Source: Octopus bimaculoides (lineage: Eukaryota). From it: a DNA stretch of 58,590 nt. The stretch's first letter is position 1. Each line of letters opens with the position of its first letter. Of this stretch, positions 1-58,590 are shown in pieces. Location of the stretch: contig NC_069009.1 of assembly GCF_001194135.2 (NCBI RefSeq), positions 1,358,396 through 1,416,985 on the forward strand, given 5' to 3'. Made by a program: the position numbers and the translations under genes. The notes under the pieces were generated by a model. The model saw nothing but the letters and a program-made list of their open reading frames with translations, was not told the DNA's origin and did not search any database.

Positions 1-381
1 AACTTGAAGATTCCACTCTCCCCACTTCTTAATTTTTTTCACTTTTTCCAGAAATTGTTTTTGCGAAATATGTAGAAAAATACAGAGATAATGATATGAT
101 TCTGATACATAATTAGGATAAAATCATTATTTAATGATTTATCAGTGGCCAGCAAACTAAAAATACCATATTGGTTAATTTATATTAAAATTATAATAAG
201 GGTGTTGAATGATTTTAACACCAGTCTGCTAGAAATAGACCCCAGATGGTCCATGAACCACTTAGATTATTACTGCAGTACACAAGGCCATAATATATAT
301 ATATATAATATTATTAGGGATAAAAATCCAAATTTACAGGTAAAAACTCAATTAATGAACCTTGGTTCTTTTCACTAAATC

Positions 382-413
<32 letters not shown>

Positions 414-423
414 TACACACACA

Positions 424-582
424 TATAACTAGCTTCTTACAGTTTCCATCTACCAAATCCACTCGCAAAGCTTTGGTCACTCCAAAGCTAGAATACAAAA
501 CACTTGAACAAGGAGCTGTGTAGTGGGACTGAACCTGAAACCATGTGGTTATAAAGCAAATTTCTTACCACACAGCCATGCT
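424..582 (-). mobile_element. SINE family D, 5' part
   Basis: Homology to the 37971 copy. Confidence 0.75.
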
Positions 583-819
583 TGTGCTTATATAACAGTT
601 CCTTCTTTTATCTTCATAAAAAAATGTTTTACCCTTTTCTCTGATGAATCTCTACTTTTCAAGTATCTTCTATAACTTGTATTTTCTCTCTTTTATTTCA
701 GAATATCAGATGACATTCTCATAAAAGAATCTTTTACATCAGATAATCATCCATGTTCAATAATTCTTTGAAGATTAAAAGGAAGTTGTTATACAGAAGA
801 GATTTCAATGGGACATATC

Positions 820-960
820 TAGCCCAAATATTCTACCTGTTATATTTTCAAACTGGCTAGGTCCAGCCTCTCACACCAACCCTGCAATATCATTCTAAAA
901 ATAAACAATCACATCATCAAAATCTCAAAGCTATGAGACAATGCAGGATTAATACAAAAC
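820..960 (+). repeat. Internal fragment of the piggyBac-type element upstream of the ZF1 ATG
   Basis: GCCCAAATATTCTAC...CAGCCTCTCACACC...CTCAAAGCTAT shared with the 47.7 and 48.0 kb copy. Confidence 0.55.
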
Positions 961-1180
961 AAAACAAATGACTGGCTGTTTAACCAACAAGTTAAACAAA
1001 CAATCAATTAGTTGGGTAGATAATTAATCAATTGTCTAATGATAAAGGAGCGGAACTGAACCATGCATGTGTTATTAATATTGGCATAATGACACTCACT
1101 AGACGATAAGATCAAACGGAAATATAGTGGTGAGAGAAGAAAAATTACAAGAAAAATGAATTTTGTGTGACACTTTGAAG

Positions 1181-2719
1181 ATGAGTAATTTTATTAAAGA
1201 GATGGCCAAAGGGACAGGAGAATCATTATACCACTGTAAAAAGTCCTATTCTCAAAAAGGAAACATTCCTACTCACAAACGTATTCATACACAGGAGAAA
1301 CCACATCACGGTGAAGCCTATGAGGAATCACTCCCTGCAAATAGTTCCTTAACTAATGACAAAAGACTGAATGCAGGAGAGAAAGCATATCACTGTGATA
1401 TCTGTAGAGAGTCATTCTCTCAAAATATTCACTTAACTGTACACAAACGCATTCATACTGGAGAGAAGCCACATCTTTGTGACATCTGTGGTTTCACTTT
1501 TGCTCAGAAAAACAATTTAATTTTTCACAAACGTACACATACAGGAGAAAAACCACATCGATGTGACATCTGTGGTAAATCGTTCTCTCAGAAAAGCAAC
1601 CTCACGACCCATAAACGCATACATACAGGAGAAAAGCCATATCGTTGTGATATCTGCGGTAAATCATTTTCTCAAAATGTTCAATTGACCAGACATAAAC
1701 ACATTCATACAGATGAAAAAGAACACCAGTGTGATATCTGTGGGAAGTCTTTCTCTCGACTTGGTCACTTAGCTAAACACAGATGTACTCATACAGGAGA
1801 GAAGCCATATCACTGTGATGTCTGTGGTTCACCATTCTCCCAAAAAAGTGAATTGACCGATCACAAACGCATTCATACAGGAGAGAAGCCATATCATTGT
1901 AATATCTGTGGGAAAGCAGTCTCTGTAAGCTGTAATTTGAGTAAACACAGATATATTCATGAGGTAGAGAAACGATATCACTGTGATATTTGTGGTAAAG
2001 CATTTGCCTTAAGCAGTAGGCTAATATCTCACAAGCGTATTCACACAGGAGAAAAGCCATATCATTGTGATATCTGTGGTAAGTCATTCTCTGAAAACGG
2101 CATCTTGACTGTGCACAAACGCATTCATACAGGAGAGAGACCATATCATTGTGATATCTGTGGTAAATCATTCTTACAAAATTATCACTTAACCGTTCAC
2201 AGACGCATTCACACTGGAGAAAAACTATATCGCTGCGATATCTGCGGTAAATCATTCTTCGAAGTGTACACCCTGACTGCTCACAAACGTATTCATACTG
2301 GGGAGAAGCCATATCAGTGTCATATCTGTGGTAAATCATTCTCTCTTCGTGGGGAACTAACTAAACACATACGTACACATACAGGAGAGAAGCCATATCA
2401 TTGTGATATCTGTGGTAAGTCATTCACTGTAAGCAGCCACTTAATTAAGCACAAACGCATTCACACAGGGGAGAAGCCATATCACTGTGATATCTGTGGA
2501 AAGTCATTCAGTGGAAGCAGTGACTTAATTAAGCACAAATACATTCATACAGGAGAGAAGCCATATCAGTGTGATATCTGTGGTAAATCATTCTCTCAGT
2601 CTGGTCACTTGATTACTCACAAACAGATTCACACAGGCAGTCCGCGTTTTCACTGTGACATTTGTGGTAAATCATTGTCTCGAAAGAGTCAGTTGACTAG
2701 ACATGTTTGTAAATGTTGA
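1181..2719 (+). CDS. ZF1: tandem C2H2 zinc-finger protein, 512 aa from first in-frame ATG; 15 C2H2 fingers, a terminal C2HC-type finger and 2 degenerate N-terminal fingers
   Basis: ORF 1163..2719 has repeated CxxC-x12-HxxxH units with TGEKPY linkers; first in-frame ATG at 1181. Confidence 0.93.
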
Positions 2720-2967
2720 CAAAAAAAGTTAACATAAATAAAATAAGCATTTAATTTTGCAATGAAAGTAAACAAACAAAGGTCGTTCTTTTTTAGAAGC
2801 GTTGAGATGTATTCTTGATGCATAATCACAGAGACATGAGTTCGAGTCTCATGGCTGGCCGGTAACATATTTTTCTGCAATGTATGGATAATTTATCCTG
2901 ATCACGCTATTTGTAGCATTATCACACGTTTGAGAAATAAATTTATTTCTGTATCTTACAAGTATTT

Positions 2968-3200
2968 AATTGTTTCAGTCCGTTTAGACTGTGGCCATGC
3001 TGGAGCACCACCTTGAAGAATTCTTACTTGAATGAATCGACACAAGTTCATACCATCTTTTTAAACACTTGTCCTACTGATATCTTTTGCCAAATCACTG
3101 AGTTACAGGGGTATAAACACACCAACACTGGTTTGCAATCAGTGGTGGGAGACAAACACACATACATATACCTGTGTGTGTATGTATATATATATATATA
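2968..3200 (-). mobile_element. SINE family D, degraded 3' part
   Basis: GACTGTGGCCATGCTGGAGCACC tail. Confidence 0.6.
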
Positions 3201-3276
3201 TATATAAAGAAGCACATCATGCATGTATATATATGTAAAGAAGCACATCATGTATATAGATATATATATATATGTG

Positions 3277-3398
3277 TTTATATAAGGGGCATTACTACAG
3301 AATAATGCCACACACTGGACTTCCCAAAATAAACACATTTGTTTATTTTGGGAAGTCCAGTGTGTGGCATTATTCTGTAGTACTGCCCCTTATATAAA
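3277..3398. repeat. Near-perfect 122-bp hairpin: 59-bp arms, 1 mismatch, 4-nt loop
   Basis: 3277-3335 is the reverse complement of 3340-3398. Confidence 0.9.
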
Positions 3399-3868
3399 TA
3401 TAAATGAATAATTATATTCTTGGGAATAGAAACTTCCCTTATGAATTTTTTTACACACTAGCTTCCTGATAAAATTCTTGTAAAAGATTTTTATCCTTTT
3501 TTGAATTTATTAATCATATATATATATATATGTGTATGTATGTATGTAAAGAAGCACATATATATATATATATATAGCGGAAGAGACTTGTCCATGGTGC
3601 CACGCAATGGGACTGAACCCAGAACTGTGTGGTTATAAAGCAAACTTCTTATCACAGAGTCACACTTGTGTGGTAAAATTTGTGAATGATCATCAACAGT
3701 GTTTCTAATAAAACTTCTTTTAATATTTCTGCCATACAAGACATAACTGCATTTTCTCAATGTTTTGTCATGTCGCTTGTGGGACCTAGAATTGTGACAG
3801 GGTTTGGTTCTGAACCCCTTGTTCTTGTTGTATTTTGTTTTTTAATCTGAAATTGAAATAAAGTTAAT

Positions 3869-4066
3869 AAACAAATATTTGTTCTTTTATTGGAAGCATC
3901 GAAAATATGTATTGTACAATACAAATAGGATGATATTTTTTCAAATGCTGAGTTGCCATTAGAACAGCAGAAATACTGGATAAATTAGCCTCACAAGGAA
4001 ACTCAGCATTCAAAAAATATCAACTCCTTATTTCGATGCTTCTAATAATAGAACAAATATTTGTTT
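3869..4066. repeat. Imperfect AT-rich palindrome of about 200 bp, MITE-like
   Basis: AAACAAATATTTGTTCT..GAAGCATCGAAA and GATATTTTTT..AATGCTGAGTT are mirrored. Confidence 0.7.
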
Positions 4067-4391
4067 GTTTACATTTATAGACACAGAACTGTTCTATAAA
4101 GCTAAAGTATTTAGTGTCTAAATTCAGCCATGAATTTGTCAGTGGGCAGTTTAGCTTATTGGTAAAGCACTCTGCTAGTCTTTGAAGGATATGGCTTCAA
4201 ATCTCGTGGCTGGTTGTTGACAAATTTTTCTGCCTTATAAGGGTTCTTGCTGTTCTAACAGCAACTCTGTGTTAAAAAAAATATATTCTTATTTGTATCA
4301 CAAAATAAAGTTGTTTTACTCTTTAAATTATCCTCGTGTCATTTTATATGTAGATTATATCCAACCACAACTTGTACTAGTGACACAGACA

Positions 4392-4749
4392 TGTTGTTGG
4401 CACTCCGTCGCTTATGACGTCGAGGGTTCCAGTTCACCCAATCAACGGAACAGCCTGCTCGTGAAATTAACGTGCAAGTGGCTGAGCACTCCACAGACAC
4501 GTGTACCCTTAACATAGTTCTCGGGGAGATTCAGTGTGACAAGGCTGACTCTTTGAATTACAGGCACAACAGAAACAGGAAGTAAGAGTGAGAGAAAGTT
4601 GTGGTGAAAGAGTACAGCAGGGTTCGCCACCATCCCCTGCCGGAGCCTCGTGGAGCTTTAGGTGTTTTCGCTCAATAAACACTCACAACGCCCAGTCTCG
4701 GTATCGAAACCGCGAGTCTGCTGCCCTAACCACTGGGCCATTGCGCCTC
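4392..4749 (-). mobile_element. tRNA-headed SINE family A
   Basis: A box TGGCCCAGTGG, B box GGTTTCGATAC, (CAA)n tail; many near-identical copies in the window. Confidence 0.85.
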
Positions 4750-4767
4750 TACCCTTGTAATGAGCCA

Positions 4768-5212
4768 CAAACCTCTTATTTTTGCTCAGAAGAAAAAGGG
4801 TGGATGGGAAACAGTACCCCCATTATCCCAGAATCATTGGAAATTTTATTTTTTTCATTGAATGAATTACGGTGACCTCCTGATGTGCCACGAAACACTT
4901 TTTTTTGGTCCAAAAAGCGGGTGTGGTGGGTGCAACCCTCAGAAATTTCATACACGTTTTTTTTTCTTTTTTTTTATTCTCAGTGAAAATCGTGCGGATG
5001 TACTTACCAATGGCAGTGAGGGTGAAATTTCCGACGGTTCCACCCCATCCTACCCCGTTTCCGAACCAAAAAAATGGTCTTTTGGCACATTAGGAGGTCA
5101 CAGTAATTCATTCAACGAAAAGATAAAATTTCCAATGCTTCCAGGATAGCCGGAGAGGGGGGGCTCCATCCCCACTGAACCCCCACTTTTCCGAACAAAA
5201 ACAAGGGGTTTA
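4768..5212. repeat. Old foldback element with imperfect arms of about 185 bp; one arm recurs at about 31995-32190
   Basis: GAATGAATTAC.GTGACCTCCT.AT.TGCCA core inverted at 4860 and 5100, and present at 32100. Confidence 0.65.
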
Positions 5213-6397
5213 AAGCACATTAGGAGGTCAGGGTACTTGAATCCACGCAAAAAATCCGAGCTCTTCTTTTTTTATTTCTTAATGAAAATCGTACGGGTGA
5301 AAGTATCGAAACTTACCAAAAATTTTAAACGAAATTTAAGCAGCCGACGCCAAGCGTGGCTTTCTTAGTAATAATAATTTTTTCAAATCTTGGTACAAGG
5401 CCAGCAACTTTCGGGAGAGGGAGTTAGTCGATTGCATCGACCTCAGTACTTGATTGGGGCAGTCTTTCGGTATTAGTAGACGGTGTCATCCACCCACACA
5501 ACAAATAGACAACTTAGCCTCTTCGTCGACATCTCATGACATGGATAAAGAGACTAAACCGAAAAAGCGGGTGAATGACTTCGTCTGTTTATACCAAAAA
5601 AAATTGCCTTTAACTGGTGCCTTATTTTATTGATCTCTAAAGAACGAAAGACAAAGTCGTCCTCGGTAGAATTTGAACACAAAACTTGAAGCTCAATAAT
5701 GTTTTTCCTCACCACGTAAAATGCAGTGGGAAAAGAACTCATTTTTACGGGAGGTAAAGAAGTGTTTGAATGAAGAGTTACTCCCCACAATATTTTCTCT
5801 TCATTCATTCCTTATTATTGTTTGATGTCCTTTTTTAATATATATAATGGATCACATCTACGTAACAGCGGAGATTTTAATTAAATGGACATTATTGCTT
5901 AATCAAGTACGTAAAGAAATAGCTACATTCCCTGCTATTATTCGATCCACATATATAAATTTATTGAGTCGTATCTACTTCACAACGGATATTTAGCGGA
6001 GTTCTAATTAAAAGTACATGATTGCTAATTAACTGCGAAAAGAAATTCGTGACAACATTCTTTATTACATTGATCTGAAAATGTAAATCAACGTCTATTG
6101 TAAAACTTAGTTCTTATGAAGCTGTCATTGTGTGGCTTGTCTTAATTTCTGATTATATGAACATATTGTGCACAATCTTCCCCCTTGTTGGAACTATAGT
6201 AATAAGTAAGTATTGTTATAATATACATCTACATTGCATGTGTCGTTTTACGAATATCTCTCAATGTTGGAGTGAACAGTGTGATGATCGTCCAAGATAT
6301 ACAAAAACACCTAAATCTCATAAAACTGATACACACGTACACAAACGAACAAACCGTTTCAGTCTCTAAGACCAAAACAATAATACAAGTTCCATAT

Positions 6398-6510
6398 AAG
6401 GCAGTAAGCTGGCAAAATGTTCAGCGGTATTTCGTTTGTTGTTACGTTCTTAGTTCAAATTCCATCGTAGTCGACTTTGCCTTTCATCCTTTCGGGGTCG
6501 ATAAAATAAG
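6398..6510 (+). mobile_element. SINE family E fragment (tRNA-like head); further fragments at about 7404-7578, 12260-12335, 17640-17785, 43745-43870 and 57890-58030 (all minus)
   Basis: Shared GAGTTCAAATTC...GTCGACTTTGCCTTTCATCC...GATAAA motif. Confidence 0.7.
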
Positions 6511-6575
6511 GGCATCCCTCATTTTTTTTTTTTCGAAATTTCAAGTTTCATTTTGTCAGTATGTATGTGTATGGT

Positions 6576-6900
6576 GGAGGCGCAATGGCCCATTGGTTAG
6601 GGCAACGGACTCGCGGTCATAGTATCGCGGTTTCGATTCCCAGACCTGGCGTTGTGAATGTTTATTGAGCGAAAACACCTAAAAGCTTCAAGAGGCTCCG
6701 GCAGGGGATGGTGGCGAACCCTGCTGTACTCTTTCACCACAACTTTCTCTCACTCTTACTTCCTGTTTCTGTTGTGCCTGTAATTCAAAGGGTCAGCCTT
6801 GTCACACTGTGTCACGCTGAATCTCCCCGAGAACTACGTTAAGGGTACACAGCAGGCTGTTCCGTAGATCGGATCAACTGGAACCCTCGACGTCGTAAGC
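6576..6900 (+). mobile_element. SINE family A with internal deletion
   Basis: Shared head and body. Confidence 0.85.
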
Positions 6901-7360
6901 GTATGTGTATGAGTCCACCAAGTTTGACCCTCTCCGTGACCTTCATTACCTGATCCAACAACTTCATACCTCTGTAATTATTTGGATCTAAAGCGTCACT
7001 TTTACCTTTGTAGCAGTTGACTATGGTGCTGCTACATCAGTCATTGGGTATGACTCCTTCATGTATCACCTGGTTAACTACACGGGTGACTAGGCTATAG
7101 CCGACACCGCCAGATATTTTGAGCATCTCTGCGATGATTTCTGATGGGCCCGGGGCTTTCCCTGTCTTCATACTCTCAATTGCTTTATCTACCAAGGTAC
7201 TGTCAATTCGGATAGCTGGTCCCTCTAATGGGTCGACATTCGGCAGACTCTCTTTCTCCCATTCATTCTCTTTATTGAGCAACCTTTCATAGTGGCGTCT
7301 CCAAACCTCTCTCTTCGCTGCCTCGTCTAGTGCAAGTGAACCATCATCCATGCGGACACA
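6901..7360 (-). mobile_element. RTE-like non-LTR retrotransposon (LINE) ORF fragment: linker and start of reverse transcriptase
   Basis: REVWRRHYERLLN...MKTGKAPGPSEIIAEMLK...IPND*CSSTIVNCYKGKSDALDPNNYRG matches the GKAPG and YKGKGD..NYRGI pre-RT motifs; contains stops. Confidence 0.85.
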
Positions 7361-7746
7361 TTTTGATTTCAAATTTTGGCACAACACCTGCAGTTTCAGG
7401 GAAGAGGCTAAGTCAGTTGCCTCAACCCCAGTGCTCATCTGGTAGTTATTTTACCGACCCCTAAAGGATAAAAAGCAAATTCGACCCTAGTAGAATTCGA
7501 ACTCAGAACGTAAAGACAGATGAAATACTGCTAAGCATTTTGCTCAGCGTGCTAATAATTCTGCCAGCTCGCAGCCTTAGTGTAGTGTAAATAATGCTTT
7601 ACTAATCAGTGAAGAAGTTTCTGGTTATTACTAAGACTGAATAATTAAACTAACTTAACTAAGGTGCAGACATGGCTTCTCAACCACATGGTTCCAGGTT
7701 CAGTCCCACTGCTTGGCACCTTGGACAAGTGTCTTCTACTATATAC

Positions 7747-7799
<53 letters not shown>

Positions 7800-8077
7800 C
7801 ACACATATATATATATATATATATGTTGTACTTAGAGATGGTCATATTGCCAGTTTAGCCAATAAAAACACACGCACTGTATATTTGGTGTTAATTTGCT
7901 TCAGCTTTATATTACATTAATCTTATTTCGGCCAGAGTTCTTTCGTCACACTTCTGTGACCTCATCAGTGGTCCTTTGTTTTCTTCTTTCTTATGTGTGT
8001 CTCACCTTGCTAACTATCAGCCATTTTGTATTGAAAACAAATATATAATGAAAACAAATATATATATATATATATAT

Positions 8078-8469
8078 NNNNNNNNNNNNNNNNNNNNNNN
8101 NNNNNNNNNNNNNNNNNNNNNNNNNNNNNNNNNNNNNNNNNNNNNNNNNNNNNNNNNNNNNNNNNNNNNNNNNNNNNNNNNNNNNNNNNNNNNNNNNNNN
8201 NNNNNNNNNNNNNNNNNNNNNNNNNNNNNNNNNNNNNNNNNNNNNNNNNNNNNNNNNNNNNNNNNNNNNNNNNNNNNNNNNNNNNNNNNNNNNNNNNNNN
8301 NNNNNNNNNNNNNNNNNNNNNNNNNNNNNNNNNNNNNNNNNNNNNNNNNNNNNNNNNNNNNNNNNNNNNNNNNNNNNNNNNNNNNNNNNNNNNNNNNNNN
8401 NNNNNNNNNNNNNNNNNNNNNNNNNNNNNNNNNNNNNNNNNNNNNNNNNNNNNNNNNNNNNNNNNNNNN
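8078..8469. other. Assembly gap (N run) flanked by (TA)n
   Basis: Direct. Confidence 1.
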
Positions 8470-9103
8470 TATATATATATATATCTAGGGAGTTCAAATG
8501 TTTGGTATATATCTTTAGCAAAGTAACCATTTTAGAAGAAATATAATTAAAAACCCCCTATTGAATCTTTCGTTATTTAGTATCCTCCATATCTTACATT
8601 CTTGTTTCTCTTTTATTTCAGAATATCAGATGAGATTGGCATTAAAGAATTTCTCTTACATCAAATAACATCATCAATATTGAGCGCCTATTAAAGACTA
8701 AAAGAAGTTCTATTGAACAGGTGTAAACCTATTTATATAGATCTATGTTATGCATCACTGTAGAATATTTGCCCAAGACTGAAATTAATGGCAGAATTTC
8801 CCTTTTCATTTTTTTGGAGTGTGTACAAGATGCATGCCCATCGCTAAGGGGGTGCACTTGATGGCACTGCCTTCTCACTATTCAATTATGCACTCTCAGA
8901 TTTAGAAAATACAGTTTGCTAAAATTTTTTAAATAGTGCACTTCCAGAATATTTTGAAGCACCCCCAGGTACCGAGGTCTGGTGACAAGCCTGATGAAAT
9001 AGTTCTGCATGGTGTTTGAATTTGGGTTACGAAAGAGTGTGCTAAGATTGCAAAAAATAAAAGGAAAATATATGTATTGTGGCCAAAAGCAAAATACTGG
9101 AAA

Positions 9104-10117
9104 ATGAATTGCGAGAACAAGGTTGAATGCTCAGTGCAGTGTAAAAATATTGACATTCCTGATGATGTTGAGAAAGAGGAAGGAAAATCATTGTTATACC
9201 CTTGTGATATCTGTGGTAAATCATTCTCTCAAAAAATAAACTTAACTACGCACAGACGTATTCATACAGGAGAGAAACTACACCACTGTGACATCTGTGG
9301 TAAATCATTCTCTCAGAATATTCACTTAACTAGGCATAAATATGTTCACACTGGAGAGAAACCATATTATTGTGATATCTGTGGTAAATCGTTTTCTCAG
9401 AATGTTCACTTAACCAGTCATAAGCGTATTCATACAGGAGAGAAACCGTATCACTGTGAAATCTGTGATAAATCATTTTCTCAAATAAGTTGCTTAACTA
9501 GACACAAACTCATTCATACGGGGGAAAAACCATTTCATTGTGATGTCTGCAGTAAATCATTCTCTCAAATAAATTATTTAACTCGACATAAGCACATTCA
9601 CACAGGAGAGAAGCCATATCACTGTGATATCTGTGGAAAGTCCTTCTCTCAAATAAATCACTTGAATACACATCAACGCATTCACACAGGTGAGAAACCA
9701 TATTACTGCGATATCTGTGGTAAATCATTCTCTCAAAAAGATAGCATAAATATCCACAAGCGAATTCATACAGGAGAGAAACCCTATCACTGTGATATCT
9801 GTGGCAAATCATTTGCGCAAAGTAGTGATTTAACCAAGCACAAGCGTATTCATACTGGAGAAAAGCCATACCATTGCGATATCTGTGGTAAACCATTCTC
9901 TCAGAAAGATAACCTGAGTACTCACAAACTTATTCATACAGGAGAGAAACCATATCATTGTGATATCTGTGGTAAATCGTTCTCCAAGAAGGTTGTCTTA
10001 GTTACTCACGAACGTATTCATACAGGAGAGAAACCATACCACTGTGATCTTTGTGGTAAATCGTTTTCTCAAAAAAGCAACTTATCTAGACATGTGGATA
10101 TTCACACCAAACAGTAA
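9104..10117 (+). CDS. ZF2: tandem C2H2 zinc-finger protein, 337 aa, 11 fingers
   Basis: ORF 9077..10117; first ATG at 9104; canonical fingers and linkers. Confidence 0.93.
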
Positions 10118-10119
10118 TT

Positions 10120-10475
10120 GTGAAGGCACATGGCTTAGTGGATAAGGGTATTCAGCTCATGATTGGAAGGTCACGAGTTCAATTCCTGGCAGCATGTTGT
10201 GTCCTTCAGCAAGACACTTATTTCACGTTTCTCCAATCCACTCAGCTGGCAAAAATGAGTAGTACCTGTATTTCAAAGGGCCAGCCTTGTCACACTCTAT
10301 GTCACACTGAATCTGATTTTGGCTCCAGCATGGCCGCAGTCAAATGACTGAAACAAGTAAAAGAGAGAGTAAAGAGTATAACTGTGGAGTACTCAGCCAT
10401 CTGCATGTTAATTTCATGAGCAGGCTATTCCATTGATTAGATCAACAGCAACCCTTTTCATCATAACCAGTTGAA
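10120..10475 (+). mobile_element. Older SINE related to family A, directly after the ZF2 stop, with a nested SINE-D tail fragment
   Basis: TGGCTTAGTGG and GAGTTCAATTCC boxes; shares the CAAAGGG.CAGCCTTGTCACAC body. Confidence 0.7.
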
Positions 10476-10603
10476 TACCAGTTGTAAGGTGGGGTTGTAT
10501 TAAGTACACTGCAACATATTTACTACTTAATTATTTGTTGAATAAATTTGTTTTCTTTATTCTCATTGGTTCGACTTGTAATTTCATGAATATTGATACC
10601 TTT

Positions 10604-10960
10604 ATCATCATCATCGTTTAACGTCCGCTTTCCATGCTAGCATGGGTTGGACGCTTTGACTGAGGACTGGCGAACCAGATGGCTACACCAGGCTCCAATC
10701 TGATTTGGCAGAGTTTCTACAGCTAGATGCCCTTCCTAATGCCAACCACTCAGAGAGTGTAGTAGGTGCTTTTACGTGCCACCAGCACGAAGGCCAGTCA
10801 GGCAGTACTGGCAACGGCCATGCTCAAAATGGTGTATTTTATGTGCCACCAGCACAAGAGCCATTCCGGGGGCACTGGCAACGATCTCGCTCGAAAGTCC
10901 TTACACATGCTGCGGGCACAAGTGCCAGAAAGAGGACGCTGGGCACAGGTGCCATCCCGA
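10604..10960 (-). mobile_element. Retroelement family B (RTE-like 3' end, (GAT)n tail)
   Basis: AGGAAGGGCATC core; CCATGCTAGCATGG; homologous to 14071-14285. Confidence 0.75.
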
Positions 10961-10964
10961 TTTC

Positions 10965-11266
10965 GAAGGCCGATCTCAAAATGCTAAGCCTTACAAAGGA
11001 GATGACAGGGAACCAAGATATGTGGTGTATTGCTGTATTTGCGAAGATCTCACCATAACAGAATTGTGATCCTAAAACCAAGGTACCATGTAAAAAGTAC
11101 CCAGTACACTCTGGAGTGGTTAACATTAGTTAGGAAGGGCATCCAGCTGCAGAAACCAACCAAAACAGACCATGGAACCTGGTGCAGCTCTAAGCTTTTA
11201 CATGTTCCTGTCAAGCCATCTAACCCATACCAGCATAAAAACAGACGTTAAAGAATGATGATGATG
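10965..11266 (+). mobile_element. Retroelement family C (older relative of B), free-standing copy
   Basis: Starts GAAGGCCGATCTCAAAAT, ends (GAT)n; homologous to 23903-24233. Confidence 0.7.
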
Positions 11267-11289
11267 TACAAAATAAACAAAACATTATG

Positions 11290-11510
11290 ATGTGACAAGG
11301 CTGACCCTTTGAATTACAGGCACAACAGAAACAGGAAGAAAGAGTGAGAGAAAATTGTGGCGAAAGAGTACAGCAGGATTCGCCACCATCCCCAGCTGGA
11401 GCCTCGTGGAGCATTAGGTGTTTCCGCTCAATAAACACTCACAACGCCCGGTCTGGGAATCGAAACCGCGATCCTATGACCGCGAGTCGGCTGCCCTAAC
11501 CACTGGGCCA
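11290..11510 (-). mobile_element. SINE family A, 3'-truncated
   Basis: Shared head and body. Confidence 0.85.
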
Positions 11511-12335
11511 AATGGTTGAAACAAGTAAAAGAATATATATTCATTCCGTTTTCCTGTAATTATCCTTTTAACTTGATAAACCGTATTCTCTTGTTTTATA
11601 ATTAATAAAATAACTCTTTTAACGTGAGGTAAATAAAACTTAAATTTAGAGTTACTCCCCCTTGACAATCGCCAAACTTTTCCACAAATCTTCCTTCTTA
11701 TTGTCTGATCCACGTGTATATTACCGGGTCCCATCTACTTCACAACGATATTTAGCTGAGCTGTAATTAAATATACGTGACTGCTAACTAACTGTATAAA
11801 GAAATTAGCCACAACATTCTTTATGTTGATCTCAAACTGTATGTCAACATTTATGACGAAATCTAGAGAGCTGCCAAAGTCTACCTTGGCTTAAATTCTG
11901 GTTTCTTGAACATATCGCGACACATCTTCTTTGTTTGATCTACATTCATGTGTTTGTAAGTAATATCTACATAAATATCTGTATTGTATACGTGTTATTT
12001 TGTGTACATCTCTTTGTTTTGATCCGTTCAGTGAGACAAATGCAAAGCAACGAAAGAAAACTGAGTAGAAATTTAAGAAAATAAGGGTGTTGTCTTTATT
12101 TATCTATGCTACGAGTTCATGTGTATATTATAATGAATTGAAAAACTTAGATTAACTGAGATTATCTATTGTTGTCTTAATACGTTTTTTTTTTGTTTCG
12201 TTTTCCGTTTATTGCTCCTTTCCAATTTTTTTTTATTCTTTCCGTTTTATCGGTTTGAGATTTGGGCACAATGCCAGTAATTTCGGGGGAGGGAGGAATT
12301 AAGTCGATTACATGGAACCTAGTGCTTAACTGGTA

Positions 12336-12715
12336 GTGGAGGCGCAATGGCCCAGTGGTTAGGGCAGTGGACTCGCGGTCATAGGATCGCGGTTTCGATT
12401 CCTAGACCGGGCGTTGTGAGTGTTTATTGAGCGAAAACACCTGAAGCTCCACGAGGATCCGGCAGGGGATGGAGGCGAACCCTGCTGTACTCTTCCACCA
12501 CAACTTTCTCTCTTACTTCCTGTTTCTGTTGTGCCTGTAATTCAAAGGGTCAGCCTTGTCACATTGTGTCGCGCTGAATCTCCCCGAGAACTACGTTAAG
12601 GGTACACGTGTCTGTGGAGTGCTCAGCCACTTGCACGTTAATTTCACGAACAGGCTGTTCCGTTGATCGGATCAACTGGGACCCTCGACGTCGTAAGCGA
12701 TGGAGTGCCAACAAC
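12336..12715 (+). mobile_element. SINE family A, full length, nested in a family E fragment
   Basis: Imperfect 15-bp TSD AGTGCTTAACTGGTA (12321-12335) / AGTGCTGAACGGGTA (12716-12730). Confidence 0.88.
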
Positions 12716-12998
12716 AGTGCTGAACGGGTACTTATTTTTGGCATTCCTTCGTTACTAGCAGCAACCTTGTCAAAATCTCATATAATCTTGTTTGTTAATT
12801 TCCGTAAAAATGTTTTTATTTCTTCTCAAGAAAGATGTATATACGTGTCTATGAAATGGACGTGAGTGTGTATGTGCGTGGGTGAGAGAGAGAAAGTGAA
12901 GGTATGTGTTATGTATGAACTTTTTTGCATGGATGTGTAAGTGGCACTCTTTCTCACATACAATGTATGTGAGAGAGAGAGAGAAAGCGAGTGAGTGC

Positions 12999-13285
12999 TT
13001 GTCTTCTGCTATAGCCTTGGTCCAACCAAAGCCTTGTGAGTAGATTGGTAGATGGAAACCGAAAGAAGCCCATCGTGTATATATATACATGTGTATGTGT
13101 GTGTGTGTCTTTGTACCCCACCAGCACTTGACAGCTAGTGTTGGTGTGTTTACATCCTCATGACATAGCAGTCCAGCAAAAGAGACCCAATAGAATTAAG
13201 TACCAAGCTTAGAAAAATGTACCAAGGTTGATTCATTCACCTATGCAAGTGTGGAAAAATGTACATTAAAACAGTGATGATGATG
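12999..13285 (+). mobile_element. SINE family D, partial
   Basis: CAAAGCCTTGTGAGT..GGAAACCGAAAGAAGCCC. Confidence 0.7.
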
Positions 13286-13360
13286 ATGGGAAGTGTATTG
13301 TATTTTTGACTGTTGAATCTCTACATTCTAAATATCTTCTGTATCTTATACCATTTTTCT

Positions 13361-14040
13361 ATTATTCCAGAATATCAGAAGACATTTGGGATAAAAGGAA
13401 TTTTGTATCAGAAGCATCGTCTGTGTTTATCATTTTAAAAGACTGGAAAAAATTTGTACATAACAGTTTTAACCCTGTATATAATTCTGTGTTGTATTAT
13501 GATGAAATATTTCCTCAGAGAGAACTTGTTAGCTTTGATTTCTTCAATTCATTGTCTGCAATGTGCACCACCTTATTTTTGCATTCTATATAAACATGGA
13601 AAAATTTTACAAAGGAATTTGCTGCACCTTCAGTTATCGACAAAAATCATAGTCAATGGAAATATAACAGAAAAAATATTTGTCAGGAATAAACTATAAC
13701 TTCTCAATTATTCCAGATAATCAGAAGATTTTGGTGTTAAAGGAATTTTACTTCAAAAGTGTCATCTATGTTTGTCATATTTTAAAGACTGGAAAAATCT
13801 TGTACAAAACAGTTTTAACCCTGTATATAATTCTGTGTTGTATTATGATGAAATATTTCCTCTGAGAGAGCTTGTTAGCTTTTTTTTCACTTTAATTCAT
13901 TGTCTGCAAAATGTACAACCTGATTTTGCATTCTGTATAAACTTGGAAAAAATTTTACAAAGAAATTCGCTGCACCTTCTGTTATCAACAGTTAATGGAA
14001 ATATAACAGGAAAAATATCTGTTAGAAATATACTAAAACA
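13361..14040 (+). repeat. Tandem duplication of about 346 bp, including the ZF3 splice-acceptor motif
   Basis: ATTCCAG at 13370 and 13716; long shared blocks such as AACAGTTTTAACCCTGTATATAATTCTGTGTTGTATTATGATGAAATATTTCCTC. Confidence 0.9.
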
Positions 14041-14070
14041 ACTAAAAAAGGAAGAAAAATATTCATCTGT

Positions 14071-14285
14071 TGCCGTTGCCAGTACCGCCTGACTGGCCTT
14101 CGTGCGGGTGACACGTAAAAGCACCCACTACACTCTCTGAGTGGTTGGCGATAGGAAGGGCATCCAGCTGTAGAAACTCTGCCAAATCAGATTGGAGCCT
14201 GGTGTTGCCATCCGGTTTCACCAGTCCTCAGTCAAATCGTCCAACCCATGCTAGCATGGAAACTGGACGTTAAACGATGATGATG
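14071..14285 (+). mobile_element. Retroelement family B, about 75 bp upstream of the ZF3 ATG
   Basis: As for the 10604 copy. Confidence 0.8.
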
Positions 14286-14359
14286 CAGTGAGAAGAAAGA
14301 AAAAATTATGGAAAAATAAATTATGTATGAATTAAGTTGATTTCTTCCCTCTTGAAGAG

Positions 14360-15559
14360 ATGCCAAAAGTTAAAGGAAAAACTTCATACCATTGTGGTAT
14401 CTGCAAAAAATCATTTTCTCATAAAGGTAGCTTAACCACACACAAATGTATTCACACAGAAGAGAAGCAATATCACTGCGATTTCTGTGCTCAATCCTTT
14501 TCCAGTAGTAGCACTTTAACTTGTCACAGGCGCACTCATACAGGAGAGAGGCCATATCGTTGTGACATCTGTGGTAAATCATTCTCTCGAAATTATCTTT
14601 TAACTACACACAAACGTATTCATACAGGAGAGAGACCATATCACTGTGATATCTGTGGTAAATCCTTCTCTCAGAATAATCACTTGATTTCGCACAAACG
14701 CAGCCATACTGGAGAGAAACCATTTCACTGTGATATCTGTGATAAATCATTCTCTCGAAATCATCACTTGACTGCACACAAACAGCTTCATACAGGTGAG
14801 AGACCATACCACTGCAATACCTGTGGTAAATCGTTCTCTCGAAGTCACAACCTAACCACACACAAACGCTGTCATACAGGTGAGAAACCATATCATTGTG
14901 ATGTCTGCGGGAAGTCCTTCTCTGAAAGCAGCGTCTTGAATATACACAAACGTATTCATACAAAAGAGAAACCGTATCATTGCGATATCTGTGGTAAATC
15001 ATTCGCTCGACATCATGTCGCAGCCGTACACAAACGTATCCATACAGGCGAGAAACCATATCCATGTAGTATCTGTGGTAAATCCTTTTCGTGTTTGAGC
15101 AGTTTAATCACTCATAAACATATTCACACAGGAGAAAAGCCATATCAGTGTGATATTTGTGGTAAATCGTTCTCTCAGACCTGTTCCTTAACTATCCACA
15201 AACGTATTCACACGGGGGAGAAACCGTATCAGTGTGATATCTGTGGTAAATCATTCTCTTGTGCAGCCACTTTAAATACTCACAAACGCATTCATACAGG
15301 TGAGAAGCCATATCACTGTGATATATGTGGCAAGTCGTTCTCTCACGGAAACAGTTTAACTTATCACAAACATATTCATACTGGAGTGACGCCGTACCTC
15401 TGTAATATCTGTGGAAAATCCTTCTCTAGCACATGCAATTTAAATACTCACAAACGCATTCATACGGGAGAGAAACCATATCAATGTGATATATGTGATA
15501 AATCATTCACTCAAAGTAGTAATTTAATTCAACACAAATGTACTCATACCGAGATATAA
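14360..15559 (+). CDS. ZF3: tandem C2H2 zinc-finger protein, 399 aa, 14 fingers
   Basis: ORF track translation; in-frame TAA at 14333-14335 upstream of the ATG. Confidence 0.92.
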
Positions 15560-16348
15560 CGACAGCACTGACGACACAGGAATCATTATTATTCTCAGCG
15601 ATTTTCTATGCAAACATTCATCACCCTTAAAACCCAGACATCCAGACACAACTGTCTCGCGTCTTGGCCATGTGGGGCTGATTACCTTGTATGTGTGAAT
15701 GAGTAAGAGACAATATTCTCCCTGAACAAAACCCCAGTCTGTCACAGAGTTACTCACTTGCAGCTGAGTGGACTGGACTGGATCATTGTGAAATGAAGTG
15801 TTCCATTAAAGTGCACAATGCACCAGCCAGTCCAGGAATTGAAACCAAGATTTTGCAATCATGAGTCCAACACCCTAGGTACGAGGCCACATACCTTCTG
15901 TGCAATCAATGCTTTACAGCTGGAAGCCCTTCCCATCACCAATGTCTCTCATTGCCTCTTACAATATGCATGGAAATATTAGTCCAAGGAACATAGGTGC
16001 AGTTTCTTTGATGTGTGTGTATACATATATATATATGTGGATATCCCTAATTGCATAATATTTTCATTTTGTGCTGTTAAATGTTTTAATTCTTTCTGTT
16101 TTCCTCGCATACTGTTTTTCTCTGTTACATTGGTGCGCTACGGTGGATTAATTTAAGACTTAGCTCTTATTTCAAGCAAGTAGATGCTGATTAAGCATCA
16201 TTACGCTTCGTGCCAATCTATAATTCATAGCTGTTTAAAGCTATTATAACTGCGTTCCACCCATGCCACTACTGGTGATATCATCAAATTTAGAATTTAT
16301 CCACAGATGATAGACATCTAACTTCAAATCTCAGTGTTTGAATGTTTC

Positions 16349-16393
<45 letters not shown>

Positions 16394-16504
16394 TACATTT
16401 TCTTCCTGATTGAGACATTAGTGCGTCACAAACAAACTGGAGCAACATGGGATTGAGTGTTTTGCTCAAGAACACAACACATTGCCCTGGCCAGGAATCA
16501 AAAC

Positions 16505-16871
16505 NNNNNNNNNNNNNNNNNNNNNNNNNNNNNNNNNNNNNNNNNNNNNNNNNNNNNNNNNNNNNNNNNNNNNNNNNNNNNNNNNNNNNNNNNNNNNNNN
16601 NNNNNNNNNNNNNNNNNNNNNNNNNNNNNNNNNNNNNNNNNNNNNNNNNNNNNNNNNNNNNNNNNNNNNNNNNNNNNNNNNNNNNNNNNNNNNNNNNNNN
16701 NNNNNNNNNNNNNNNNNNNNNNNNNNNNNNNNNNNNNNNNNNNNNNNNNNNNNNNNNNNNNNNNNNNNNNNNNNNNNNNNNNNNNNNNNNNNNNNNNNNN
16801 NNNNNNNNNNNNNNNNNNNNNNNNNNNNNNNNNNNNNNNNNNNNNNNNNNNNNNNNNNNNNNNNNNNNNNN
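16505..16871. other. Assembly gap (N run)
   Basis: Direct. Confidence 1.
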
Positions 16872-17399
16872 TTTTGTCCTTTTTTAAAATTATTTACATG
16901 CTTGTTCAACCATTTCATATGATTTTTATTCATTAAAACTTATCAAAACAATTCACAACTCTTGTTGTAAAGTCTTGCTTTCATTTTGTTTATCAAAATT
17001 TTGTCATCATAATGTTTTTGCTTTCATTTTGTGATGAGCAACTATCACACAGAAAATACCAGCTTCCAAATCTTTTTTTTTTTTTTCTGATTCGGCAAAA
17101 ATGGAATAAACGAATTACAAATTCAGATTCAGTGTGAAAAATTACATCAATATACCAAATTTGAAAATTTTCACTTCATTTCAAAATTTCAAAATCTGTG
17201 ACAGCAACAGAAAAGATTCTAAATGTGTCAGATTAAATAGACAGAACATGAACAATTTTGAAGGAATGGATTTTATTTAAAATATCAATATTATATCAAC
17301 AATACGGATATAGTTGTATATATATGAAACGTTAGATTATATTAAGTATTAGGAGAGAGTTCTAACATAATGTCATATTTTTCTCCATGTTTTTTTTTT

Positions 17400-17615
17400 T
17401 TGATTGTGGCCATGCTGGAGCACCACCTTTAGTCGAACAAATCGACCCCGGGACTTATTCTTTGTAAGCCTAGTACTTATTCTATTGGGCTCTTTTGCTG
17501 AACTGCTATGTTATGGGGACGTAACCACAGCAACATCGGTTGTCAAGCGACGTTGGGGGGTGGGGGGAACACAGATACACAAACATTTATATATATACGA
17601 CGGGCTTGTTTCAGT
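17400..17615 (-). mobile_element. SINE family D, 3' part
   Basis: Homology to 38150-38380. Confidence 0.75.
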
Positions 17616-17823
17616 TTCTTATTTCTTTACTGCCCACAAGGGGCTACACACAGAGGGGACAAACAAGGACAAAGGGATTAAGTTGATTACATTGACCCCA
17701 GTGCGTAACTGGTACTTATTTAAACGACCGCGATAGGATGAAAGGCAAAGTCGACCTCGGTGGAATTTGAACTCAGAACGTAGCATTCTGTGTCATACTA
17801 AATCTCCCTGAGAACTGCATTAA

Positions 17824-18043
17824 CCCTTTAGCGTTCAGATTAATTTGTCAAAAGTAATCCTTATTTATTCACATTTAAAAAAATTTATCTGATATTATTT
17901 TGCAGCTTCAAGATTTCTAAGATGTAATTGCTTATTTTTAGAATGACATTGCAAGGTAGGTGTGAGAGGCTGGTTCTGGCCAGTTTGAGCATAAAATGTG
18001 TAGAATATTTGGGCCGGATATAGCCGGTTTAAACACTAAAGGG
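17824..18043 (-). mobile_element. piggyBac-type non-autonomous element
   Basis: TTAA|CCCTTTAG ... CTAAAGGG|TGAA termini; internal sequence shared with 47659-48148 and 820-960. Confidence 0.65.
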
Positions 18044-18269
18044 TGAACCCATATGTGCTCATATAAAAAAAATGCATTCTTAAAATTTCACTGTATTTAG
18101 ATTAAATGTTATGGTAAGCTTTCACAATCTGGAAGAGAAGGACATTATGCAACTGTTAGCTACAGGTGTCGACTACTGATGGAACATTTTGTGTGCTCAG
18201 TCAGATACTTCCTGGCAAATTCATGTCTAAACAAGTTGGAGTAGGTTTTACGCAACCAGGGGTATATAT

Positions 18270-18514
18270 GGGTGCATATGTCTGTGGAGTGCTCAGCCAC
18301 TTGCATGTTAATTTCACAAGTAGGTTGTTCTGTTGTTTGGATCAGGGGTTTTCAAACTTTTTGACTTGTCAATTAAAAGATTTCGATTAAAAAAACATAT
18401 ATAAAAAGTATTTGCTGTCCACGGACCCCCTGTCTTGTCCTTGCGGACCACAGTTTGAAAACCCCTGGTTTGGATCAACTGGAACTCTTGTCGTCATAAC
18501 CAACAGAGAACCAC
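18270..18514 (+). mobile_element. SINE family A-type 3' portion abutting the ZF4 stop, split by a hAT MITE
   Basis: TGTCTGTGGAGTGCTCAGCCACTTGCA...GATCAACTGGAAC. Confidence 0.75.
18343..18467 (+). mobile_element. hAT MITE, 125-bp deletion derivative
   Basis: TIR CAGGGGTTTTCAAAC; 8-bp TSD GTTTGGAT at 18335-18342 and 18468-18475. Confidence 0.92.
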
Positions 18515-20038
18515 TTATTCTTCTGTATGGATAAACACATGTGTAGCTAATAGTCTTTTCCGAGAAAATGATTTACCACAGATATCGCAGTGATAAGGCT
18601 TTTCACCTGTATGAATACGAACATGTTCAGTTAAATTACCTTTCTGAGTGAATGCCTTTCCACAGATATCACAGTGATGTGGCCTCTCACCTGTATGAAT
18701 ATATTTGTGTTTGGTTAAATGGTAATTGACAGGAAACGATTTGCCACAGACATCACAATGATATGGTTTCTCTTCTCTATGAATGTGTTTGTGTTTTGTC
18801 AAGTTCCGTTTTAGAGAGAATGCCTTACCACAGATATCACAATGGTGTGGCTTCGTTCCTGTGTGAATCTGTTTGTGTTCTGTTAACTTACACTTTTGAG
18901 AGAATGATTTACCACAGATATCACAGTGATACGGTTTCTCACCTGTATGAATGTGTTTATGCTCAGTTAAATTACCTTTCTGAGAGAATGACTTACTACA
19001 GATATCACACTGATACGGTTTCTCTCCAGTGTGGACACGTTTGTGTTCAGTTAAGTTACCTTTTAGAGAGAACGATTTACCACAGATATCACAGTGATAT
19101 GGTTTCTCTCCCGTATGAATGCGTATGTGTTCAGTTAAGTTGCTACTTCCAGAGAATGATTTGCCACAGACATCGCAGGCATACGTTTTATCTCCTGCAT
19201 GAAGGTGTTTATGTTTGGTTAAGGTACTGCTGGTAGAAAACGGCTTACCACAGATATCACAGTGATATGGCTTCTCGCCTGTATGCATGTGCTTGTGTTC
19301 GCTTAAGTGGTGGCTTCGAGAGAAGGATTTTCCACAGATATCACAGTGATATGGCTTCTCTCCAGTATGATTACGTTGATGTACAGTTAAGTCATGCTTT
19401 CGAGCAAAAGATTTACTACAGGTGTCACAGGGATATGGTTTCTCGCTTGTATGAGTGTGTTTGTGTTCAGCCAAGGTACTTTTCACAGAGAATGATTTAC
19501 CACAGATATCACAGACGTATGGCTTCTCTCCCGTGTGAACACGTATGTGAGTTGTTAAGTTTGTACTTCGACAAAATGACTTACCACAGATGTCACAGTG
19601 GTACGGCTTCTCTCCTGTGTGAATACGTTTGTGTTCAGTTACTTGATGGTTTCGAGAGAACGATTTACCACAGATGTCACAGTGATAAGGCTTCTCTCCA
19701 GTATGAACACGTTTGTGCTTAATTAAATGATCATTTAGAGAGAATGTTTTATCACATACATCACACTGATATGGCTTCTCTCCTGTATAAATATCTTTGT
19801 ACTCAGTCACTGCACTTTCTTCAAGGAAGGATTTCTCGGAGATATCACAGTCATACGATATCTCTCCTGTATGAATAAGTTGGTGTGTAGTAAGTTCACA
19901 TTTTTGAGAGAAGGTATTTTTACAGATATCACACTGGTATAATGCTATTTCTGTGTCTTTCGGCATCTCATTAGAAAAATCAATCCATTCGGTTTGTGTC
20001 TCACACTTAACTGTGCTCTCACACAATTCATTTTCCAT
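18515..20038 (-). CDS. ZF4: tandem C2H2 zinc-finger protein, 507 aa, 16 intact fingers plus 1 degenerate
   Basis: ORF track translation; MENELC leader. Confidence 0.94.
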
Positions 20039-21379
20039 AATTTTTCTCCTTTCACCACAATATACAAGTGTTTTCCTTCTAAATAGTTATATATATATAT
20101 ATACACACATATATTTAATATCTAACACATATTTCATCGGTTATCTTTCTATCAACTGTGATGTCAATCAATAACTGTAAATGCTGCAAATTACTTCATG
20201 ATCTGAATTAAATTTCAATCCAAGATCACCTTGTACACATTCCAGTTCAGAAAAAAACCTATCACAGTAATTCTACCACAGATTTGATAAAACTCAGTAG
20301 ACTACGCGTTCTGTATAAAATGTTCCTTTAGCCTTTAAAAGTTAATAAGTATTGGTGATATATCCAAAGTAAAAATCATAATTCTTTAGTGACGATGTCG
20401 TCTGATATTCTGAAATAATAGAAAAATGGTAAATGGTATAGAGGATACTTAAACAATTGAAAATTCAACAACAGAAATTTTATTATATTTCTATATCAAG
20501 TGTAAATATAAGCATTTACATGAACAGTTAAACTTCATAATTTGCTATTATAGTTATATTTTACACACTAATGCAAAGGTCAGGAAACTTTCCCAACCAA
20601 TTACCCCCAAATGTATTTATTTACACCAACGTTATCCCCTTAATTTGAAAGAAAGAAAATCATAGTCTTTGAATTCAAAAGGTTTGTTCCGTGGCGAGTG
20701 TTGTAGACATGTGCTCAACGTGCCAAACTGTGGGACTGAATACAAATACATGTAGTTATAAAGCAATATGTCTGCATAGACGTTATTGCAATATATTTAA
20801 AAAGAGACGTTAAACCACGATCCATTAGAATATAAACATCTTTAGAAATTATGGTTTTAAGCACAGTAGATAATTCCCGACCCAATTACACAGAAAAGGC
20901 GTCAGTGGCTTCATCGTAATAAATACAACCCATGCTAGCATGGAAAGCGGACGTTAAACGTATCAAGCGTCGACAGTGAAGAAATAGCAGTCAAATCTCC
21001 GCGGTCTGTATCAAGAATATCCAAAGCAAATCAAATACTGAAAATACATTCTATGAGAATATAATGAAACACTTGGAAGTGTTTTATTATTCTATTATTA
21101 CACGTTCATTAAAAGAAACGGTAACTTTACATTGGATTTTTAAACAATCAGAGATGATATTTTGAAGATCGATCTAGAATAAACTTGTAAATATGTTGTT
21201 GATTTCTCTGATTACTGTTTAATTGTTGATTTCAAACAACCTGCAGGACAATAGACTATCGATCTCTGCTTAGCAACAAAAATAAACTTTCACCATTGTC
21301 TCTTGTTGATTCTTTTTTTAATTTTAATTACCCAAGTTCACCGAATTTTGCTAAAAATAAAATCTGTATTATATCTTAC

Positions 21380-21520
21380 CTGTTATGATATATAAATCAG
21401 TGTTTAATGTGAAATATGTTTAATTAAGCCATAGAACGATTTCACAGGAAATACAAAAACCTTGAAGAATGAGATTACAAAAATAGACACGGATAAACGA
21501 ACCGCACTGGGTTTCCGAAA
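21380..21520 (-). other. Putative non-coding exon 1 of ZF4
   Basis: Conserved CCGTGTC motif and ATAACAG|GTAAGATATA donor; 5' limit approximate. Confidence 0.55.
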
Positions 21521-22429
21521 GCTATCATCTCGTATACACACACACACACATATAATCGGCCAGTTGTTCATAAGTAATTATGTGTGTGTGTATCTTTCTA
21601 TGTAAAATATATATTTAATTATGTGAATGTGTGTGTGAGTGTATTTATACATATAAAAATGTATATATATATATATAATAAAATTACGGATAAAACCACT
21701 TTAATGATTTTATCAAGTGCCCAGCGTGAAATAAAAACCTTGTAGGTAACATTTTATACTAATTTATAAATTAGTATATGTATACAGACTGTCCTCATTT
21801 AACGACCACTCGGAGTTATGACGAACTTTACGAGCGGTCGTTACATATTTTACAAAATATAAAAACTTAAGAACTTTGACTGTCGTATTGTGTGCTGTAC
21901 GAGAACTGCCGTCGTGACGGCAGCGCACGCAGAGCACCCAGCCTCACCCTCCGACATCGTAAGTTGACAGTATCCATATCTTAACTTTAAGGTTTTCTTT
22001 GTGATAATCTTACTCTTACTTATTCATTTTTCAACAATTTGTGTTAGTGATTCTTGGCCCTGTACTGCATATACTTTATACAGTACGGTATTCTGTTTTT
22101 ATATGTATGTACAGTACACTATACCTATAAAAAAAAAATACGTACCCTATGAAAATTCGTTTTAGCATTGTTGTTCTAGCCTTTTTTAAACAATCACATA
22201 TGGTTTGTCCCAAAGAATCAACCTTTTAAATAAGAGTTTTGCTTCCACTAGCGAAAGCTATACGTATCTTTCAGAAAGCTCCATGCCAATTTGACTTTAT
22301 GTAGCATCTGTTGTTACTTTATGCGCAGGCTATGTGGGAAGATAGAATAAAGGGGCTATTGTTAGCTTATAATGAAATCGATAATCACTTGGTGCACCAA
22401 AACACATTTCCTTTTCCAGATAATACAAG

Positions 22430-23449
22430 CATGCCACCTAAAAAGAGAGCATGCATTGGCAGAAAGTTTTCTGCCGTGGCAAGGCAGCAGTACTGGTAGG
22501 TTAAGGAAACTGAGGACCACAGGTCCTGTAGATCAGGGGTTTTCAAACTTTTTGACTTGCGGACCCCTTTATATTTCAGGCTTTACCTTAGGGACCCCCT
22601 TATAAACGCTTATGAAATTTCTACATAAATATTTGCTTAAAATAACATATATCTTTACATTTATTTATTTAACAGTATTTAACAAATAGGTTTATTGTCA
22701 ATTAAAAGATTTCGATTAAAAAACATATATAAAATCAAATTGCCCATAAAAAGTATTTGCTGTCTTGTCCGCGGACCACAGTTTGAAAACCCCTGCTGTA
22801 GATTGTTGAAAAGAGCTGCTGCTGCATGAAACCTACTGAGTGCTATCCATTGGGCATGCAGTGTTGCATCCACTAAAGAAGCCCCAGAAGAGAGTCCAAT
22901 CAACACTGCATCCGCTTCTGCCTCGAGGTTGGCAGATGATGACAACCATCGTATGATGAGACTTCAATCTAATGTCCACCGGAAGACTCTTGCTGACTAT
23001 TGGAATCCATCGAATAGTCAAGGGGCATTAAAGGAGCGCAACTGTGATCCTGAAGCAATTATTATACCACCCAAGAGATTATGTCTGTAATATGTCCATT
23101 TTGCAAGGCCCTCAAGTGGGTTGGATAATCCAGTGGCCTATGCTGCTCAAATGGAAAGGTTCACTTACCTGACCTGCAAAACATACATCAGCCTTTGCTC
23201 TCTTTAATCCTTGGTCAACACCCTGATTCACTGCAATTTATACAGAAAATTTGTATTTATAACTCTGCCTTCCAGATGACAAGTTTTGGTCACAAACCCA
23301 TTCATGAAGACTCCTGTATGCCAACGTTCAAAATTCAGGACCAAACCTATCATCAGATAGGCTCTATTCTTCCTGTCAAGAAGAATGGAGCCTTCAAATT
23401 TACTTCATGGAAGAAAGCACTGAGCAAACGGTTCCCCGAGCTCAGGTAG
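22430..23449 (+). mobile_element. Degenerate Helitron Rep/helicase N-terminal coding remnant, interrupted by a hAT MITE
   Basis: From 23081: MSVICPFCKALKWVG*SSGLCCSNGKVHLPDL; then YNSAFQMTSFG...PTFKIQDQTYHQIGSILP; both resemble Helitron N-terminal motifs; 5' limit tentative. Confidence 0.7.
22534..22795 (+). mobile_element. hAT MITE, 262 bp
   Basis: Same TIR; TSD CTGTAGAT at 22526-22533 and 22796-22803. Confidence 0.92.
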
Positions 23450-23815
23450 CACCTGGAACAAAGTAAAGAAAGTTTCCATCCACTAAATCCCTTCACAAGA
23501 CTTTGGTCAGTCTGATGCTATAGTAGAAGACACTTGCCCAAGGTACTACACATCAGGATTGAACCTAAAACCATGTGGTTAGGACTGAACCCAGAACCAT
23601 GCCTATGCTTAGATGTTCTACATAAAAAAATCAATGGAGAATAATTAAAGAGTAAAACAACTTTATTCCTCTTTCAAGTTATTAAAAATATTCACAAAAT
23701 GTGATGAGGTCAGAATTCAAAAACCTCAGTCTTGCAGCTGAAATGACTAAAGATTGAAATAATGTTTTTAGACAGACAGGTTTGACTCTCAATACAAGAT
23801 GGAGTTTTCACACAA

Positions 23816-23890
23816 CTAGTGATATTTTACTGTATAGATGCTTATATGCCTTGTTAAGTGATTTCTTTGGGAGAATGATTTACCTCAGAT
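23816..23890 (-). pseudogene. Distal half-finger behind ZF5 (I*GKSFSQRNHLTRHISIYT)
   Basis: Manual translation of the reverse complement. Confidence 0.8.
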
Positions 23891-23902
23891 AGATGAAGTA
23901 TT

Positions 23903-24233
23903 GAAGGCTGATCTCAAAATCCTGATCCTTACAAAGGAGATGACAGACAACTGAGAAATGTGGTGTATTGCTGTACTGAAGACCTGCCTACCACAACAGA
24001 ACTGAGATTCTGAAACCAAGGTGTCATATAAAAAGCACTGGTGATGGGGCCCATTATAAGCACCCACTCCACTCTGTGGGGTAGTGTGGCATTAGGAAAG
24101 ATATCCAATTGTAGAAACCAATCCAAAACAGACTATGGAACTGGGGTGGCCCCTAGCCTTGATAGTTCCTGCGAAGCCATACAACCCATGCCAGCATGGA
24201 AAACGGGCGTTAAATGTTGATGATGAAGATTAC
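23903..24233 (+). mobile_element. Retroelement family C inserted within a finger at the ZF5 3' end
   Basis: Flanked by two halves of one finger. Confidence 0.75.
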
Positions 24234-24237
24234 GATG

Positions 24238-25575
24238 TCACAGTGATGTTTTCTCTCTTGTATGAATGAGCTTGTGTCTAGTGAAAGTACCATTCATAGC
24301 AAATGATTTACCACAGATATCACAGTGATATGGTTTCTCACCCGTATGAATACGTTTGTGAGTAGTTAAGTTACCTTTCTGAGCAAACGACTTACCACAG
24401 ATATCACAGTGAAATGGTCTCTCACCTGTATGAATACGTTTGTGTGCAGTTAAGTAATCTTTTTGAGAGAATGATTTACCACAGATATCACAGTGATATG
24501 GTTCCTCACCTGTATGAATGTATTTGTGCTTAATTAAGTCACTGCTTCCACTGTATGACTTACCACAGATATCACAGTGATATGGCTTCTCTCCTGTGTG
24601 AGTGCGTTTGTGCTGAGTTAAGTTACAACTTATACTGAATGACTTTCCACAGATATCACAGTGATATGGCTTCTCCCCTGTATGAACACGTTTGTGTTTT
24701 GCCAAACAACTTCTTCCAGAGAATGATTTACCACAGATATCACAACGATAGGGTTTCTCTCCTGTATGAGTGTCCCTGTGCTGAATTAAATTACTATTCT
24801 GAGAAAATGATTTACCACAGATATCACACTGATATGGTTTCTCACCTGTATGAATACGTTTGTGAGTAGTTAAGTCACTACTTCCAGAGAATGATTTACC
24901 ACAGATATCACAATGGTATGGCTCCTCTCCTGTATGAAGACGTTTATGATGAACTAAACTATTTGTTTGAGAGAATGTTTTACCACAAATGTTACAGTGA
25001 TACGGTTTTTCTCCTGTATGAATGCGCTTGTGAGTAATCAATGTCCAATTAGCAGTGAACGATTTACCACAGATATCACAGTGATAGGGTTTCTCCCCTG
25101 TATGAATGCGTTTATGGGCAGTTAAGTTGTGACTCTCAGAGAATGATTTACCACAGACAGCACAGTGATATGGTGTTTCTCCTGTGTGAATGCGTCTATG
25201 AGTTTTTAAGGTACTGTTTACTGCAAATGACTTACCACAGATATCACAGTGATATGGTTTCTCACCGGTATGAAAGTATTTATGTTTGTTGAAGTTACCC
25301 TTTGTAGCGAATGACTTATCACATATGTCACAGCAGTATGGTTTCTCTCCTGTATGAATACGTTTGTGTTTAATTAAGAGGTTATTTTGAGAGAATGATT
25401 TACCACAGACATCACAGCGATATGGTTTCTCTCCAGTAGAAATGCATTTATGAGTAGTTAGGTTACAGCCTTGAGAAAAAGTCTTTTTGCAGATATCACA
25501 ACAGTATAATTTCTCTCTTTCTTTCGTTATTTCTTCATGAAATAAGCCATCCTTTACATTTTTCACATAACTCAT
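24238..25575 (-). CDS. ZF5: tandem C2H2 zinc-finger protein, 445 aa, 14 intact fingers plus degenerate first finger, ends TSL*
   Basis: ORF 24238..25602; ATG at 25575 matches the paralog start (MSYV). Confidence 0.93.
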
Positions 25576-25617
25576 TGTTCTATAATGTTCTGATACCACC
25601 ACAACAAATAAATACTT

Positions 25618-25673
<56 letters not shown>

Positions 25674-26404
25674 TATATTTCTAGTGATTTTGTCAGTATC
25701 TGAAGATTACAGATTTCTTTATAAATGTATCCATGTTTAATTAGAATGTGAAATACTCATGTAAATATTCCAGACAGTGAGGAAGAGAAATCTTGTTATT
25801 CATCTTAGTTCAGAACAAAGTATTTCATAGTTATTCATCACAGATATATTATATAAACATGTTTATATCAATTATTTATTACACCTTCCTTTCGTCTTTA
25901 AAAGATTATTAATATTCATGATGTATCTCAAGTAGAAATTCCTTCTTACCACAGACGTCTGATGTTCTGAAATGATATAAAACAGAAAATAGTTAAAAAG
26001 GAGAGATTCAATAATAGAAATGTTATAGTATGTTTTCATAAGGATAAACTGTGGATATAAATTTTTACCTAAAAAGTTACTTCTTATTTTGTCATTAAAA
26101 CTATATTATGCGACTGTGAGTAATGTGGAACTTTCAAATCGTGAATGTTCCGAGACGCCTCACCGGAGCCAAGAAGCAATCTGCAAGCGGAATAACAAAT
26201 ATATACGTCAACAACGACCTCCCATACAAAACGAAAGGAACCAGAGAAGCAACATGCTACATTCACCTTAGTTTACAAAATAATCATCATTTTATGTGAC
26301 TACTATAATTAATTAAACTAAACTAATTACGGTATACTTAATACACGTAAAAAAGCAAGACATCCAGAGACTTCAATTCAACTGAAATATATATCATATC
26401 TTAC

Positions 26405-26550
26405 CTGGTATTTTACATAAATTACGGTGTAATGTAAAATATCTTCAAGTTACATTAAAGTGCGATTTCCCAAAATGAAATGTTAAAACATTAAAAAAAA
26501 ACCGACACGGTAAACAACGAAACGAACTTAGAATCTGGTGGTTGTGTACA
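26405..26550 (-). other. Putative non-coding exon 1 of ZF5
   Basis: TTCGTTTCGTTGTTTACCGTGTCGGTTTT motif and CCAG|GTAAGATA donor. Confidence 0.6.
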
Positions 26551-27216
26551 TCCTATCATCAATCTTTTGTTGTTTACGGATGTAATGTTACCAATTTTTT
26601 TTCCTTTTTAATTTTGAAATATAATACAGATTTTAAAAATCATGCAGTGTGAAGATTATCTAGACGTAATTATATTATACTAATGATGCGAAACCAGAAC
26701 TGGAATGAAGAAAACGAAAGATCGGTATCTGGTTAAAATATAGAAAGAAGATTATTTAGAATAGATTTTAAAAATAATTAAATAGAAATTACGTGAGTTA
26801 AGTTTATCCCAAAATTCTACTAAAACAACTGAGATATTAGATCAGTTGTAATATAATGATTCTCTATGGTGAAATTGAAAATTTCACCATCATCGTGTTT
26901 AATAGTACAGATCAATTTCGTGGGTCTCGAATTTCGCCAGATTATTATTTTTTTAAAAATTGTTGTTTTGAAATGCTGAGGATTATTTTCTAGAAATAGA
27001 TCCCAAAGTCGCAAGCTAAAAGTTGTGATATCAAAGGCTTACATTGGCAGCATATCTCTGGGAGATCAGCACGTACAAGAAACGTTCATGTAGTCTCTGA
27101 GCTATACCGACCATGCAGCAAAAAGAATTTTAAGTTTCGGTGCGGATTATGTACCACCGCTCATTAAACCGGTACAAATAAGTGGTACTTTATTTGAACC
27201 ACCCAGCTTGAAAGAG

Positions 27217-27360
27217 ATACACAACCTCCCGATTCTTAGTTCGTTTCTCTGTTTACCGTGTCCAGTTTTTGAAATGTCTTAAAACTCAATTTTTTGTGGA
27301 ATCACCTTTAATTGTAAATTAAAGACATTTCATATCAAACTCTGATTTTTAACACCAGGT
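27217..27360 (+). other. Orphan paralog of the ZF non-coding first exon with intact donor (CAG|GTAAGAT at 27358/27359)
   Basis: Aligns with the reverse complement of 26405-26550 (ZF5) and 56146-56290 (ZF10); no plus-strand finger ORF follows before ZF8. Confidence 0.75.
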
Positions 27361-27382
27361 AAGATATATATATATATATATA

Positions 27383-28127
27383 NNNNNNNNNNNNNNNNNN
27401 NNNNNNNNNNNNNNNNNNNNNNNNNNNNNNNNNNNNNNNNNNNNNNNNNNNNNNNNNNNNNNNNNNNNNNNNNNNNNNNNNNNNNNNNNNNNNNNNNNNN
27501 NNNNNNNNNNNNNNNNNNNNNNNNNNNNNNNNNNNNNNNNNNNNNNNNNNNNNNNNNNNNNNNNNNNNNNNNNNNNNNNNNNNNNNNNNNNNNNNNNNNN
27601 NNNNNNNNNNNNNNNNNNNNNNNNNNNNNNNNNNNNNNNNNNNNNNNNNNNNNNNNNNNNNNNNNNNNNNNNNNNNNNNNNNNNNNNNNNNNNNNNNNNN
27701 NNNNNNNNNNNNNNNNNNNNNNNNNNNNNNNNNNNNNNNNNNNNNNNNNNNNNNNNNNNNNNNNNNNNNNNNNNNNNNNNNNNNNNNNNNNNNNNNNNNN
27801 NNNNNNNNNNNNNNNNNNNNNNNNNNNNNNNNNNNNNNNNNNNNNNNNNNNNNNNNNNNNNNNNNNNNNNNNNNNNNNNNNNNNNNNNNNNNNNNNNNNN
27901 NNNNNNNNNNNNNNNNNNNNNNNNNNNNNNNNNNNNNNNNNNNNNNNNNNNNNNNNNNNNNNNNNNNNNNNNNNNNNNNNNNNNNNNNNNNNNNNNNNNN
28001 NNNNNNNNNNNNNNNNNNNNNNNNNNNNNNNNNNNNNNNNNNNNNNNNNNNNNNNNNNNNNNNNNNNNNNNNNNNNNNNNNNNNNNNNNNNNNNNNNNNN
28101 NNNNNNNNNNNNNNNNNNNNNNNNNNN
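27383..28127. other. Assembly gap (N run) next to (TA)n
   Basis: Direct. Confidence 1.
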
Positions 28128-29629
28128 ATATACCATAATTCAGTTTAATTGATTATAGAGGTCACATAAAATGATGATTAATTTGTAAACTATGGTGAAT
28201 GTAGTATGTTATATCTCTAAGGTCCCTTTCGTTTTGTATAGGAAGTCGTTGTGTACGCACATATTTGTTATTCCACTTGCAGATTGTGTCTGTTAAAAGT
28301 TGTGTATCGTTTTATCATAGCGATTATTACTAACCATATGTTTGTCGGCTATTTGTGTTGCAAAAGAGTATTACAGTCGTAGATATGTTCCATTTTTAGC
28401 ACCTGGATCTGGTCACCTTAAAGGGATCTATATGAATGAAGCAATCCAGGTACTTATTTTTAAACCAGGTGTTGCTTGTTTGAACGAAACCTACAAGCCA
28501 ATAGTTCAGCATTGGCAAAGTTTTATTACAGAATTAAGTAATACATACATACATATCTCAGATCTAGTATATTTCAGTCACAAACTCTGCAATTTTTAAA
28601 AGGAAGTAAAAAAAATCTGAAAATTGGTTATCTTGATGTAGTTTTCCACGTTTATTTCTGTGAAACCATGAACTTGTGGAGAAAAAAATTTGGCATAAAA
28701 GTTATAGACGTTTAAAAGTTGTAAAAACTGTATTTTTAGGCAATAACAAAACAAATTTTCTGCTTTATAGCAGTGTTAACTTTAAGGTTATACCCTGTGA
28801 AATTTATTGTTTAGCGTCTGAGGATTCTAAATAAAGTCAACATGTATCATCTTACCATTTCTTTCGTCTTTTCATTGATTTCTATAGTGTTTTGTATATT
28901 TTTATTATTATTTTTAAATTTGTTATATTAATATATTTGTCTTTATGTGTTTGTTCCACATTGGTTTTTAAAGCTGAACTTTATGAAGCCATTGATCTGT
29001 TCCCCAGCAGTTCAAAGATGCATCTATAATGCACTTGTACAAAAACAAAGGGAAAAAGAGTGTACGTGATAATCCCCTTTTCCAATAGAAGAATAAGGAT
29101 AATCAAAAAGAATGGAGAAATGTGTTGATATTGGCAAGCTATTCTAGTGTAATTGTAAGCCACAGACACATTAATAACGGTTTCCATAGTAATAATCAGA
29201 CATGAAAACTCTGTGAGAACCACATGTTGACAAATACGTTGAAACCAATTTCAAGGATAGATTGGTGCTAATTTACTTCTTGTCCTTTTGAAATTTCAAA
29301 TTCAAAATCAAATAACACTTAATTAGCCAAAATGAATTGAATGACCCAACCACCTCTCACTCTGAGTTTAGAACATAGAATTTAGCTTTTTGCCACTTTG
29401 ACATTTATCTATCAACTTTCTAGTGAATTTTGGTTTGTAGTTTTCATATTTTGAAATATAATCTTACTTTTCCAAGGTGCACCTAATTACATCATAATTA
29501 GTGAGGTGATACAAATGAGAAAAATGTAAAAATTTAATTTATTTAATAAAAAAAGATACAATTGCTGTACTTTATTCACCAGGACATCTATTTTATCACT
29601 GATGTTGTTATTGATCAATATCAATGAAT

Positions 29630-29765
29630 ATATGTTTAGTTAAGGAACATTATTGAGACAATGATTTAGCACAGATAACAGTCATATAAATCTTAACCTT
29701 TATGAATATGATGTGGTTCAGTTAAGTGATTTCTACAAGAAAATGGTTTATCAAATGTCACGGTT
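29630..29765 (-). pseudogene. Two eroded fingers downstream of the ZF6 stop
   Basis: KPFSCRNHLTEPHHIH (end of ORF 29693..29896) and an ICAKSLSQ-like remnant. Confidence 0.7.
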
Positions 29766-31484
29766 TTATGGTCTTTCTTCTGTATGAGTCTGTTTGTGTT
29801 TGGCCAAATAACTTCTTGCAGAGAATGATTTACAACATATATCACACGGAAATGGTTTCTCTCTTGTATGAGTGCGTTTATGCACAGCAAAGTCACGTTT
29901 TACAGAGAATTGTTTACCACAGATATTACAGTGATATGGTTTCTCCCCTGTATGAATGTATTTGTGTCTAGTTAAGTTATCTGCACGAGAAAATGATTTA
30001 CCACAGATATCACACTGACATGAATTCTCTCCAGTGTGAATGTTTTTATGAGAAGTAAGGCGACAGTTTTGTGAGAACGATTTACCACATATATCACAGC
30101 AATATGGTTTCTCACATGTGTGAACATATTTGTGAGAGGTTAAATTACTTTTAGTCATGAATGATTTACCACAAACATCACAAGTATATGCTTTCTCTCC
30201 TGTGTGAATGTGTTGGTGAGAGATAAGCCTGGTCTTCTGAGAGAAGGTTTTTCCACAGACATCACAGTGATATGGTTTCCCTCCTGTGTGAATGTATTTA
30301 TGAGAGATTAAAGTGCCTCTATGAGAGAACGATTTACCACAGATATCACAGTGATATGGTTTCTCACCTGTATGAATGTATTTGTGAGAAGTGAGAATAC
30401 TTTTTCGTGAGAATGATGTACCACAGATATCACAGAAATATGGCCTCTCATGAGAAAGTTTGTGAGTAGTTAAATGACTTCCTAATGAAAATGATTTACC
30501 ACAAATATCACAAGGATATGGTTTCTCTCCTGTATGAGTGGACTTGTGAGAAGTAAGGCTATTCTTCTGACAGAATGATTTTCCACAAACATCACAGTGA
30601 TATGGTTTATCTTCTGTGTGAATATATTTATGATAGGTCAAAGTGCCTGTGGAAGAAAATGATTTACCACAGATATCACAGTGATATGGTTTCTCTCCTG
30701 TATGAATGTATTTGTGTCTTGTTAATGTTTCCTTTATAGCAAATGATTTACCACATATGTCACAGGGATATGGTTTCTCCCCTGTATGAATGTATTTATG
30801 TCGAGTTAAGGTATGTAATTTAGAGAATGATTTACCACAAATATCACAGCGATGTGGTTTCTCTCCTGTATGAACGAATTTGTGAGAAGTAAGGCCAGTC
30901 TTCTGACAGAAGGACTTGCCACAAATATCACAGTGATATGGTTTTTCTGCTGTGTGAATGTATTGGTGTGAAGTAAGGTTAATCTTCTGAGAGAATGACT
31001 TACCACAGATATCACAGTGATATGGTTTCTCTCCTGTGTGGATGTATTTGTGCGAAGTAAGGTTAGTCTTCTGAGAGAATAACTTTCCACATATGTCACA
31101 GTGATAAGGTTTATTTCCTGTATGAATGTATTTGTGATAAGTAAGGCTACATTTCTGAGAGAATGATTTATCACAGATATCACAGTGATACGGTTTCTCT
31201 TCTGTGTGAATGTATTTATGAGAGGTTAAAGTGCCTCGAGAAGAAAATGATTTACCACAGGTATCACAAGAATATGGTTTCTCTCCAGTATGAATGTATT
31301 TGTGAGAAGTAAGTCTTTGTTTTTGAGAGAACGATTTACCACAGATATCACAATGATATTGCTTCTCACCTGAAGGAATACATTCGCGAACAGTGAGATT
31401 TCCCTCATTAGAGAAAGACTTTTCACAGACATCACATTGGTATGATAGTTTTTCTCTTTCTTTTGTCATCTCCTGAGGATTCAT
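29766..31484 (-). CDS. ZF6: tandem C2H2 zinc-finger protein, 572 aa, 19 intact fingers plus degenerate first finger
   Basis: ORF 29766..31508; first ATG at 31484. Confidence 0.93.
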
Positions 31485-33123
31485 TGTTGTTCTATAGTAT
31501 ACAAGCACAAAATATATTTTTGCTCCCTTTTCTAGATATTTCTTTGTTGATTCAAATACTTCTATTGCTATATTTCAGGCAGTTCTGAAAAACGATACAA
31601 ATACCTTCATAGATATTTTCCAAGTTCAAAGAGAATGTGAAATACTAATGCTGCTAGTAATTCAGAAGAAATATTTCAGTTATTCACCATAGATAAATTA
31701 TATGAATATGGTTATATCTATTAGTTTAAAACATCTTCCATTAGTCTTCAGTATCTGATGTAAAACCTCTTTTATGCTACAGATGTCTGATATTCTGAAA
31801 TGATAAAGAAACAGCGTAAGATATAGGAAATACTTAAAAAAAGCAGAGATTCAACAATAAAAACATTACTAATTTCTCATGACAAAGAGTTGATATCAAC
31901 TTTTATCTGAATAAATTGGCTGTTTCTTTAGTAAATTTTGATATTCTCACCCACACGATTTTCACTAAGAAAAAAGAAAACCTGACGTCCTAATATGCTG
32001 CAAACCCCTTATTTTTGTTTGGAAAAAAAAGTGGGAGTGGGAAAACCGAACCCCACCCCTATTCTGGAATAATTGGAAAATTTTTTTTCTTTTTTTTGAA
32101 TGAATTACAGTGACCTCCTAATATACCACAAAACCCTTTTTGGGTCTGAAAAAAGGGGTGGGGTGGGGTGGAATGGAACCCTCGGAAATCCCCACCACCA
32201 GTACTACATTTTCTAGTGTGTGAATTACATGGTTCGTTATTAAATATATAGAGAATGTAGATTAATATGCGTAAAATACACAGTATAAATACTGTGTATT
32301 TTAAGCTGAAAATAATTTTTTCTTAAGTCGTAGTGTATGCAGATATATATATATATATATATATCTTCCTGGGGCTATAAACAACAGTAGCACCGTCCTG
32401 TAGAGGATGCCATATTTAGTTGCCAAATATACTTTACGATTCCGTACTGCTACTGTTTATATCTTGCTCAGAGATTTAATATAACATATCTCTCTTTTAT
32501 ATATAATAGCGTGTATGTATATGTAGACATACACTGACAAAGTACTACTTACCTCCTTGCTGTCACATACAATTGGATTAATCTCAAAAAATACATTTTT
32601 TTCTCTCCACTAAATATTTTCAGCTTTATACCAGTGTTTTAGGAAAGAAAAAATCTTTCGCATCCAAACTCACTTGCTCGTCTGTGATGGATATTAATTC
32701 TATTCATCAATTATGCTAAAAAAAAAAACCCTCTTCATTTCACTTGGCATGGCTAATGAAAAAGCACCTTAATTTTTAATTTCTTTAATTACAGTAGCTA
32801 TTCTATTTGCTGATTGTGTCCATTCAAGGCTGTCTATTGCTTTATAACAAGGGTATCATTTGCTGCATATCTCTATTTGTTGTTTATTCTGTCAAACTGA
32901 TCCACGTTTATAGTTATGCCAACTGTTAACTCCTAAGAATTCTCTGCCAATATCTTAAAACACAAATATCCGACTGCAACATCGAGCCAGCGATACGGAC
33001 ATGACAAAACGAAATACAGCTTTTAGTAGACACAAATGGTAAAAACTTTCACTTTTGTCAGGAGTTTTTAATTAGCCAGATTCATCGGCTTTTACTAAAA
33101 ATAAAATATACATTATATCTTAC

Positions 33124-33250
33124 TTGTTATGATATAAAATCAGTGTCTTCTATTACTCGAACGAGCAATCTAAAGAGGAAATTAATTTGAAGACACTTCA
33201 AAAAACCGACACGGAACGTCAGCGAAACGAACAAACAATCCGTATGTTGT
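33124..33250 (-). other. Putative non-coding exon 1 of ZF6
   Basis: Same conserved motif and AA|GTAAGATA donor. Confidence 0.55.
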
Positions 33251-33467
33251 GTACCTCGTATAACTACACTTTTGTCGAATGCTAAAACTAAGGTGGCCTA
33301 TTTGCAATTTTTGTATTACTGTAATTGATTTTTGAAAAATGTGAATTGTAATTAAAACAAAAAATCCGTATGATGACAAAAAATACAAAACTAGAACCGG
33401 ACTGTTTCTTTTCAAGTTTATTGGTACTTTTACGCTATCCTGTTACCGATCATCTATGTTACAGGGC

Positions 33468-33843
33468 GGAGGCGCAATGGCCCAGTGGTTAGGGGAGCGG
33501 ACTCGCGGTCATAGGATCGCGGTTTCGATACCCAGATCGGGCGTTGTGAGTGTTTATTTAGCGAAAATACCTAAAGCTCCACGAGGCTCCGGCAGGGGAT
33601 GGTGGCGAACCCTGCTGTACTCTTCCACCACAACTTTCTCTCACTCTTACTTCCTATTTCTGTTGTGCCTGTAATTCAAAGGGCCAGCCTTGTCACACTC
33701 TGTGTCACGCTGAATATCCCCGTCTACACGTGTCTGTGGAGTGCTCAGCCACTTGCACGTTAATTTCACGAGCAGGCTGTTCCATTAATCAAGTGGAGCC
33801 CTCGACGTCGCAAGCGACGGAGTGCCAACAACAACAACAACAA
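33468..33843 (+). mobile_element. SINE family A
   Basis: Shared head and body, (CAA)n tail. Confidence 0.88.
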
Positions 33844-33989
33844 TTCGTCTTTCTTGACCTCTCTCTGTAAAGGGCTCTTCCTCTGTCTTAACCTCTTCTC
33901 GCCAATATTGTTCACAATTGAATTTAAGTTTTGATAGTAGTGTGTCGCGCAAATTTTTCGAAGCCCATGTTCCCAAAATGTCTTCACGT

Positions 33990-34241
33990 CGTGTTGAATT
34001 ATGGAAAAGGTTACAGAATGTTACTTTTCTGGATTTTTTGAAAGAAAACAAGTTAATTGCACAAAAAAAAAAAAAATGTACTTGTCGTCGTCAAATGGAA
34101 ATTGAATCTTTCCAACGTGCTATTGACTATGTTATTTGCAGTAAAACGATCTCTATAAGGAAACATACTTTTTTAGAGACATGCCACTGGGAGGACTTTC
34201 AGACATTTTTCAAGCACATAGCCGAAATATATCCACAGTGA
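33990..34241 (+). mobile_element. Possible Merlin/ISXO2-type transposase N-terminal zinc-ribbon remnant
   Basis: FLKENKLIAQKKKKCTCRRQMEIE...AIDYVICSKTISIRKHTFLE resembles the GLL..C..C..M..DG..C..SIRxxTFF pattern. Confidence 0.4.
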
Positions 34242-35222
34242 TTTCAGAAAGGTAAAGGTTAGTTTTTTTGTTTTCTTTTTTTCTTTCGAATTTTGTTACA
34301 GGCTTTCTTTTTATTATTATTTTGTATTTTTCGTTTTCGAATCTTTGTTCTCTGGTAAAAAGCGTGAAACTCGCAGTTCAACTTTCTGAGTAAATGCAAG
34401 ATTTGGACTATCCGCGTTTAGCTGTTATTTCTAGCATATCAAGTTTTGTGGTGGGTGGGGACTCCACATGCCGTGACCCTTTTGCTGTTTCAATATAAAT
34501 GTAAGCCGTTCATTTTCACATCTAAGTTGCGAGGAGGCTATTCGCGTCGTGAATACACAAAAATATGTTAAGACGACTTATCTGTGGCATACTATTTTTT
34601 TTTTTTCACTTTAAGTCAATTTCCATGTAAATTGTTTCTCATAGAAAAAGACACCATAAGCAAAAATAACGAATATACACTCATAGTTAAATATAGAAGT
34701 GTCAAGTATAATTTGTTATATAATCTCTATAATAAACATCATATTGAATGGAATAATTCCCCATTTTGAACTTATATGTACGTGTGTGTTTGTGGTAGAA
34801 ATATACGGATGCACAAAAAGGATATAATTAAACAAATATCGACCCCTTGTTCAGAAACACCCGCTAGTGCAGAACAGTTCTCAAATTAACTCCCCAATTG
34901 TCTCTCCCCCACCACAAATTACTATGTCCTCCTAATCTACATAGTCCGAAGTATATTTGTAGAGAATTTCATTAAAAAGTATCCATTTTCTTGAAAGACG
35001 AATTGGGCTCCGGTGAATTTTCTGAAATTCACCACCCCGGCTGTTCCTAAGACGTTTTTCCCCAAAAGTTTTATAGATTCGGAATCTACATAATATAACA
35101 CATATTCGTAGAAAATTTCAGTAAAAAATATCAATTTTTCTGAAAATTATGATCATCCAAAGTCGGGGGAGGGACAGATATCTGTAGTTATGCCGATAAA
35201 ACAATATCTACTGTAATAAAGT

Positions 35223-35660
35223 GGAGGTGCAATGGCCCAGTGGTTAGGGCAGCGGACTCGCGGTTTCGATTCCCAGACCGGGCGTTGTGAGTGTTTATTG
35301 AGCGAAAACACCTAAAGCTCCACGAGGCTCCGGCAGGGGATGGTGGCGAACCCTGCTGTACTCTTCCGCCACAACTTACTCTCACCCTTTCTTCCTGTTT
35401 CTGTAATTCAAATGGTCAGCCTTGTCACACTGTGGTTAGGGCAGTGGACTTTCTCTCGCTCTTACTTCCTGGTTCTGTTGTGTCTGTAATTCAAAGGGGT
35501 CAGCCTTGTCACACTCTGTGTCACGCTGAATATCCCCGAGAACTACGTTGAGGGTACACGTGTCTGTGGAATGTTCAGCCACTTGCACGAGCAGGCTGTT
35601 CTGTTGATCGGATCAACTGGAACCGTCGTCGTCGCAACCGATGGAGTGCCAACAACAACA
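35223..35660 (+). mobile_element. SINE family A with internal duplication
   Basis: Body segment CTGTAATTCAAA..CAGCCTTGTCACACT occurs twice. Confidence 0.85.
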
Positions 35661-35679
35661 AATGCAACAGGTCCATCTA

Positions 35680-35970
35680 TCTCCTCTTCTTTCCCCCTCC
35701 CTCTCATTCCTCATTAATCTAAGTTAACTTTGATATGATTTCGTCAGCTGGATGCCCTTCCTGGCTCTGGGTGCTCGTTTCTTGCTACCAGCACTTGTGG
35801 AGTTGTCAAGTAACTTGTAGGACATAAAAGGATTTTAAAAAAAACGGAAAAGCTACCTTCATTAAGTGGAGTAGAGTATTTGAGAGGGTGAGGATGTTAT
35901 TTTATGGCTGGGCGAGGTGTTTTGCTATAGAGAAGATAAGTGGTTACCTTACGTTTATGTAGGTTAACCA
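35680..35970 (+). repeat. Dispersed repeat shared with about 42730-43015
   Basis: AGCTGGATGCCCTTCCT...TTTCTTGCTACCAGCACTTGTGG...CAAGTAACTTGTAGGACA present in both. Confidence 0.7.
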
Positions 35971-36141
35971 CATATATATATATACACACCCACATACAAA
36001 CATGTATGTATGTGTGTATGCATTTATGGAGTCTTCCATGTAGTGTGGATAACTGTGATGTTCAGCAGACTTCCTAGGACCAACAAAACAACCAGAATTC
36101 TTCGGGAATATTGGTTTGAGCCCGGATATTGTACTCTATAG

Positions 36142-36409
36142 CAGGGGTTTTCAAACTGTGGTCCGCAAGGACAAGACAGGGGGTCCGTAGACAGCAAATA
36201 CGTTTTATGGGCAATGTGATTTTATATATGTTTTTTAATCGAAATCTTTTAATTGACAATAAACCTATTTGTTAAATACTGTTAAATAAATAAATGTAAA
36301 AATATGTTATTTTAAGCAAATATTTATGTATAAATTTCATAAGCGTTTATAAGGGGGTCCCTAAGGTAAAGCCTGAAATAAAAGGGGTCCGCAAGTTTGA
36401 AAACCCATG
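36142..36409 (-). mobile_element. hAT MITE, 268 bp, inverted relative to the other two
   Basis: Same TIR (1 mismatch); TSD CTCTATAG at 36134-36141 and 36410-36417. Confidence 0.92.
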
Positions 36410-36579
36410 CTCTATAGAATAGAACACCTGATATCGATTGAAATCAGTGTCATTTGAATGGAAAATAAAAGAAACACGTGATCAAGACTGAAAGATACAC
36501 CAGCCTGGGAGAAGTAAGCTGCCAGGTAAAGGTTCTCACAGTAGGGGTTGGAGTCAGAGGATTTGTAAGCAAAAATGTC

Positions 36580-36748
36580 GGTACTACTAAAGCAGCGTGG
36601 ACCCGAACGCGCTAGCTAGTCTTGAGTGGTCGATCCTAACCCTAACCCTAACCCGCGTGTGCAAATGAATACGTGTTTAGGGTTAGGGTTAGGATCGACC
36701 ACTCACGACTAGCTAGCGCGCTCGGGTCCGCGCTGCTTTAGTAGTACC
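36580..36748. mobile_element. 169-bp palindromic MITE: 72-bp arms containing CCCTAA/TTAGGG repeats, 8-bp TSD AAAATGTC (Merlin-like termini)
   Basis: Arms differ at 3 of 72 positions; TSD at 36572-36579 and 36749-36756. Confidence 0.85.
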
Positions 36749-37003
36749 AAAATGTCCATACGATTTAAAGAAACAGCAATCAGTCTCCGGGGAAAACAGA
36801 AGCAAAGCCTTAAAGGCAATATCCAAGACAGCGGAGAGATATTCCAGCTAGATCTGATCGAAGAGGAACACAGAAGAAACCCAAAGTAAATATTTTCGTT
36901 TAATGCTAAGGGAGGTTACTCTGAATCATTGTAATAGCACTGACGTTTCACCGCTACCATGACAACGAACGTTATTTCTTTCAACACTAATTTGAAGACA
37001 AGT

Positions 37004-37300
37004 GGAGGCGCAATGGCCCAGTGGCTAGGGCAGCGGACTCGCGGTTTCGATTCCCAGACCGGGCGTTGTGAGTGTTTATTGAGCGAAAACACCTAAAGCT
37101 CCACGAGGCTCCGGCAGGGGATGGTGGCGAACCCTGCTGTACTCTTTCACCACAACTTTCTCTCACTCTTTCTTCCTGTTTCTGTTGTGCCTGTAATTCA
37201 AAGGGTCAGCCTTGTCACACTGTGTAACGCTGAATATCCCCGAGGACTATGTTAAGGGTACACGTGTCTGTGGAGTGCTCAGCCACTTGCACGTTAATTT
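37004..37300 (+). mobile_element. SINE family A, 3'-truncated
   Basis: Shared head and body. Confidence 0.85.
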
Positions 37301-37568
37301 TACTGAATGAACGGAGAGAAGTTACAACAAGATGAAATTTCCAGACGGTTTAAACGTACAAGTCTCGGGTATACAAGTGACTGAAATGTGTCAGGAGAAG
37401 GGCATGCAAGAGTGGTAACATGGATGTGGCCAGGTCAACTTAACATGTAACAAGTTAGGGGACAAAACACTTGCCTGAGTGGGGTTTCATCTCTGAAGAC
37501 CTTCAGCTGTTAAGCTCTCCTGAGAATTTCCTACAATTGTCATATTTTAACATTCTATCAGTCACTCG

Positions 37569-37788
37569 ACGTCGTCGTCGTTTAACGTCCGCTTTCCATG
37601 CTAGCATGGGTTGGACGATTTGACTGAGGACTGGTGAAACCAGATGGCTACACCAGGCTCCAATCTGATCTGGCAGTGTTTCTACAGCTGGATGCCCTTC
37701 CTAACGCCAACCACTCAGAGAGTGTAGTGGGTGCTTATACGTGTCACCCGCATGAAGGCCAGTCAGGCGGTACTGGCAACGGCCACGC
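37569..37788 (-). mobile_element. Retroelement family B
   Basis: As for the 10604 copy. Confidence 0.8.
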
Positions 37789-37970
37789 TCTTCCTCACAC
37801 TCCCTCTCTCTTGGCTACAATCAACCAACTGGCTCCATCACATCTTCACTAGACGACGACCATCATTATCATTTAATGAACAAAATTATACAATTATTTA
37901 TCTCTTATTCACTGCATCTCAAAATCTAATACCAAGTGTATTGGATATCAAATAATATTTAAAAAATTAT

Positions 37971-38132
37971 ATAGCGGAGTGGCTGTGTGGTTAGTAGCTC
38001 GCTTACAAACCACATGGTTCCGGGTACAGTCCCACTTGGTGGCACCTTGGGCAAGTGTCTTCTACTATAGCCTCGGGCCGACCTAAAGCCTTGTGAGTGG
38101 ATTTGGTAGACGGAAACTGAAAGAAGCCCGTC

Positions 38133-38186
<54 letters not shown>

Positions 38187-38388
38187 TTGTGTTTCTGTGT
38201 TTGTCCCCCCACCATCGCTTGACAACCGATGCTGGTGTGTTTACGTCCCCGTAACTTAGCGGTTTGGCAAAAAGAGACCGATAGAATAAGTACTAGGTTT
38301 ACAAAGAATAAGTCCTGGGGCCGATTATCTCAACTAAAGGCAGTGCTCCAGCATGGCCGCAGTCAAATGACTGAAACCAGTAAAAGAG
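37971..38388 (+). mobile_element. tRNA-headed SINE family D with internal (TA)n tract, full length
   Basis: TGGCTGTGTGG head; CCTTGGGCAAGTGTCTT CORE-like segment; tail CCAGCATGGCCGCAGTCAAATGACTGAAAC. Confidence 0.85.
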
Positions 38389-39101
38389 TAGCTTCAAAAT
38401 GAAGTTTTATTGTAGATCAGTTTGGGAAAATGTATCACTTTTATCATATATTGATCAAGTGTGTGAATTCTATAGTTTATGGTAGTGTCACCAGCACAAG
38501 ATTTGGTTGGATACCTGCATATAAAATGATAGAAGAATAATCAAAGGTTAAAACAACTTTATTTCTCTTTTAATTTATTAAATTTATTCATGAAATTTGA
38601 TGAGATCCAATTTCAGGAATTTAGAGAAATGTAAGGATGCTATATCATCCATTGCATGGGTTACACAAGATACATATTTGGACCATAGGTAGTGGGGGGG
38701 CATTTGGCTTTTGTCATCACTTCCAGAATTAAGCTGGAGGCTTATTCCTGGAGGTGTGGGGCAGTAGCATGAAGGCTGCAGCTGCTGGGATTCCTAGGCT
38801 TGTCCATCCAGCAGAAAACTGACCAGGAATGGAAACTGGGAAGTCATAATGACATATCCACAAGAAAACAAAACAAATTAAGTTCATCAAAACTATTTGA
38901 ATGAAAAACACACATAATTATTGAGTAGGGCAAATGAGAAACGTGGTAAATATTTCATTTGTTCAATACAATGTAATACAGTTGCTGTACTTTATACAGC
39001 AGGACACTTATGTTATCAAATAATATTATCAATCAATATGAATAAATATATGTTCAGTTACGGTACATTATTGAGAGAATGATTTTGCACATATATGAAA
39101 C

Positions 39102-40007
39102 TTATTCTGTATGATTATATCTGTGTTTGATTAAGTATTCTCTCCGAGCGAATGCTTTACCACAGATATCACAGGGATATGGCTTCTCTCCTGTATGAAC
39201 GGACTTGTGTGTAGTTAGGTTACATGACTGAGAGAATGACATACCACAAACATCACAGTGATAAGGTTTCTCTCCTGTGTGAACGCGTCTGTGAAGAAAT
39301 AAGTTAGTTTTCTGCGAGAATGATTTACCACAGATATCACAACAATATGGCTTCTCTTGTGTATGAATACGTTTGTGATTAGTTAAACTACTTCCTACAG
39401 AGAAAGATTTTCCACAGATTTCACAGTAATATGGCTTCTCACCTGTATGAATACGTTTGTGAGTAATCATGACAGCTTTCTGAGTGAATGATTTACCACA
39501 GATATCACAGCAATGTGGCTTCTCTCCTGTATGAATACGTTTGTGAGTATTCATGGCTCCTTGCTGAGAGAATGCCTGACCACAGATATCACAATGATAT
39601 GGTTTCTCTCCTGTATGAATATAGTTGTGAGTTGTTAGGTTACGTACGCTAGAGAATGATTTGCTACAGATATTACAGGGATAGGGTTTTTCTGCCTTGT
39701 GAATACGCTTGTGAACAAGTAAGTTATTTTTCTGAGAGAATGATTTACCACAGATATCACAGCGATATGGTTTTTCCCCTGTATGAGTACGTATGTGAAT
39801 AGTTAAGGCATTTTGTTGATGAAATGATTTACCACAGAAGCAACAGTGATATGGCTTTTCACTTGTTTGAATATGTTTGTGAACATTGAGATTTGCCCGA
39901 TTATGGTATGATGTTTTACAGATATTACAAGGGTATGACAGTTTTTTTCTTTCTTTTTTCTTCTCTTCAGGACATAAGCCATCCTTTACATTTCTCACAC
40001 AAGTCAT
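39102..40007 (-). CDS. ZF7: tandem C2H2 zinc-finger protein, 301 aa, 9 intact fingers plus degenerate first finger
   Basis: ORF 39102..40127; ATG at 40007 ([11 protein letters not shown]) matches the paralog start. Confidence 0.92.
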   Translation of the reverse strand: MTCVRNVKDGLCPEEKKKERKKLSYPCNICKTSYHNRANLNVHKHIQTSEKPYHCCFCGKSFHQQNALTIHIRTHTGEKPYRCDICGKSFSQKNNLLVHKRIHKAEKPYPCNICSKSFSSVRNLTTHNYIHTGEKPYHCDICGQAFSQQGAMNTHKRIHTGEKPHCCDICGKSFTQKAVMITHKRIHTGEKPYYCEICGKSFSVGSSLTNHKRIHTQEKPYCCDICGKSFSQKTNLFLHRRVHTGEKPYHCDVCGMSFSQSCNLTTHKSVHTGEKPYPCDICGKAFARREYLIKHRYNHTE

Positions 40008-41594
40008 TGTTCTATATTTCTTATACAACCACAAATTATATGATATGTAAACAAACCTAAGTTTATTTTTGAAGCACTGAAATGTATTGTAGTGCAAGTA
40101 GAAAAGTTTTTTTTTTTTTTTTTTCAATGCATAAGCACTGATAAAATCCTACAGGGCAGAAAAATCTATCAGCAACCAGCCATGAGATTTTATCCTATAT
40201 ATGCTGTTCTATACCTACAAACGTGTTGAAAAAATATATCTTTCTACTTATACTACAAATTATGTATTTCTTGTTTTCTCTTTTTACATATTTCTACATT
40301 TTTTTCAAATACTTCTGCAAGTCCGATATTCGTCAATATTTGAAGATGATTACAAACACCATTGCAGATTTTTTCCAAGTCCAAACAGGAGCTTTTGCAA
40401 ATACTCAAAGTAATGAGGAAAACAAATGTTGCTATTAATTCAGAAGAAGTATTTCAGCTATTCACCAAAAATATATTATATAAACAGAGTTATATTTATC
40501 ATTTATAACATCTTCCTCTTGTGTTCAAAAGATGATCAATATTCATAATGTATCTGGAGTAAAAACATTTTTATACCATTGACATCTGATATTCTGAAAT
40601 GATACAGAAACATTAGAAGATATAGGGAATACGTTAAAAGCGGAGATTCAACAATAAAGGTATTACATTTTTATGATGATAAACTATGGATACAAACTTT
40701 TATATTATACAACCTTGTGTAAGGTCTACATATACAAGACTTCGACTCATCTGCTTTCAGATATTAGGAAAATATTAAACAACAAAATATTGGACCATAA
40801 CGTTGTACTTGTGGGAGAAGTCGTTGTTTAGTCCAAGGTCATACCGGAGTGAGCAGACCTATTAATGAAATTAGGTTGTGTTCACGACTGTTACGACATG
40901 CATAACAGGTCAAACATAAACATAACTATACTTCGGTCACCAATCCAATACACTTTTCCTCTTGTAACTTTCGTAATAATACATATATATCTTTTAAAGA
41001 AATATTGCAGCCACACGTTCACAAATACGTTTTTAAATTTTATTTTTTTCCCCAGTTCTTTTGCAATTTGCTGAGTCTGTGTAGTCAAATCTATCTTGTA
41101 TAATAGCGGTGTCATGAGTCACCTGTCTTAGTCGGATATTTGTGTTTCATGATGTTGTAGATAACTATTTATTCTCAGGAGCTTAAAGTGTACATAACTA
41201 TTAAGGTGAATCCTTTTGACAAAATAAACAGCAAATAAAGATATGTAGCAGATGATAAAACAATAGACGGCTTTGAGTGGACACAATCAACAAATAGATT
41301 ATCTACTGTAATAAAAGAATAGGAGGTAAAGAATACGTACACCACCCATTAAAACGTAACAAAAATGCTAACCCTAATCCTATCCCTAACTTTAAACACC
41401 CAGTACACGTATTTTTTACTTTCGTCATAGGAGAAATTTAAAATTCAGTGCTTTTTCATGGTCATGCCAAATCAAATCCAGATCTTGGCATAAGTTACGA
41501 AGTTTATATGAGAATAGAACATCGATCTCAGACTAGCAGCAGTTGGCCTGGTTCTTCAGCTTTTATTAAAAATAAAATATGTGTTATATCTTAC

Positions 41595-41730
41595 CTGTTA
41601 TGATAAATAAATCAGTGTTTGATGTGAAATATCTTTAATTACGCAAAGCGAGAAATATAATTTCAAGACACTTCAAAAAACCGACACGGAAAGTCAACGA
41701 AAGGAACTTATCATCCGCATGTTGTGTATC
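41595..41730 (-). other. Putative non-coding exon 1 of ZF7
   Basis: Same motif and ACAG|GTAAGATA donor. Confidence 0.6.
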
Positions 41731-41944
41731 TCGCATTTTTTAGTCATACGTCGGATACTAAAATTAAGGCGGCCAATTTTTAATTTTTTTTCTTTTACTG
41801 AAATTATGTTTTGAAAATATGAATTTTAAGGAAAAGATCCGAATGATAACAAAAGAAACAAAACTAAAACCTCATTGCTTATTTTCATGTCTACTTCGAA
41901 TTTTACGGTAGAATGTTATAGGAACGCAAAGAAAACAACACAGC

Positions 41945-42377
41945 TCTTTTACTTGTTTCAGTCATTTGACTGCAGTCATGCTGGAGCACCGCCTNNNNNN
42001 NNNNNNNNNNNNNNNNNNNNNNNNNNNNNNNNNNNNNNNNNNNNNNNNNNNNNNNNNNNNNNNNNNNNNNNNNNNNNNNNNNNNNNNNNNNNNNNNNNNN
42101 NNNNNNNNNNNNNNNNNNNNNNNNNNNNNNNNNNNNNNNNNNNNNNNNNNNNNNNNNNNNNNNNNNNNNNNNNNNNNNNNNNNNNNNNNNNNNNNNNNNN
42201 NNNNNNNNNNNNNNNNNNNNNNNNNNNNNNNNNNNNNNNNNNNNNNNNNNNNNNNNNNNNNNNNNNNNNNNNNNNNNNNNNNNNNNNNNNNNNNNNNNNN
42301 NNNNNNNNNNNNNNNNNNNNNNNNNNNNNNNNNNNNNNNNNNNNNNNNNNNNNNNNNNNNNNNNNNNNNNNNNNNNN

Positions 42378-42415
<38 letters not shown>

Positions 42416-42572
42416 TGCACGACAGGCTTCTTCAGTTTCTGTCTGCCAAATCCACTCACAAGGCTTTGGTCGGCCCGAGGCTATAGTAGAAGACACTTGC
42501 CCAAGGTGCCACGCAGTGGGAATGAACCCGGAACCATGTGGCTGGTAAGCAAGGTATTTACCACATAGCCAT
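41945..42572 (-). mobile_element. SINE family D spanning an assembly gap
   Basis: Tail before the gap and head after it. Confidence 0.75.
41995..42377. other. Assembly gap (N run)
   Basis: Direct. Confidence 1.
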
Positions 42573-43101
42573 TCCTAAACCACCGTTGGTTTATTTACAT
42601 TCCTTCTGTGTCTAGCGAAAGAGTCGGTCATGTAACTACCAGACAATTGTGGCTCGTAGATAAAATTAGTGGGGATGCTGCTTCAGAAAATTTCTGGCCA
42701 TTGTTTTAATATTGTGTAAAATGTTCTTCTTTTCTCTTTCCCTCCTTCATATTCCTCATCAATTAATGTCAATTTTGGTATGGTCACCACAGCTGGATGC
42801 CCTTCCTAGCTCTAACAACTTTATAGTGTGTACTGGGTACTTATTTCTTGCTACCAGCACTTGTGGGGGGGTTGCCAAGTAACTTGTAGGACACAAAAGA
42901 ATAAGAAAATGGGAAAGCTATCTTCACTAAGTGGGGAGAGAGTATTTTAGAAGTGATTTTATGTCAGGGAGAGGTGTTTCACTATGGAGAAGATACATTG
43001 GTTGCCTCACATTTATTATAAGGGTGGGTGAGAGTTTCTGAGGGTAAAAATATGATGTTAGTGACGGGATGCAAAAGCAAGACCCTCGACAACGTGCTGT
43101 A

Positions 43102-43295
43102 CAGTAAAACCTCGTCTATCGCGGGTGTTACGTTCCAAAAACCCCTGCGATCTAGAAACCGTACTGTACTGTATATTTTTAAAAACTATTTTTATAGTTT
43201 GTATATATTTATTTTATCATAAATGCAAAACAAAACCATAGAGGAATCGACGTAAGCTTAAATATTAAAATCGCGAGAGATGAACCACGATATGT
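43102..43295 (+). mobile_element. Possible pogo/Tigger-type MITE end
   Basis: TA|CAGTAAAACCTCG..ATCGCGGG terminus; opposite TIR not clearly found. Confidence 0.3.
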
Positions 43296-43384
43296 AATTA
43301 TTATCTTTGTTGGTAATATAAAAAAATTATCGTTTAGAAAAAAAAAGATTAGTATTCGCCAAATGTGTAATGACGTAAGATACA

Positions 43385-43508
43385 CAATATCCGGAATGTT
43401 AGTTCGTTTCGTTGATTCTCCGTATTATTTTTTGAATTGTCTTCAATTTATATTTCCCGATAGATCGCTCCTTCGTCACATTAAACACTGATTTATATAT
43501 CACAACAG
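43385..43508 (+). other. Putative non-coding exon 1 of ZF8
   Basis: GTTCGTTTCGTTG motif and ACAACAG|GTAAGATATAA donor at 43508/43509. Confidence 0.6.
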
Positions 43509-44343
43509 GTAAGATATAATACATATTTTATTTTTCGTAAAAGTAGGTGAACCTGGCTAATTGGAAACTCCAGAGTCAGTGATCGGTATTAATTCCGTTC
43601 TGAGTTAGAGCGATTTTACGTCTTGAAAATCCTTTTCAGATACCAAACCGTGTTCCAAGGGGTAGAATAAAGATTATTTCCAACAACTTCCGTAGGTACT
43701 TTTAAATCGGTTAATTTTATTATTATTATTTTATAATTACGCAAGTTATTTGATCGAAACCAAAAGAATGAATGGTAAAGGCGACTTCCGTAGAATTTGA
43801 ACTCACAACGGACGAAATGCCATTAAGCGATTTGTTCGGAGTGCTAGCAAATCTGCCAACTCGCTACCTTATTGATTGTTATTATAATAATTACCAATAA
43901 GGGTATGAAAAGTTTGTTTCACACACACACACACACACACACACATATTTATAGTTTGCATTTAACGTTTATAAATATATTTCCTTTTGGGCATACTTCG
44001 GTGAATGGGAAAATGAGTTTTGGAAAACAACATTCACTAATCATGTTTCTGAAGATAGAACAATGTTATTGTCTACTGTTCTATAGTTTAACATGTTACA
44101 TAATATATGGAGGTGGAGGCACTGAAGTCTGTGTATATGTAGACATTACACAAGGTTATATGATATAATATCAATAACAAAATAAATAATAAAGACTATT
44201 TTTTCAGATAAAAGTCGATCTACACAGTTTATCATTATAACAATGTAATAATATTTTTATAGTATTTCCTATATCTTCTATTGTTTCTGTATCATTTCAG
44301 AATATCAGACATCTGTGGCATAAAGGAATTTTTACTTCAGATA

Positions 44344-44489
44344 CATCATCATCATCATTGTTTAACGTCCGCTTTCCATGCTAGCATGAGTTGGACGATT
44401 TGACTGAGGACTGGTGAACCAGGTGGCTACACCAGGCTCCAATTTGATTTGGCAGAGTTTCTACAGCTGGATGCTTTTCCTAATGCCAA
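44344..44489 (-). mobile_element. Retroelement family B 3' portion between the ZF8 acceptor and ATG
   Basis: As for the 10604 copy. Confidence 0.8.
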
Positions 44490-44795
44490 TTGATTATGTT
44501 TCAACACAAAAGGAAAATGTTATAGATATAAAATATAATCCTGTTTATATAATATATCTATGGTGAATAACTGTGAGATATCTGTTCTGAATTAATAGCA
44601 ACATTTGTTTTCCTCATTGCCTGGAATATATTTACTGAAGTATTTCACATTTTTATTAATATTGGACACATCTGTTTGTATCGTCTTCAGATGTTAATGA
44701 GGATCAGAGTTGATGGGAATATAGCAATAAATCGACATAGAAAAGAAAACAAGAAAAATATATTTTGTGCTGGTATAAGAAAATATCATAGAACA

Positions 44796-45953
44796 ATGAG
44801 TCACGTGAGAAATGTAAAGGATGGCTTATTTCCTGAAGGGATGACAAAAGAAAAAGAAAAATCATTATACCACTGTGAGACCTGTAAAAAGTATTTTCCA
44901 AATAAGGAAAACCTCACAATTCACAAATGTATTCATACAGGTGAGAAGCGATATCACTGTGAAATCTGTGGTAAATCATTCTCTCACAACAGTAGCCTTA
45001 ATTATCATAAACACATTCACACAGGAGAGAAACCACATCGCTGCGATATTTGTGGTAAGCTATTCTCCAAAAAGCGTATCTTAACTCAACATAAATACAT
45101 TCATACAGGAGAGAAGCCATATCACTGTGATATCTGTGGTAAATCATTCTCTCAAAACAGTAGCCTTACTTCTCACAAATATATTCACACAGGAGAGAAA
45201 CCATATCACTGTGAGGTCTGTGGTAAATCATTTGCTTTAAAGGGTAACTTAACTGCACACAAATCCATTCATTCAGGAGAGAAGCCATATCCCTGTGATG
45301 TCTGTGGTAAATCATTCTCTCTAAAAGGTAACCTCATTACACATAACAATATTCATACAGGAGAGAAACCACATCATTGTGATATCTGTGGTAAATCATT
45401 CTCTCAAATTAGCACCTTAATTTCTCATAAATCCAGTCACACAGGAGAGAAACGATATAACTGTGATATCTGTGATAAGTCATTCTCCCAGAGAGGTGCC
45501 TTAACTGCTCACAAGTATATTCATACAGGAGAATGGCCGTATCACTGTGATGTCTGTGGTAAATCATTTCCTGAAAAGGGTAACTTAATTAAACATAAAT
45601 ACATTCACACAGGAGCGAAACCATATCATTGTGATATCTGTGGGAAATTATTCACTCAAATAAGTGCCATAACTACTCATAAACGTATTCACACAGGAGA
45701 ACAGCCCTATCACTGCGATATCTGTGGCAAATCATTCTCTGTAAAAAGTGTTTTGACTAATCACAAACGTACCCATACAGGAGAGAAACCATATCGCTGT
45801 GATATCTGTGATAAATCATTCTCTGTGAGAAGTAATTTAGCTAATCACAAGCGCACTCATACAGGAGAGAAACCATATCACTGTGATGTCTGTAATAAAT
45901 CATTTTCTCGGAGGAATCACTTGACTAAACACAAACATATTCATACAGGATGA
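44796..45953 (+). CDS. ZF8: tandem C2H2 zinc-finger protein, 385 aa, 13 fingers
   Basis: ORF 44676..45953; ATG at 44796 matches the paralog start; in-frame ATGs at 44691 and 44697 could extend the N-terminus. Confidence 0.92.
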
Positions 45954-46062
45954 GATTCATATATCTGTGCTATCCTTATATACTTATTCATATTGATCAA
46001 TAACAATATCAGTGGAAAATAGATGTCTTGGTAAATAAAGTACAGCAATTGTATTACTTTTT

Positions 46063-46367
46063 TTTTTTTTTCCTCGCCCTTTTCAAGCCTAGCGAAGCTC
46101 ACGGGCCCCGTTTCTATGGCGTATGTGTTCTCCGCAGCTGGACAGGACGCCAGTCCATCGCAGTGTTACTCAAGAAACAGGAAGAAAGAGTGACAGAAAG
46201 TTCGGGCGAAAGAGTACTACAGGGGTCGCCACCACCCCCTGCCGGAGCCTCGTGGAGCTTTAGGTGTTTTTGCTCAATAAACACACACAACGCCCGGTCT
46301 GGGAATTAAAACCGCGATCTTCCGACCGCAAGTCCACTGCTCTAACCACTGGGCCATTGCGCCTCCA
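46063..46367 (-). mobile_element. Variant SINE: family A head, different 3' body, poly(A) tail, 13-bp TSD
   Basis: TSD TGTATTACTTTTT at 46050-46062 and 46368-46380. Confidence 0.88.
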
Positions 46368-46854
46368 TGTATTACTTTTTATTGAATAAATATATTTTTT
46401 ACGTTTTCCTCATTTGCATCAACCCACTAATTATAATGAATGTTTTTTTTTTATTCAAATAATTGATTAAATTAATTTGCTCTATTTTCTTGCTGATATG
46501 ATTATGACAGTAATGTGACATTCCAGTTTTTCCCTGCTGGACAGGTTTTGTGCAACCGCCTTACACCTCCCAGAACAAAACTTGAGGTTTATTACTGTTT
46601 GTCAGTGTTCGGAGGAGATTCAATATACTTTTCAAAAGCCTTACCCCTGTCCTAACCTGTGTTCAAACACATCCTGCTCAACCCATGTAATGGATGATAC
46701 AACATGTTTATTTTTTACTAAATCGTTTTGTTGAGTAGCTTTTTGTGGTTTTACTCCTGCTGGGCACCAAGCTGGTATTTATGTTGGACATGTGGTTAGA
46801 ATGGTACCATAAAGGATTACAATACCAATTCCTAAAGCACAACTGACTGGCGAT

Positions 46855-46873
46855 GTTGGGGGGACAAACACAT

Positions 46874-46938
<65 letters not shown>

Positions 46939-47233
46939 TACAATGGGTTTCTTTCAGTTTNNNNNNNNNNNNNNNNNNNNNNNNNNNNNNNNNNNNNNNN
47001 NNNNNNNNNNNNNNNNNNNNNNNNNNNNNNNNNNNNNNNNNNNNNNNNNNNNNNNNNNNNNNNNNNNNNNNNNNNNNNNNNNNNNNNNNNNNNNNNNNNN
47101 NNNNNNNNNNNNNNNNNNNNNNNNNNNNNNNNNNNNNNNNNNNNNNNNNNNNNNNNNNNNNNNNNNNNNNNNNNNNNNNNNNNNNNNNNNNNNNNNNNNN
47201 NNNNNNNNNNNNNNNNNNNNNNNNNNNNNNNNN

Positions 47234-47269
<36 letters not shown>

Positions 47270-47432
47270 GACGGGTTTCTTTCAGTTTCCATCTACCAAA
47301 TCTACTGACAAGGCTTTGGTCGGCCCGAGGCTACAGTAGAAGACACTTGCCCAAGGTGCCACGCAGTCAGAATGAACCCGAAACCATGTGGTTGGTAAGC
47401 AAGCTACTTACCACACAGCCACTCCTGCGCCT
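46855..47432 (-). mobile_element. SINE family D copy or copies spanning an assembly gap
   Basis: Homology to the 37971 copy on both sides of the gap. Confidence 0.7.
46961..47233. other. Assembly gap (N run)
   Basis: Direct. Confidence 1.
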
Positions 47433-47658
47433 ATAATTGGCTATATTATATTTCTGATTTCAGAATTTTTTTGCTCAATACAGAGGATAGTTAATGATAA
47501 TCCTTCCAAAACATATGACAGCGAATTAGATATTTCAAAGTCACAGCATTAAGAATTATTGGATTGTTGATATGTTTTGGTTAGAATTTTTATGCATTAA
47601 AAATTCAAGCCCGTTTAACCATTTAGCCTGACATCAATTACAAAGTATTGTTGATTAA

Positions 47659-48148
47659 CCCTTTAGTGTTTAAACCGGCCATAGCTGGCCCAAATATTCT
47701 ACATGTTTTATATTCAAACTAGCCATATCTAGCCTCTCTCACCTAACCTACATTGACATTTCACATCATTGAAACCTCAAAGCTATAAGGACTGATCCTG
47801 GAACCATGTGCTTCGTAAGCAAGCTACTTATCACACAGCCACTCCTACGCCTATATATATATATATATATATACGATGGGCTTCTTTCAGTTTCCGTCTA
47901 CCAAATCCACTGACAAGGCTTTGGTCGGCCCGCGGCTATAGTAGAAGACACTTGCCCAAGGTGCCATGCAGTCAGAATGAACCCGAAACTGGCCATATCT
48001 AGCCTCTCACACCTAACCTACATTGACATTCCAAAAATAAACAATCATATCATTGAAACCTCAAAGCTATAAGATAATGCATAATTAATTCAAAGCAATT
48101 CGAGTGAGAAAGTATTACATTTAACAGAGTAATCTGAACACTAAAGGT
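47659..48148 (+). mobile_element. piggyBac-type non-autonomous element with a nested SINE fragment
   Basis: TTAA|CCCTTTAGTGTT ... AACACTAAAGGT|TTAA; SINE-D fragment at about 47790-47985. Confidence 0.65.
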
Positions 48149-48179
48149 TTAAAAACTGACAGGAAGGTGGGGAGCCAAA

Positions 48180-48550
48180 GCTCATTTACTTGTTTCAGTC
48201 ATTTGACAGCGGCCATGCAGGAGCACCGCCTTTAGTTGAGGAAATCGACCCCAGGACTTATTCTTTGTAAGCCTAGTACTTATTCTATCGGTCTCTTTTG
48301 CCGAACCGCTAGGTGACACAAACACACAAGCATCGGTTGTCAAGGAATGCTAGGGGGGGCAAACACACACATATATATATATATATACAAATATACAACG
48401 GGCTTCTTTCAGTTTCCATCTACCAAATTCACTCACAAGGCTTTGGTTGTCCCTCGGCTATAGTAGAAGACACTTGCCCAAGGTGCCATGCAGTGGGACT
48501 GAACCCAGGACCATGTGGTTGGTAAGCAAGCTACTTACCACACAGCCACT
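48180..48550 (-). mobile_element. SINE family D, near full length
   Basis: Homology to the 37971 copy. Confidence 0.82.
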
Positions 48551-49057
48551 GATAAATAAAATGGTTGATGAGCAAGGGCCATGATCTTCTTGCTATGATC
48601 CTATCTGCAAGGTGGCCTGTGGCATAAGATAAAGCCAGTCAAGTTGCGTCCTCATAGCTTGCGTGTCAGTGTAGAAAGGAGAAAGTGATGAGGTTACATG
48701 TCTGAACCTTAATGTTGTGTATGCCCCCTATCTATGGCCGTCAATCTGATGTTATAATAGAAGACACTTACCCAAGGTACGACATGTTGGGACTGAAACC
48801 AGAACCGAGTGGTTGGGAAGCAAACTTCTTAACACACGGTCATGCATATGATTAAACATTTTGCATATAAAATCGATGGAGAATAATTAGTGAGTAAAAC
48901 AACTTTATTCCTCTTTCAAGTTATTAAAAATATTCACAAAATGTGATCATGTCAGAATTGAAAAATGTCAATCTCGCAGCTGAAATGACTAAAGATTGAG
49001 ATAATGTTTTTAGACAGACAGGTCCAACACACAATACAAAATGGAGATTTCACACAA

Positions 49058-49132
49058 CTAGTGATATTTTACTGTATGGATATTTATATGCCTGGTTAAG
49101 TGATTTCCTTGGGAGAATGATTTACCACAGAT
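49058..49132 (-). pseudogene. Distal half-finger behind ZF9 ([20 protein letters not shown])
   Basis: C-terminus of ORF 49058..49318 (-). Confidence 0.85.
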
Positions 49133-49142
49133 AGATGAAGTA

Positions 49143-49476
49143 TTGAAGGCTGATCTCAAAATCTTGAACCTTACAAAGGAGATGACAGACGACTGAGATA
49201 TGTGGTGCATTGCTGTACTGGAGAAGACCTGCCCACCACAATGGAATTGAGATCCTGATACCAAGGTGTTATGTAAAAAGCACTCGTGATGGGGCTGTGT
49301 CTGAATCACCCAGTACACTCTGTGCAGTGGTCGGCATTAGGAAAGTTATCCAGCCATAGAAACCAAGCCAAAAACAGACTATGGAACCTGGTGCAGCCCC
49401 TAGCCTCGTCAGTTCCTGCCAAGCCATACAACCCATTGAAAACAGGGGTTAAATGTTGATGATGAAAATGATAATG
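49143..49476 (+). mobile_element. Retroelement family C, ZF10-like copy
   Basis: Nearly identical to 54105-54369. Confidence 0.75.
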
Positions 49477-49523
49477 TCACAATGATGTTTCCTCTCCTTT
49501 ATGAATGAGTTTGTGTTTAGTTA
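49477..49523 (-). pseudogene. Isolated ZF10-like C-terminal fragment (TKHKLIHKGEETSL*)
   Basis: Near-identical to 54370-54415. Confidence 0.8.
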
Positions 49524-49681
49524 CTGGTGATGGGGCCATGTTAAAAGCACCCATTATAATCTGTGGAGTGGCTAGCATTAGGAAACACTACAGAGTCTGG
49601 TGTGACCCCTAGCCTTGTCCTGCTAAGGCATACAACCCATGCCTGCAATGGAAAACAGGTTAAATGTTGAAGATGATGATG
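49524..49681 (+). mobile_element. Retroelement family C, 5'-truncated, ZF5-like copy
   Basis: GGTGATGGGGCC...AAGCACCC...CAACCCATGCC shared with 24040-24233. Confidence 0.7.
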
Positions 49682-49858
49682 TCACAATGACGTTTGCTGT
49701 CCTACATGAATGAGCTCGTGTTTAGTCAAAGTACCATTCAGAGCGAATCACTTACCACAGATATCACAGTTATGTGGTTTCTCACTTGTATGAATATGTT
49801 TGCGAGTAGTTATCTTTTTCAGAGAATGATTTACCACAGGTATCACAGTGAATGGCTC
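49682..49858 (-). pseudogene. Decayed last two fingers of ZF9 beyond its current stop, ending ...LTKHELIHVGQQTSL*
   Basis: Reverse complement reads [12 protein letters not shown].. then CDICGK*FALNGTLTKHELIH; contains indels and a stop; homologous to the ZF5 and ZF10 C-termini. Confidence 0.85.
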
Positions 49859-51763
49859 CTATCCTGCATGAATGCATTTGTGCTTAGTCAAGAGACTACT
49901 TCTGAAGAATGATTTACCACAGATATCACAATGGTATTGTTCCTCTCCTGTATGAAGACGTTCATGATAATTTAAACTATTTATCTGAGAGAATGTTTTA
50001 CCACAAATATTACAGTGATATGGTTTTTCTCCTGTATGAATACGCTTGTGAGTAGTTAAGTGACTATTTTCAGAGAAAGACTTACCACAGTTATCACAAT
50101 GATATGGTTTCTCACCTGAGTGAATACGTTTGTGTTTAGCTAAATTACTTTTTCCAGAGAATGATTTACCACAGATATCACAATGGTATGGCTCCTCTCC
50201 TGTATGAATGCGTTGATGATGAATTAAACTATTCATCTGAATGAATGTTTTACCACAAATATTACAGAGATAGGGTTTTTCTCCTGTATGAATACGCTTG
50301 TGAGCTATCAGGGTACCACTAGCAGTGAATGATTTACGACAGATATCACACTGATATGGTTTCTCTCCTGTATGAATGCGTTTGTGAGTATTCAAGTGTA
50401 AACTCTTAGAGAATGATTTACCGCAGACAGCACAATGATATGGTGCTTCCCCCGTGTGATTGTATTTATGAGTTGTTAAGGAACTATTTACTGCAAATGA
50501 CTTACCACAGATATCACAGTGATATGGTCTCTCACCTGTATGAATACGCTTGTGAGAAGTTAAGTGGCATTTTTCAGAGAATGACTTATCACAGGTATCA
50601 CAGTGATATGGTTTCTCACCTGTGTGAATACGTATGTGTTTAGCTAAATCAGTTTTTCCAGGGAACGATTTACCACAGATATCGCAATGGTATGGTTCCT
50701 CCCCTGTATGAAGACGTTTATGATAAATTAAACTATTCCTATAAGAGAATGTTTTACCACAAATATCACAGTGATACGGTTTTTCTCCAGTATGAATGCT
50801 CTTGTGAGTAATCAAGGTACCACTAGCAGAGAACGATGCGCCACAGACATCACAGTGGTATGGTTTCTCACCTGTATGAGAGTATCTATGTGTAGTTAAG
50901 TTACTCTTTACAGCGAATGACTTACCACATATATCACAACTGTATGGTTTTTCTCCTGTGTGAATGCGTTTATGAGTTTTTAAAGTACTATTCACTGTAA
51001 ATGACTTACCACAGATATCACAGTGATGTGGCTTCTCACCTGTATGTATACGTCTGTGAGCTTTCAAGTTATCAGTTACAGAAAATGATTTACCACAGAT
51101 ATCACAGTCATATGGTTTCTCACCTGTATGAGAGTAATTATGTCTAATTAACTTACCCTTTACAGCGAATGACTCCCCACATATATCACAACAGTATGGT
51201 TTTTCACCTGTGTGAATGCGTTTATGATTTATTAAGACCCAAATTCCTGCAAATGACTTGCTACATATATCACAATGATGGAGTTTCTCTCCTGTGTGAA
51301 CACGTTCATGTTGAATCAAATTACTTTTCTGAGAGAATGTTTTACCACAAATATCACAGTGATAAGGCTTTTCTCCAGTATGAACACGCTTGTGAGCAAT
51401 CAAGGGACCATTAGTAGTGAACGATCTACCACAGATATCACATTGATATAGTTTCTCACCTGTATGAATACGTTTATGTGTAGTTAAATTTCCTTTTTGA
51501 GAGAATGATTTGCCACAGGTATCACACTGATATGGTTTCTCACCTGCATGAGAGTATTTATGTTTAGTTAGGTTACCCTTTACAGCGAATGACTCGCCAC
51601 AGATATCACAGCGATATGGTTTCTCTCGAGTAGAAATGCATTGATGAGTAGTTAGGTTACCTCTCTGAGAGAAAGACGTTTTGCAGATATCACATTGATA
51701 TAATTTTTCTTTTTCTTTTGTCATCTCTTCAGGAAAAAAGCCATCCTTTCTCACATAACTCAT
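49859..51763 (-). CDS. ZF9: tandem C2H2 zinc-finger protein, 634 aa, 21 intact fingers plus degenerate first finger
   Basis: ORF track translation. Confidence 0.94.
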
Positions 51764-52480
51764 TGTTCTATAATGTTTCTGATAACACCATAATAAATAT
51801 ATATTTTTCTTGTGTTTCTTTTTATATATATGTTTCTATTGACTTCAGTATCTGAAGGTTACAAATTTCCTTGTAAATGTATCCATGTTTAATTCGAATA
51901 TTCCAGACAGTGAGGAGGAGAAATATCGCTGTTCAGAACAAAGTATTTCACAGTTATTCATCATAGATATATTATATAAACATGTTTATATCTATTATTC
52001 ACAACATCTTCCTTTCGTCTTTAAAGGATTATTGACATTCATGATGTATCTCAAGTAGAAATCCATTCATGCCACACACGTCTGATGTTCTGAAATGATA
52101 TCAAACAGAAAATAGTTAAAAAGGAGAGATTCAATAATAGAAATGCTAGTATATTTCTATAAGGATAGACTGTGGATATAAATTTTTGCCTAAAAAGTTA
52201 CTTTCTATTTTGTTATTAAAATTATATTCTACAACCTTGGGTATATCTTCTGGATGCACTCGTCCAATTTTACCCGTATACGTAGACAAACATCGCAGTT
52301 ACAAAGCGGATGGTATCACAGAGATACGTGCGATATTCGGCTAAGTCAACAAATTAATTATCCTTTTATGTGACTATTATAATCAATTAAACTGAATTAA
52401 TTACGGTATATTTCATACACATGAAAATAGCAAGGCATTCAGAGATTTGAACTTTACCGAAATGAATATTAATATCTTAC

Positions 52481-52630
52481 CTGTGTTTTATATAAAACAG
52501 GGTTTAATGAGAAATATCTTTTAATCTACGTTAAGAGGTAGCTACACACAAACTTGAATCGCAAGATATTTCAAAAAGTCGGCACGGTAAACAGCGAAAC
52601 GAATTAAAAATCTGCGGGTTGTGTACCTAA
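52481..52630 (-). other. Putative non-coding exon 1 of ZF9
   Basis: Same motif and CAG|GTAAGATA donor. Confidence 0.6.
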
Positions 52631-53201
52631 TGTTAATAACATTTTGTTGATTACAAAGCAAATGCTACCAATTTTTTTCCTTTTTAATTGCTTCAAAATA
52701 AACTTAGAAATATAATACGGAATTTTTAAACCATGCATTGTAAAGATTATCTAGACGAAATTATATTTTATTAATGATACTTATAATAAAAGATGCAAAA
52801 CTAGAACTGGAATGAAGAAAACGAAGGATCGATAACCAGTTAAAATATAGTAACGTTTTCGCAAAAGAATCAGTGCTGGATATAATTTCTGTAGAAATAA
52901 CCTTAACAAAATGATGTCTGAATACTTTATATCGCTTTCTCTTCGATACTCCTCTCCAACGTTTGGTAGCCGTAATAAATAAATATAGTCTTGAGATTTT
53001 GGCTCAGGGCTAGCAATTTCGGAGCAAAGTGTTTATAGCGTACTATAGTTTCAGGTTTAACTCAACAAATCTAATGAATTAATTGCGATAATTAATCTAA
53101 TTTAAATTTTTGAGTGCAACTCTCACCAGCACTATTTCCACATTTTCCCAAAAACAAGAATTTAAAAAATTATTACTTTGTCTTCAGCCATTCAAAATCC
53201 G

Positions 53202-53387
53202 GCTACATTCGGGCAAGACAGATATAAATGATTTTAAAATTACGATGAGGATCGTACTCAAAAATTTAATTTAAATTAATTTTTGTAATTAATTTATTTG
53301 ATTTCTCGAGTTACACCCGGAAGTATAGTACGTTATTAACTCACAGTAATTTAAAAATTATTTATATTTGTCTTGCCCGAATACAGC
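53202..53387. repeat. Inverted repeat with arms of about 40 bp, MITE-like
   Basis: ATTCGGGCAAGACA.ATATAAAT mirrored. Confidence 0.6.
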
Positions 53388-53641
53388 TGAATTTCAAATC
53401 TAGGAAATATATAGAAGCTTAATGGAAACATTTATTTTTCAACGTTAGGAGACAGATAGTATCTATCTTCCTCCCTTCTCTTTATATATATATATACACA
53501 CACACATATATAGACAATTGTATTTTGCCGCCAGGCTTACGCATGTTGAAATTCATTAAGGAAGTCTGTTTTCTTATCCTCGTGTTTTGATATATACATA
53601 TAATATACAAGAAACACATTAAAATTTCAAACAAATTTATT

Positions 53642-54097
53642 TTAATACGGTGTAGGACTGCCTTTGGCAGTAATTACAACTTGAATTCTATGAGCTATTG
53701 ATTTTTACAAAGATTAAATTGTTTCCAAAGGAATTTTTGTCCATACTTCAGCTAAAACAGTCTCCAGTTCTGGTAGTGATGATGTTGGAGGATATTGACT
53801 CCTTACTTGTTTTTCTAAAATGCACCATAAATGTTCAATAATACTGAGATCTGGGTGGTGTGGTGGCCAGATATGATGTTCAACTTCACTAGAGTGTTCT
53901 TCGTGTCATTCAGCAACAACTTTAGCTGTGTGAATTGGTGCATTAGCATCCTGAAGGATGATTGTCTTTCCCTCTGGAAAGATTTCCGCAACCATAAGAT
54001 GAATCTGATCAGATAAAATGCTTAAATAGTCTTGACTATTAACTCTGCCATGAAGGGAAACCATTGGGCCGGCAGATTTCCAAGATATAGTCCCCAC
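53642..54097 (-). mobile_element. Tc1/mariner transposase C-terminal fragment (pseudogenised)
   Basis: ILQDANAPIH...WPPHHPDLSIIEHLW...VITAKGSPTPY*, resembling the Tc1 QDNAPxH and WPxxSPDLNPIE motifs. Confidence 0.85.
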
Positions 54098-54104
54098 CCC
54101 AGAT

Positions 54105-54369
54105 CATCTGTACTGGAGAATACCTGCCCACCACAACGAATTGAGGTCCTGATACCAAGGTGTTATGTAAAAAGCACTCGTGATGGGGCTGTGTCTGAAT
54201 CACCCAGTACACTCTGTACAGTGGTTGGCATTAGGAAAGTTATCCAGGCATAGAAACCAAGCCAAAACAGACTATGGAACCTGGTGCATCCCCTAACCTC
54301 GTCAGTTCCTGCCAAGCCATACAACCCATTGAAAACAGACGTTAAATGTTGATGATGAAAATGATAATG
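54105..54369 (+). mobile_element. Retroelement family C at the ZF10 3' end, 5' part missing next to the Tc1 fragment
   Basis: Homology to 49210-49476. Confidence 0.75.
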
Positions 54370-55449
54370 TCACAATGAGGTTTCCTCTCCATTATGAATG
54401 AGTTTGTGTTTAGTCAAAGTGCCATTCACAGCAAACGATTTACCACAAATATCACAGTGATATGGTTTCTCACCTGTATGTATGTATTTGTGCTTAGTTA
54501 AGAGACTACTTCTAGAGAACGATTTACCACAGACATCACAGTGATATGGCTTCTCTCCCGTGTGAATGTGTTTGTGCATAGTCAAGATACTACTTCTAGA
54601 GAATGACTCGCCACATATATCACAGCAATATGGCTTCTCTCCTGTGTGAATACGTTTGTGATTTACCAAATTATTTCTGCTAGACAATGATTTACCACAT
54701 ATATCACAATGATGGAGTTTATCTCCTGTGTGAAGATATTTATGATGGATTAAATTACTTGTCTGAGAGAATTTTTTACCACATATATCACAGTGATACG
54801 GTTTTTCTCCAGTATGAATGCGCCTGTGAGCAATCAAGAGACCATTAGTAGTGAACGATTTACCACAGATCTCACAGTGATATGGCTTATCACCTGTATG
54901 AATACGTGTGTGTGTAGTTAAACTACATTTCTGAGAGAATGACTTACCACAGATATCACAGTGATATGGTTTCTCGCCTGTGTGAGAGTATCTATGTGTG
55001 ATTAAGCTACTCCTTACAGTGAATGACTTATCACATATATCACAGCAGTATGGTTTTTCTCCTGTGTGGATGCGTTTATGAGCTATTAAGACACTAATTA
55101 CTGCAAATGATTTCCCACAGATATCACAGTGATGTGGTTTCTCACCTGTATGAATGTGTTTGTGAGTAGTTAAGATACTTTTTTGAGAGAATGACTTACC
55201 ACAGATATCACAGTGATATGGTTTCTCACCTGTATGAGAGTAATTATGTCTAATTAAATTACTCTTTACTGTAAATGACTCGCCACATATATCACAGCGA
55301 TATGGTTTCTCTCGAGTAGAAATGCATTTATGAGTAGTTATGTTATCTCTCTGAGAGAAAGACGTTTTGCAGATATCACAATGATATAATTTTTCTCTTT
55401 CTTTTGTCATCTCTTCAGGAAATAAGCCATCCTTTCTCACATAACTCAT
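54370..55449 (-). CDS. ZF10: tandem C2H2 zinc-finger protein, 359 aa, 11 intact fingers plus degenerate first finger, ends TSL*
   Basis: ORF track translation. Confidence 0.94.
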   Translation of the reverse strand: MSYVRKDGLFPEEMTKEREKLYHCDICKTSFSQRDNITTHKCISTREKPYRCDICGESFTVKSNLIRHNYSHTGEKPYHCDICGKSFSQKSILTTHKHIHTGEKPHHCDICGKSFAVISVLIAHKRIHTGEKPYCCDICDKSFTVRSSLITHRYSHTGEKPYHCDICGKSFSQKCSLTTHTRIHTGDKPYHCEICGKSFTTNGLLIAHRRIHTGEKPYHCDICGKKFSQTSNLIHHKYLHTGDKLHHCDICGKSLSSRNNLVNHKRIHTGEKPYCCDICGESFSRSSILTMHKHIHTGEKPYHCDVCGKSFSRSSLLTKHKYIHTGEKPYHCDICGKSFAVNGTLTKHKLIHNGEETSL

Positions 55450-55499
55450 TGTTCTGTAATGTTTCTGATACTACCACAATAAATATATTTTTTTCTTGT

Positions 55500-55757
55500 G
55501 TTTTTATATCTGAAGGTTACAAATTTCCTTGTAAATGTAATATATCGTTATTCATCTCAGTTCAGAACAAAGTATTTCACAGTTATTCATCACAGATATA
55601 TTATATAAACATGTTTATATCTATTGTGTTTCTTTTTATATCTGAAGGTTACAAATTTCCTTGTAAATGTAATATATCGCTATTTATCTCAGTTCAGAAC
55701 AAAGTATTTCACAGTTATTCATCACAGATATATTATATAAACATGTTTATATCTATT
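55500..55757. repeat. 132-bp tandem duplication upstream of the ZF10 ATG
   Basis: CTGAAGGTTACAAATTTCC at 55510 and 55642; copies nearly identical. Confidence 0.92.
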
Positions 55758-56145
55758 ATTGACAACATCTTCCTTTCGTCTTTAAAAGATTATTGATATT
55801 CATGATGTATCTCAAGTAGAAATCCATTCATGCCACACACGTCTGATGTTCTGAAATGATATAAGACAGAGAAAATAGTTAGAAAGGAGAGATTCAATAA
55901 TAGAGATGTTAGTATCTTATGTATAAAAGGCAGATTTTCTGTGTGTGTACGTTTAAAATTCATACTTGCAAGCGGAATAACGACCTCCGATACAAAACAG
56001 AAGGGACTACAGAGAAACAGCATGTTACATTCACCTGATTTTATAAATTGTCATTTTATGCGACTACCATCATCAATTAAACTGAATTAATTACTGTATA
56101 TTTCATACACATAAAAAAGCAAAACATTCAGAGATTTCAACTTAC

Positions 56146-56290
56146 CTGGTGTTTTACAGATATCGGGTTTTCATATGAAATATCTTTAATTATTTTAAGA
56201 GGCGATTTCACAAGAAATTAAATCTTGAAGCATTTCAAAAAACCGACATGGCAAACAGCGAAACGAAAAACCTTCTAGGTGTTTTGTACA
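56146..56290 (-). other. Putative non-coding exon 1 of ZF10
   Basis: Same motif and CCAG|GTAAG donor. Confidence 0.6.
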
Positions 56291-57003
56291 TTTGTGTCAT
56301 CAATCTTTTGTTGTTTACAGATATAATGTTACCGATTTGTTTTTTGGGTTTTTTTTTCCTTTTTAAGAGTTTCAAATTACATTTAGAAATATAATACAGA
56401 GTTTTTTTAAACCATGTACTGTAAAGATTATCTGGATAAAATTATATTTTATGGGTGGGAAGATGCAAAACTAGAACTGGAATGGGGAAACGAAAGATCG
56501 GTATCTTGTCAAAACAGAACGTAGATTATTTGGAATAGAATAAAAAAGAATTAAATTAAAGTTACGTGACTTAAATTTATCCCAAAATTCCACTGAAGCA
56601 TCTAATATAGTAGATCATTTTTAATATAATGATTCTGTGGTATTTTAAAATTTGGTCAAATTAAAATTTTCATCATCATGTTTAATAGTAGATGTAGATT
56701 TTGTTACGTTTCGAATTTCGTCAGATTATTATTTAAAAAGAGAAATGTTGTTTTGAAATGCTGAGGATTAAATGAATTATAAAGTTACAAGCTAAAAGTT
56801 ATGTTATTTTAGCCAATCAAAAGCCTACATTGGCGGCATATCATCTGTGCCGATCAGAACACACACGAAGCGTTTATATGGTCTCCCGATCCGCTAGAAA
56901 TAGCGGGTTAGATAACTATACAGTGAACCTTGGTTTACGAATTTTCATCTTTCCTGTAGACCTTTTCTCATCTGAAATGTTCGTAAACCGAAAAAACTTT
57001 CTC

Positions 57004-57200
57004 AGTGTGGCTGTGTGGTAAGAATCTTGCTTCACAACCATACGGTACTTGGTTCAGTCTCACTGCATAACAGCTTGTGGAAGTGTCACGTACAACAGCC
57101 TAGGGCCAACAAGCCTTGTGAGTGGATTTCGTTGACGGAAACTGAAAGAAGCCCGTCGTGTGTGTATCTGTGTCATTGTTTGTGCCCCATCATCGCTTGA
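57004..57200 (+). mobile_element. SINE family D, degraded 5' part
   Basis: TGGCTGTGTGGTAAG...AAGCCTTGTGAGTGGATTT. Confidence 0.7.
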
Positions 57201-57379
57201 CAATCTGTAATGGTTACGGTGTATCAGAATGTGGTGAGGTAAACAGATACGATAGGCATTTGCATGCCTTCGAAATGAACAATTGACCGACGTCGATTTA
57301 TAGATAACATAATTTATTTACGGGACTTGCATTTGCTGTTGTTATGCACAGTTTTTCACAACATTAATCTGTTGCCAGT

Positions 57380-57755
57380 GGAGGCGCAATGGCCCAGTGG
57401 TTAGGGCAGCGGACTCGCGGGTTCGATTCCCAGACCGGGCGTTGTGAGTGTTTATTGAGCGAAAACACCTAAAAGCTTCACGAGGTTCCGGCAGGGGATG
57501 GTGGTGAACCCTGCTGTACTCTTTCGCCCCAACTTTCTCTCACTCTTTCTTCCTGTTCCTGTTGTGCCTGTAATTCAAAGGGTCAGCCTTGTCACACTCT
57601 GTGTTACGCTGAATATCCCCGAGAACTACGTTAAGGATACGCGTGTTTGTGGAGTGCTCAGCCACTTGCACGTTAATTTCACGAGCAGGCTGTTCCGTTG
57701 ATCGGATCAACTGGAACCCACGACGTCGTAAGCGACGGAGTGCCAACAACAACAA
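57380..57755 (+). mobile_element. SINE family A, full length
   Basis: Shared head and body, (CAA)n tail. Confidence 0.88.
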
Positions 57756-58590
57756 TCTTTTGTCAACTGCTACGAGTTAAGAGGAATAAAAACAGGGTTC
57801 ATCTGTGGATATGATGTGGTAGGACAGAATATGTTTTGTGTCAGTCGTTCATCTGAGGAAGTGTCCCGATCCTTTTTTTCTTTTCCTTTATTGCCCACAA
57901 GGGGCTTAACATAGAGGAGACAAACAAGGGATTAAGTCGATTACATCGATCCCAGTGCGTAACTGGTACTTAATTTATCAACTCCGAAAGGATGAAAAGC
58001 AAAAAGTCGACCTCGGCAGAATTTGAAACTGAAAGATGTCCATAGTGTGTGTGTGTGTGTGTGTGTATGTGTGTGTATGTGGTGCATTTGTGTTTGTTCC
58101 CCTTCACTGCTTGATACTAGGTGTTGGTTTGTTAACATCCTTATAGCTCAGCAGTTTGGCAACAGTAACCAATAGAAATAGGTGCCTGGTTTCAAAATAA
58201 GTATTGAGATTACTTCATTGAAATAAATCCCTCGAACGTGACGCCCCCAGCATGGCTGCAGTCCATGAAATGAGTAAACGATCAGAACCTCACATTACTA
58301 AGGTTCAATCTGAAATCTTTTTGGAAATGTTTCCTCATCAGATGACAGTGATTCAACAGCAGGCCTGTGGAATGAATCAGAAGAGGAGGGATCAGGTTTC
58401 GATATCAGAAGGGAGCAAGCCACTGTCTTCACCATCACTGGAGATGCTCTCCATAAAATAATTTTTGTGGCCAGAGCTGGTGACATGTAAAAGACACCCA
58501 GAGTATTCTGTACAGTGGTTGCTGTTGGGAGGGGCATCCAGCCATAGAAACCATGCCACAAAAGACAACAGGGGCCTGGTGCAGCTCTCT

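What the first reader, a model, noticed from the sequence alone, without database searches (positions are those of the whole stretch)
1181..55449. Ten-gene array of finger-only C2H2 genes with no recognisable effector domain, interleaved with transposons
Seen: ten open ORFs with 9-21 intact fingers each, strongly differing recognition helices, only about 10-40 aa of non-finger leader, and at least seven TE classes between them. Known: coleoid cephalopods have a large clustered C2H2 expansion, and vertebrate KRAB-ZNF clusters with this layout repress TEs through KRAB/TRIM28. Inference: this may be a convergent TE-recognition or neural regulatory repertoire that works without a KRAB-like domain; how it recruits effectors is unexplained.
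Basis: partly seen in the sequence, partly recalled or inferred. Interest (0 to 1): 0.7.

Follow-up and report, generated by a model that had tools for sequence, protein, structure and literature searches.

The report
Octopus-type zinc-finger gene array
Ten intact, fast-diversifying zinc-finger DNA-binding genes sit in a much larger tandem array of a kind already known from octopus genomes; they are not quite "finger-only", because each has a short shared N-terminal leader and many share a conserved upstream control block.

Summary
The ten ORFs are real. Each is an intact single-exon poly-C2H2 gene with 9-21 fingers and an 11-35 aa leader. All five N-gaps are intergenic, and four lie in (TA)n tracts. 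Pfam finds only finger families, and KRAB is essentially absent from the whole 2.34-Gb genome. The window is the middle of an array of at least 38 genes spanning at least 230 kb. Framework codons are strongly constrained (omega 0.15-0.18). DNA-contact codons evolve near neutrality (0.79-0.95), so these are working, diversifying genes.

Two parts of the finding do not hold as written:
- "At least seven TE classes" is not substantiated. I can show three SINE or SINE-like families and one weak Tc1/mariner remnant, and SINE density is no higher inside the array than beside it.
- The genes are not leaderless. All share a Glu/Lys-rich N-terminal leader. Its long form marks at least 143 ZNF genes on seven or more chromosomes, against 0 hits for a shuffled control.

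A 250-nt non-coding upstream module travels with many of the genes. The leader is predicted disordered and is only weakly constrained (omega about 0.55).

Clustered, effector-less C2H2 expansions in octopus, and the TE arms-race idea, are already published. TE targeting and effector recruitment remain untested.

The parts
1181..2719 (+). ZNF gene 1: 16 intact fingers; the first finger has lost its Cys pair; short leader [18 protein letters not shown]
9104..10117 (+). ZNF gene 2: 11 fingers; long-type leader [33 protein letters not shown]
14360..15559 (+). ZNF gene 3: 14 fingers; shortest leader ([11 protein letters not shown])
18515..20038 (-). ZNF gene 4: 16 fingers; 35-aa long-type leader [35 protein letters not shown]; second finger degenerate
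24238..25575 (-). ZNF gene 5: 14 fingers plus a first finger lacking its last His; leader [24 protein letters not shown]
29766..31484 (-). ZNF gene 6: 19 fingers plus a degenerate first finger; short leader [15 protein letters not shown]
39102..40007 (-). ZNF gene 7: 9 fingers plus a degenerate first finger; leader [25 protein letters not shown]
44796..45953 (+). ZNF gene 8: 13 fingers; leader [25 protein letters not shown]
49859..51763 (-). ZNF gene 9: 21 fingers; leader [22 protein letters not shown]
54370..55449 (-). ZNF gene 10: 11 fingers; leader [22 protein letters not shown]
51897..52239 (-). Conserved non-coding upstream module of gene 9 (putative promoter/5'UTR). It holds the blocks TTTCTATATCATTTCAGAAT and ATATATCTATGGTGAATAAC
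25764..26107 (-). Upstream module of gene 5 (88% identical to gene 9's)
55554..55926 (-). Upstream module of gene 10, partly duplicated in tandem (132 bp x 1.9 at 55501-55757)
40439..40701 (-). Upstream module of gene 7
44151..44629 (+). Upstream module of gene 8, split by a ~150-bp SINE-like insertion that the paralogs lack
31647..31905 (-). Upstream module of gene 6
57378..57754 (-). Example copy of the FAM3 tRNA-derived SINE (~380 bp, A and B boxes, (CAA)n tail). There are 10 copies in the window, e.g. 4392-4752, 12336-12716, 33468-33836
41956..42576 (+). FAM1 tRNA-derived SINE with an internal (TA)n tract. This copy contains assembly gap 41995-42377. Other copies include 37976-38390 and 48181-48550
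10604..10830 (+). Example copy of the FAM2 SINE-like retroposon (~230 bp, (CAT)n/(ATG)n end). Other copies are at 14072-14285 and 37572-37790
53717..54103 (-). Tc1/mariner-type transposase remnant: two ORF pieces, Pfam DDE_3 E=1e-4, below the curated cut-off

Best explanation
The window is the central 58 kb of a tandem array spanning at least 230 kb and holding at least 38 genes. The genes belong to a lineage-specific poly-C2H2 zinc-finger family in a genome that fits an octopus assembly.

Shown:
- Each gene is one coding exon: ATG, a short Glu/Lys-rich leader, an often degenerate first finger, 9-24 canonical fingers joined by TGEKP-type linkers, then a stop.
- Paralog homology extends beyond the ORFs into both flanks, so duplicated units include flanking DNA. 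In the MSYV/MNPQ-leader genes the unit includes a conserved ~250-nt non-coding upstream module. Units occur in both orientations.
- Finger arrays are remodelled by gain, loss and block duplication of 84-bp units.
- Zinc ligands, the hydrophobic core and the linkers are under strong purifying selection. The DNA-contact residues (-1, +2, +3, +6) change at about the neutral rate, so almost every finger has a different specificity.

Inferred:
- The proteins are sequence-specific DNA binders acting as transcriptional regulators.
- With no KRAB, SCAN, BTB or ZAD domain, any partner recruitment would go through the disordered acidic leader, the ligand-poor first finger, or both.
- Whether their targets are transposons, as in KRAB-ZNF and FiNZ-ZNF systems, or host genes in neural and embryonic tissue is not decided by this evidence.
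For: - Intact ORFs containing only finger domains.
- Array extent and leader types across C29:1,278,601-1,508,425.
- ATG context: purine at -3 in 33 of 35 genes. Two genes have an in-frame TGA one codon upstream with no AG in between, so no upstream coding exon can join in frame there.
- The upstream module is conserved (blocks 80-92% identical in 19 genes). It is non-coding, with early stops in all frames and no 3-nt periodicity (65:63:59, P=0.86).
- The same module lies 170-500 bp upstream of long-leader genes on C9, C21 and C28 (one search compared).
- Selection from 11 independent paralog pairs: framework omega 0.15 (CI 0.13-0.18), linker 0.24, contact 0.79 (0.62-1.01), Fisher P=1.6e-34.
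- Selection from 32 reciprocal-best finger pairs: framework 0.18, contact 0.95 (0.56-1.95), P=2e-4.
- Finger block duplication and non-collinear arrays. Units share flanks at 91-99% identity.
- No KRAB in the genes, and one marginal hit in the genome, on another chromosome.
- AlphaFold gives fingers pLDDT 76-92 and leader residues 1-29 below 50.
- Published context: octopus C2H2 clusters (PMC9068888, PMC9795677), expression associated with nervous tissues (PMC12513265), and predicted motif enrichment in TEs (PMC10547256).
Against: - There are no expression, binding or interaction data for these genes, so DNA binding and regulation are inferred from family membership.
- Contact-site omega is about 1, not above 1. 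That fits relaxed constraint as well as diversifying selection, and pairwise counting cannot separate the two.
- The leader is only weakly constrained (omega 0.55-0.58, CI reaching 1.0) and is predicted disordered. It may be a spacer rather than an effector motif.
- Flanks are more similar than the arrays in two pairs. That could reflect gene conversion of the flanks rather than fast array evolution.
- An upstream coding exon further than ~620 nt away, or hidden in a gap, is not excluded for most genes.
- No tool named the organism.
Confidence: 0.75

Rival explanations
1. Convergent TE-silencing system. The proteins recognise young transposons, such as the SINE families that fill this genome, and recruit a repressor through the conserved acidic N-terminal leader. 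The leader would play the role of KRAB in tetrapods or FiNZ in cyprinid fish.
For: - The architecture and selection pattern parallel KRAB-ZNF and FiNZ-ZNF clusters.
- The leader is short, N-terminal and Glu-rich like FiNZ (PMC10547256).
- Its long form marks at least 143 ZNF genes in about 13 clusters, against 0 hits for a shuffled control.
- SINE copies are about 92% identical to consensus, a divergence of the same order as dS between the youngest paralogs (0.12-0.3).
- Wells 2023 predicted that octopus ZNF motifs are enriched in TE consensus sequences.
Against: - There are no binding or knock-down data.
- Leader omega is about 0.55, and the leader is predicted disordered.
- The leader could not be found in other species with the tools available.
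- TE density is not elevated in the array.
- Published expression is associated with nervous tissues, not a zygotic-activation pattern (PMC12513265).
Confidence: 0.25
2. Host-gene regulatory repertoire. The paralogs are ordinary transcription factors that have sub- or neo-functionalised into different neural and developmental expression modules. Their targets are host regulatory DNA, not transposons.
For: - Holzinger 2025 (PMC12513265) reports that expanded cephalopod C2H2 genes keep nervous-system expression and split into different co-expression modules.
- Each gene here carries its own conserved upstream module.
- Strong framework constraint shows the genes are maintained.
Against: - Near-neutral turnover of contact residues and rapid finger gain and loss fit poorly with conserved host targets.
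- None of these ten genes can be tied to the published expression data from here.
Confidence: 0.3
3. An unseen upstream exon supplies an effector domain, so the genes only look finger-only in genomic ORFs.
For: - A conserved T-rich tract followed by AG lies 4-14 nt before most ATGs, so a 5' intron is plausible.
- For most genes an AG lies between the last in-frame stop and the ATG.
- Gaps lie upstream of some genes.
Against: - The ATG is conserved in all 35 assessable genes, with a purine at -3 in 33.
- Two genes cannot accept an in-frame upstream exon.
- The only conserved upstream sequence is non-coding.
- No effector-type domain (KRAB, SCAN, BTB, ZAD) turned up in about 10,500 aa of spacer ORFs.
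- KRAB is absent from this chromosome.
Confidence: 0.08
4. Mostly drifting copies. Tandem duplication outruns selection, and individual genes have little or no function.
For: - Contact-site omega is about 1 and leader omega about 0.55.
- At least one broken copy lies in the flank.
- There is an orphan finger fragment at 49061-49138.
Against: - All ten window genes are intact over 1.0-2.0 kb.
- Framework omega of 0.15-0.18 with tight confidence intervals shows sustained purifying selection on zinc ligands, core and linkers.
Confidence: 0.1

Closest known systems
Octopus / coleoid lineage-specific C2H2 ZNF expansions (Albertin 2015; Albertin 2022, PMC9068888; Jiang 2022, PMC9795677; Holzinger 2025, PMC12513265)
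   Same: - Hundreds to thousands of multi-finger C2H2 genes sit in tandem clusters on a few chromosomes.
- The genome statistics here (2.34 Gb, 30 large contigs plus about 145,000 small ones, gap-rich) fit a Hi-C-scaffolded octopus draft.
   Different: - The papers I could read describe counts, phylogeny, dating and expression.
- None mentions a shared N-terminal leader, a degenerate first finger, or a conserved upstream non-coding module.
- The species was not confirmed here.
Tetrapod KRAB-ZNF clusters (KRAB/TRIM28 TE repression)
   Same: - Tandem clusters, with the finger array in one exon and TGEKP linkers.
- Finger gain and loss, a constrained framework and fast contact residues.
   Different: - No KRAB box in the genes, and essentially none in the genome.
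- The N-terminus is a 11-35 aa disordered leader in the same exon as the fingers.
- Repression, TRIM28-like partners and TE targets are untested.
Cyprinid FiNZ-ZNFs (Wells 2023, PMC10547256)
   Same: - A short N-terminal, Glu-rich sequence with no match to known domains marks a large lineage-specific ZNF family.
- Clustered genes, with diversifying fingers.
   Different: - A different phylum, and no sequence relationship was tested or expected.
- FiNZ-ZNFs have knock-down evidence for TE repression and positive-selection tests. This family has neither.
- The leader here is weakly constrained (omega about 0.55).
Effector-less C2H2 proteins that use fingers for protein contacts (e.g. Drosophila IMZF-type dimerising fingers, PMC12774644)
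   Same: There is no dedicated effector domain, and an atypical N-terminal finger sits ahead of the main array's canonical fingers. The first finger has lost a ligand in 6 of 10 genes.
   Different: - No CGxPhi motif or extra beta-strands were seen.
- AlphaFold models the degenerate finger as an ordinary beta-beta-alpha unit.
- Dimerisation was not tested.

Membership tests
KRAB-ZNF (KZFP) | N-terminal KRAB A box (Pfam PF01352) | tested here: not met
   hmmscan of all ten proteins finds no KRAB. No KRAB in about 10,500 aa of spacer ORFs. A whole-genome six-frame search gives one marginal hit (21.3 bits, E=0.63) on C8 and none on C29.
KRAB-ZNF (KZFP) | Tandem C2H2 array with TGEKP-type linkers in a single exon, with genes in tandem clusters | tested here: met
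   There are 9-21 fingers per uninterrupted ORF, with consensus [28 protein letters not shown]. At least 38 genes lie within 230 kb.
KRAB-ZNF (KZFP) | Recruits TRIM28/KAP1 and silences transposons | not testable with these tools
   This needs interaction, ChIP and knock-down experiments.
Coleoid cephalopod C2H2 expansion | Encoded in a coleoid cephalopod genome | tested here: inconclusive
   No tool named the organism, and exact proteins are absent or withheld from public collections. The genome statistics (2.34 Gb, contigs C1-C30 large, 145,327 contigs) fit octopus N=30 and the Hi-C-scaffolded O. bimaculoides draft described in PMC9068888. This is an inference.
Coleoid cephalopod C2H2 expansion | Many multi-finger C2H2 paralogs in chromosomal clusters produced by lineage-specific duplication | tested here: met
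   The array holds at least 38 genes. Leader-bearing relatives form about 13 clusters on C21, C28, C29, C30, C9, C10 and C7. dS between the nearest paralogs is 0.12-0.3.
Coleoid cephalopod C2H2 expansion | Expression enriched in nervous or embryonic tissue | not testable with these tools
   No transcript data are reachable. It is reported for the family in PMC12513265.
FiNZ-ZNF-like (ZNF family marked by a short N-terminal non-domain motif) | A short conserved N-terminal sequence shared by a large ZNF subfamily, with no match to known domains | tested here: met
   Two long-leader queries give 129 matches (E<=10) and 98 matches (E<=1), merging to 172 loci, of which 143 start open frames of 250 aa or more. 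A shuffled control gives 0 matches. No Pfam family covers the leader. This is an analogy only; cyprinid FiNZ itself is taxon-restricted.
FiNZ-ZNF-like (ZNF family marked by a short N-terminal non-domain motif) | The motif is under purifying selection and has effector (repressor) activity | tested here: inconclusive
   Leader omega is 0.58 (CI 0.36-1.02) over 217 codons and 0.55 among the six long leaders. The 35-aa length is kept without indels in five of those six; gene 2's leader is 33 aa. The leader is predicted disordered. Activity is not testable.
ZAD-, SCAN- or BTB-ZNF | N-terminal ZAD (PF07776), SCAN (PF02023) or BTB (PF00651) domain | tested here: not met
   None appears in the ten proteins or in the spacer ORFs of the window.

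The most novel reading that the evidence does not exclude
The Glu/Lys-rich N-terminal leader, possibly together with the ligand-poor first finger, is a cephalopod-specific effector-recruiting motif that does the job of KRAB or FiNZ. The conserved ~250-nt upstream module gives the whole subfamily a common expression programme. This would be a third, independently evolved ZNF-based genome-surveillance system, and it could be tested with leader fusions and promoter reporters.
Probability: 0.2. Interest if true: 0.75.

Novelty: new member of a known kind. Interest (0 to 1): 0.38.

Why it matters
Clustered poly-ZNF expansions have arisen repeatedly in animals. An effector mechanism has been worked out for the tetrapod KRAB-ZNFs (KRAB/TRIM28), and knock-down evidence for TE repression exists for the cyprinid FiNZ family. 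For the roughly 1,800 octopus C2H2 genes, the papers I could read describe no effector domain, and one of them states the TE arms race as an open question.

This array adds nothing new as a cluster. It does supply concrete, testable handles:
- a defined leader sequence that marks at least 143 genes;
- a first finger that has lost a zinc ligand in six of the ten window genes;
- a defined non-coding module that accompanies the genes across chromosomes.

If either the leader or the module proves functional, it would show how a KRAB-less lineage wires a large ZNF repertoire. If not, the array is one more example of birth-and-death evolution.

Tried and rejected
1. Whole-protein homology search with gene 10 was swamped by vertebrate poly-ZNFs and gave no organism information.
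2. Searches seeded only from the leader region found no candidate sharing words. Gene 10 residues 1-40 and gene 4 residues 1-40 were both tried, so the leader could not be traced to other species.
3. Exhaustive HMMER with gene 4's N-terminal 92 aa failed. Scores sum over all fingers, giant ZNFs dominate, and almost all best stretches start at or near residue 34, the start of the finger, so it says nothing about the leader.
4. Exact-sequence look-ups of all ten proteins found none on record or they are withheld.
6. Genome copy number of the FAM3 SINE returned 0 hits although the window holds about 10 copies. The tool skips very common words, so this is uninformative.
7. Rfam and ARAGORN found no tRNA or other RNA. 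The SINE heads were recognised from A and B boxes in the alignments instead.
8. Single-linkage clustering of repeats chained everything together and was replaced by depth-delimited seeds.
9. LINE and Helitron calls were made by eye only (RT-like ORF at 7040-7450, CCxxGKV-type ORF at 23129-23446). Pfam finds nothing there, apart from Exo_endo_phos_2 at E=0.04 at 33858-34238, so they are not claimed.
10. The hidden coding exon in the conserved upstream block is rejected.
11. The first dN/dS run used global alignments that mis-registered some fingers. It was repeated on reciprocal-best finger pairs and reached the same conclusion.

Full report
OBSERVATION

Under the standard code the window holds ten long open frames, each made almost entirely of C2H2 fingers. 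The 84-bp finger period is also picked up by Tandem Repeats Finder. A strict C-x2-C-x12-H-x3-4-H/C pattern counts 16, 11, 14, 16, 14, 19, 9, 13, 21 and 11 fingers. From the first plausible Met to the first finger is 11-35 aa. The finding's end coordinates, 1181 and 55449, are the start codons of the first and last genes.

All ten proteins match only C2H2-type Pfam families. No KRAB, SCAN, BTB or ZAD domain is present.

The five N runs (8078-8469, 16505-16871, 27383-28127, 41995-42377, 46961-47233) all lie between genes. Four are bounded by (TA)n on at least one side. Gap 41995-42377 sits inside one SINE copy, with the left half of the element before the gap and the (TA)n tract plus right half after it. 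Reading-frame continuity across gaps is therefore not an issue for any ORF.

WIDER CONTEXT

The window is C29:1,358,396-1,416,985 of a 2.34-Gb assembly with 145,327 contigs. I fetched 80 kb upstream and 120 kb downstream. That region holds at least 38 poly-ZNF ORFs, from the first base fetched to C29:1,508,425, followed by 28 kb without any. The ten genes are thus the middle of a larger array whose left edge was not reached.

No tool named the organism. Thirty large contigs, many small ones and frequent gaps fit octopus (N = 30) and the Hi-C-scaffolded short-read draft of O. bimaculoides described in PMC9068888. That paper also reports about 1,800 C2H2 genes in octopus. This assignment is an inference.

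ARE THE GENES ALIVE, AND DO THE HELICES REALLY DIFFER?

Over the 136 canonical fingers in the window, helix positions -1, +1, +2, +3 and +6 carry 2.7-3.4 bits of entropy. Most framework positions carry 1.1 bits or less. There are 129 distinct -1/2/3/6 quadruplets.

Nei-Gojobori counts on 11 phylogenetically independent paralog pairs give these omega values:
- framework: 0.15 (bootstrap CI 0.13-0.18)
- linkers: 0.24
- helix +1/+5: 0.51
- contact codons: 0.79 (0.62-1.01)
- contact versus framework: Fisher P = 1.6e-34

Finger-by-finger matching then showed that global alignments mis-register some fingers. One gene carries an internal three-finger block duplication, and the arrays of genes 9 and 10 are not collinear. 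I repeated the test on 32 reciprocal-best finger pairs. Framework omega was 0.18 (0.10-0.30) and contact omega 0.95 (0.56-1.95), with P = 2e-4.

So the scaffold is firmly conserved while specificity residues turn over at about the neutral rate. It does not prove positive selection.

NOT QUITE FINGER-ONLY

All 34 assessable leaders in the 258-kb region share a core directly before the first finger, roughly hydrophobic-Pro-acidic-acidic-Met/Val-x-Lys-Glu-x-x-Lys-x-x-Tyr-x-Cys. They fall into a few N-terminal types.

The [24 protein letters not shown] type of genes 5 and 7-10 is local. It has about 13 copies, all within C29:1.38-1.51 Mb.

The 35-aa type of gene 4 (MENELCE...IDF.NEMPKD...) is genome-wide:
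- It gave 129 matches at E <= 10, with 150 of 167 candidates scored. Nearly all align end to end and sit at the start of open frames of 300-1,100 aa.
- A composition-matched shuffle gave 0 matches.
- A second variant gave 98 matches at E <= 1.
- Merged, these are 172 loci. Of them, 143 sit in open frames of 250 aa or more, in about 13 clusters on C21, C28, C29, C30, C9, C10 and C7. This is a lower bound because both searches hit the scoring cap.

Leader properties:
- It is Glu/Lys-rich (E 15%, K 12%), and the long form is net acidic.
- AlphaFold gives its first 29 residues pLDDT below 50 with no secondary structure, while the fingers score 76-92. The alignment was shallow, at ten sequences.
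- Constraint is weak. Omega is 0.58 (CI 0.36-1.02) over 217 codons and 0.55 among the six long leaders. Five of those six keep the 35-aa length without indels; gene 2's leader is 33 aa.

The first finger is also unusual. In six of the ten genes it has lost a zinc ligand, and in gene 4 the second finger has.

IS THERE A HIDDEN EFFECTOR EXON?

- The ATG is conserved in all 35 assessable genes, with a purine at -3 in 33. A T-rich tract ending in AG lies a few bases upstream, so a 5'UTR intron is plausible.
- In two genes an in-frame TGA lies one codon before the ATG with no AG in between. No upstream coding exon can be joined in frame there.
- Genes with the MSYV and MNPQ leaders share a conserved module at about -450 to -200. 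Its blocks are 80-92% identical over 19 genes, for example TTTCTATATCATTTCAGAAT.
- Because that block looks like a splice acceptor, I tested coding potential. Most genes hit stops within 1-19 codons in all three frames, no frame is open across genes, and substitutions show no three-base periodicity (65:63:59, P = 0.86). The module is non-coding.
- It is not private to this array. Of 43 genomic matches, about 24 lie next to genes of the array. At least five others lie 170-500 bp upstream, on the same strand, of long-leader genes on C9, C21 and C28 (one search compared).
- KRAB is essentially absent from the genome, with one 21-bit match on C8.
- Spacer ORFs in the window carry no effector-type domain (KRAB, SCAN, BTB, ZAD).

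An exon further upstream or inside a gap cannot be excluded without transcripts.

THE SPACERS

62% of the non-ZNF, non-gap bases recur elsewhere in the 258-kb region. Part of that is the duplicated gene flanks. Three high-copy families dominate:
- FAM3: a ~380-bp tRNA-derived SINE with clear A and B boxes and a (CAA)n tail.
- FAM1: a second tRNA-derived SINE with an internal (TA)n tract, which explains the gaps.
- FAM2: a ~230-bp SINE-like element with an (ATG)n end.

The only TE protein signal is a weak DDE_3 match at 53717-54103. LINE-like and Helitron-like ORFs seen by eye are not supported by Pfam. "At least seven TE classes" is therefore not substantiated.

SINE copies are about 92% identical to consensus. 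Their density in the array (FAM3 38, FAM1 about 39, FAM2 17 bp per kb) is no higher than in the neighbouring ZNF-free 28 kb (32, about 96, 63). Interleaving with repeats is genomic background and does not argue for a TE-related function.

HOW THE ARRAY GROWS

Paralogs share flanking DNA as well as the ORF. In the C29:1.486-1.498 Mb trio, homology runs over about 2.4-2.5 kb at 85-87%. One pair has patches at 91-99%. Orientation varies (+ + + - - - - + - - in the window). Gene 8's module is split by a SINE-like insertion that the paralogs lack, so insertion continued after duplication.

In two pairs the flanks are clearly more similar than the finger arrays: 93-95% against 73-79% for genes 9 and 10. 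Either the arrays are remodelled faster than the surrounding DNA, or the flanks have been homogenised by conversion. I could not decide between these.

COMPARISON WITH WHAT IS KNOWN

Clustered C2H2 expansions in octopus and squid are well documented (PMC9068888, PMC9795677, PMC12513265). The last of these papers calls a TE arms race an open question. Wells et al. (PMC10547256) predicted that octopus ZNF motifs are enriched in TE consensus sequences. They also described FiNZ, a 28-aa Glu-rich N-terminal sequence that marks about 700 zebrafish ZNFs with knock-down evidence for TE repression.

The present array works like a KRAB-ZNF or FiNZ-ZNF cluster in layout and evolutionary dynamics. It fails the defining KRAB test, and it has no functional data. 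In the papers I could search, I found no description of the leader, the degenerate first finger or the upstream module. That is absence from a limited library, not proof of novelty.

VERDICT

This is a real, functional and rapidly diversifying ZNF gene array of an already known kind. The TE-class count is not substantiated, and "finger-only" overlooks a family-wide leader. The useful additions are concrete handles for testing effector recruitment and co-regulation: the leader, finger 1 and the upstream module.

Noticed in passing
window 49859-52239 vs 54370-55926; C29:1343000-1355500 (L025/L026): The flanks of paralog pairs are more similar than their finger arrays. Genes 9 and 10 have a 5' module 93% and a 3' flank 95.5% identical, against arrays at 73-79% that are not collinear. 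The pair C29:1346065/1351925 has upstream sequence 91-99% identical against ORFs at 84-86%. Either the arrays are remodelled fast or the flanks have undergone gene conversion; this is undecided.
   Followed up: partly
C29:1346065-1347354 (L026): One gene carries an internal duplication of a three-finger (252-bp) block. Its fingers 3-5 and 6-8 both match fingers 3-5 of its sister gene.
   Followed up: yes
window 55501-55757: A 132-bp unit repeated 1.9 times at 98% identity duplicates part of gene 10's conserved upstream module.
   Followed up: partly
window ~44350-44498: A truncated SINE-like (FAM2) element is inserted inside gene 8's upstream module and is absent from all paralogs. It is therefore a post-duplication insertion into a putative promoter.
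   Followed up: partly
window 8078-8469, 27383-28127, 41995-42377, 46961-47233: Four of the five assembly gaps fall in (TA)n tracts. At least two abut copies of the FAM1 SINE, which carries an internal (TA)n microsatellite. This is a likely systematic cause of gaps in this assembly.
   Followed up: yes
window 49061-49138 (-): An orphan single-finger fragment ([22 protein letters not shown]) lies about 0.7 kb 3' of gene 9, inside a segment that recurs downstream of genes 2, 5 and 10. It may be the relic of an array truncated by a SINE insertion and then copied along with the unit.
   Followed up: no
C29:1460830-1462957 (L017, about 3845-5972): Two abutting ZNF ORFs on the same strand (204 and 500 aa) look like one gene broken by a stop or frameshift. 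This is the only clearly disrupted copy seen in the 258 kb.
   Followed up: no
window 18515-20038, 24238-25575, 29766-31484, 39102-40007, 49859-51763, 54370-55449, 1181-2719: The first finger is atypical in every gene (C-K-K/T-S/T-F ... H-K-C-I-H/S) and has lost a zinc ligand in six of ten genes. Gene 4 instead has a degenerate second finger, which AlphaFold still models as beta-beta-alpha.
   Followed up: partly
G000 small contigs (e.g. C79612, C96652, C14927, C26326): Several leader matches lie on tiny unplaced contigs. ZNF clusters are probably under-assembled, so gene counts are lower bounds.
   Followed up: no
window 7040-7450 (-), 23129-23446 (+), 33858-34238 (+): Three ORF fragments resemble, by eye, a LINE reverse-transcriptase N-terminus, a Helitron N-terminal region and a LINE endonuclease. 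Pfam gives nothing for the first two and E=0.04 for the endonuclease. They are left unclassified.
   Followed up: partly

Follow-up and report, generated by a model that had tools for sequence, protein, structure and literature searches.

In Octopus bimaculoides, the former last finger of a C2H2 zinc-finger (ZNF) gene lies in two pieces on either side of a retroelement, and the same scar occurs at three genes of one cluster. It is very probable that the terminal finger of an ancestral gene was split by an antisense non-LTR retroposon of approximately 340 bp, that the linker in front of this finger suffered a 2-nt deletion, and that the resulting 3′ module then spread in the cluster.

The gene cluster and the genes carrying the scar

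The window, i.e. the whole stretch of DNA analysed (58,590 nt), comes from O. bimaculoides GCA_001194135.2, CM046629.1, approximately 1,358,396-1,416,985, and was read together with adjoining loci, 74 kb altogether. Its sequence is AT-rich and contains ten canonical C2H2 finger arrays (approximately 150 fingers) of the Krüppel type, with C-x2-C-x12-H-x3-H units, TGEKP-like linkers and an 84-nt period. In the ORFs of the cluster, a short MSYV… lead precedes the first finger. A further family member, ZF11 (MSYVRN…), is located just past the window end; its 3′ end is of another kind, and the scar is absent from it. All sequences quoted in a preliminary description of this DNA were found where that description had placed them. 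The arrays and ORFs of the carriers are:

24262-25416, minus strand: finger array of ZF5
24238-25602, minus strand: ORF of ZF5, 15 fingers, likely start MSYVKN… at 25575
49706-51610, minus strand: finger array of ZF9
54394-55296, minus strand: finger array of ZF10
54370-55449, minus strand: ORF of ZF10, 359 aa, 12 fingers, ending …HKLIHNGEETSL*

Anatomy of the split finger in ZF5

On the minus strand, ZF5 ends with CAT ACA AGA GAG AAA ACA TCA CTG TGA CAT C, its stop codon TGA being at 24240-24238. In the original frame of the split finger, these letters read TGT (24242-24240), GAC (24239-24237) and ATC (24236-24234). The Cys1 codon of this finger lies 82 nt, not 84, beyond that of the last intact finger (24324), and the loss of 2 nt from the linker is therefore real; the TGA of ZF5 is TGT GAC read out of frame after this deletion, as had been proposed. 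The linker has changed from CCATATCAC to ACATCAC, and comparison with the canonical GAG AAA CCA TAT CAC TGT suggests that one AT was lost from ATAT and that a C-to-A change followed. The stop in use thus stems from the deletion, 10 nt upstream of the element, and not from the element itself. The insert, 343 bp long (23891-24233), follows the Ile codon of the former last finger and precedes the codon of its second Cys. The parts of the scar are (scores in bits refer to the finger matrix described below):

24234-24261, minus strand: degenerate linker and proximal piece of the split finger in ZF5 (ACA AGA GAG AAA ACA TCA CTG TGA CAT C)
23891-24233, sense on plus strand, antisense to ZF5: element of family C in ZF5, 343 bp
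23816-23890, minus strand: distal half finger of ZF5 with the original C-terminus and stop (I*GKSFSQRNHLTRHISIYTVKYH*), 40.8 bits
23506-23815, minus strand: original 3′UTR of ZF5, homologous to 48740-49057 in ZF9
49058-49132, minus strand: distal half finger of ZF9, starting ATC TGT GGT…, intact in frame, 54.2 bits
Proximal junction: …AAACATCAYTGTGACATY, then tail
Distal junction: …CTTCATCT, then ATCTGTGGTAAATCATTCTCCCAA
Restored uninterrupted (empty) site: CAYTGTGACATCTGTGGTAAATCATTCTCCCAAGGAAATCAC

The distal half of ZF5 (23890-23816) reads ATC TGA GGT AAA TCA TTC TCC CAA … CAT ATA AGC ATC TAT ACA GTA AAA TAT CAC TAG and is mutated at two points, TGT to TGA and His to Tyr. With the distal half of ZF9, the split finger has both Cys and both His, no stop inside, and the original stop kept. 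Downstream of the ZF5 stop, AATAAA first occurs at 23667-23662, beyond the half finger, with its ZF9 counterpart at 48909; homology between the 3′ flanks of the two genes extends over approximately 390 nt. For these reasons the element and the half finger are likely part of the ZF5 3′UTR.

Excision of the insert restores the finger

A weight matrix was built from 182 intact fingers of the region. It gave a background of -102 ± 19 bits over 148,426 positions, and real fingers scored 69.5 ± 9.5 bits with a minimum of 32.1. The half fingers, at 40.8 (ZF5) and 54.2 bits (ZF9), make up two of the three positions outside the arrays that reached at least 25 bits. When 24242-24234 was joined to 23887 and onwards, a 63-nt finger of 48.4 bits was obtained, within the range of real fingers; one retroelement has thus split the terminal finger between C-x2 and the second Cys, as the preliminary description had it. 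In a grid of 25 × 25 = 625 joins, with the cut points moved by up to 12 nt to either side, all joins together averaged -92.7 ± 32.9 bits and high scores were reached only by near-exact joins. Five of the 625 scored as well as the exact join: four are equivalents of one another inside the duplicated ATC, and the fifth is a base off.

Upon removal of the insert and one ATC, the finger is in register and is followed by the original stop (…HTVKYH*) and by the 3′UTR with AATAAA. In ZF9, the finger reads through in a single frame after excision and repair of the 2-nt deletion. Excision in silico, a check that had been proposed beforehand, therefore restores the finger register, contrary to the outcome that had been named as refuting the split, and a chance resemblance is excluded because the scores of the half fingers and of the exact join are far above the background and the grid.

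The inserted element

Elements related to the insert were located by BLAST and alignment, with at least eight family matches in the 74 kb. Besides the ZF5 copy, they include:

49133-49472, plus strand: family C element in block 9b of ZF9, full length, 83.7% identical to the ZF5 copy
54108-54365, plus strand: family C element in ZF10, 5′ (distal) part missing
10965-11264, plus strand: free family C copy with head, core and (GAT)n tail as in the ZNF copies
10605-10771, 14116-14285, 37581-37739 and 44345-44488: SINE-like (family S) copies with one common head

A 3′ module of approximately 200 nt is common to the family and ends with …CCATGC(T/C)AGCATGGAAA.CGGACGTTAAA followed by (GAT)3-6. Families S and C share these approximately 200 nt at 74-86% identity and differ in their heads, the copies in ZNF genes and the free copy having a distinct head of approximately 175 nt. 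No further head-bearing copy was found within the 74 kb. In each of the six copies aligned, the (GAT)3-6 tail directly meets the flank, and in the ZNF copies it adjoins …GTCACAGTG; in ZF5, the tail TGATGATGAAGAT(TAC) occupies approximately 24219-24233 next to the proximal half finger. The ZNF copies have their sense strand on the plus strand of the window; the element therefore runs antisense to the genes, with its tail next to the proximal half finger.

No terminal inverted repeats were found in the ZF5 element, unlike a MITE in ZF11 (see below), which has such repeats of 21 nt. The (GAT)n tail on the flank, the common 3′ module with differing 5′ parts and this lack of terminal inverted repeats lead us to infer a non-LTR retroposon, either SINE-like or the 3′ end of a 5′-truncated LINE. 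ARAGORN and Rfam searches over the window found no tRNA, 5S or 7SL head, so the element does not demonstrably qualify as a strict-sense SINE; inspection of the family C head by eye also showed no A or B box. One frame of this head, present in all three copies, reads KADLKxLxLTKEMTxN(TGA)xMW(TGT)IAV…stop, and we take it to resemble the C-terminus of LINE ORF2 proteins. If the head is indeed the end of a LINE ORF2, family C would be a 5′-truncated LINE and the other family its SINE partner. This reading obtained no Pfam match, and a phmmer search of the head against 1.84e9 representative proteins returned just one spurious repeat protein. The ORF2 reading being unsupported, the class of the element is judged from its architecture only. 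A LINE fragment at 7040-7450 was considered and set aside; it is broken off before its 3′ end, so that no link to the element could be made.

The free copy, whose 5′ end may reach approximately 10895, has no finger sequence at either end of 10965-11264, in agreement with the preliminary description. This bears on the idea that the half finger belongs to the consensus of the element, or resembles a finger by chance, which we regard as hardly credible. Such an idea can draw on the fact that one free head-bearing copy is the sole comparison; against it, the half finger is missing from the four SINE-like copies as well as from the free copy, the half fingers score 41-54 bits against the background of -102 ± 19, and a ZNF-type end and a 3′UTR with AATAAA, common to ZF5 and ZF9, follow the half finger.

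Junctions and target site

The four proximal junctions read, on the gene strand, 1) GAC ATC GTA ATC TTC ATC ATC AAC ATT TAA in ZF5, 2) GAC ATT ATC ATT TTC ATC ATC AAC… in ZF10 and in ZF9 block 9b, and 3) GAC ATC ATC ATC TTC AAC… in ZF9 block 9a. Their alignment suggests an ancestral junction of approximately (ATC)3 TTC (ATC)2, the complement of the (GAT)n tail of the element. At the distal junction, approximately 8-10 nt (AGATGAAGTA, plus strand) are outside the similarity to the free copy, and the GATGAAG within them reappears in the element tail. ATC is present at both junctions, as had been noted; nothing beyond it (at most 4 nt) is duplicated, and it is identical to the tail unit. As a target-site duplication this is less telling: the proximal ATC is indistinguishable from the last (ATC)n tail unit, the duplication is therefore 0-4 nt, and this hallmark of retroposition is weakly documented at the site.

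The ancestral gene would have been an Octopus C2H2 ZNF gene with the split finger as its terminal finger, followed by a short 3′UTR with AATAAA. A non-LTR retroposon of approximately 340 bp with a (GAT)n tail would then have entered this finger, antisense to the gene, most likely by target-primed reverse transcription (TPRT): the gene strand would have been nicked after …CAC TGT GAC ATC, and the ATC end at the nick could pair with GAU repeats of the element RNA. Such an insertion would have parted the C-x2 portion (HCDI) from the remainder of the finger (CGKSF…H-x3-H). The linker before this finger would have lost 2 nt by slippage in the same ancestral copy (CCATATCAC to CCATCAC, followed by the C-to-A change), and the frame would thereby have shifted, with TGT GAC read as …CTG TGA to give the …TSL* end.

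Order of the two lesions

The deletion and the insertion are each enough to remove the last finger, and both occur in all four copies. Were the deletion absent, the frame would enter the element tail and read …HCDI-IIFIINI*, with a stop eight codons on; were the element absent, the deletion by itself would give …TSL*. Because each lesion suffices and all copies have both, their order is unreadable, and the "TE-driven truncation" of the preliminary description is not borne out, the stop in use being that of the deletion. The half finger of ZF9 is undecayed, which suggests that the split finger was alive or only just dead when hit.

Elsewhere in the cluster, a TAT-to-TAA change in a linker terminates both ZF6 and ZF11, relic fingers remaining beyond it; ZF7, too, retains a relic finger downstream of its stop. 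A MITE of approximately 280 bp lies in the first dead finger of ZF11; its terminal inverted repeats measure 21 nt, TCTAAAC is duplicated, and removing the MITE restores the finger sequence. It is thus the common pattern of this cluster that small mutations cost a gene its terminal fingers and that transposons afterwards settle in the dead sequence. The relic fingers of ZF6 and ZF7 were also tried as a clue to an earlier death of the split finger and were set aside, their similarity to it being no closer than that of the median finger.

Two orders can be weighed. The order we slightly favour, with a nearly even chance of being right, puts linker slippage first: the protein would have stopped at …TSL*, what had been the last finger would have become 3′UTR, and the element would have landed there harmlessly. 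The stop in use derives from the deletion; the same route recurs in the cluster, through the TAT-to-TAA changes and relics of ZF11 and ZF6 and the relic finger of ZF7; and the dead finger of ZF11 later received a MITE. As ZF6, ZF7 and ZF11 lost fingers by small mutations and ZF11 was then hit by a MITE, this order is at least as likely as the reverse. The lack of pre-insertion decay in the ZF9 half finger tells against it to the extent that the interval would have been short. The converse is only slightly less probable: the protein would have been truncated by the retroelement landing in a terminal finger that was still functional, and the 2-nt deletion would have arisen later as a neutral change in a useless tail. 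It agrees with the otherwise intact split finger in ZF9, which must have been functional or recently dead when hit, and with the tail giving, on the gene strand, a stop 8 codons in. Against it, both lesions are present in all four copies; fixed insertions are expected more often in dispensable sequence, and the stop in use is not supplied by the element.

Common origin and mosaic history of the scar

The proximal junction of the scar is found four times, once in ZF5, once in ZF10 and twice in ZF9. The blocks of ZF9 and the sequence adjoining the ZF10 element are:

49513-49768, minus strand: ZF9 block 9a, with its own decayed last finger (CDICGK*FALNGTLTKHELIHVGQQTSL*) and approximately 165 nt of the element with deletions
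49473-49512, minus strand: proximal junction of ZF9 block 9b, …TKHKLIHKGEETSL* then CAT T, non-coding
53650-54107, minus strand: relic of a Tc1/mariner transposase, 5′-truncated (DDE_3, E = 1e-10)

All four copies have the same insertion point, orientation, 2-nt deletion and C-to-A change, which argues for a single ancestral event behind them and upholds the single-origin scar of ZF5, ZF9 and ZF10 claimed earlier. Independent insertions in three genes are ruled out by the identical junctions, deletion and C-to-A change.

The carriers differ in what they have retained. A TSL* terminus had been ascribed to all three genes; proteins with this end are encoded by ZF5 and ZF10 only. The ORF of ZF9 stops at 49859 (HAG*), two fingers early and upstream of both TSL relics, which are therefore non-coding. 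Past this stop, one finger is frameshifted and another is interrupted by a stop, and two copies of the junction follow. Block 9b, whose join to 9a at approximately 49512 is non-homologous, opens partway through a last finger and includes the complete element, the half finger and the 3′UTR. Both junctions are present in ZF5 and ZF9. In ZF10, only the proximal junction was found, no distal half finger being detected anywhere downstream, and the element ends at 54108 directly against the Tc1/mariner relic.

Jukes-Cantor distances were 0.046 between 9b and ZF10 and about equal, 0.20-0.29, among ZF5, 9a and the pair 9b and ZF10. ZF5 and ZF9b diverge by 18% in the proximal part and by 8% in the distal part, and this unevenness points to a reticulate history that a simple duplication model would leave unexplained. 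Fingers 3, 4 and 9 of ZF10 are 99-100% identical to fingers of ZF11. The genes are recombination mosaics. As the paralogues recombine, to judge from the ZF10/ZF11 identity and the composite 3′ end of ZF9, the scar marks the 3′ module only. Since the middle fingers of ZF10 match the scar-less ZF11 and the ZF9 end is composite, duplication may not have been the only route by which this module spread; unequal crossing-over or conversion between existing genes may have contributed. The preliminary description had placed the insertion before duplication and had offered it as a marker of the history of the cluster; both go too far, as the scar holds as a marker of the 3′ module only and this second route may have spread it.

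We propose that the 3′ module, i.e. the last intact finger, the deleted linker, the element, the half finger and the old 3′UTR, was propagated by duplication and/or unequal crossing-over. Later, ZF9 would have gained its upstream premature stop and composite 3′ end, and ZF10 would have lost its distal part; the element of ZF10 now borders on the Tc1/mariner relic. As for ZF5, its element and half finger would today be plain 3′UTR sequence.

With recombination so rife (the composite ZF9 3′ end, the ZF10/ZF11 identity, the uneven divergence), one may ask whether two ZNF genes were instead joined through a copy of the retroelement at a breakpoint, the halves never having been one finger. We hold this to be highly improbable: the halves complete one finger to the nucleotide and have ATC in common, what separates them is a complete element, head and tail included, and restoration of phase and position by chance is rare, as the five of 625 joins scoring as well indicate.

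The -T-S-L ends of ZF5 and ZF10 match the class I PDZ-binding C-terminus (S/T-x-hydrophobic-COOH), as a motif match only. Among the four copies, the TSL codons differ by synonymous changes only, and the four preceding codons diverge freely. That the scar is not inert, with -TSL serving as a class I PDZ ligand or the antisense 3′UTR element kept for a new interaction or shared post-transcriptional control, would be very surprising, and the scar is probably without function.

Searches for relatives

In a search with the full ZF5 protein, vertebrate ZNFs swamped the result and no close octopus relative was seen. The N-terminal 59 aa of ZF5 gave no candidates in protein databases, exact look-up of the ZF5, ZF9 and ZF10 proteins in a protein collection returned no entry, and the restored C-terminus retrieved short generic octopus ZNF fragments from protein databases, none with NHLTRHINIHTVKYH or a TSL end. 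Thus, no uninterrupted sister gene, orthologue or other TSL-ending relative was found in the protein databases. Within the 74 kb, the finger nearest to the restored one has only 79% identity, so there is no sister gene nearby.

Comparison with known systems and significance

Insertions of Alu/L1 type in exons truncate genes. The present case is likewise a non-LTR retroposon in a coding exon, with a tail that would supply an early stop; unlike those insertions, the stop in use is not that of the element, and the event was tolerated, fixed and then duplicated. In mammalian KRAB-ZNF clusters, Looman et al. are said to have described in 2002 the loss of fingers and decayed terminal fingers through frameshift or nonsense mutations. 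Shortening of arrays from the 3′ end by small linker mutations, with relic fingers in the 3′UTR, is similarly seen here (ZF6, ZF7, ZF11 and the 2-nt deletion), except that one relic finger has been physically split by a retroelement.

Tandem clusters of C2H2 ZNF genes are expanded in octopus, with SINEs enriched nearby (PMC12988792, PMC9795677, PMC10547256), and a transposon burst approximately 25 Mya is reported to have accompanied this tandem expansion (Albertin et al. 2015, as related in PMC12988792). The locus described here belongs to the same organism, gene family and architecture: its fingers are near-canonical (CDICGKSFS…HTGEKPY), and SINE-like elements abound in the surroundings of the genes. 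Those papers deal with genome-wide association and timing, whereas here a single element inside a finger has been dissected, which has no bearing on whether transposons drove the octopus ZNF expansion. Shared SINE/LINE insertions are standard markers of common descent (PMC9223172). As in retroposon systematics, one insertion at an exact site has been inherited by several loci and marks their common origin; in contrast to that practice, which uses orthologues across species, the loci are tandem paralogues of one genome and the marker is limited to the 3′ module.

The locus is a clean instance of known processes and reveals no new mechanism. The last finger, the 2-nt deletion and the element together form a local marker of 3′ ends with a common origin, which exposes the mosaicism of ZF9 and ZF10. 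It provides a nucleotide-resolved example of terminal-finger loss in octopus ZNF arrays and of transposon scars travelling with duplicated or converted segments.

Junction copies and insert ends

The codons for T-S-L, the C-terminal residues of ZF5 and ZF10 that arose with the 2-nt linker deletion, were compared among the four copies of the element-split finger, which lie in the C2H2 zinc-finger genes ZF5, ZF9 (3′ blocks 9a and 9b) and ZF10.

Window 24241-24249, 49480-49488, 49685-49693 and 54373-54381: T-S-L codons of the four copies

All changes were synonymous (Thr, ACA/ACA/ACG/ACC; Ser, TCA in 4/4; Leu, CTG in one and TTG in three); the four codons ahead of T-S-L had many non-synonymous differences among the copies. 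Taken together, these sites are too few for statistics. Comparison of ZF5 with 9b (window 23506-24330 vs 48740-49530) revealed that 41 of 227 positions (18%) differed in the proximal part, containing the last-finger end and proximal element, and 21 of 250 (8%) in the distal part, containing the distal element, half finger and 3′UTR. Such unevenness is suggestive of heterogeneous rates or a conversion tract.

A 7-nt direct repeat, GATGAAG, was located just within each end of the ZF5 insert, an antisense retroelement (window 23892-23898 and 24222-24228), its ZF9 counterparts being GATGAAG and GATGAAA. GATGAAG at the 5′ junction may be tail-derived filler.

Repeats and gaps surrounding the genes

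Window 10605-10771 (minus), 14116-14285 (plus), 37581-37739 (minus) and 44345-44488 (minus): SINE-like family copies, head GCCGTTGCCAGTACCGCCTGACTGGCC…
Window 23543 (minus), 38045 (plus), 42506 (minus), 47356 (minus), 47961 (minus) and 48483 (minus): copies of another short repeat
Window 7040-7450, minus: LINE ORF2 fragment, …GKAPGPSEIIAEMLK…
Window 8078-8469, 16505-16871, 27383-28127, 41995-42377 and 46961-47233: N runs (assembly gaps)

The SINE-like family had a ~200-nt 3′ module and (GAT)n tail in common with the element of the zinc-finger genes, and the two may form a SINE/LINE partner pair. Copies of the short repeat carried CCTTGGGCAAGTG and GGTTCA(A/G)TCC-like boxes, and we take them to resemble CORE-SINEs such as octopus OR1, a candidate likeness with the name drawn from the literature. 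The LINE ORF2 fragment spanned the region upstream of the reverse-transcriptase domain and extended into the domain, breaking off after ~200 codons. These N runs were located in intergenic regions of the cluster.

Decay of terminal fingers

Window 49473-49860: pseudogenised ZF9 3′ end
Window 53650-54107, minus: 5′-truncated relic of a Tc1/mariner transposase (DDE_3 in Pfam; E = 1e-10)
Window 54730-55212: ZF10 stretch compared with fingers 18-24 of ZF11, a family member on locus L001, just beyond the window end
L001 3440-3860, minus (approximately window 61590-62010, beyond the window): second finger split by a transposable element, in ZF11
Window 29600-29790, minus: ZF6 end and relic fingers
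Window 39038-39100, minus: ZF7 relic finger

The ZF9 3′ end contained a premature TAG at 49859, one frameshifted finger and another with an internal stop; it has two junctions because the older block 9a was joined non-homologously to the ZF10-like 9b. Behind ZF10, which now lacks the distal half finger and old 3′UTR, the truncated retroelement directly contacted the transposase relic. Fingers 3, 4 and 9 of ZF10 were 99-100% identical in DNA to fingers 18, 19 and 24 of ZF11, which indicates that these neighbours, with their unlike 3′ ends, very recently underwent gene conversion or a duplication. The ZF11 ORF terminated as HTGEKS*, via TAT-to-TAA within the linker, and the dead finger after this stop was broken up by a MITE-like element of ~280 bp, whose terminal inverted repeats (CAGGGGTTTTCAAACT…) are 21 nt long and which is flanked on each side by a duplicated TCTAAAC; upon excision of the element, a finger sequence of 21 protein letters was regained. 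The ZF6 stop was a TAA at the Tyr codon of the linker, followed by two relic fingers, and directly past the ZF7 stop codon was a relic finger containing an internal stop. Terminal-finger decay is common in this zinc-finger cluster.

What the first reader, a model, noticed from the sequence alone, without database searches (positions are those of the whole stretch)
27217..28330. Orphan divergent first exon and intron start with no gene body
A plus-strand copy of the ZF first exon with intact CAG|GTAAGAT donor lies about 670 bp head-to-head from ZF5 exon 1. Intron-1 homology continues after the gap (28130-28290 mirrors 26180-26335), then stops; no acceptor motif or finger ORF follows. It points into the 3' end of ZF6. 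Options: relic of a deleted 11th gene; promoter of an antisense RNA over ZF6/ZF7 (which could pair with many paralogs); or a distal alternative first exon splicing 17 kb to the ZF8 acceptor at 44300.
Basis: partly seen in the sequence, partly recalled or inferred. Interest (0 to 1): 0.7.

Follow-up and report, generated by a model that had tools for sequence, protein, structure and literature searches.

The report
Bodiless zinc-finger gene first-exon relic
This is a real leftover piece of a duplicated zinc-finger gene (its non-coding first exon plus the start of its first intron), cut off at both ends and lying backwards next to a working paralog; it is most likely an inert by-product of gene-cluster turnover.

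Summary
Window 27218-27358(+) is a copy of the cluster's leader exon with an intact CAG|GTAAGAT donor at 27359, head-to-head with ZF5 exon 1 about 640-670 bp away. 28128-28290 continues as intron 1.

The gap is not a misjoin and hides no gene. An unplaced 363-bp contig (C97214) extends the right flank 76 bp into the gap. The joined sequence is collinear with four paralogs. The gap falls where every paralog has a short (TA)n tract just after the donor.

New findings:
- Intron-like homology runs on to about 28405 when compared with another paralog.
- The 5' edge abuts the terminal ~125 nt of a ~340-nt interspersed repeat. The first ~30 nt of the conserved block and all subfamily upstream sequence are missing.
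- Downstream there are three repeat insertions, then ZF6's 3' flank.
- No acceptor, ATG block or finger relic lies on the plus strand before ZF8, 17.3 kb away.

The eight other exon-1 copies in the 78.6 kb I held each have a finger ORF 0.64-1.84 kb past the donor. The fragment is old (sister to ZF5, branch ~0.11) and its exon is not measurably decayed, so sequence alone cannot exclude transcription.

Best reading: a doubly truncated gene relic. Ordinary; low interest.

The parts
27096..27220 (.). Terminal ~125 nt of a ~340-nt interspersed repeat. The other ~215 nt of the element are absent. It forms the 5' boundary of the orphan.
   Evidence: About 20 genomic copies at 83-93% identity. Full copies are ~340 nt, and the window copy matches only their right-hand end. 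The element's natural right terminus GCTTGAAAGAGTTAA merges with exon-1 homology at about 27216-27222.
27218..27358 (+). Orphan copy of the cluster's non-coding leader exon (exon 1), lacking the first ~24-30 nt of the conserved block.
   Evidence: BLAST to seven paralogs. nhmmer score 108.7 bits, E=1.1e-32, covering model positions 25-191 only. Identity to ZF5/9/10/11 is 73-81%.
27359..27382 (+). Intact 5' splice-site consensus GTAAGAT, running into a (TA)n microsatellite at the gap edge.
   Evidence: Sequence. AG|GTAAG is kept in all 14 exon-1 copies examined.
27383..28127 (.). Assembly gap. It lies at the position of the (TA)n tract that follows the donor in every paralog, and is partly closed from the right by unplaced contig C97214.
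28128..28405 (+). Intron-1-like sequence. 28129-28286 is 84.6% identical to ZF5 intron 1. 28161-28405 aligns to intron 1 of a plus-strand paralog at C29:1.480 Mb.
   Evidence: for ZF5. for the other paralog (local score 117, against 58 +/- 8 for shuffles).
28406..28543 (.). Unassigned single-copy sequence between the last detectable intron homology and the first repeat.
   Evidence: Only a self-hit in the genome.
28544..29493 (.). Block of interspersed-repeat insertions (28544-28996, 28994-29154, 29246-29493), where a gene body would be expected.
   Evidence: Many dispersed genomic copies. The first repeat begins at its own terminus, so it is an insertion and not a deletion edge.
29490..29768 (-). 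ZF6 3' flank with degenerate finger remnants beyond the ZF6 stop. The orphan points into this.
   Evidence: Homologous to the 3' flanks of ZF7 (38913-39198) and ZF8 (46067-45846). Minus-strand finger-like tblastn hits at 29599-29798.
26177..26577 (-). ZF5 exon 1 (about 26404-26577) and the start of its intron 1. This is the other arm of the inverted repeat.
26556..27097 (-). ZF5's own upstream region, forming the spacer between the arms. Homologous to ZF10's upstream, and ending exactly where the truncated repeat begins.
   Evidence: 72% identity over 605 nt to 56297-56885.

Best explanation
The feature is a doubly truncated relic of a paralog in a tandem C2H2 zinc-finger gene cluster. What survives is the non-coding leader exon (minus its first ~30 nt), its 5' splice site, and roughly the first 400 nt of intron 1. 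It lies in inverted orientation about 640-670 bp upstream of its sister gene ZF5.

Inferred history. An inverted duplicate of a ZF5-like unit arose, either as a whole gene head-to-head with ZF5 (as ZF7 and ZF8 are today) or as a partial copy. Later its promoter side was replaced by a truncated mobile-element fragment. Its distal intron, acceptor, finger exon and 3' flank are absent, and repeat insertions now separate the stump from ZF6's 3' flank.

It most likely does nothing. It lacks the family's upstream region and has no acceptor or coding body to splice to. The intact donor and well-kept exon core are what neutral drift would leave at this age.

Shown: the homology, both truncations, the absence of a gene body, continuity across the gap, and the phylogenetic placement. 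Inferred: the order of events and the lack of transcription.
For: - Homology and anatomy.
- Gap continuity.
- Pairing of exon-1 copies with gene bodies: the eight other exon-1 copies in the 78.6 kb I held each have a finger ORF 0.64-1.84 kb past the donor. The orphan is the lowest-scoring copy and lacks model positions 1-24.
- Missing upstream: ZF5/9/10/11 are 68-80% identical to each other over ~235 upstream columns. The orphan is 37-41% identical there, which is background.
- 5' edge: a truncated ~340-nt repeat whose left boundary coincides with the end of the ZF5/ZF10 upstream homology.
- 3' side: no plus-strand finger relic, acceptor or ATG block. Repeats and ZF6's 3' flank follow.
- Placement: inside the ZF5/9/10/11 clade (100/100), sister to ZF5 (90/89), branch 0.11.
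- Whole units do invert in this cluster: ZF7(-)/ZF8(+) form a complete head-to-head pair.
- The motif is cluster-specific: 9 genome hits, all on C29:1.385-1.470 Mb, none in the control.
Against: - The exon core is not degenerate. It mismatches 4-5 of 41-50 strictly conserved columns, against 1-10 for intact genes.
- A relative-rate test shows no acceleration: 14 orphan-specific versus 17 ZF5-specific exon changes.
- The donor is perfect.
- Across subfamilies only the exon-1 block is conserved (73-83%, against 41-55% in the flanks). The core promoter could therefore lie partly inside the retained block.
- No expression data of any kind could be reached.
- I could not decide between 'whole gene later deleted' and 'partial copy from the start'.
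Confidence: 0.75

Rival explanations
1. Transcribed stump. Divergent (upstream-antisense) transcription from the ZF5 promoter region, or residual promoter activity in the retained block, starts a plus-strand non-coding RNA. The intact 5' splice site helps it elongate. The RNA ends or is spliced within the repeats, or runs antisense into ZF6, with little or no regulatory consequence.
For: The geometry is head-to-head, 635-670 bp from ZF5 exon 1. The donor is intact and the exon core conserved. Only three AATAAA/ATTAAA hexamers lie on the plus strand between 28128 and 31600. The exon-1 block is the only part conserved across subfamilies, so it may carry promoter elements.
Against: The first ~30 nt of the conserved block and the whole subfamily upstream region are missing, replaced by a repeat fragment. 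No family-type acceptor lies on the plus strand for 17.3 kb. There are no transcript data.
Confidence: 0.15
2. Functional regulator. Either an antisense RNA over ZF6/ZF7 that pairs with many paralogs, or an inverted-repeat hairpin with ZF5's 5' end in minus-strand read-through transcripts that feeds RNA editing or small-RNA pathways.
For: If co-transcribed, the two arms would form about 330 intermolecular base pairs (dG -416 kcal/mol, against -170 +/- 5 for shuffles; longest perfect helix 32 bp). The orphan points into ZF6.
Against: This is purely structural. Any inverted duplicate gives such a duplex. There is no evidence of read-through or plus-strand transcription, and no selective signature distinguishes the orphan from neutral drift. 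The exon-1 block has no conserved RNA structure and no Rfam match.
Confidence: 0.04
3. Distal alternative first exon of ZF8, splicing from 27359 across ZF6 and ZF7 to the ZF8 acceptor.
For: The only plus-strand family-type acceptor downstream is ZF8's, at 44675-44690. The donor is intact.
Against: The intron would be 17.3 kb. The eight exon-1 copies paired in my sequence have their finger ORF 0.64-1.84 kb past the donor. ZF8 has its own exon 1 at 43352-43528. Two opposite-strand genes lie in between. The orphan belongs to the ZF5/9/10/11 clade and not to ZF8's clade.
Confidence: 0.02
4. Assembly artefact: a false inverted duplication, or a scaffolding misjoin at the gap.
For: The feature straddles an N-gap and is an inverted copy of adjacent sequence, a pattern that assembly errors can produce.
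Against: The arms are only 74-85% identical to ZF5, so they are not collapsed or haplotypic copies. Both gap flanks carry orphan-specific sequence in the same order and orientation as in four paralogs. An independent contig bridges 76 nt into the gap. There is no discontinuity of paralog similarity at the gap. No other unpaired exon-1 or intron-1 start exists in the genome.
Confidence: 0.04

Closest known systems
Truncated duplicate gene fragments (unprocessed pseudogene relics) in tandem gene clusters evolving by birth-and-death, as described for vertebrate KRAB zinc-finger clusters. From general knowledge, not tested here.
   Same: It is a partial, inverted paralogous copy next to intact family members. 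It lacks a coding body and is flanked by mobile-element insertions. Its age is comparable to the divergence of its subfamily.
   Different: What survives here is only the non-coding leader exon plus the intron start, with a perfect splice donor. The finger array, usually the most recognisable part of such relics, is completely gone.
Head-to-head (divergent) gene pairs sharing an intergenic promoter region, such as ZF7(-)/ZF8(+) in this same window.
   Same: Two family first exons face away from each other across a short spacer: 635-670 bp here, and about 1.6 kb for ZF7/ZF8.
   Different: Only one partner (ZF5) has a gene body and the subfamily upstream region. The other has neither.
Lineage-specific C2H2 zinc-finger expansions reported in coleoid cephalopods (PMC9068888, PMC12513265).
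   Same: A dense array of multi-finger C2H2 genes in a large, AT-rich, repeat-rich genome. The genome size (2.34 Gb in 145,327 contigs) suggests such an organism to me from memory.
   Different: The organism was not verified with any tool. A term search of PMC12513265 found no mention of exons, UTRs, promoters or pseudogenes, so it gives no direct comparison for leader exons or gene fragments.

Membership tests
Truncated gene relic (unprocessed pseudogene fragment) | Significant homology to part of a parent or paralogous gene | tested here: met
   Exon 1: E about 1e-23 to 1e-32. Intron 1: E=2.9e-46.
Truncated gene relic (unprocessed pseudogene fragment) | Absence of the remainder of the gene (acceptor, start codon, coding exon) | tested here: met
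   No plus-strand finger relic, acceptor or ATG block in 28128-29800. The next plus-strand family acceptor is at 44675. The gap cannot hold a body.
Truncated gene relic (unprocessed pseudogene fragment) | Loss of the parental promoter or upstream region | tested here: met
   Upstream identity is 37-41% (background), against 68-80% among ZF5/9/10/11. The region is replaced by a truncated repeat. Caveat: the position of the TSS and core promoter in this family is unknown.
Truncated gene relic (unprocessed pseudogene fragment) | Relaxed constraint (accelerated decay) relative to functional copies | tested here: inconclusive
   No acceleration: 14 versus 17 exon changes, and 3 versus 7 at strongly conserved sites. 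Power is low, since ZF5's own exon changes as fast.
Truncated gene relic (unprocessed pseudogene fragment) | Not transcribed or not spliced | not testable with these tools
   No RNA data. Exact-protein look-ups of the neighbouring genes returned nothing, and records of this genome are withheld.
Bidirectional promoter / divergent gene pair | Two first exons on opposite strands within about 1 kb | tested here: met
   669 nt between the exon arms.
Bidirectional promoter / divergent gene pair | A functional gene on each side | tested here: not met
   No gene body on the plus-strand side.
Alternative first exon of a downstream gene (ZF8) | Same-strand acceptor at a distance typical of the family, and no intervening genes | tested here: not met
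   17.3 kb, against 0.64-1.84 kb donor-to-ORF in the eight paired copies. ZF6 and ZF7 intervene, and ZF8 has its own exon 1.
Alternative first exon of a downstream gene (ZF8) | Splice junction observed in transcripts | not testable with these tools
   No RNA data available.
Assembly false duplication / misjoin | Near-identical copies flanking a gap, or flanks that do not fit together | tested here: not met
   74-85% identity to the nearest paralog. The flanks are collinear with the paralogs and bridged in part by C97214.
Known structured or non-coding RNA family | Match to an Rfam model, or a conserved secondary structure | tested here: not met
   No Rfam match at E<=0.1 in 20000-34000. RNAalifold predicts no pairs for the exon-1 alignment.

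The most novel reading that the evidence does not exclude
The bodiless leader exon is kept because it is used. It would act as the start of a spliced or elongating plus-strand RNA driven divergently from the ZF5 promoter region and running antisense into ZF6. Alternatively, it would be one arm of a ~330-bp imperfect hairpin with ZF5's 5' end in read-through transcripts. Either way it would couple the expression of neighbouring zinc-finger genes through antisense, editing or small-RNA pathways.
Probability: 0.05. Interest if true: 0.5.

Novelty: new member of a known kind. Interest (0 to 1): 0.13.

Why it matters
Mostly for annotation and assembly hygiene. The analysis shows that the gap is a (TA)n microsatellite and not a misjoin or a hidden gene. 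It also shows that an unplaced contig belongs in that gap, and that gene predictors should not build an 11th gene or a long chimeric transcript from this donor.

It is also a small, datable snapshot of how a tandem zinc-finger cluster sheds genes, through inversion, mobile-element insertion and truncation.

Only if RNA data showed use of the donor would it become a candidate cis-regulatory RNA within a rapidly evolving transcription-factor cluster.

Tried and rejected
- **Transcript or annotation evidence.** Exact-protein look-ups for ZF5, ZF10 and ZF7 returned nothing, because records of this genome are withheld.
- **Organism identification.** The full-length ZF10 search returned only generic poly-finger hits, mostly vertebrate. 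The N-terminal leader alone found no homologue. The organism therefore remains unverified; a cephalopod is my guess from the genome statistics.
- **More cluster sequence.** I used a degenerate pattern and BLAST queries instead.
- **Other bodiless copies.** Loci of +/-1.5 kb were too short to decide whether the exon-1 copies at C29:1459140 and C29:1469991 have gene bodies.
- **Mosaic across the gap.** I considered a mosaic pattern (exon nearest ZF11, intron nearest ZF5) as a sign of misjoin. I rejected it because sliding windows place the ZF5-specific similarity only in the distal intron, not at the gap.
- **Deletion edge at 28544.** Rejected, because the repeat starts at its own terminus there.
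- **Structured RNA.** Rejected.
- **Decay of the orphan exon.** Not seen.

Full report
**Setting.** The window is G000:C29:1358396-1416985 of a 2.34-Gb genome in 145,327 contigs. It is AT-rich and carries ten long C2H2 zinc-finger ORFs with 9-21 fingers each. ZF1-3 and ZF8 are on the plus strand. ZF4-7, ZF9 and ZF10 are on the minus strand. There are five N-gaps. BLAST with the (TA)n at this gap's left edge found (TA)n runs directly at the edges of four of them (8077, 27382, 42378, 47234) and about 120-130 nt from the other two edges it detected. I could not verify the organism. The genome statistics and the finger expansion remind me of a coleoid cephalopod (context: PMC9068888, PMC12513265), but that is memory and not a test.

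- 27215-27375(+) matches ZF5 exon 1 at 26548-26387(-), at 76% identity and E=1.6e-23. It also matches the corresponding block of ZF9, ZF10, ZF7, ZF6, ZF8 and ZF4.
- The donor CAG|GTAAGAT is intact, with the G of GT at 27359.
- After the gap, 28129-28286(+) matches ZF5 intron 1 at 26336-26177(-), at 84.6% identity and E=2.9e-46.
- The repeat finder returns the same three inverted arms, with 669 nt between the exon arms and no further palindromic sequence in the spacer.

**The gap was tested first, as asked.** A whole-genome search with the right flank found an unplaced 363-bp contig, C97214. Its reverse complement is 100% identical to 28128-28414 and adds 76 nt to the left: CTGACTTA(TA)9TTTCGGTTACGTTAAACTCTCTGAATCTCTTGCTTTTTTGTGTGTATTAA. 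The left flank ends in ...CACCAG|GTAAGA(TA)11.

Joined, the two flanks align collinearly with exon 1 and intron 1 of ZF5, ZF9, ZF10 and a further paralog just outside the window (ZF11, C29:1431159-1431319). In those genes only about 17-19 TA-rich nucleotides lie between the donor and TTTC[AG]G. The gap is therefore an expanded (TA)n microsatellite, with at least one interruption, in a non-coding position. Reading frame is irrelevant and there is no room for a gene body.

A possible warning sign was that the exon is nearest to ZF11 (80%) while the intron is nearest to ZF5 (85%). This does not map to the gap. In 40-column windows the orphan is about equally similar to all four paralogs on both sides of the gap. 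The extra similarity to ZF5 is confined to the distal ~110 nt. No other unpaired exon-1 or intron-1 start exists in the assembly.

**Is 'exon 1' an exon?** No transcripts were reachable, so this rests on sequence.
- A profile built from the gene-linked copies finds nine copies in the 78.6 kb I hold. Eight of them have a finger ORF starting 0.64-1.84 kb past the donor.
- Five more copies lie further along C29, and all keep AG|GTAAG.
- Across subfamilies (for example ZF7 against ZF5 or ZF11) the block is 73-83% identical, while the intron (41-55%) and upstream region (~45%) are at background. The block itself is therefore constrained.
- A conserved acceptor, TTTGTAWC.TTCAG|A, lies ~100 nt before the family start codon.
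- The core motif TTCGTTTCNYTG-N4-5-CCGTGTC occurs nine times in the genome, all within C29:1.385-1.470 Mb. The reversed-pattern control gives none. The orphan is the only plus-strand hit.
- The block has no Rfam match and no consensus RNA structure.

**What lies 3' of the stump.**
- Relative to ZF5 the homology stops at 28290. A plus-strand paralog at C29:1.480 Mb has, ~260 nt past its donor, a segment aligning to 28161-28405 (score 117, against 58 +/- 8 for shuffles). The 'stop' is therefore partly a ZF5-side change, and the orphan keeps roughly 400 nt of intron 1.
- 28406-28543 is single-copy.
- Three interspersed repeats follow, at 28544-28996, 28994-29154 and 29246-29493. The first begins at its own terminus, so it is an insertion and not a deletion edge.
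- From 29490 the sequence is ZF6's 3' flank. It is homologous to the 3' flanks of ZF7 and ZF8, and carries degenerate minus-strand finger remnants beyond the ZF6 stop.
- There is no plus-strand finger relic, acceptor or ATG block anywhere in 28128-29800. On the plus strand the family acceptor motif occurs only at 44675 (ZF8), which is 17.3 kb away.

**What lies 5' of the stump.**
- ZF5's own upstream region (26556-27097) is 72% identical to ZF10's upstream and ends at 27097.
- Exactly there begins the terminal ~125 nt of a ~340-nt interspersed repeat, with about 20 scored copies at 83-93% identity. Its other ~215 nt are absent.
- The repeat's natural right end (GCTTGAAAGAGTTAA) merges with the exon-1 homology (TACACAAC...) at 27216-27222.
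- As a result the first ~24-30 nt of the family-wide conserved block are missing (nhmmer aligns model positions 25-191 only). The ~235 upstream columns that ZF5/9/10/11 share at 68-80% identity are also missing; the orphan is at 37-41% there, which is background.

**Age and constraint.**
- An ML tree of exon 1 plus the alignable intron places the orphan inside the ZF5/9/10/11 clade (100/100). It is sister to ZF5 (90/89), with a terminal branch of 0.11 against 0.12 for ZF5.
- The fragment is therefore old.
- Its exon core is not degenerate. It mismatches 4-5 of 41-50 strictly conserved columns, against 1-10 for intact genes.
- A relative-rate test shows no acceleration: 14 versus 17 changes in the exon and 14 versus 13 in the intron.
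- With about 0.11 changes per site, survival of a 9-nt donor by chance is unremarkable. This is my inference, and these data neither prove nor exclude selection.

**Interpretation.** The simplest account is a gene relic truncated on both sides. An inverted ZF5-like unit arose next to ZF5. This was either a whole gene head-to-head with ZF5, as ZF7 and ZF8 still are, or a partial copy. It now retains only the leader exon and the proximal intron. Its promoter side is occupied by a truncated mobile element joined to ZF5's upstream region. Its distal side is occupied by repeats and the neighbouring gene's 3' flank. I put this at 0.75.

**Rivals.**
- Incidental transcription of the stump, as divergent transcription from ZF5's promoter region helped by the intact 5' splice site: 0.15. 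It is compatible with the geometry and with only three poly(A) hexamers on the plus strand up to 31600.
- A regulatory antisense or hairpin role: 0.04. The only support is that the arms could pair (330 bp, dG -416 against -170 kcal/mol for shuffles), which any inverted duplicate would do.
- Splicing to ZF8: 0.02.
- An assembly artefact: 0.04.

**Verdict.** The more exotic options are unsupported but need RNA data to be excluded. This is an ordinary product of cluster turnover, and interest is low.

Noticed in passing
window 8078-8469, 16505-16871, 27383-28127, 41995-42377, 46961-47233: (TA)n runs lie at the edges of four of the five assembly gaps (8077, 27382, 42378, 47234) and about 120-130 nt from the 16505 and 46961 edges. 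The gaps therefore look like microsatellite dropouts rather than structural uncertainty. Small unplaced contigs (C97214 here; C127295 and C7980 carry ZF start-codon blocks) may close some cluster gaps.
   Followed up: partly
window exon-1 copies: 21361-21536(-), 26386-26577(-), 33105-33282(-), 41575-41758(-), 43352-43528(+), 52461-52654(-), 56132-56318(-); also C29:1431159-1470014: A ~190-nt non-coding leader block with an AG|GTAAG donor is conserved at 73-83% across subfamilies, while its flanks are at background. Its core motif is confined to about 90 kb of one chromosome (9 genome hits). Why a 5' leader is held this tightly is unexplained; it may carry a core promoter or translational control.
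   Followed up: partly
window 29599-29768 (-): Finger-like coding remnants continue in frame-shifted or degenerate form just past the ZF6 stop codon. This suggests that ZF6's array was shortened by a premature stop.
   Followed up: no
window 41575-41758(-) and 43352-43528(+): ZF7 and ZF8 form a complete head-to-head pair, with their first exons ~1.6 kb apart and a gap (41995-42377) in the shared intergenic region. This is the intact counterpart of the ZF5/orphan arrangement.
   Followed up: partly
window 55509 and 55641 (-): ZF10 carries two copies of the intron-1 acceptor block (TTGTAACCTTCAGA) 132 nt apart. This is a small tandem duplication that could offer alternative acceptors.
   Followed up: no
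window 25620-25683: A (TA)n microsatellite sits inside ZF5's exon 2 leader, between the acceptor and the start codon.
   Followed up: no
L016 (C29:~1478764-1481823), positions 1700-2040: Intron 1 of the plus-strand paralog at C29:1.481 Mb holds about three tandem ~60-nt units (GTGAAATTAACGTGCAAGTGGCTGAGCACTCCACAGACACGTGTAC...), followed by (TA)n. Part of its exon 1 appears to lie in a 785-N gap.
   Followed up: no
C29:1459140(-) and C29:1469991(-) (L035, L037): Two further exon-1 copies for which no start-codon block was found within reach. They could be additional bodiless leader exons, or simply have longer introns or gaps (L037 contains 940 N).
   Followed up: partly
window 1776-2360(-), 14607-15107(-), 18730-19719(+), 55338-55793(+): ORFs of 150-195 aa lie on the strand opposite the finger arrays. 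They are probably a by-product of the repetitive codon structure and not genes.
   Followed up: no
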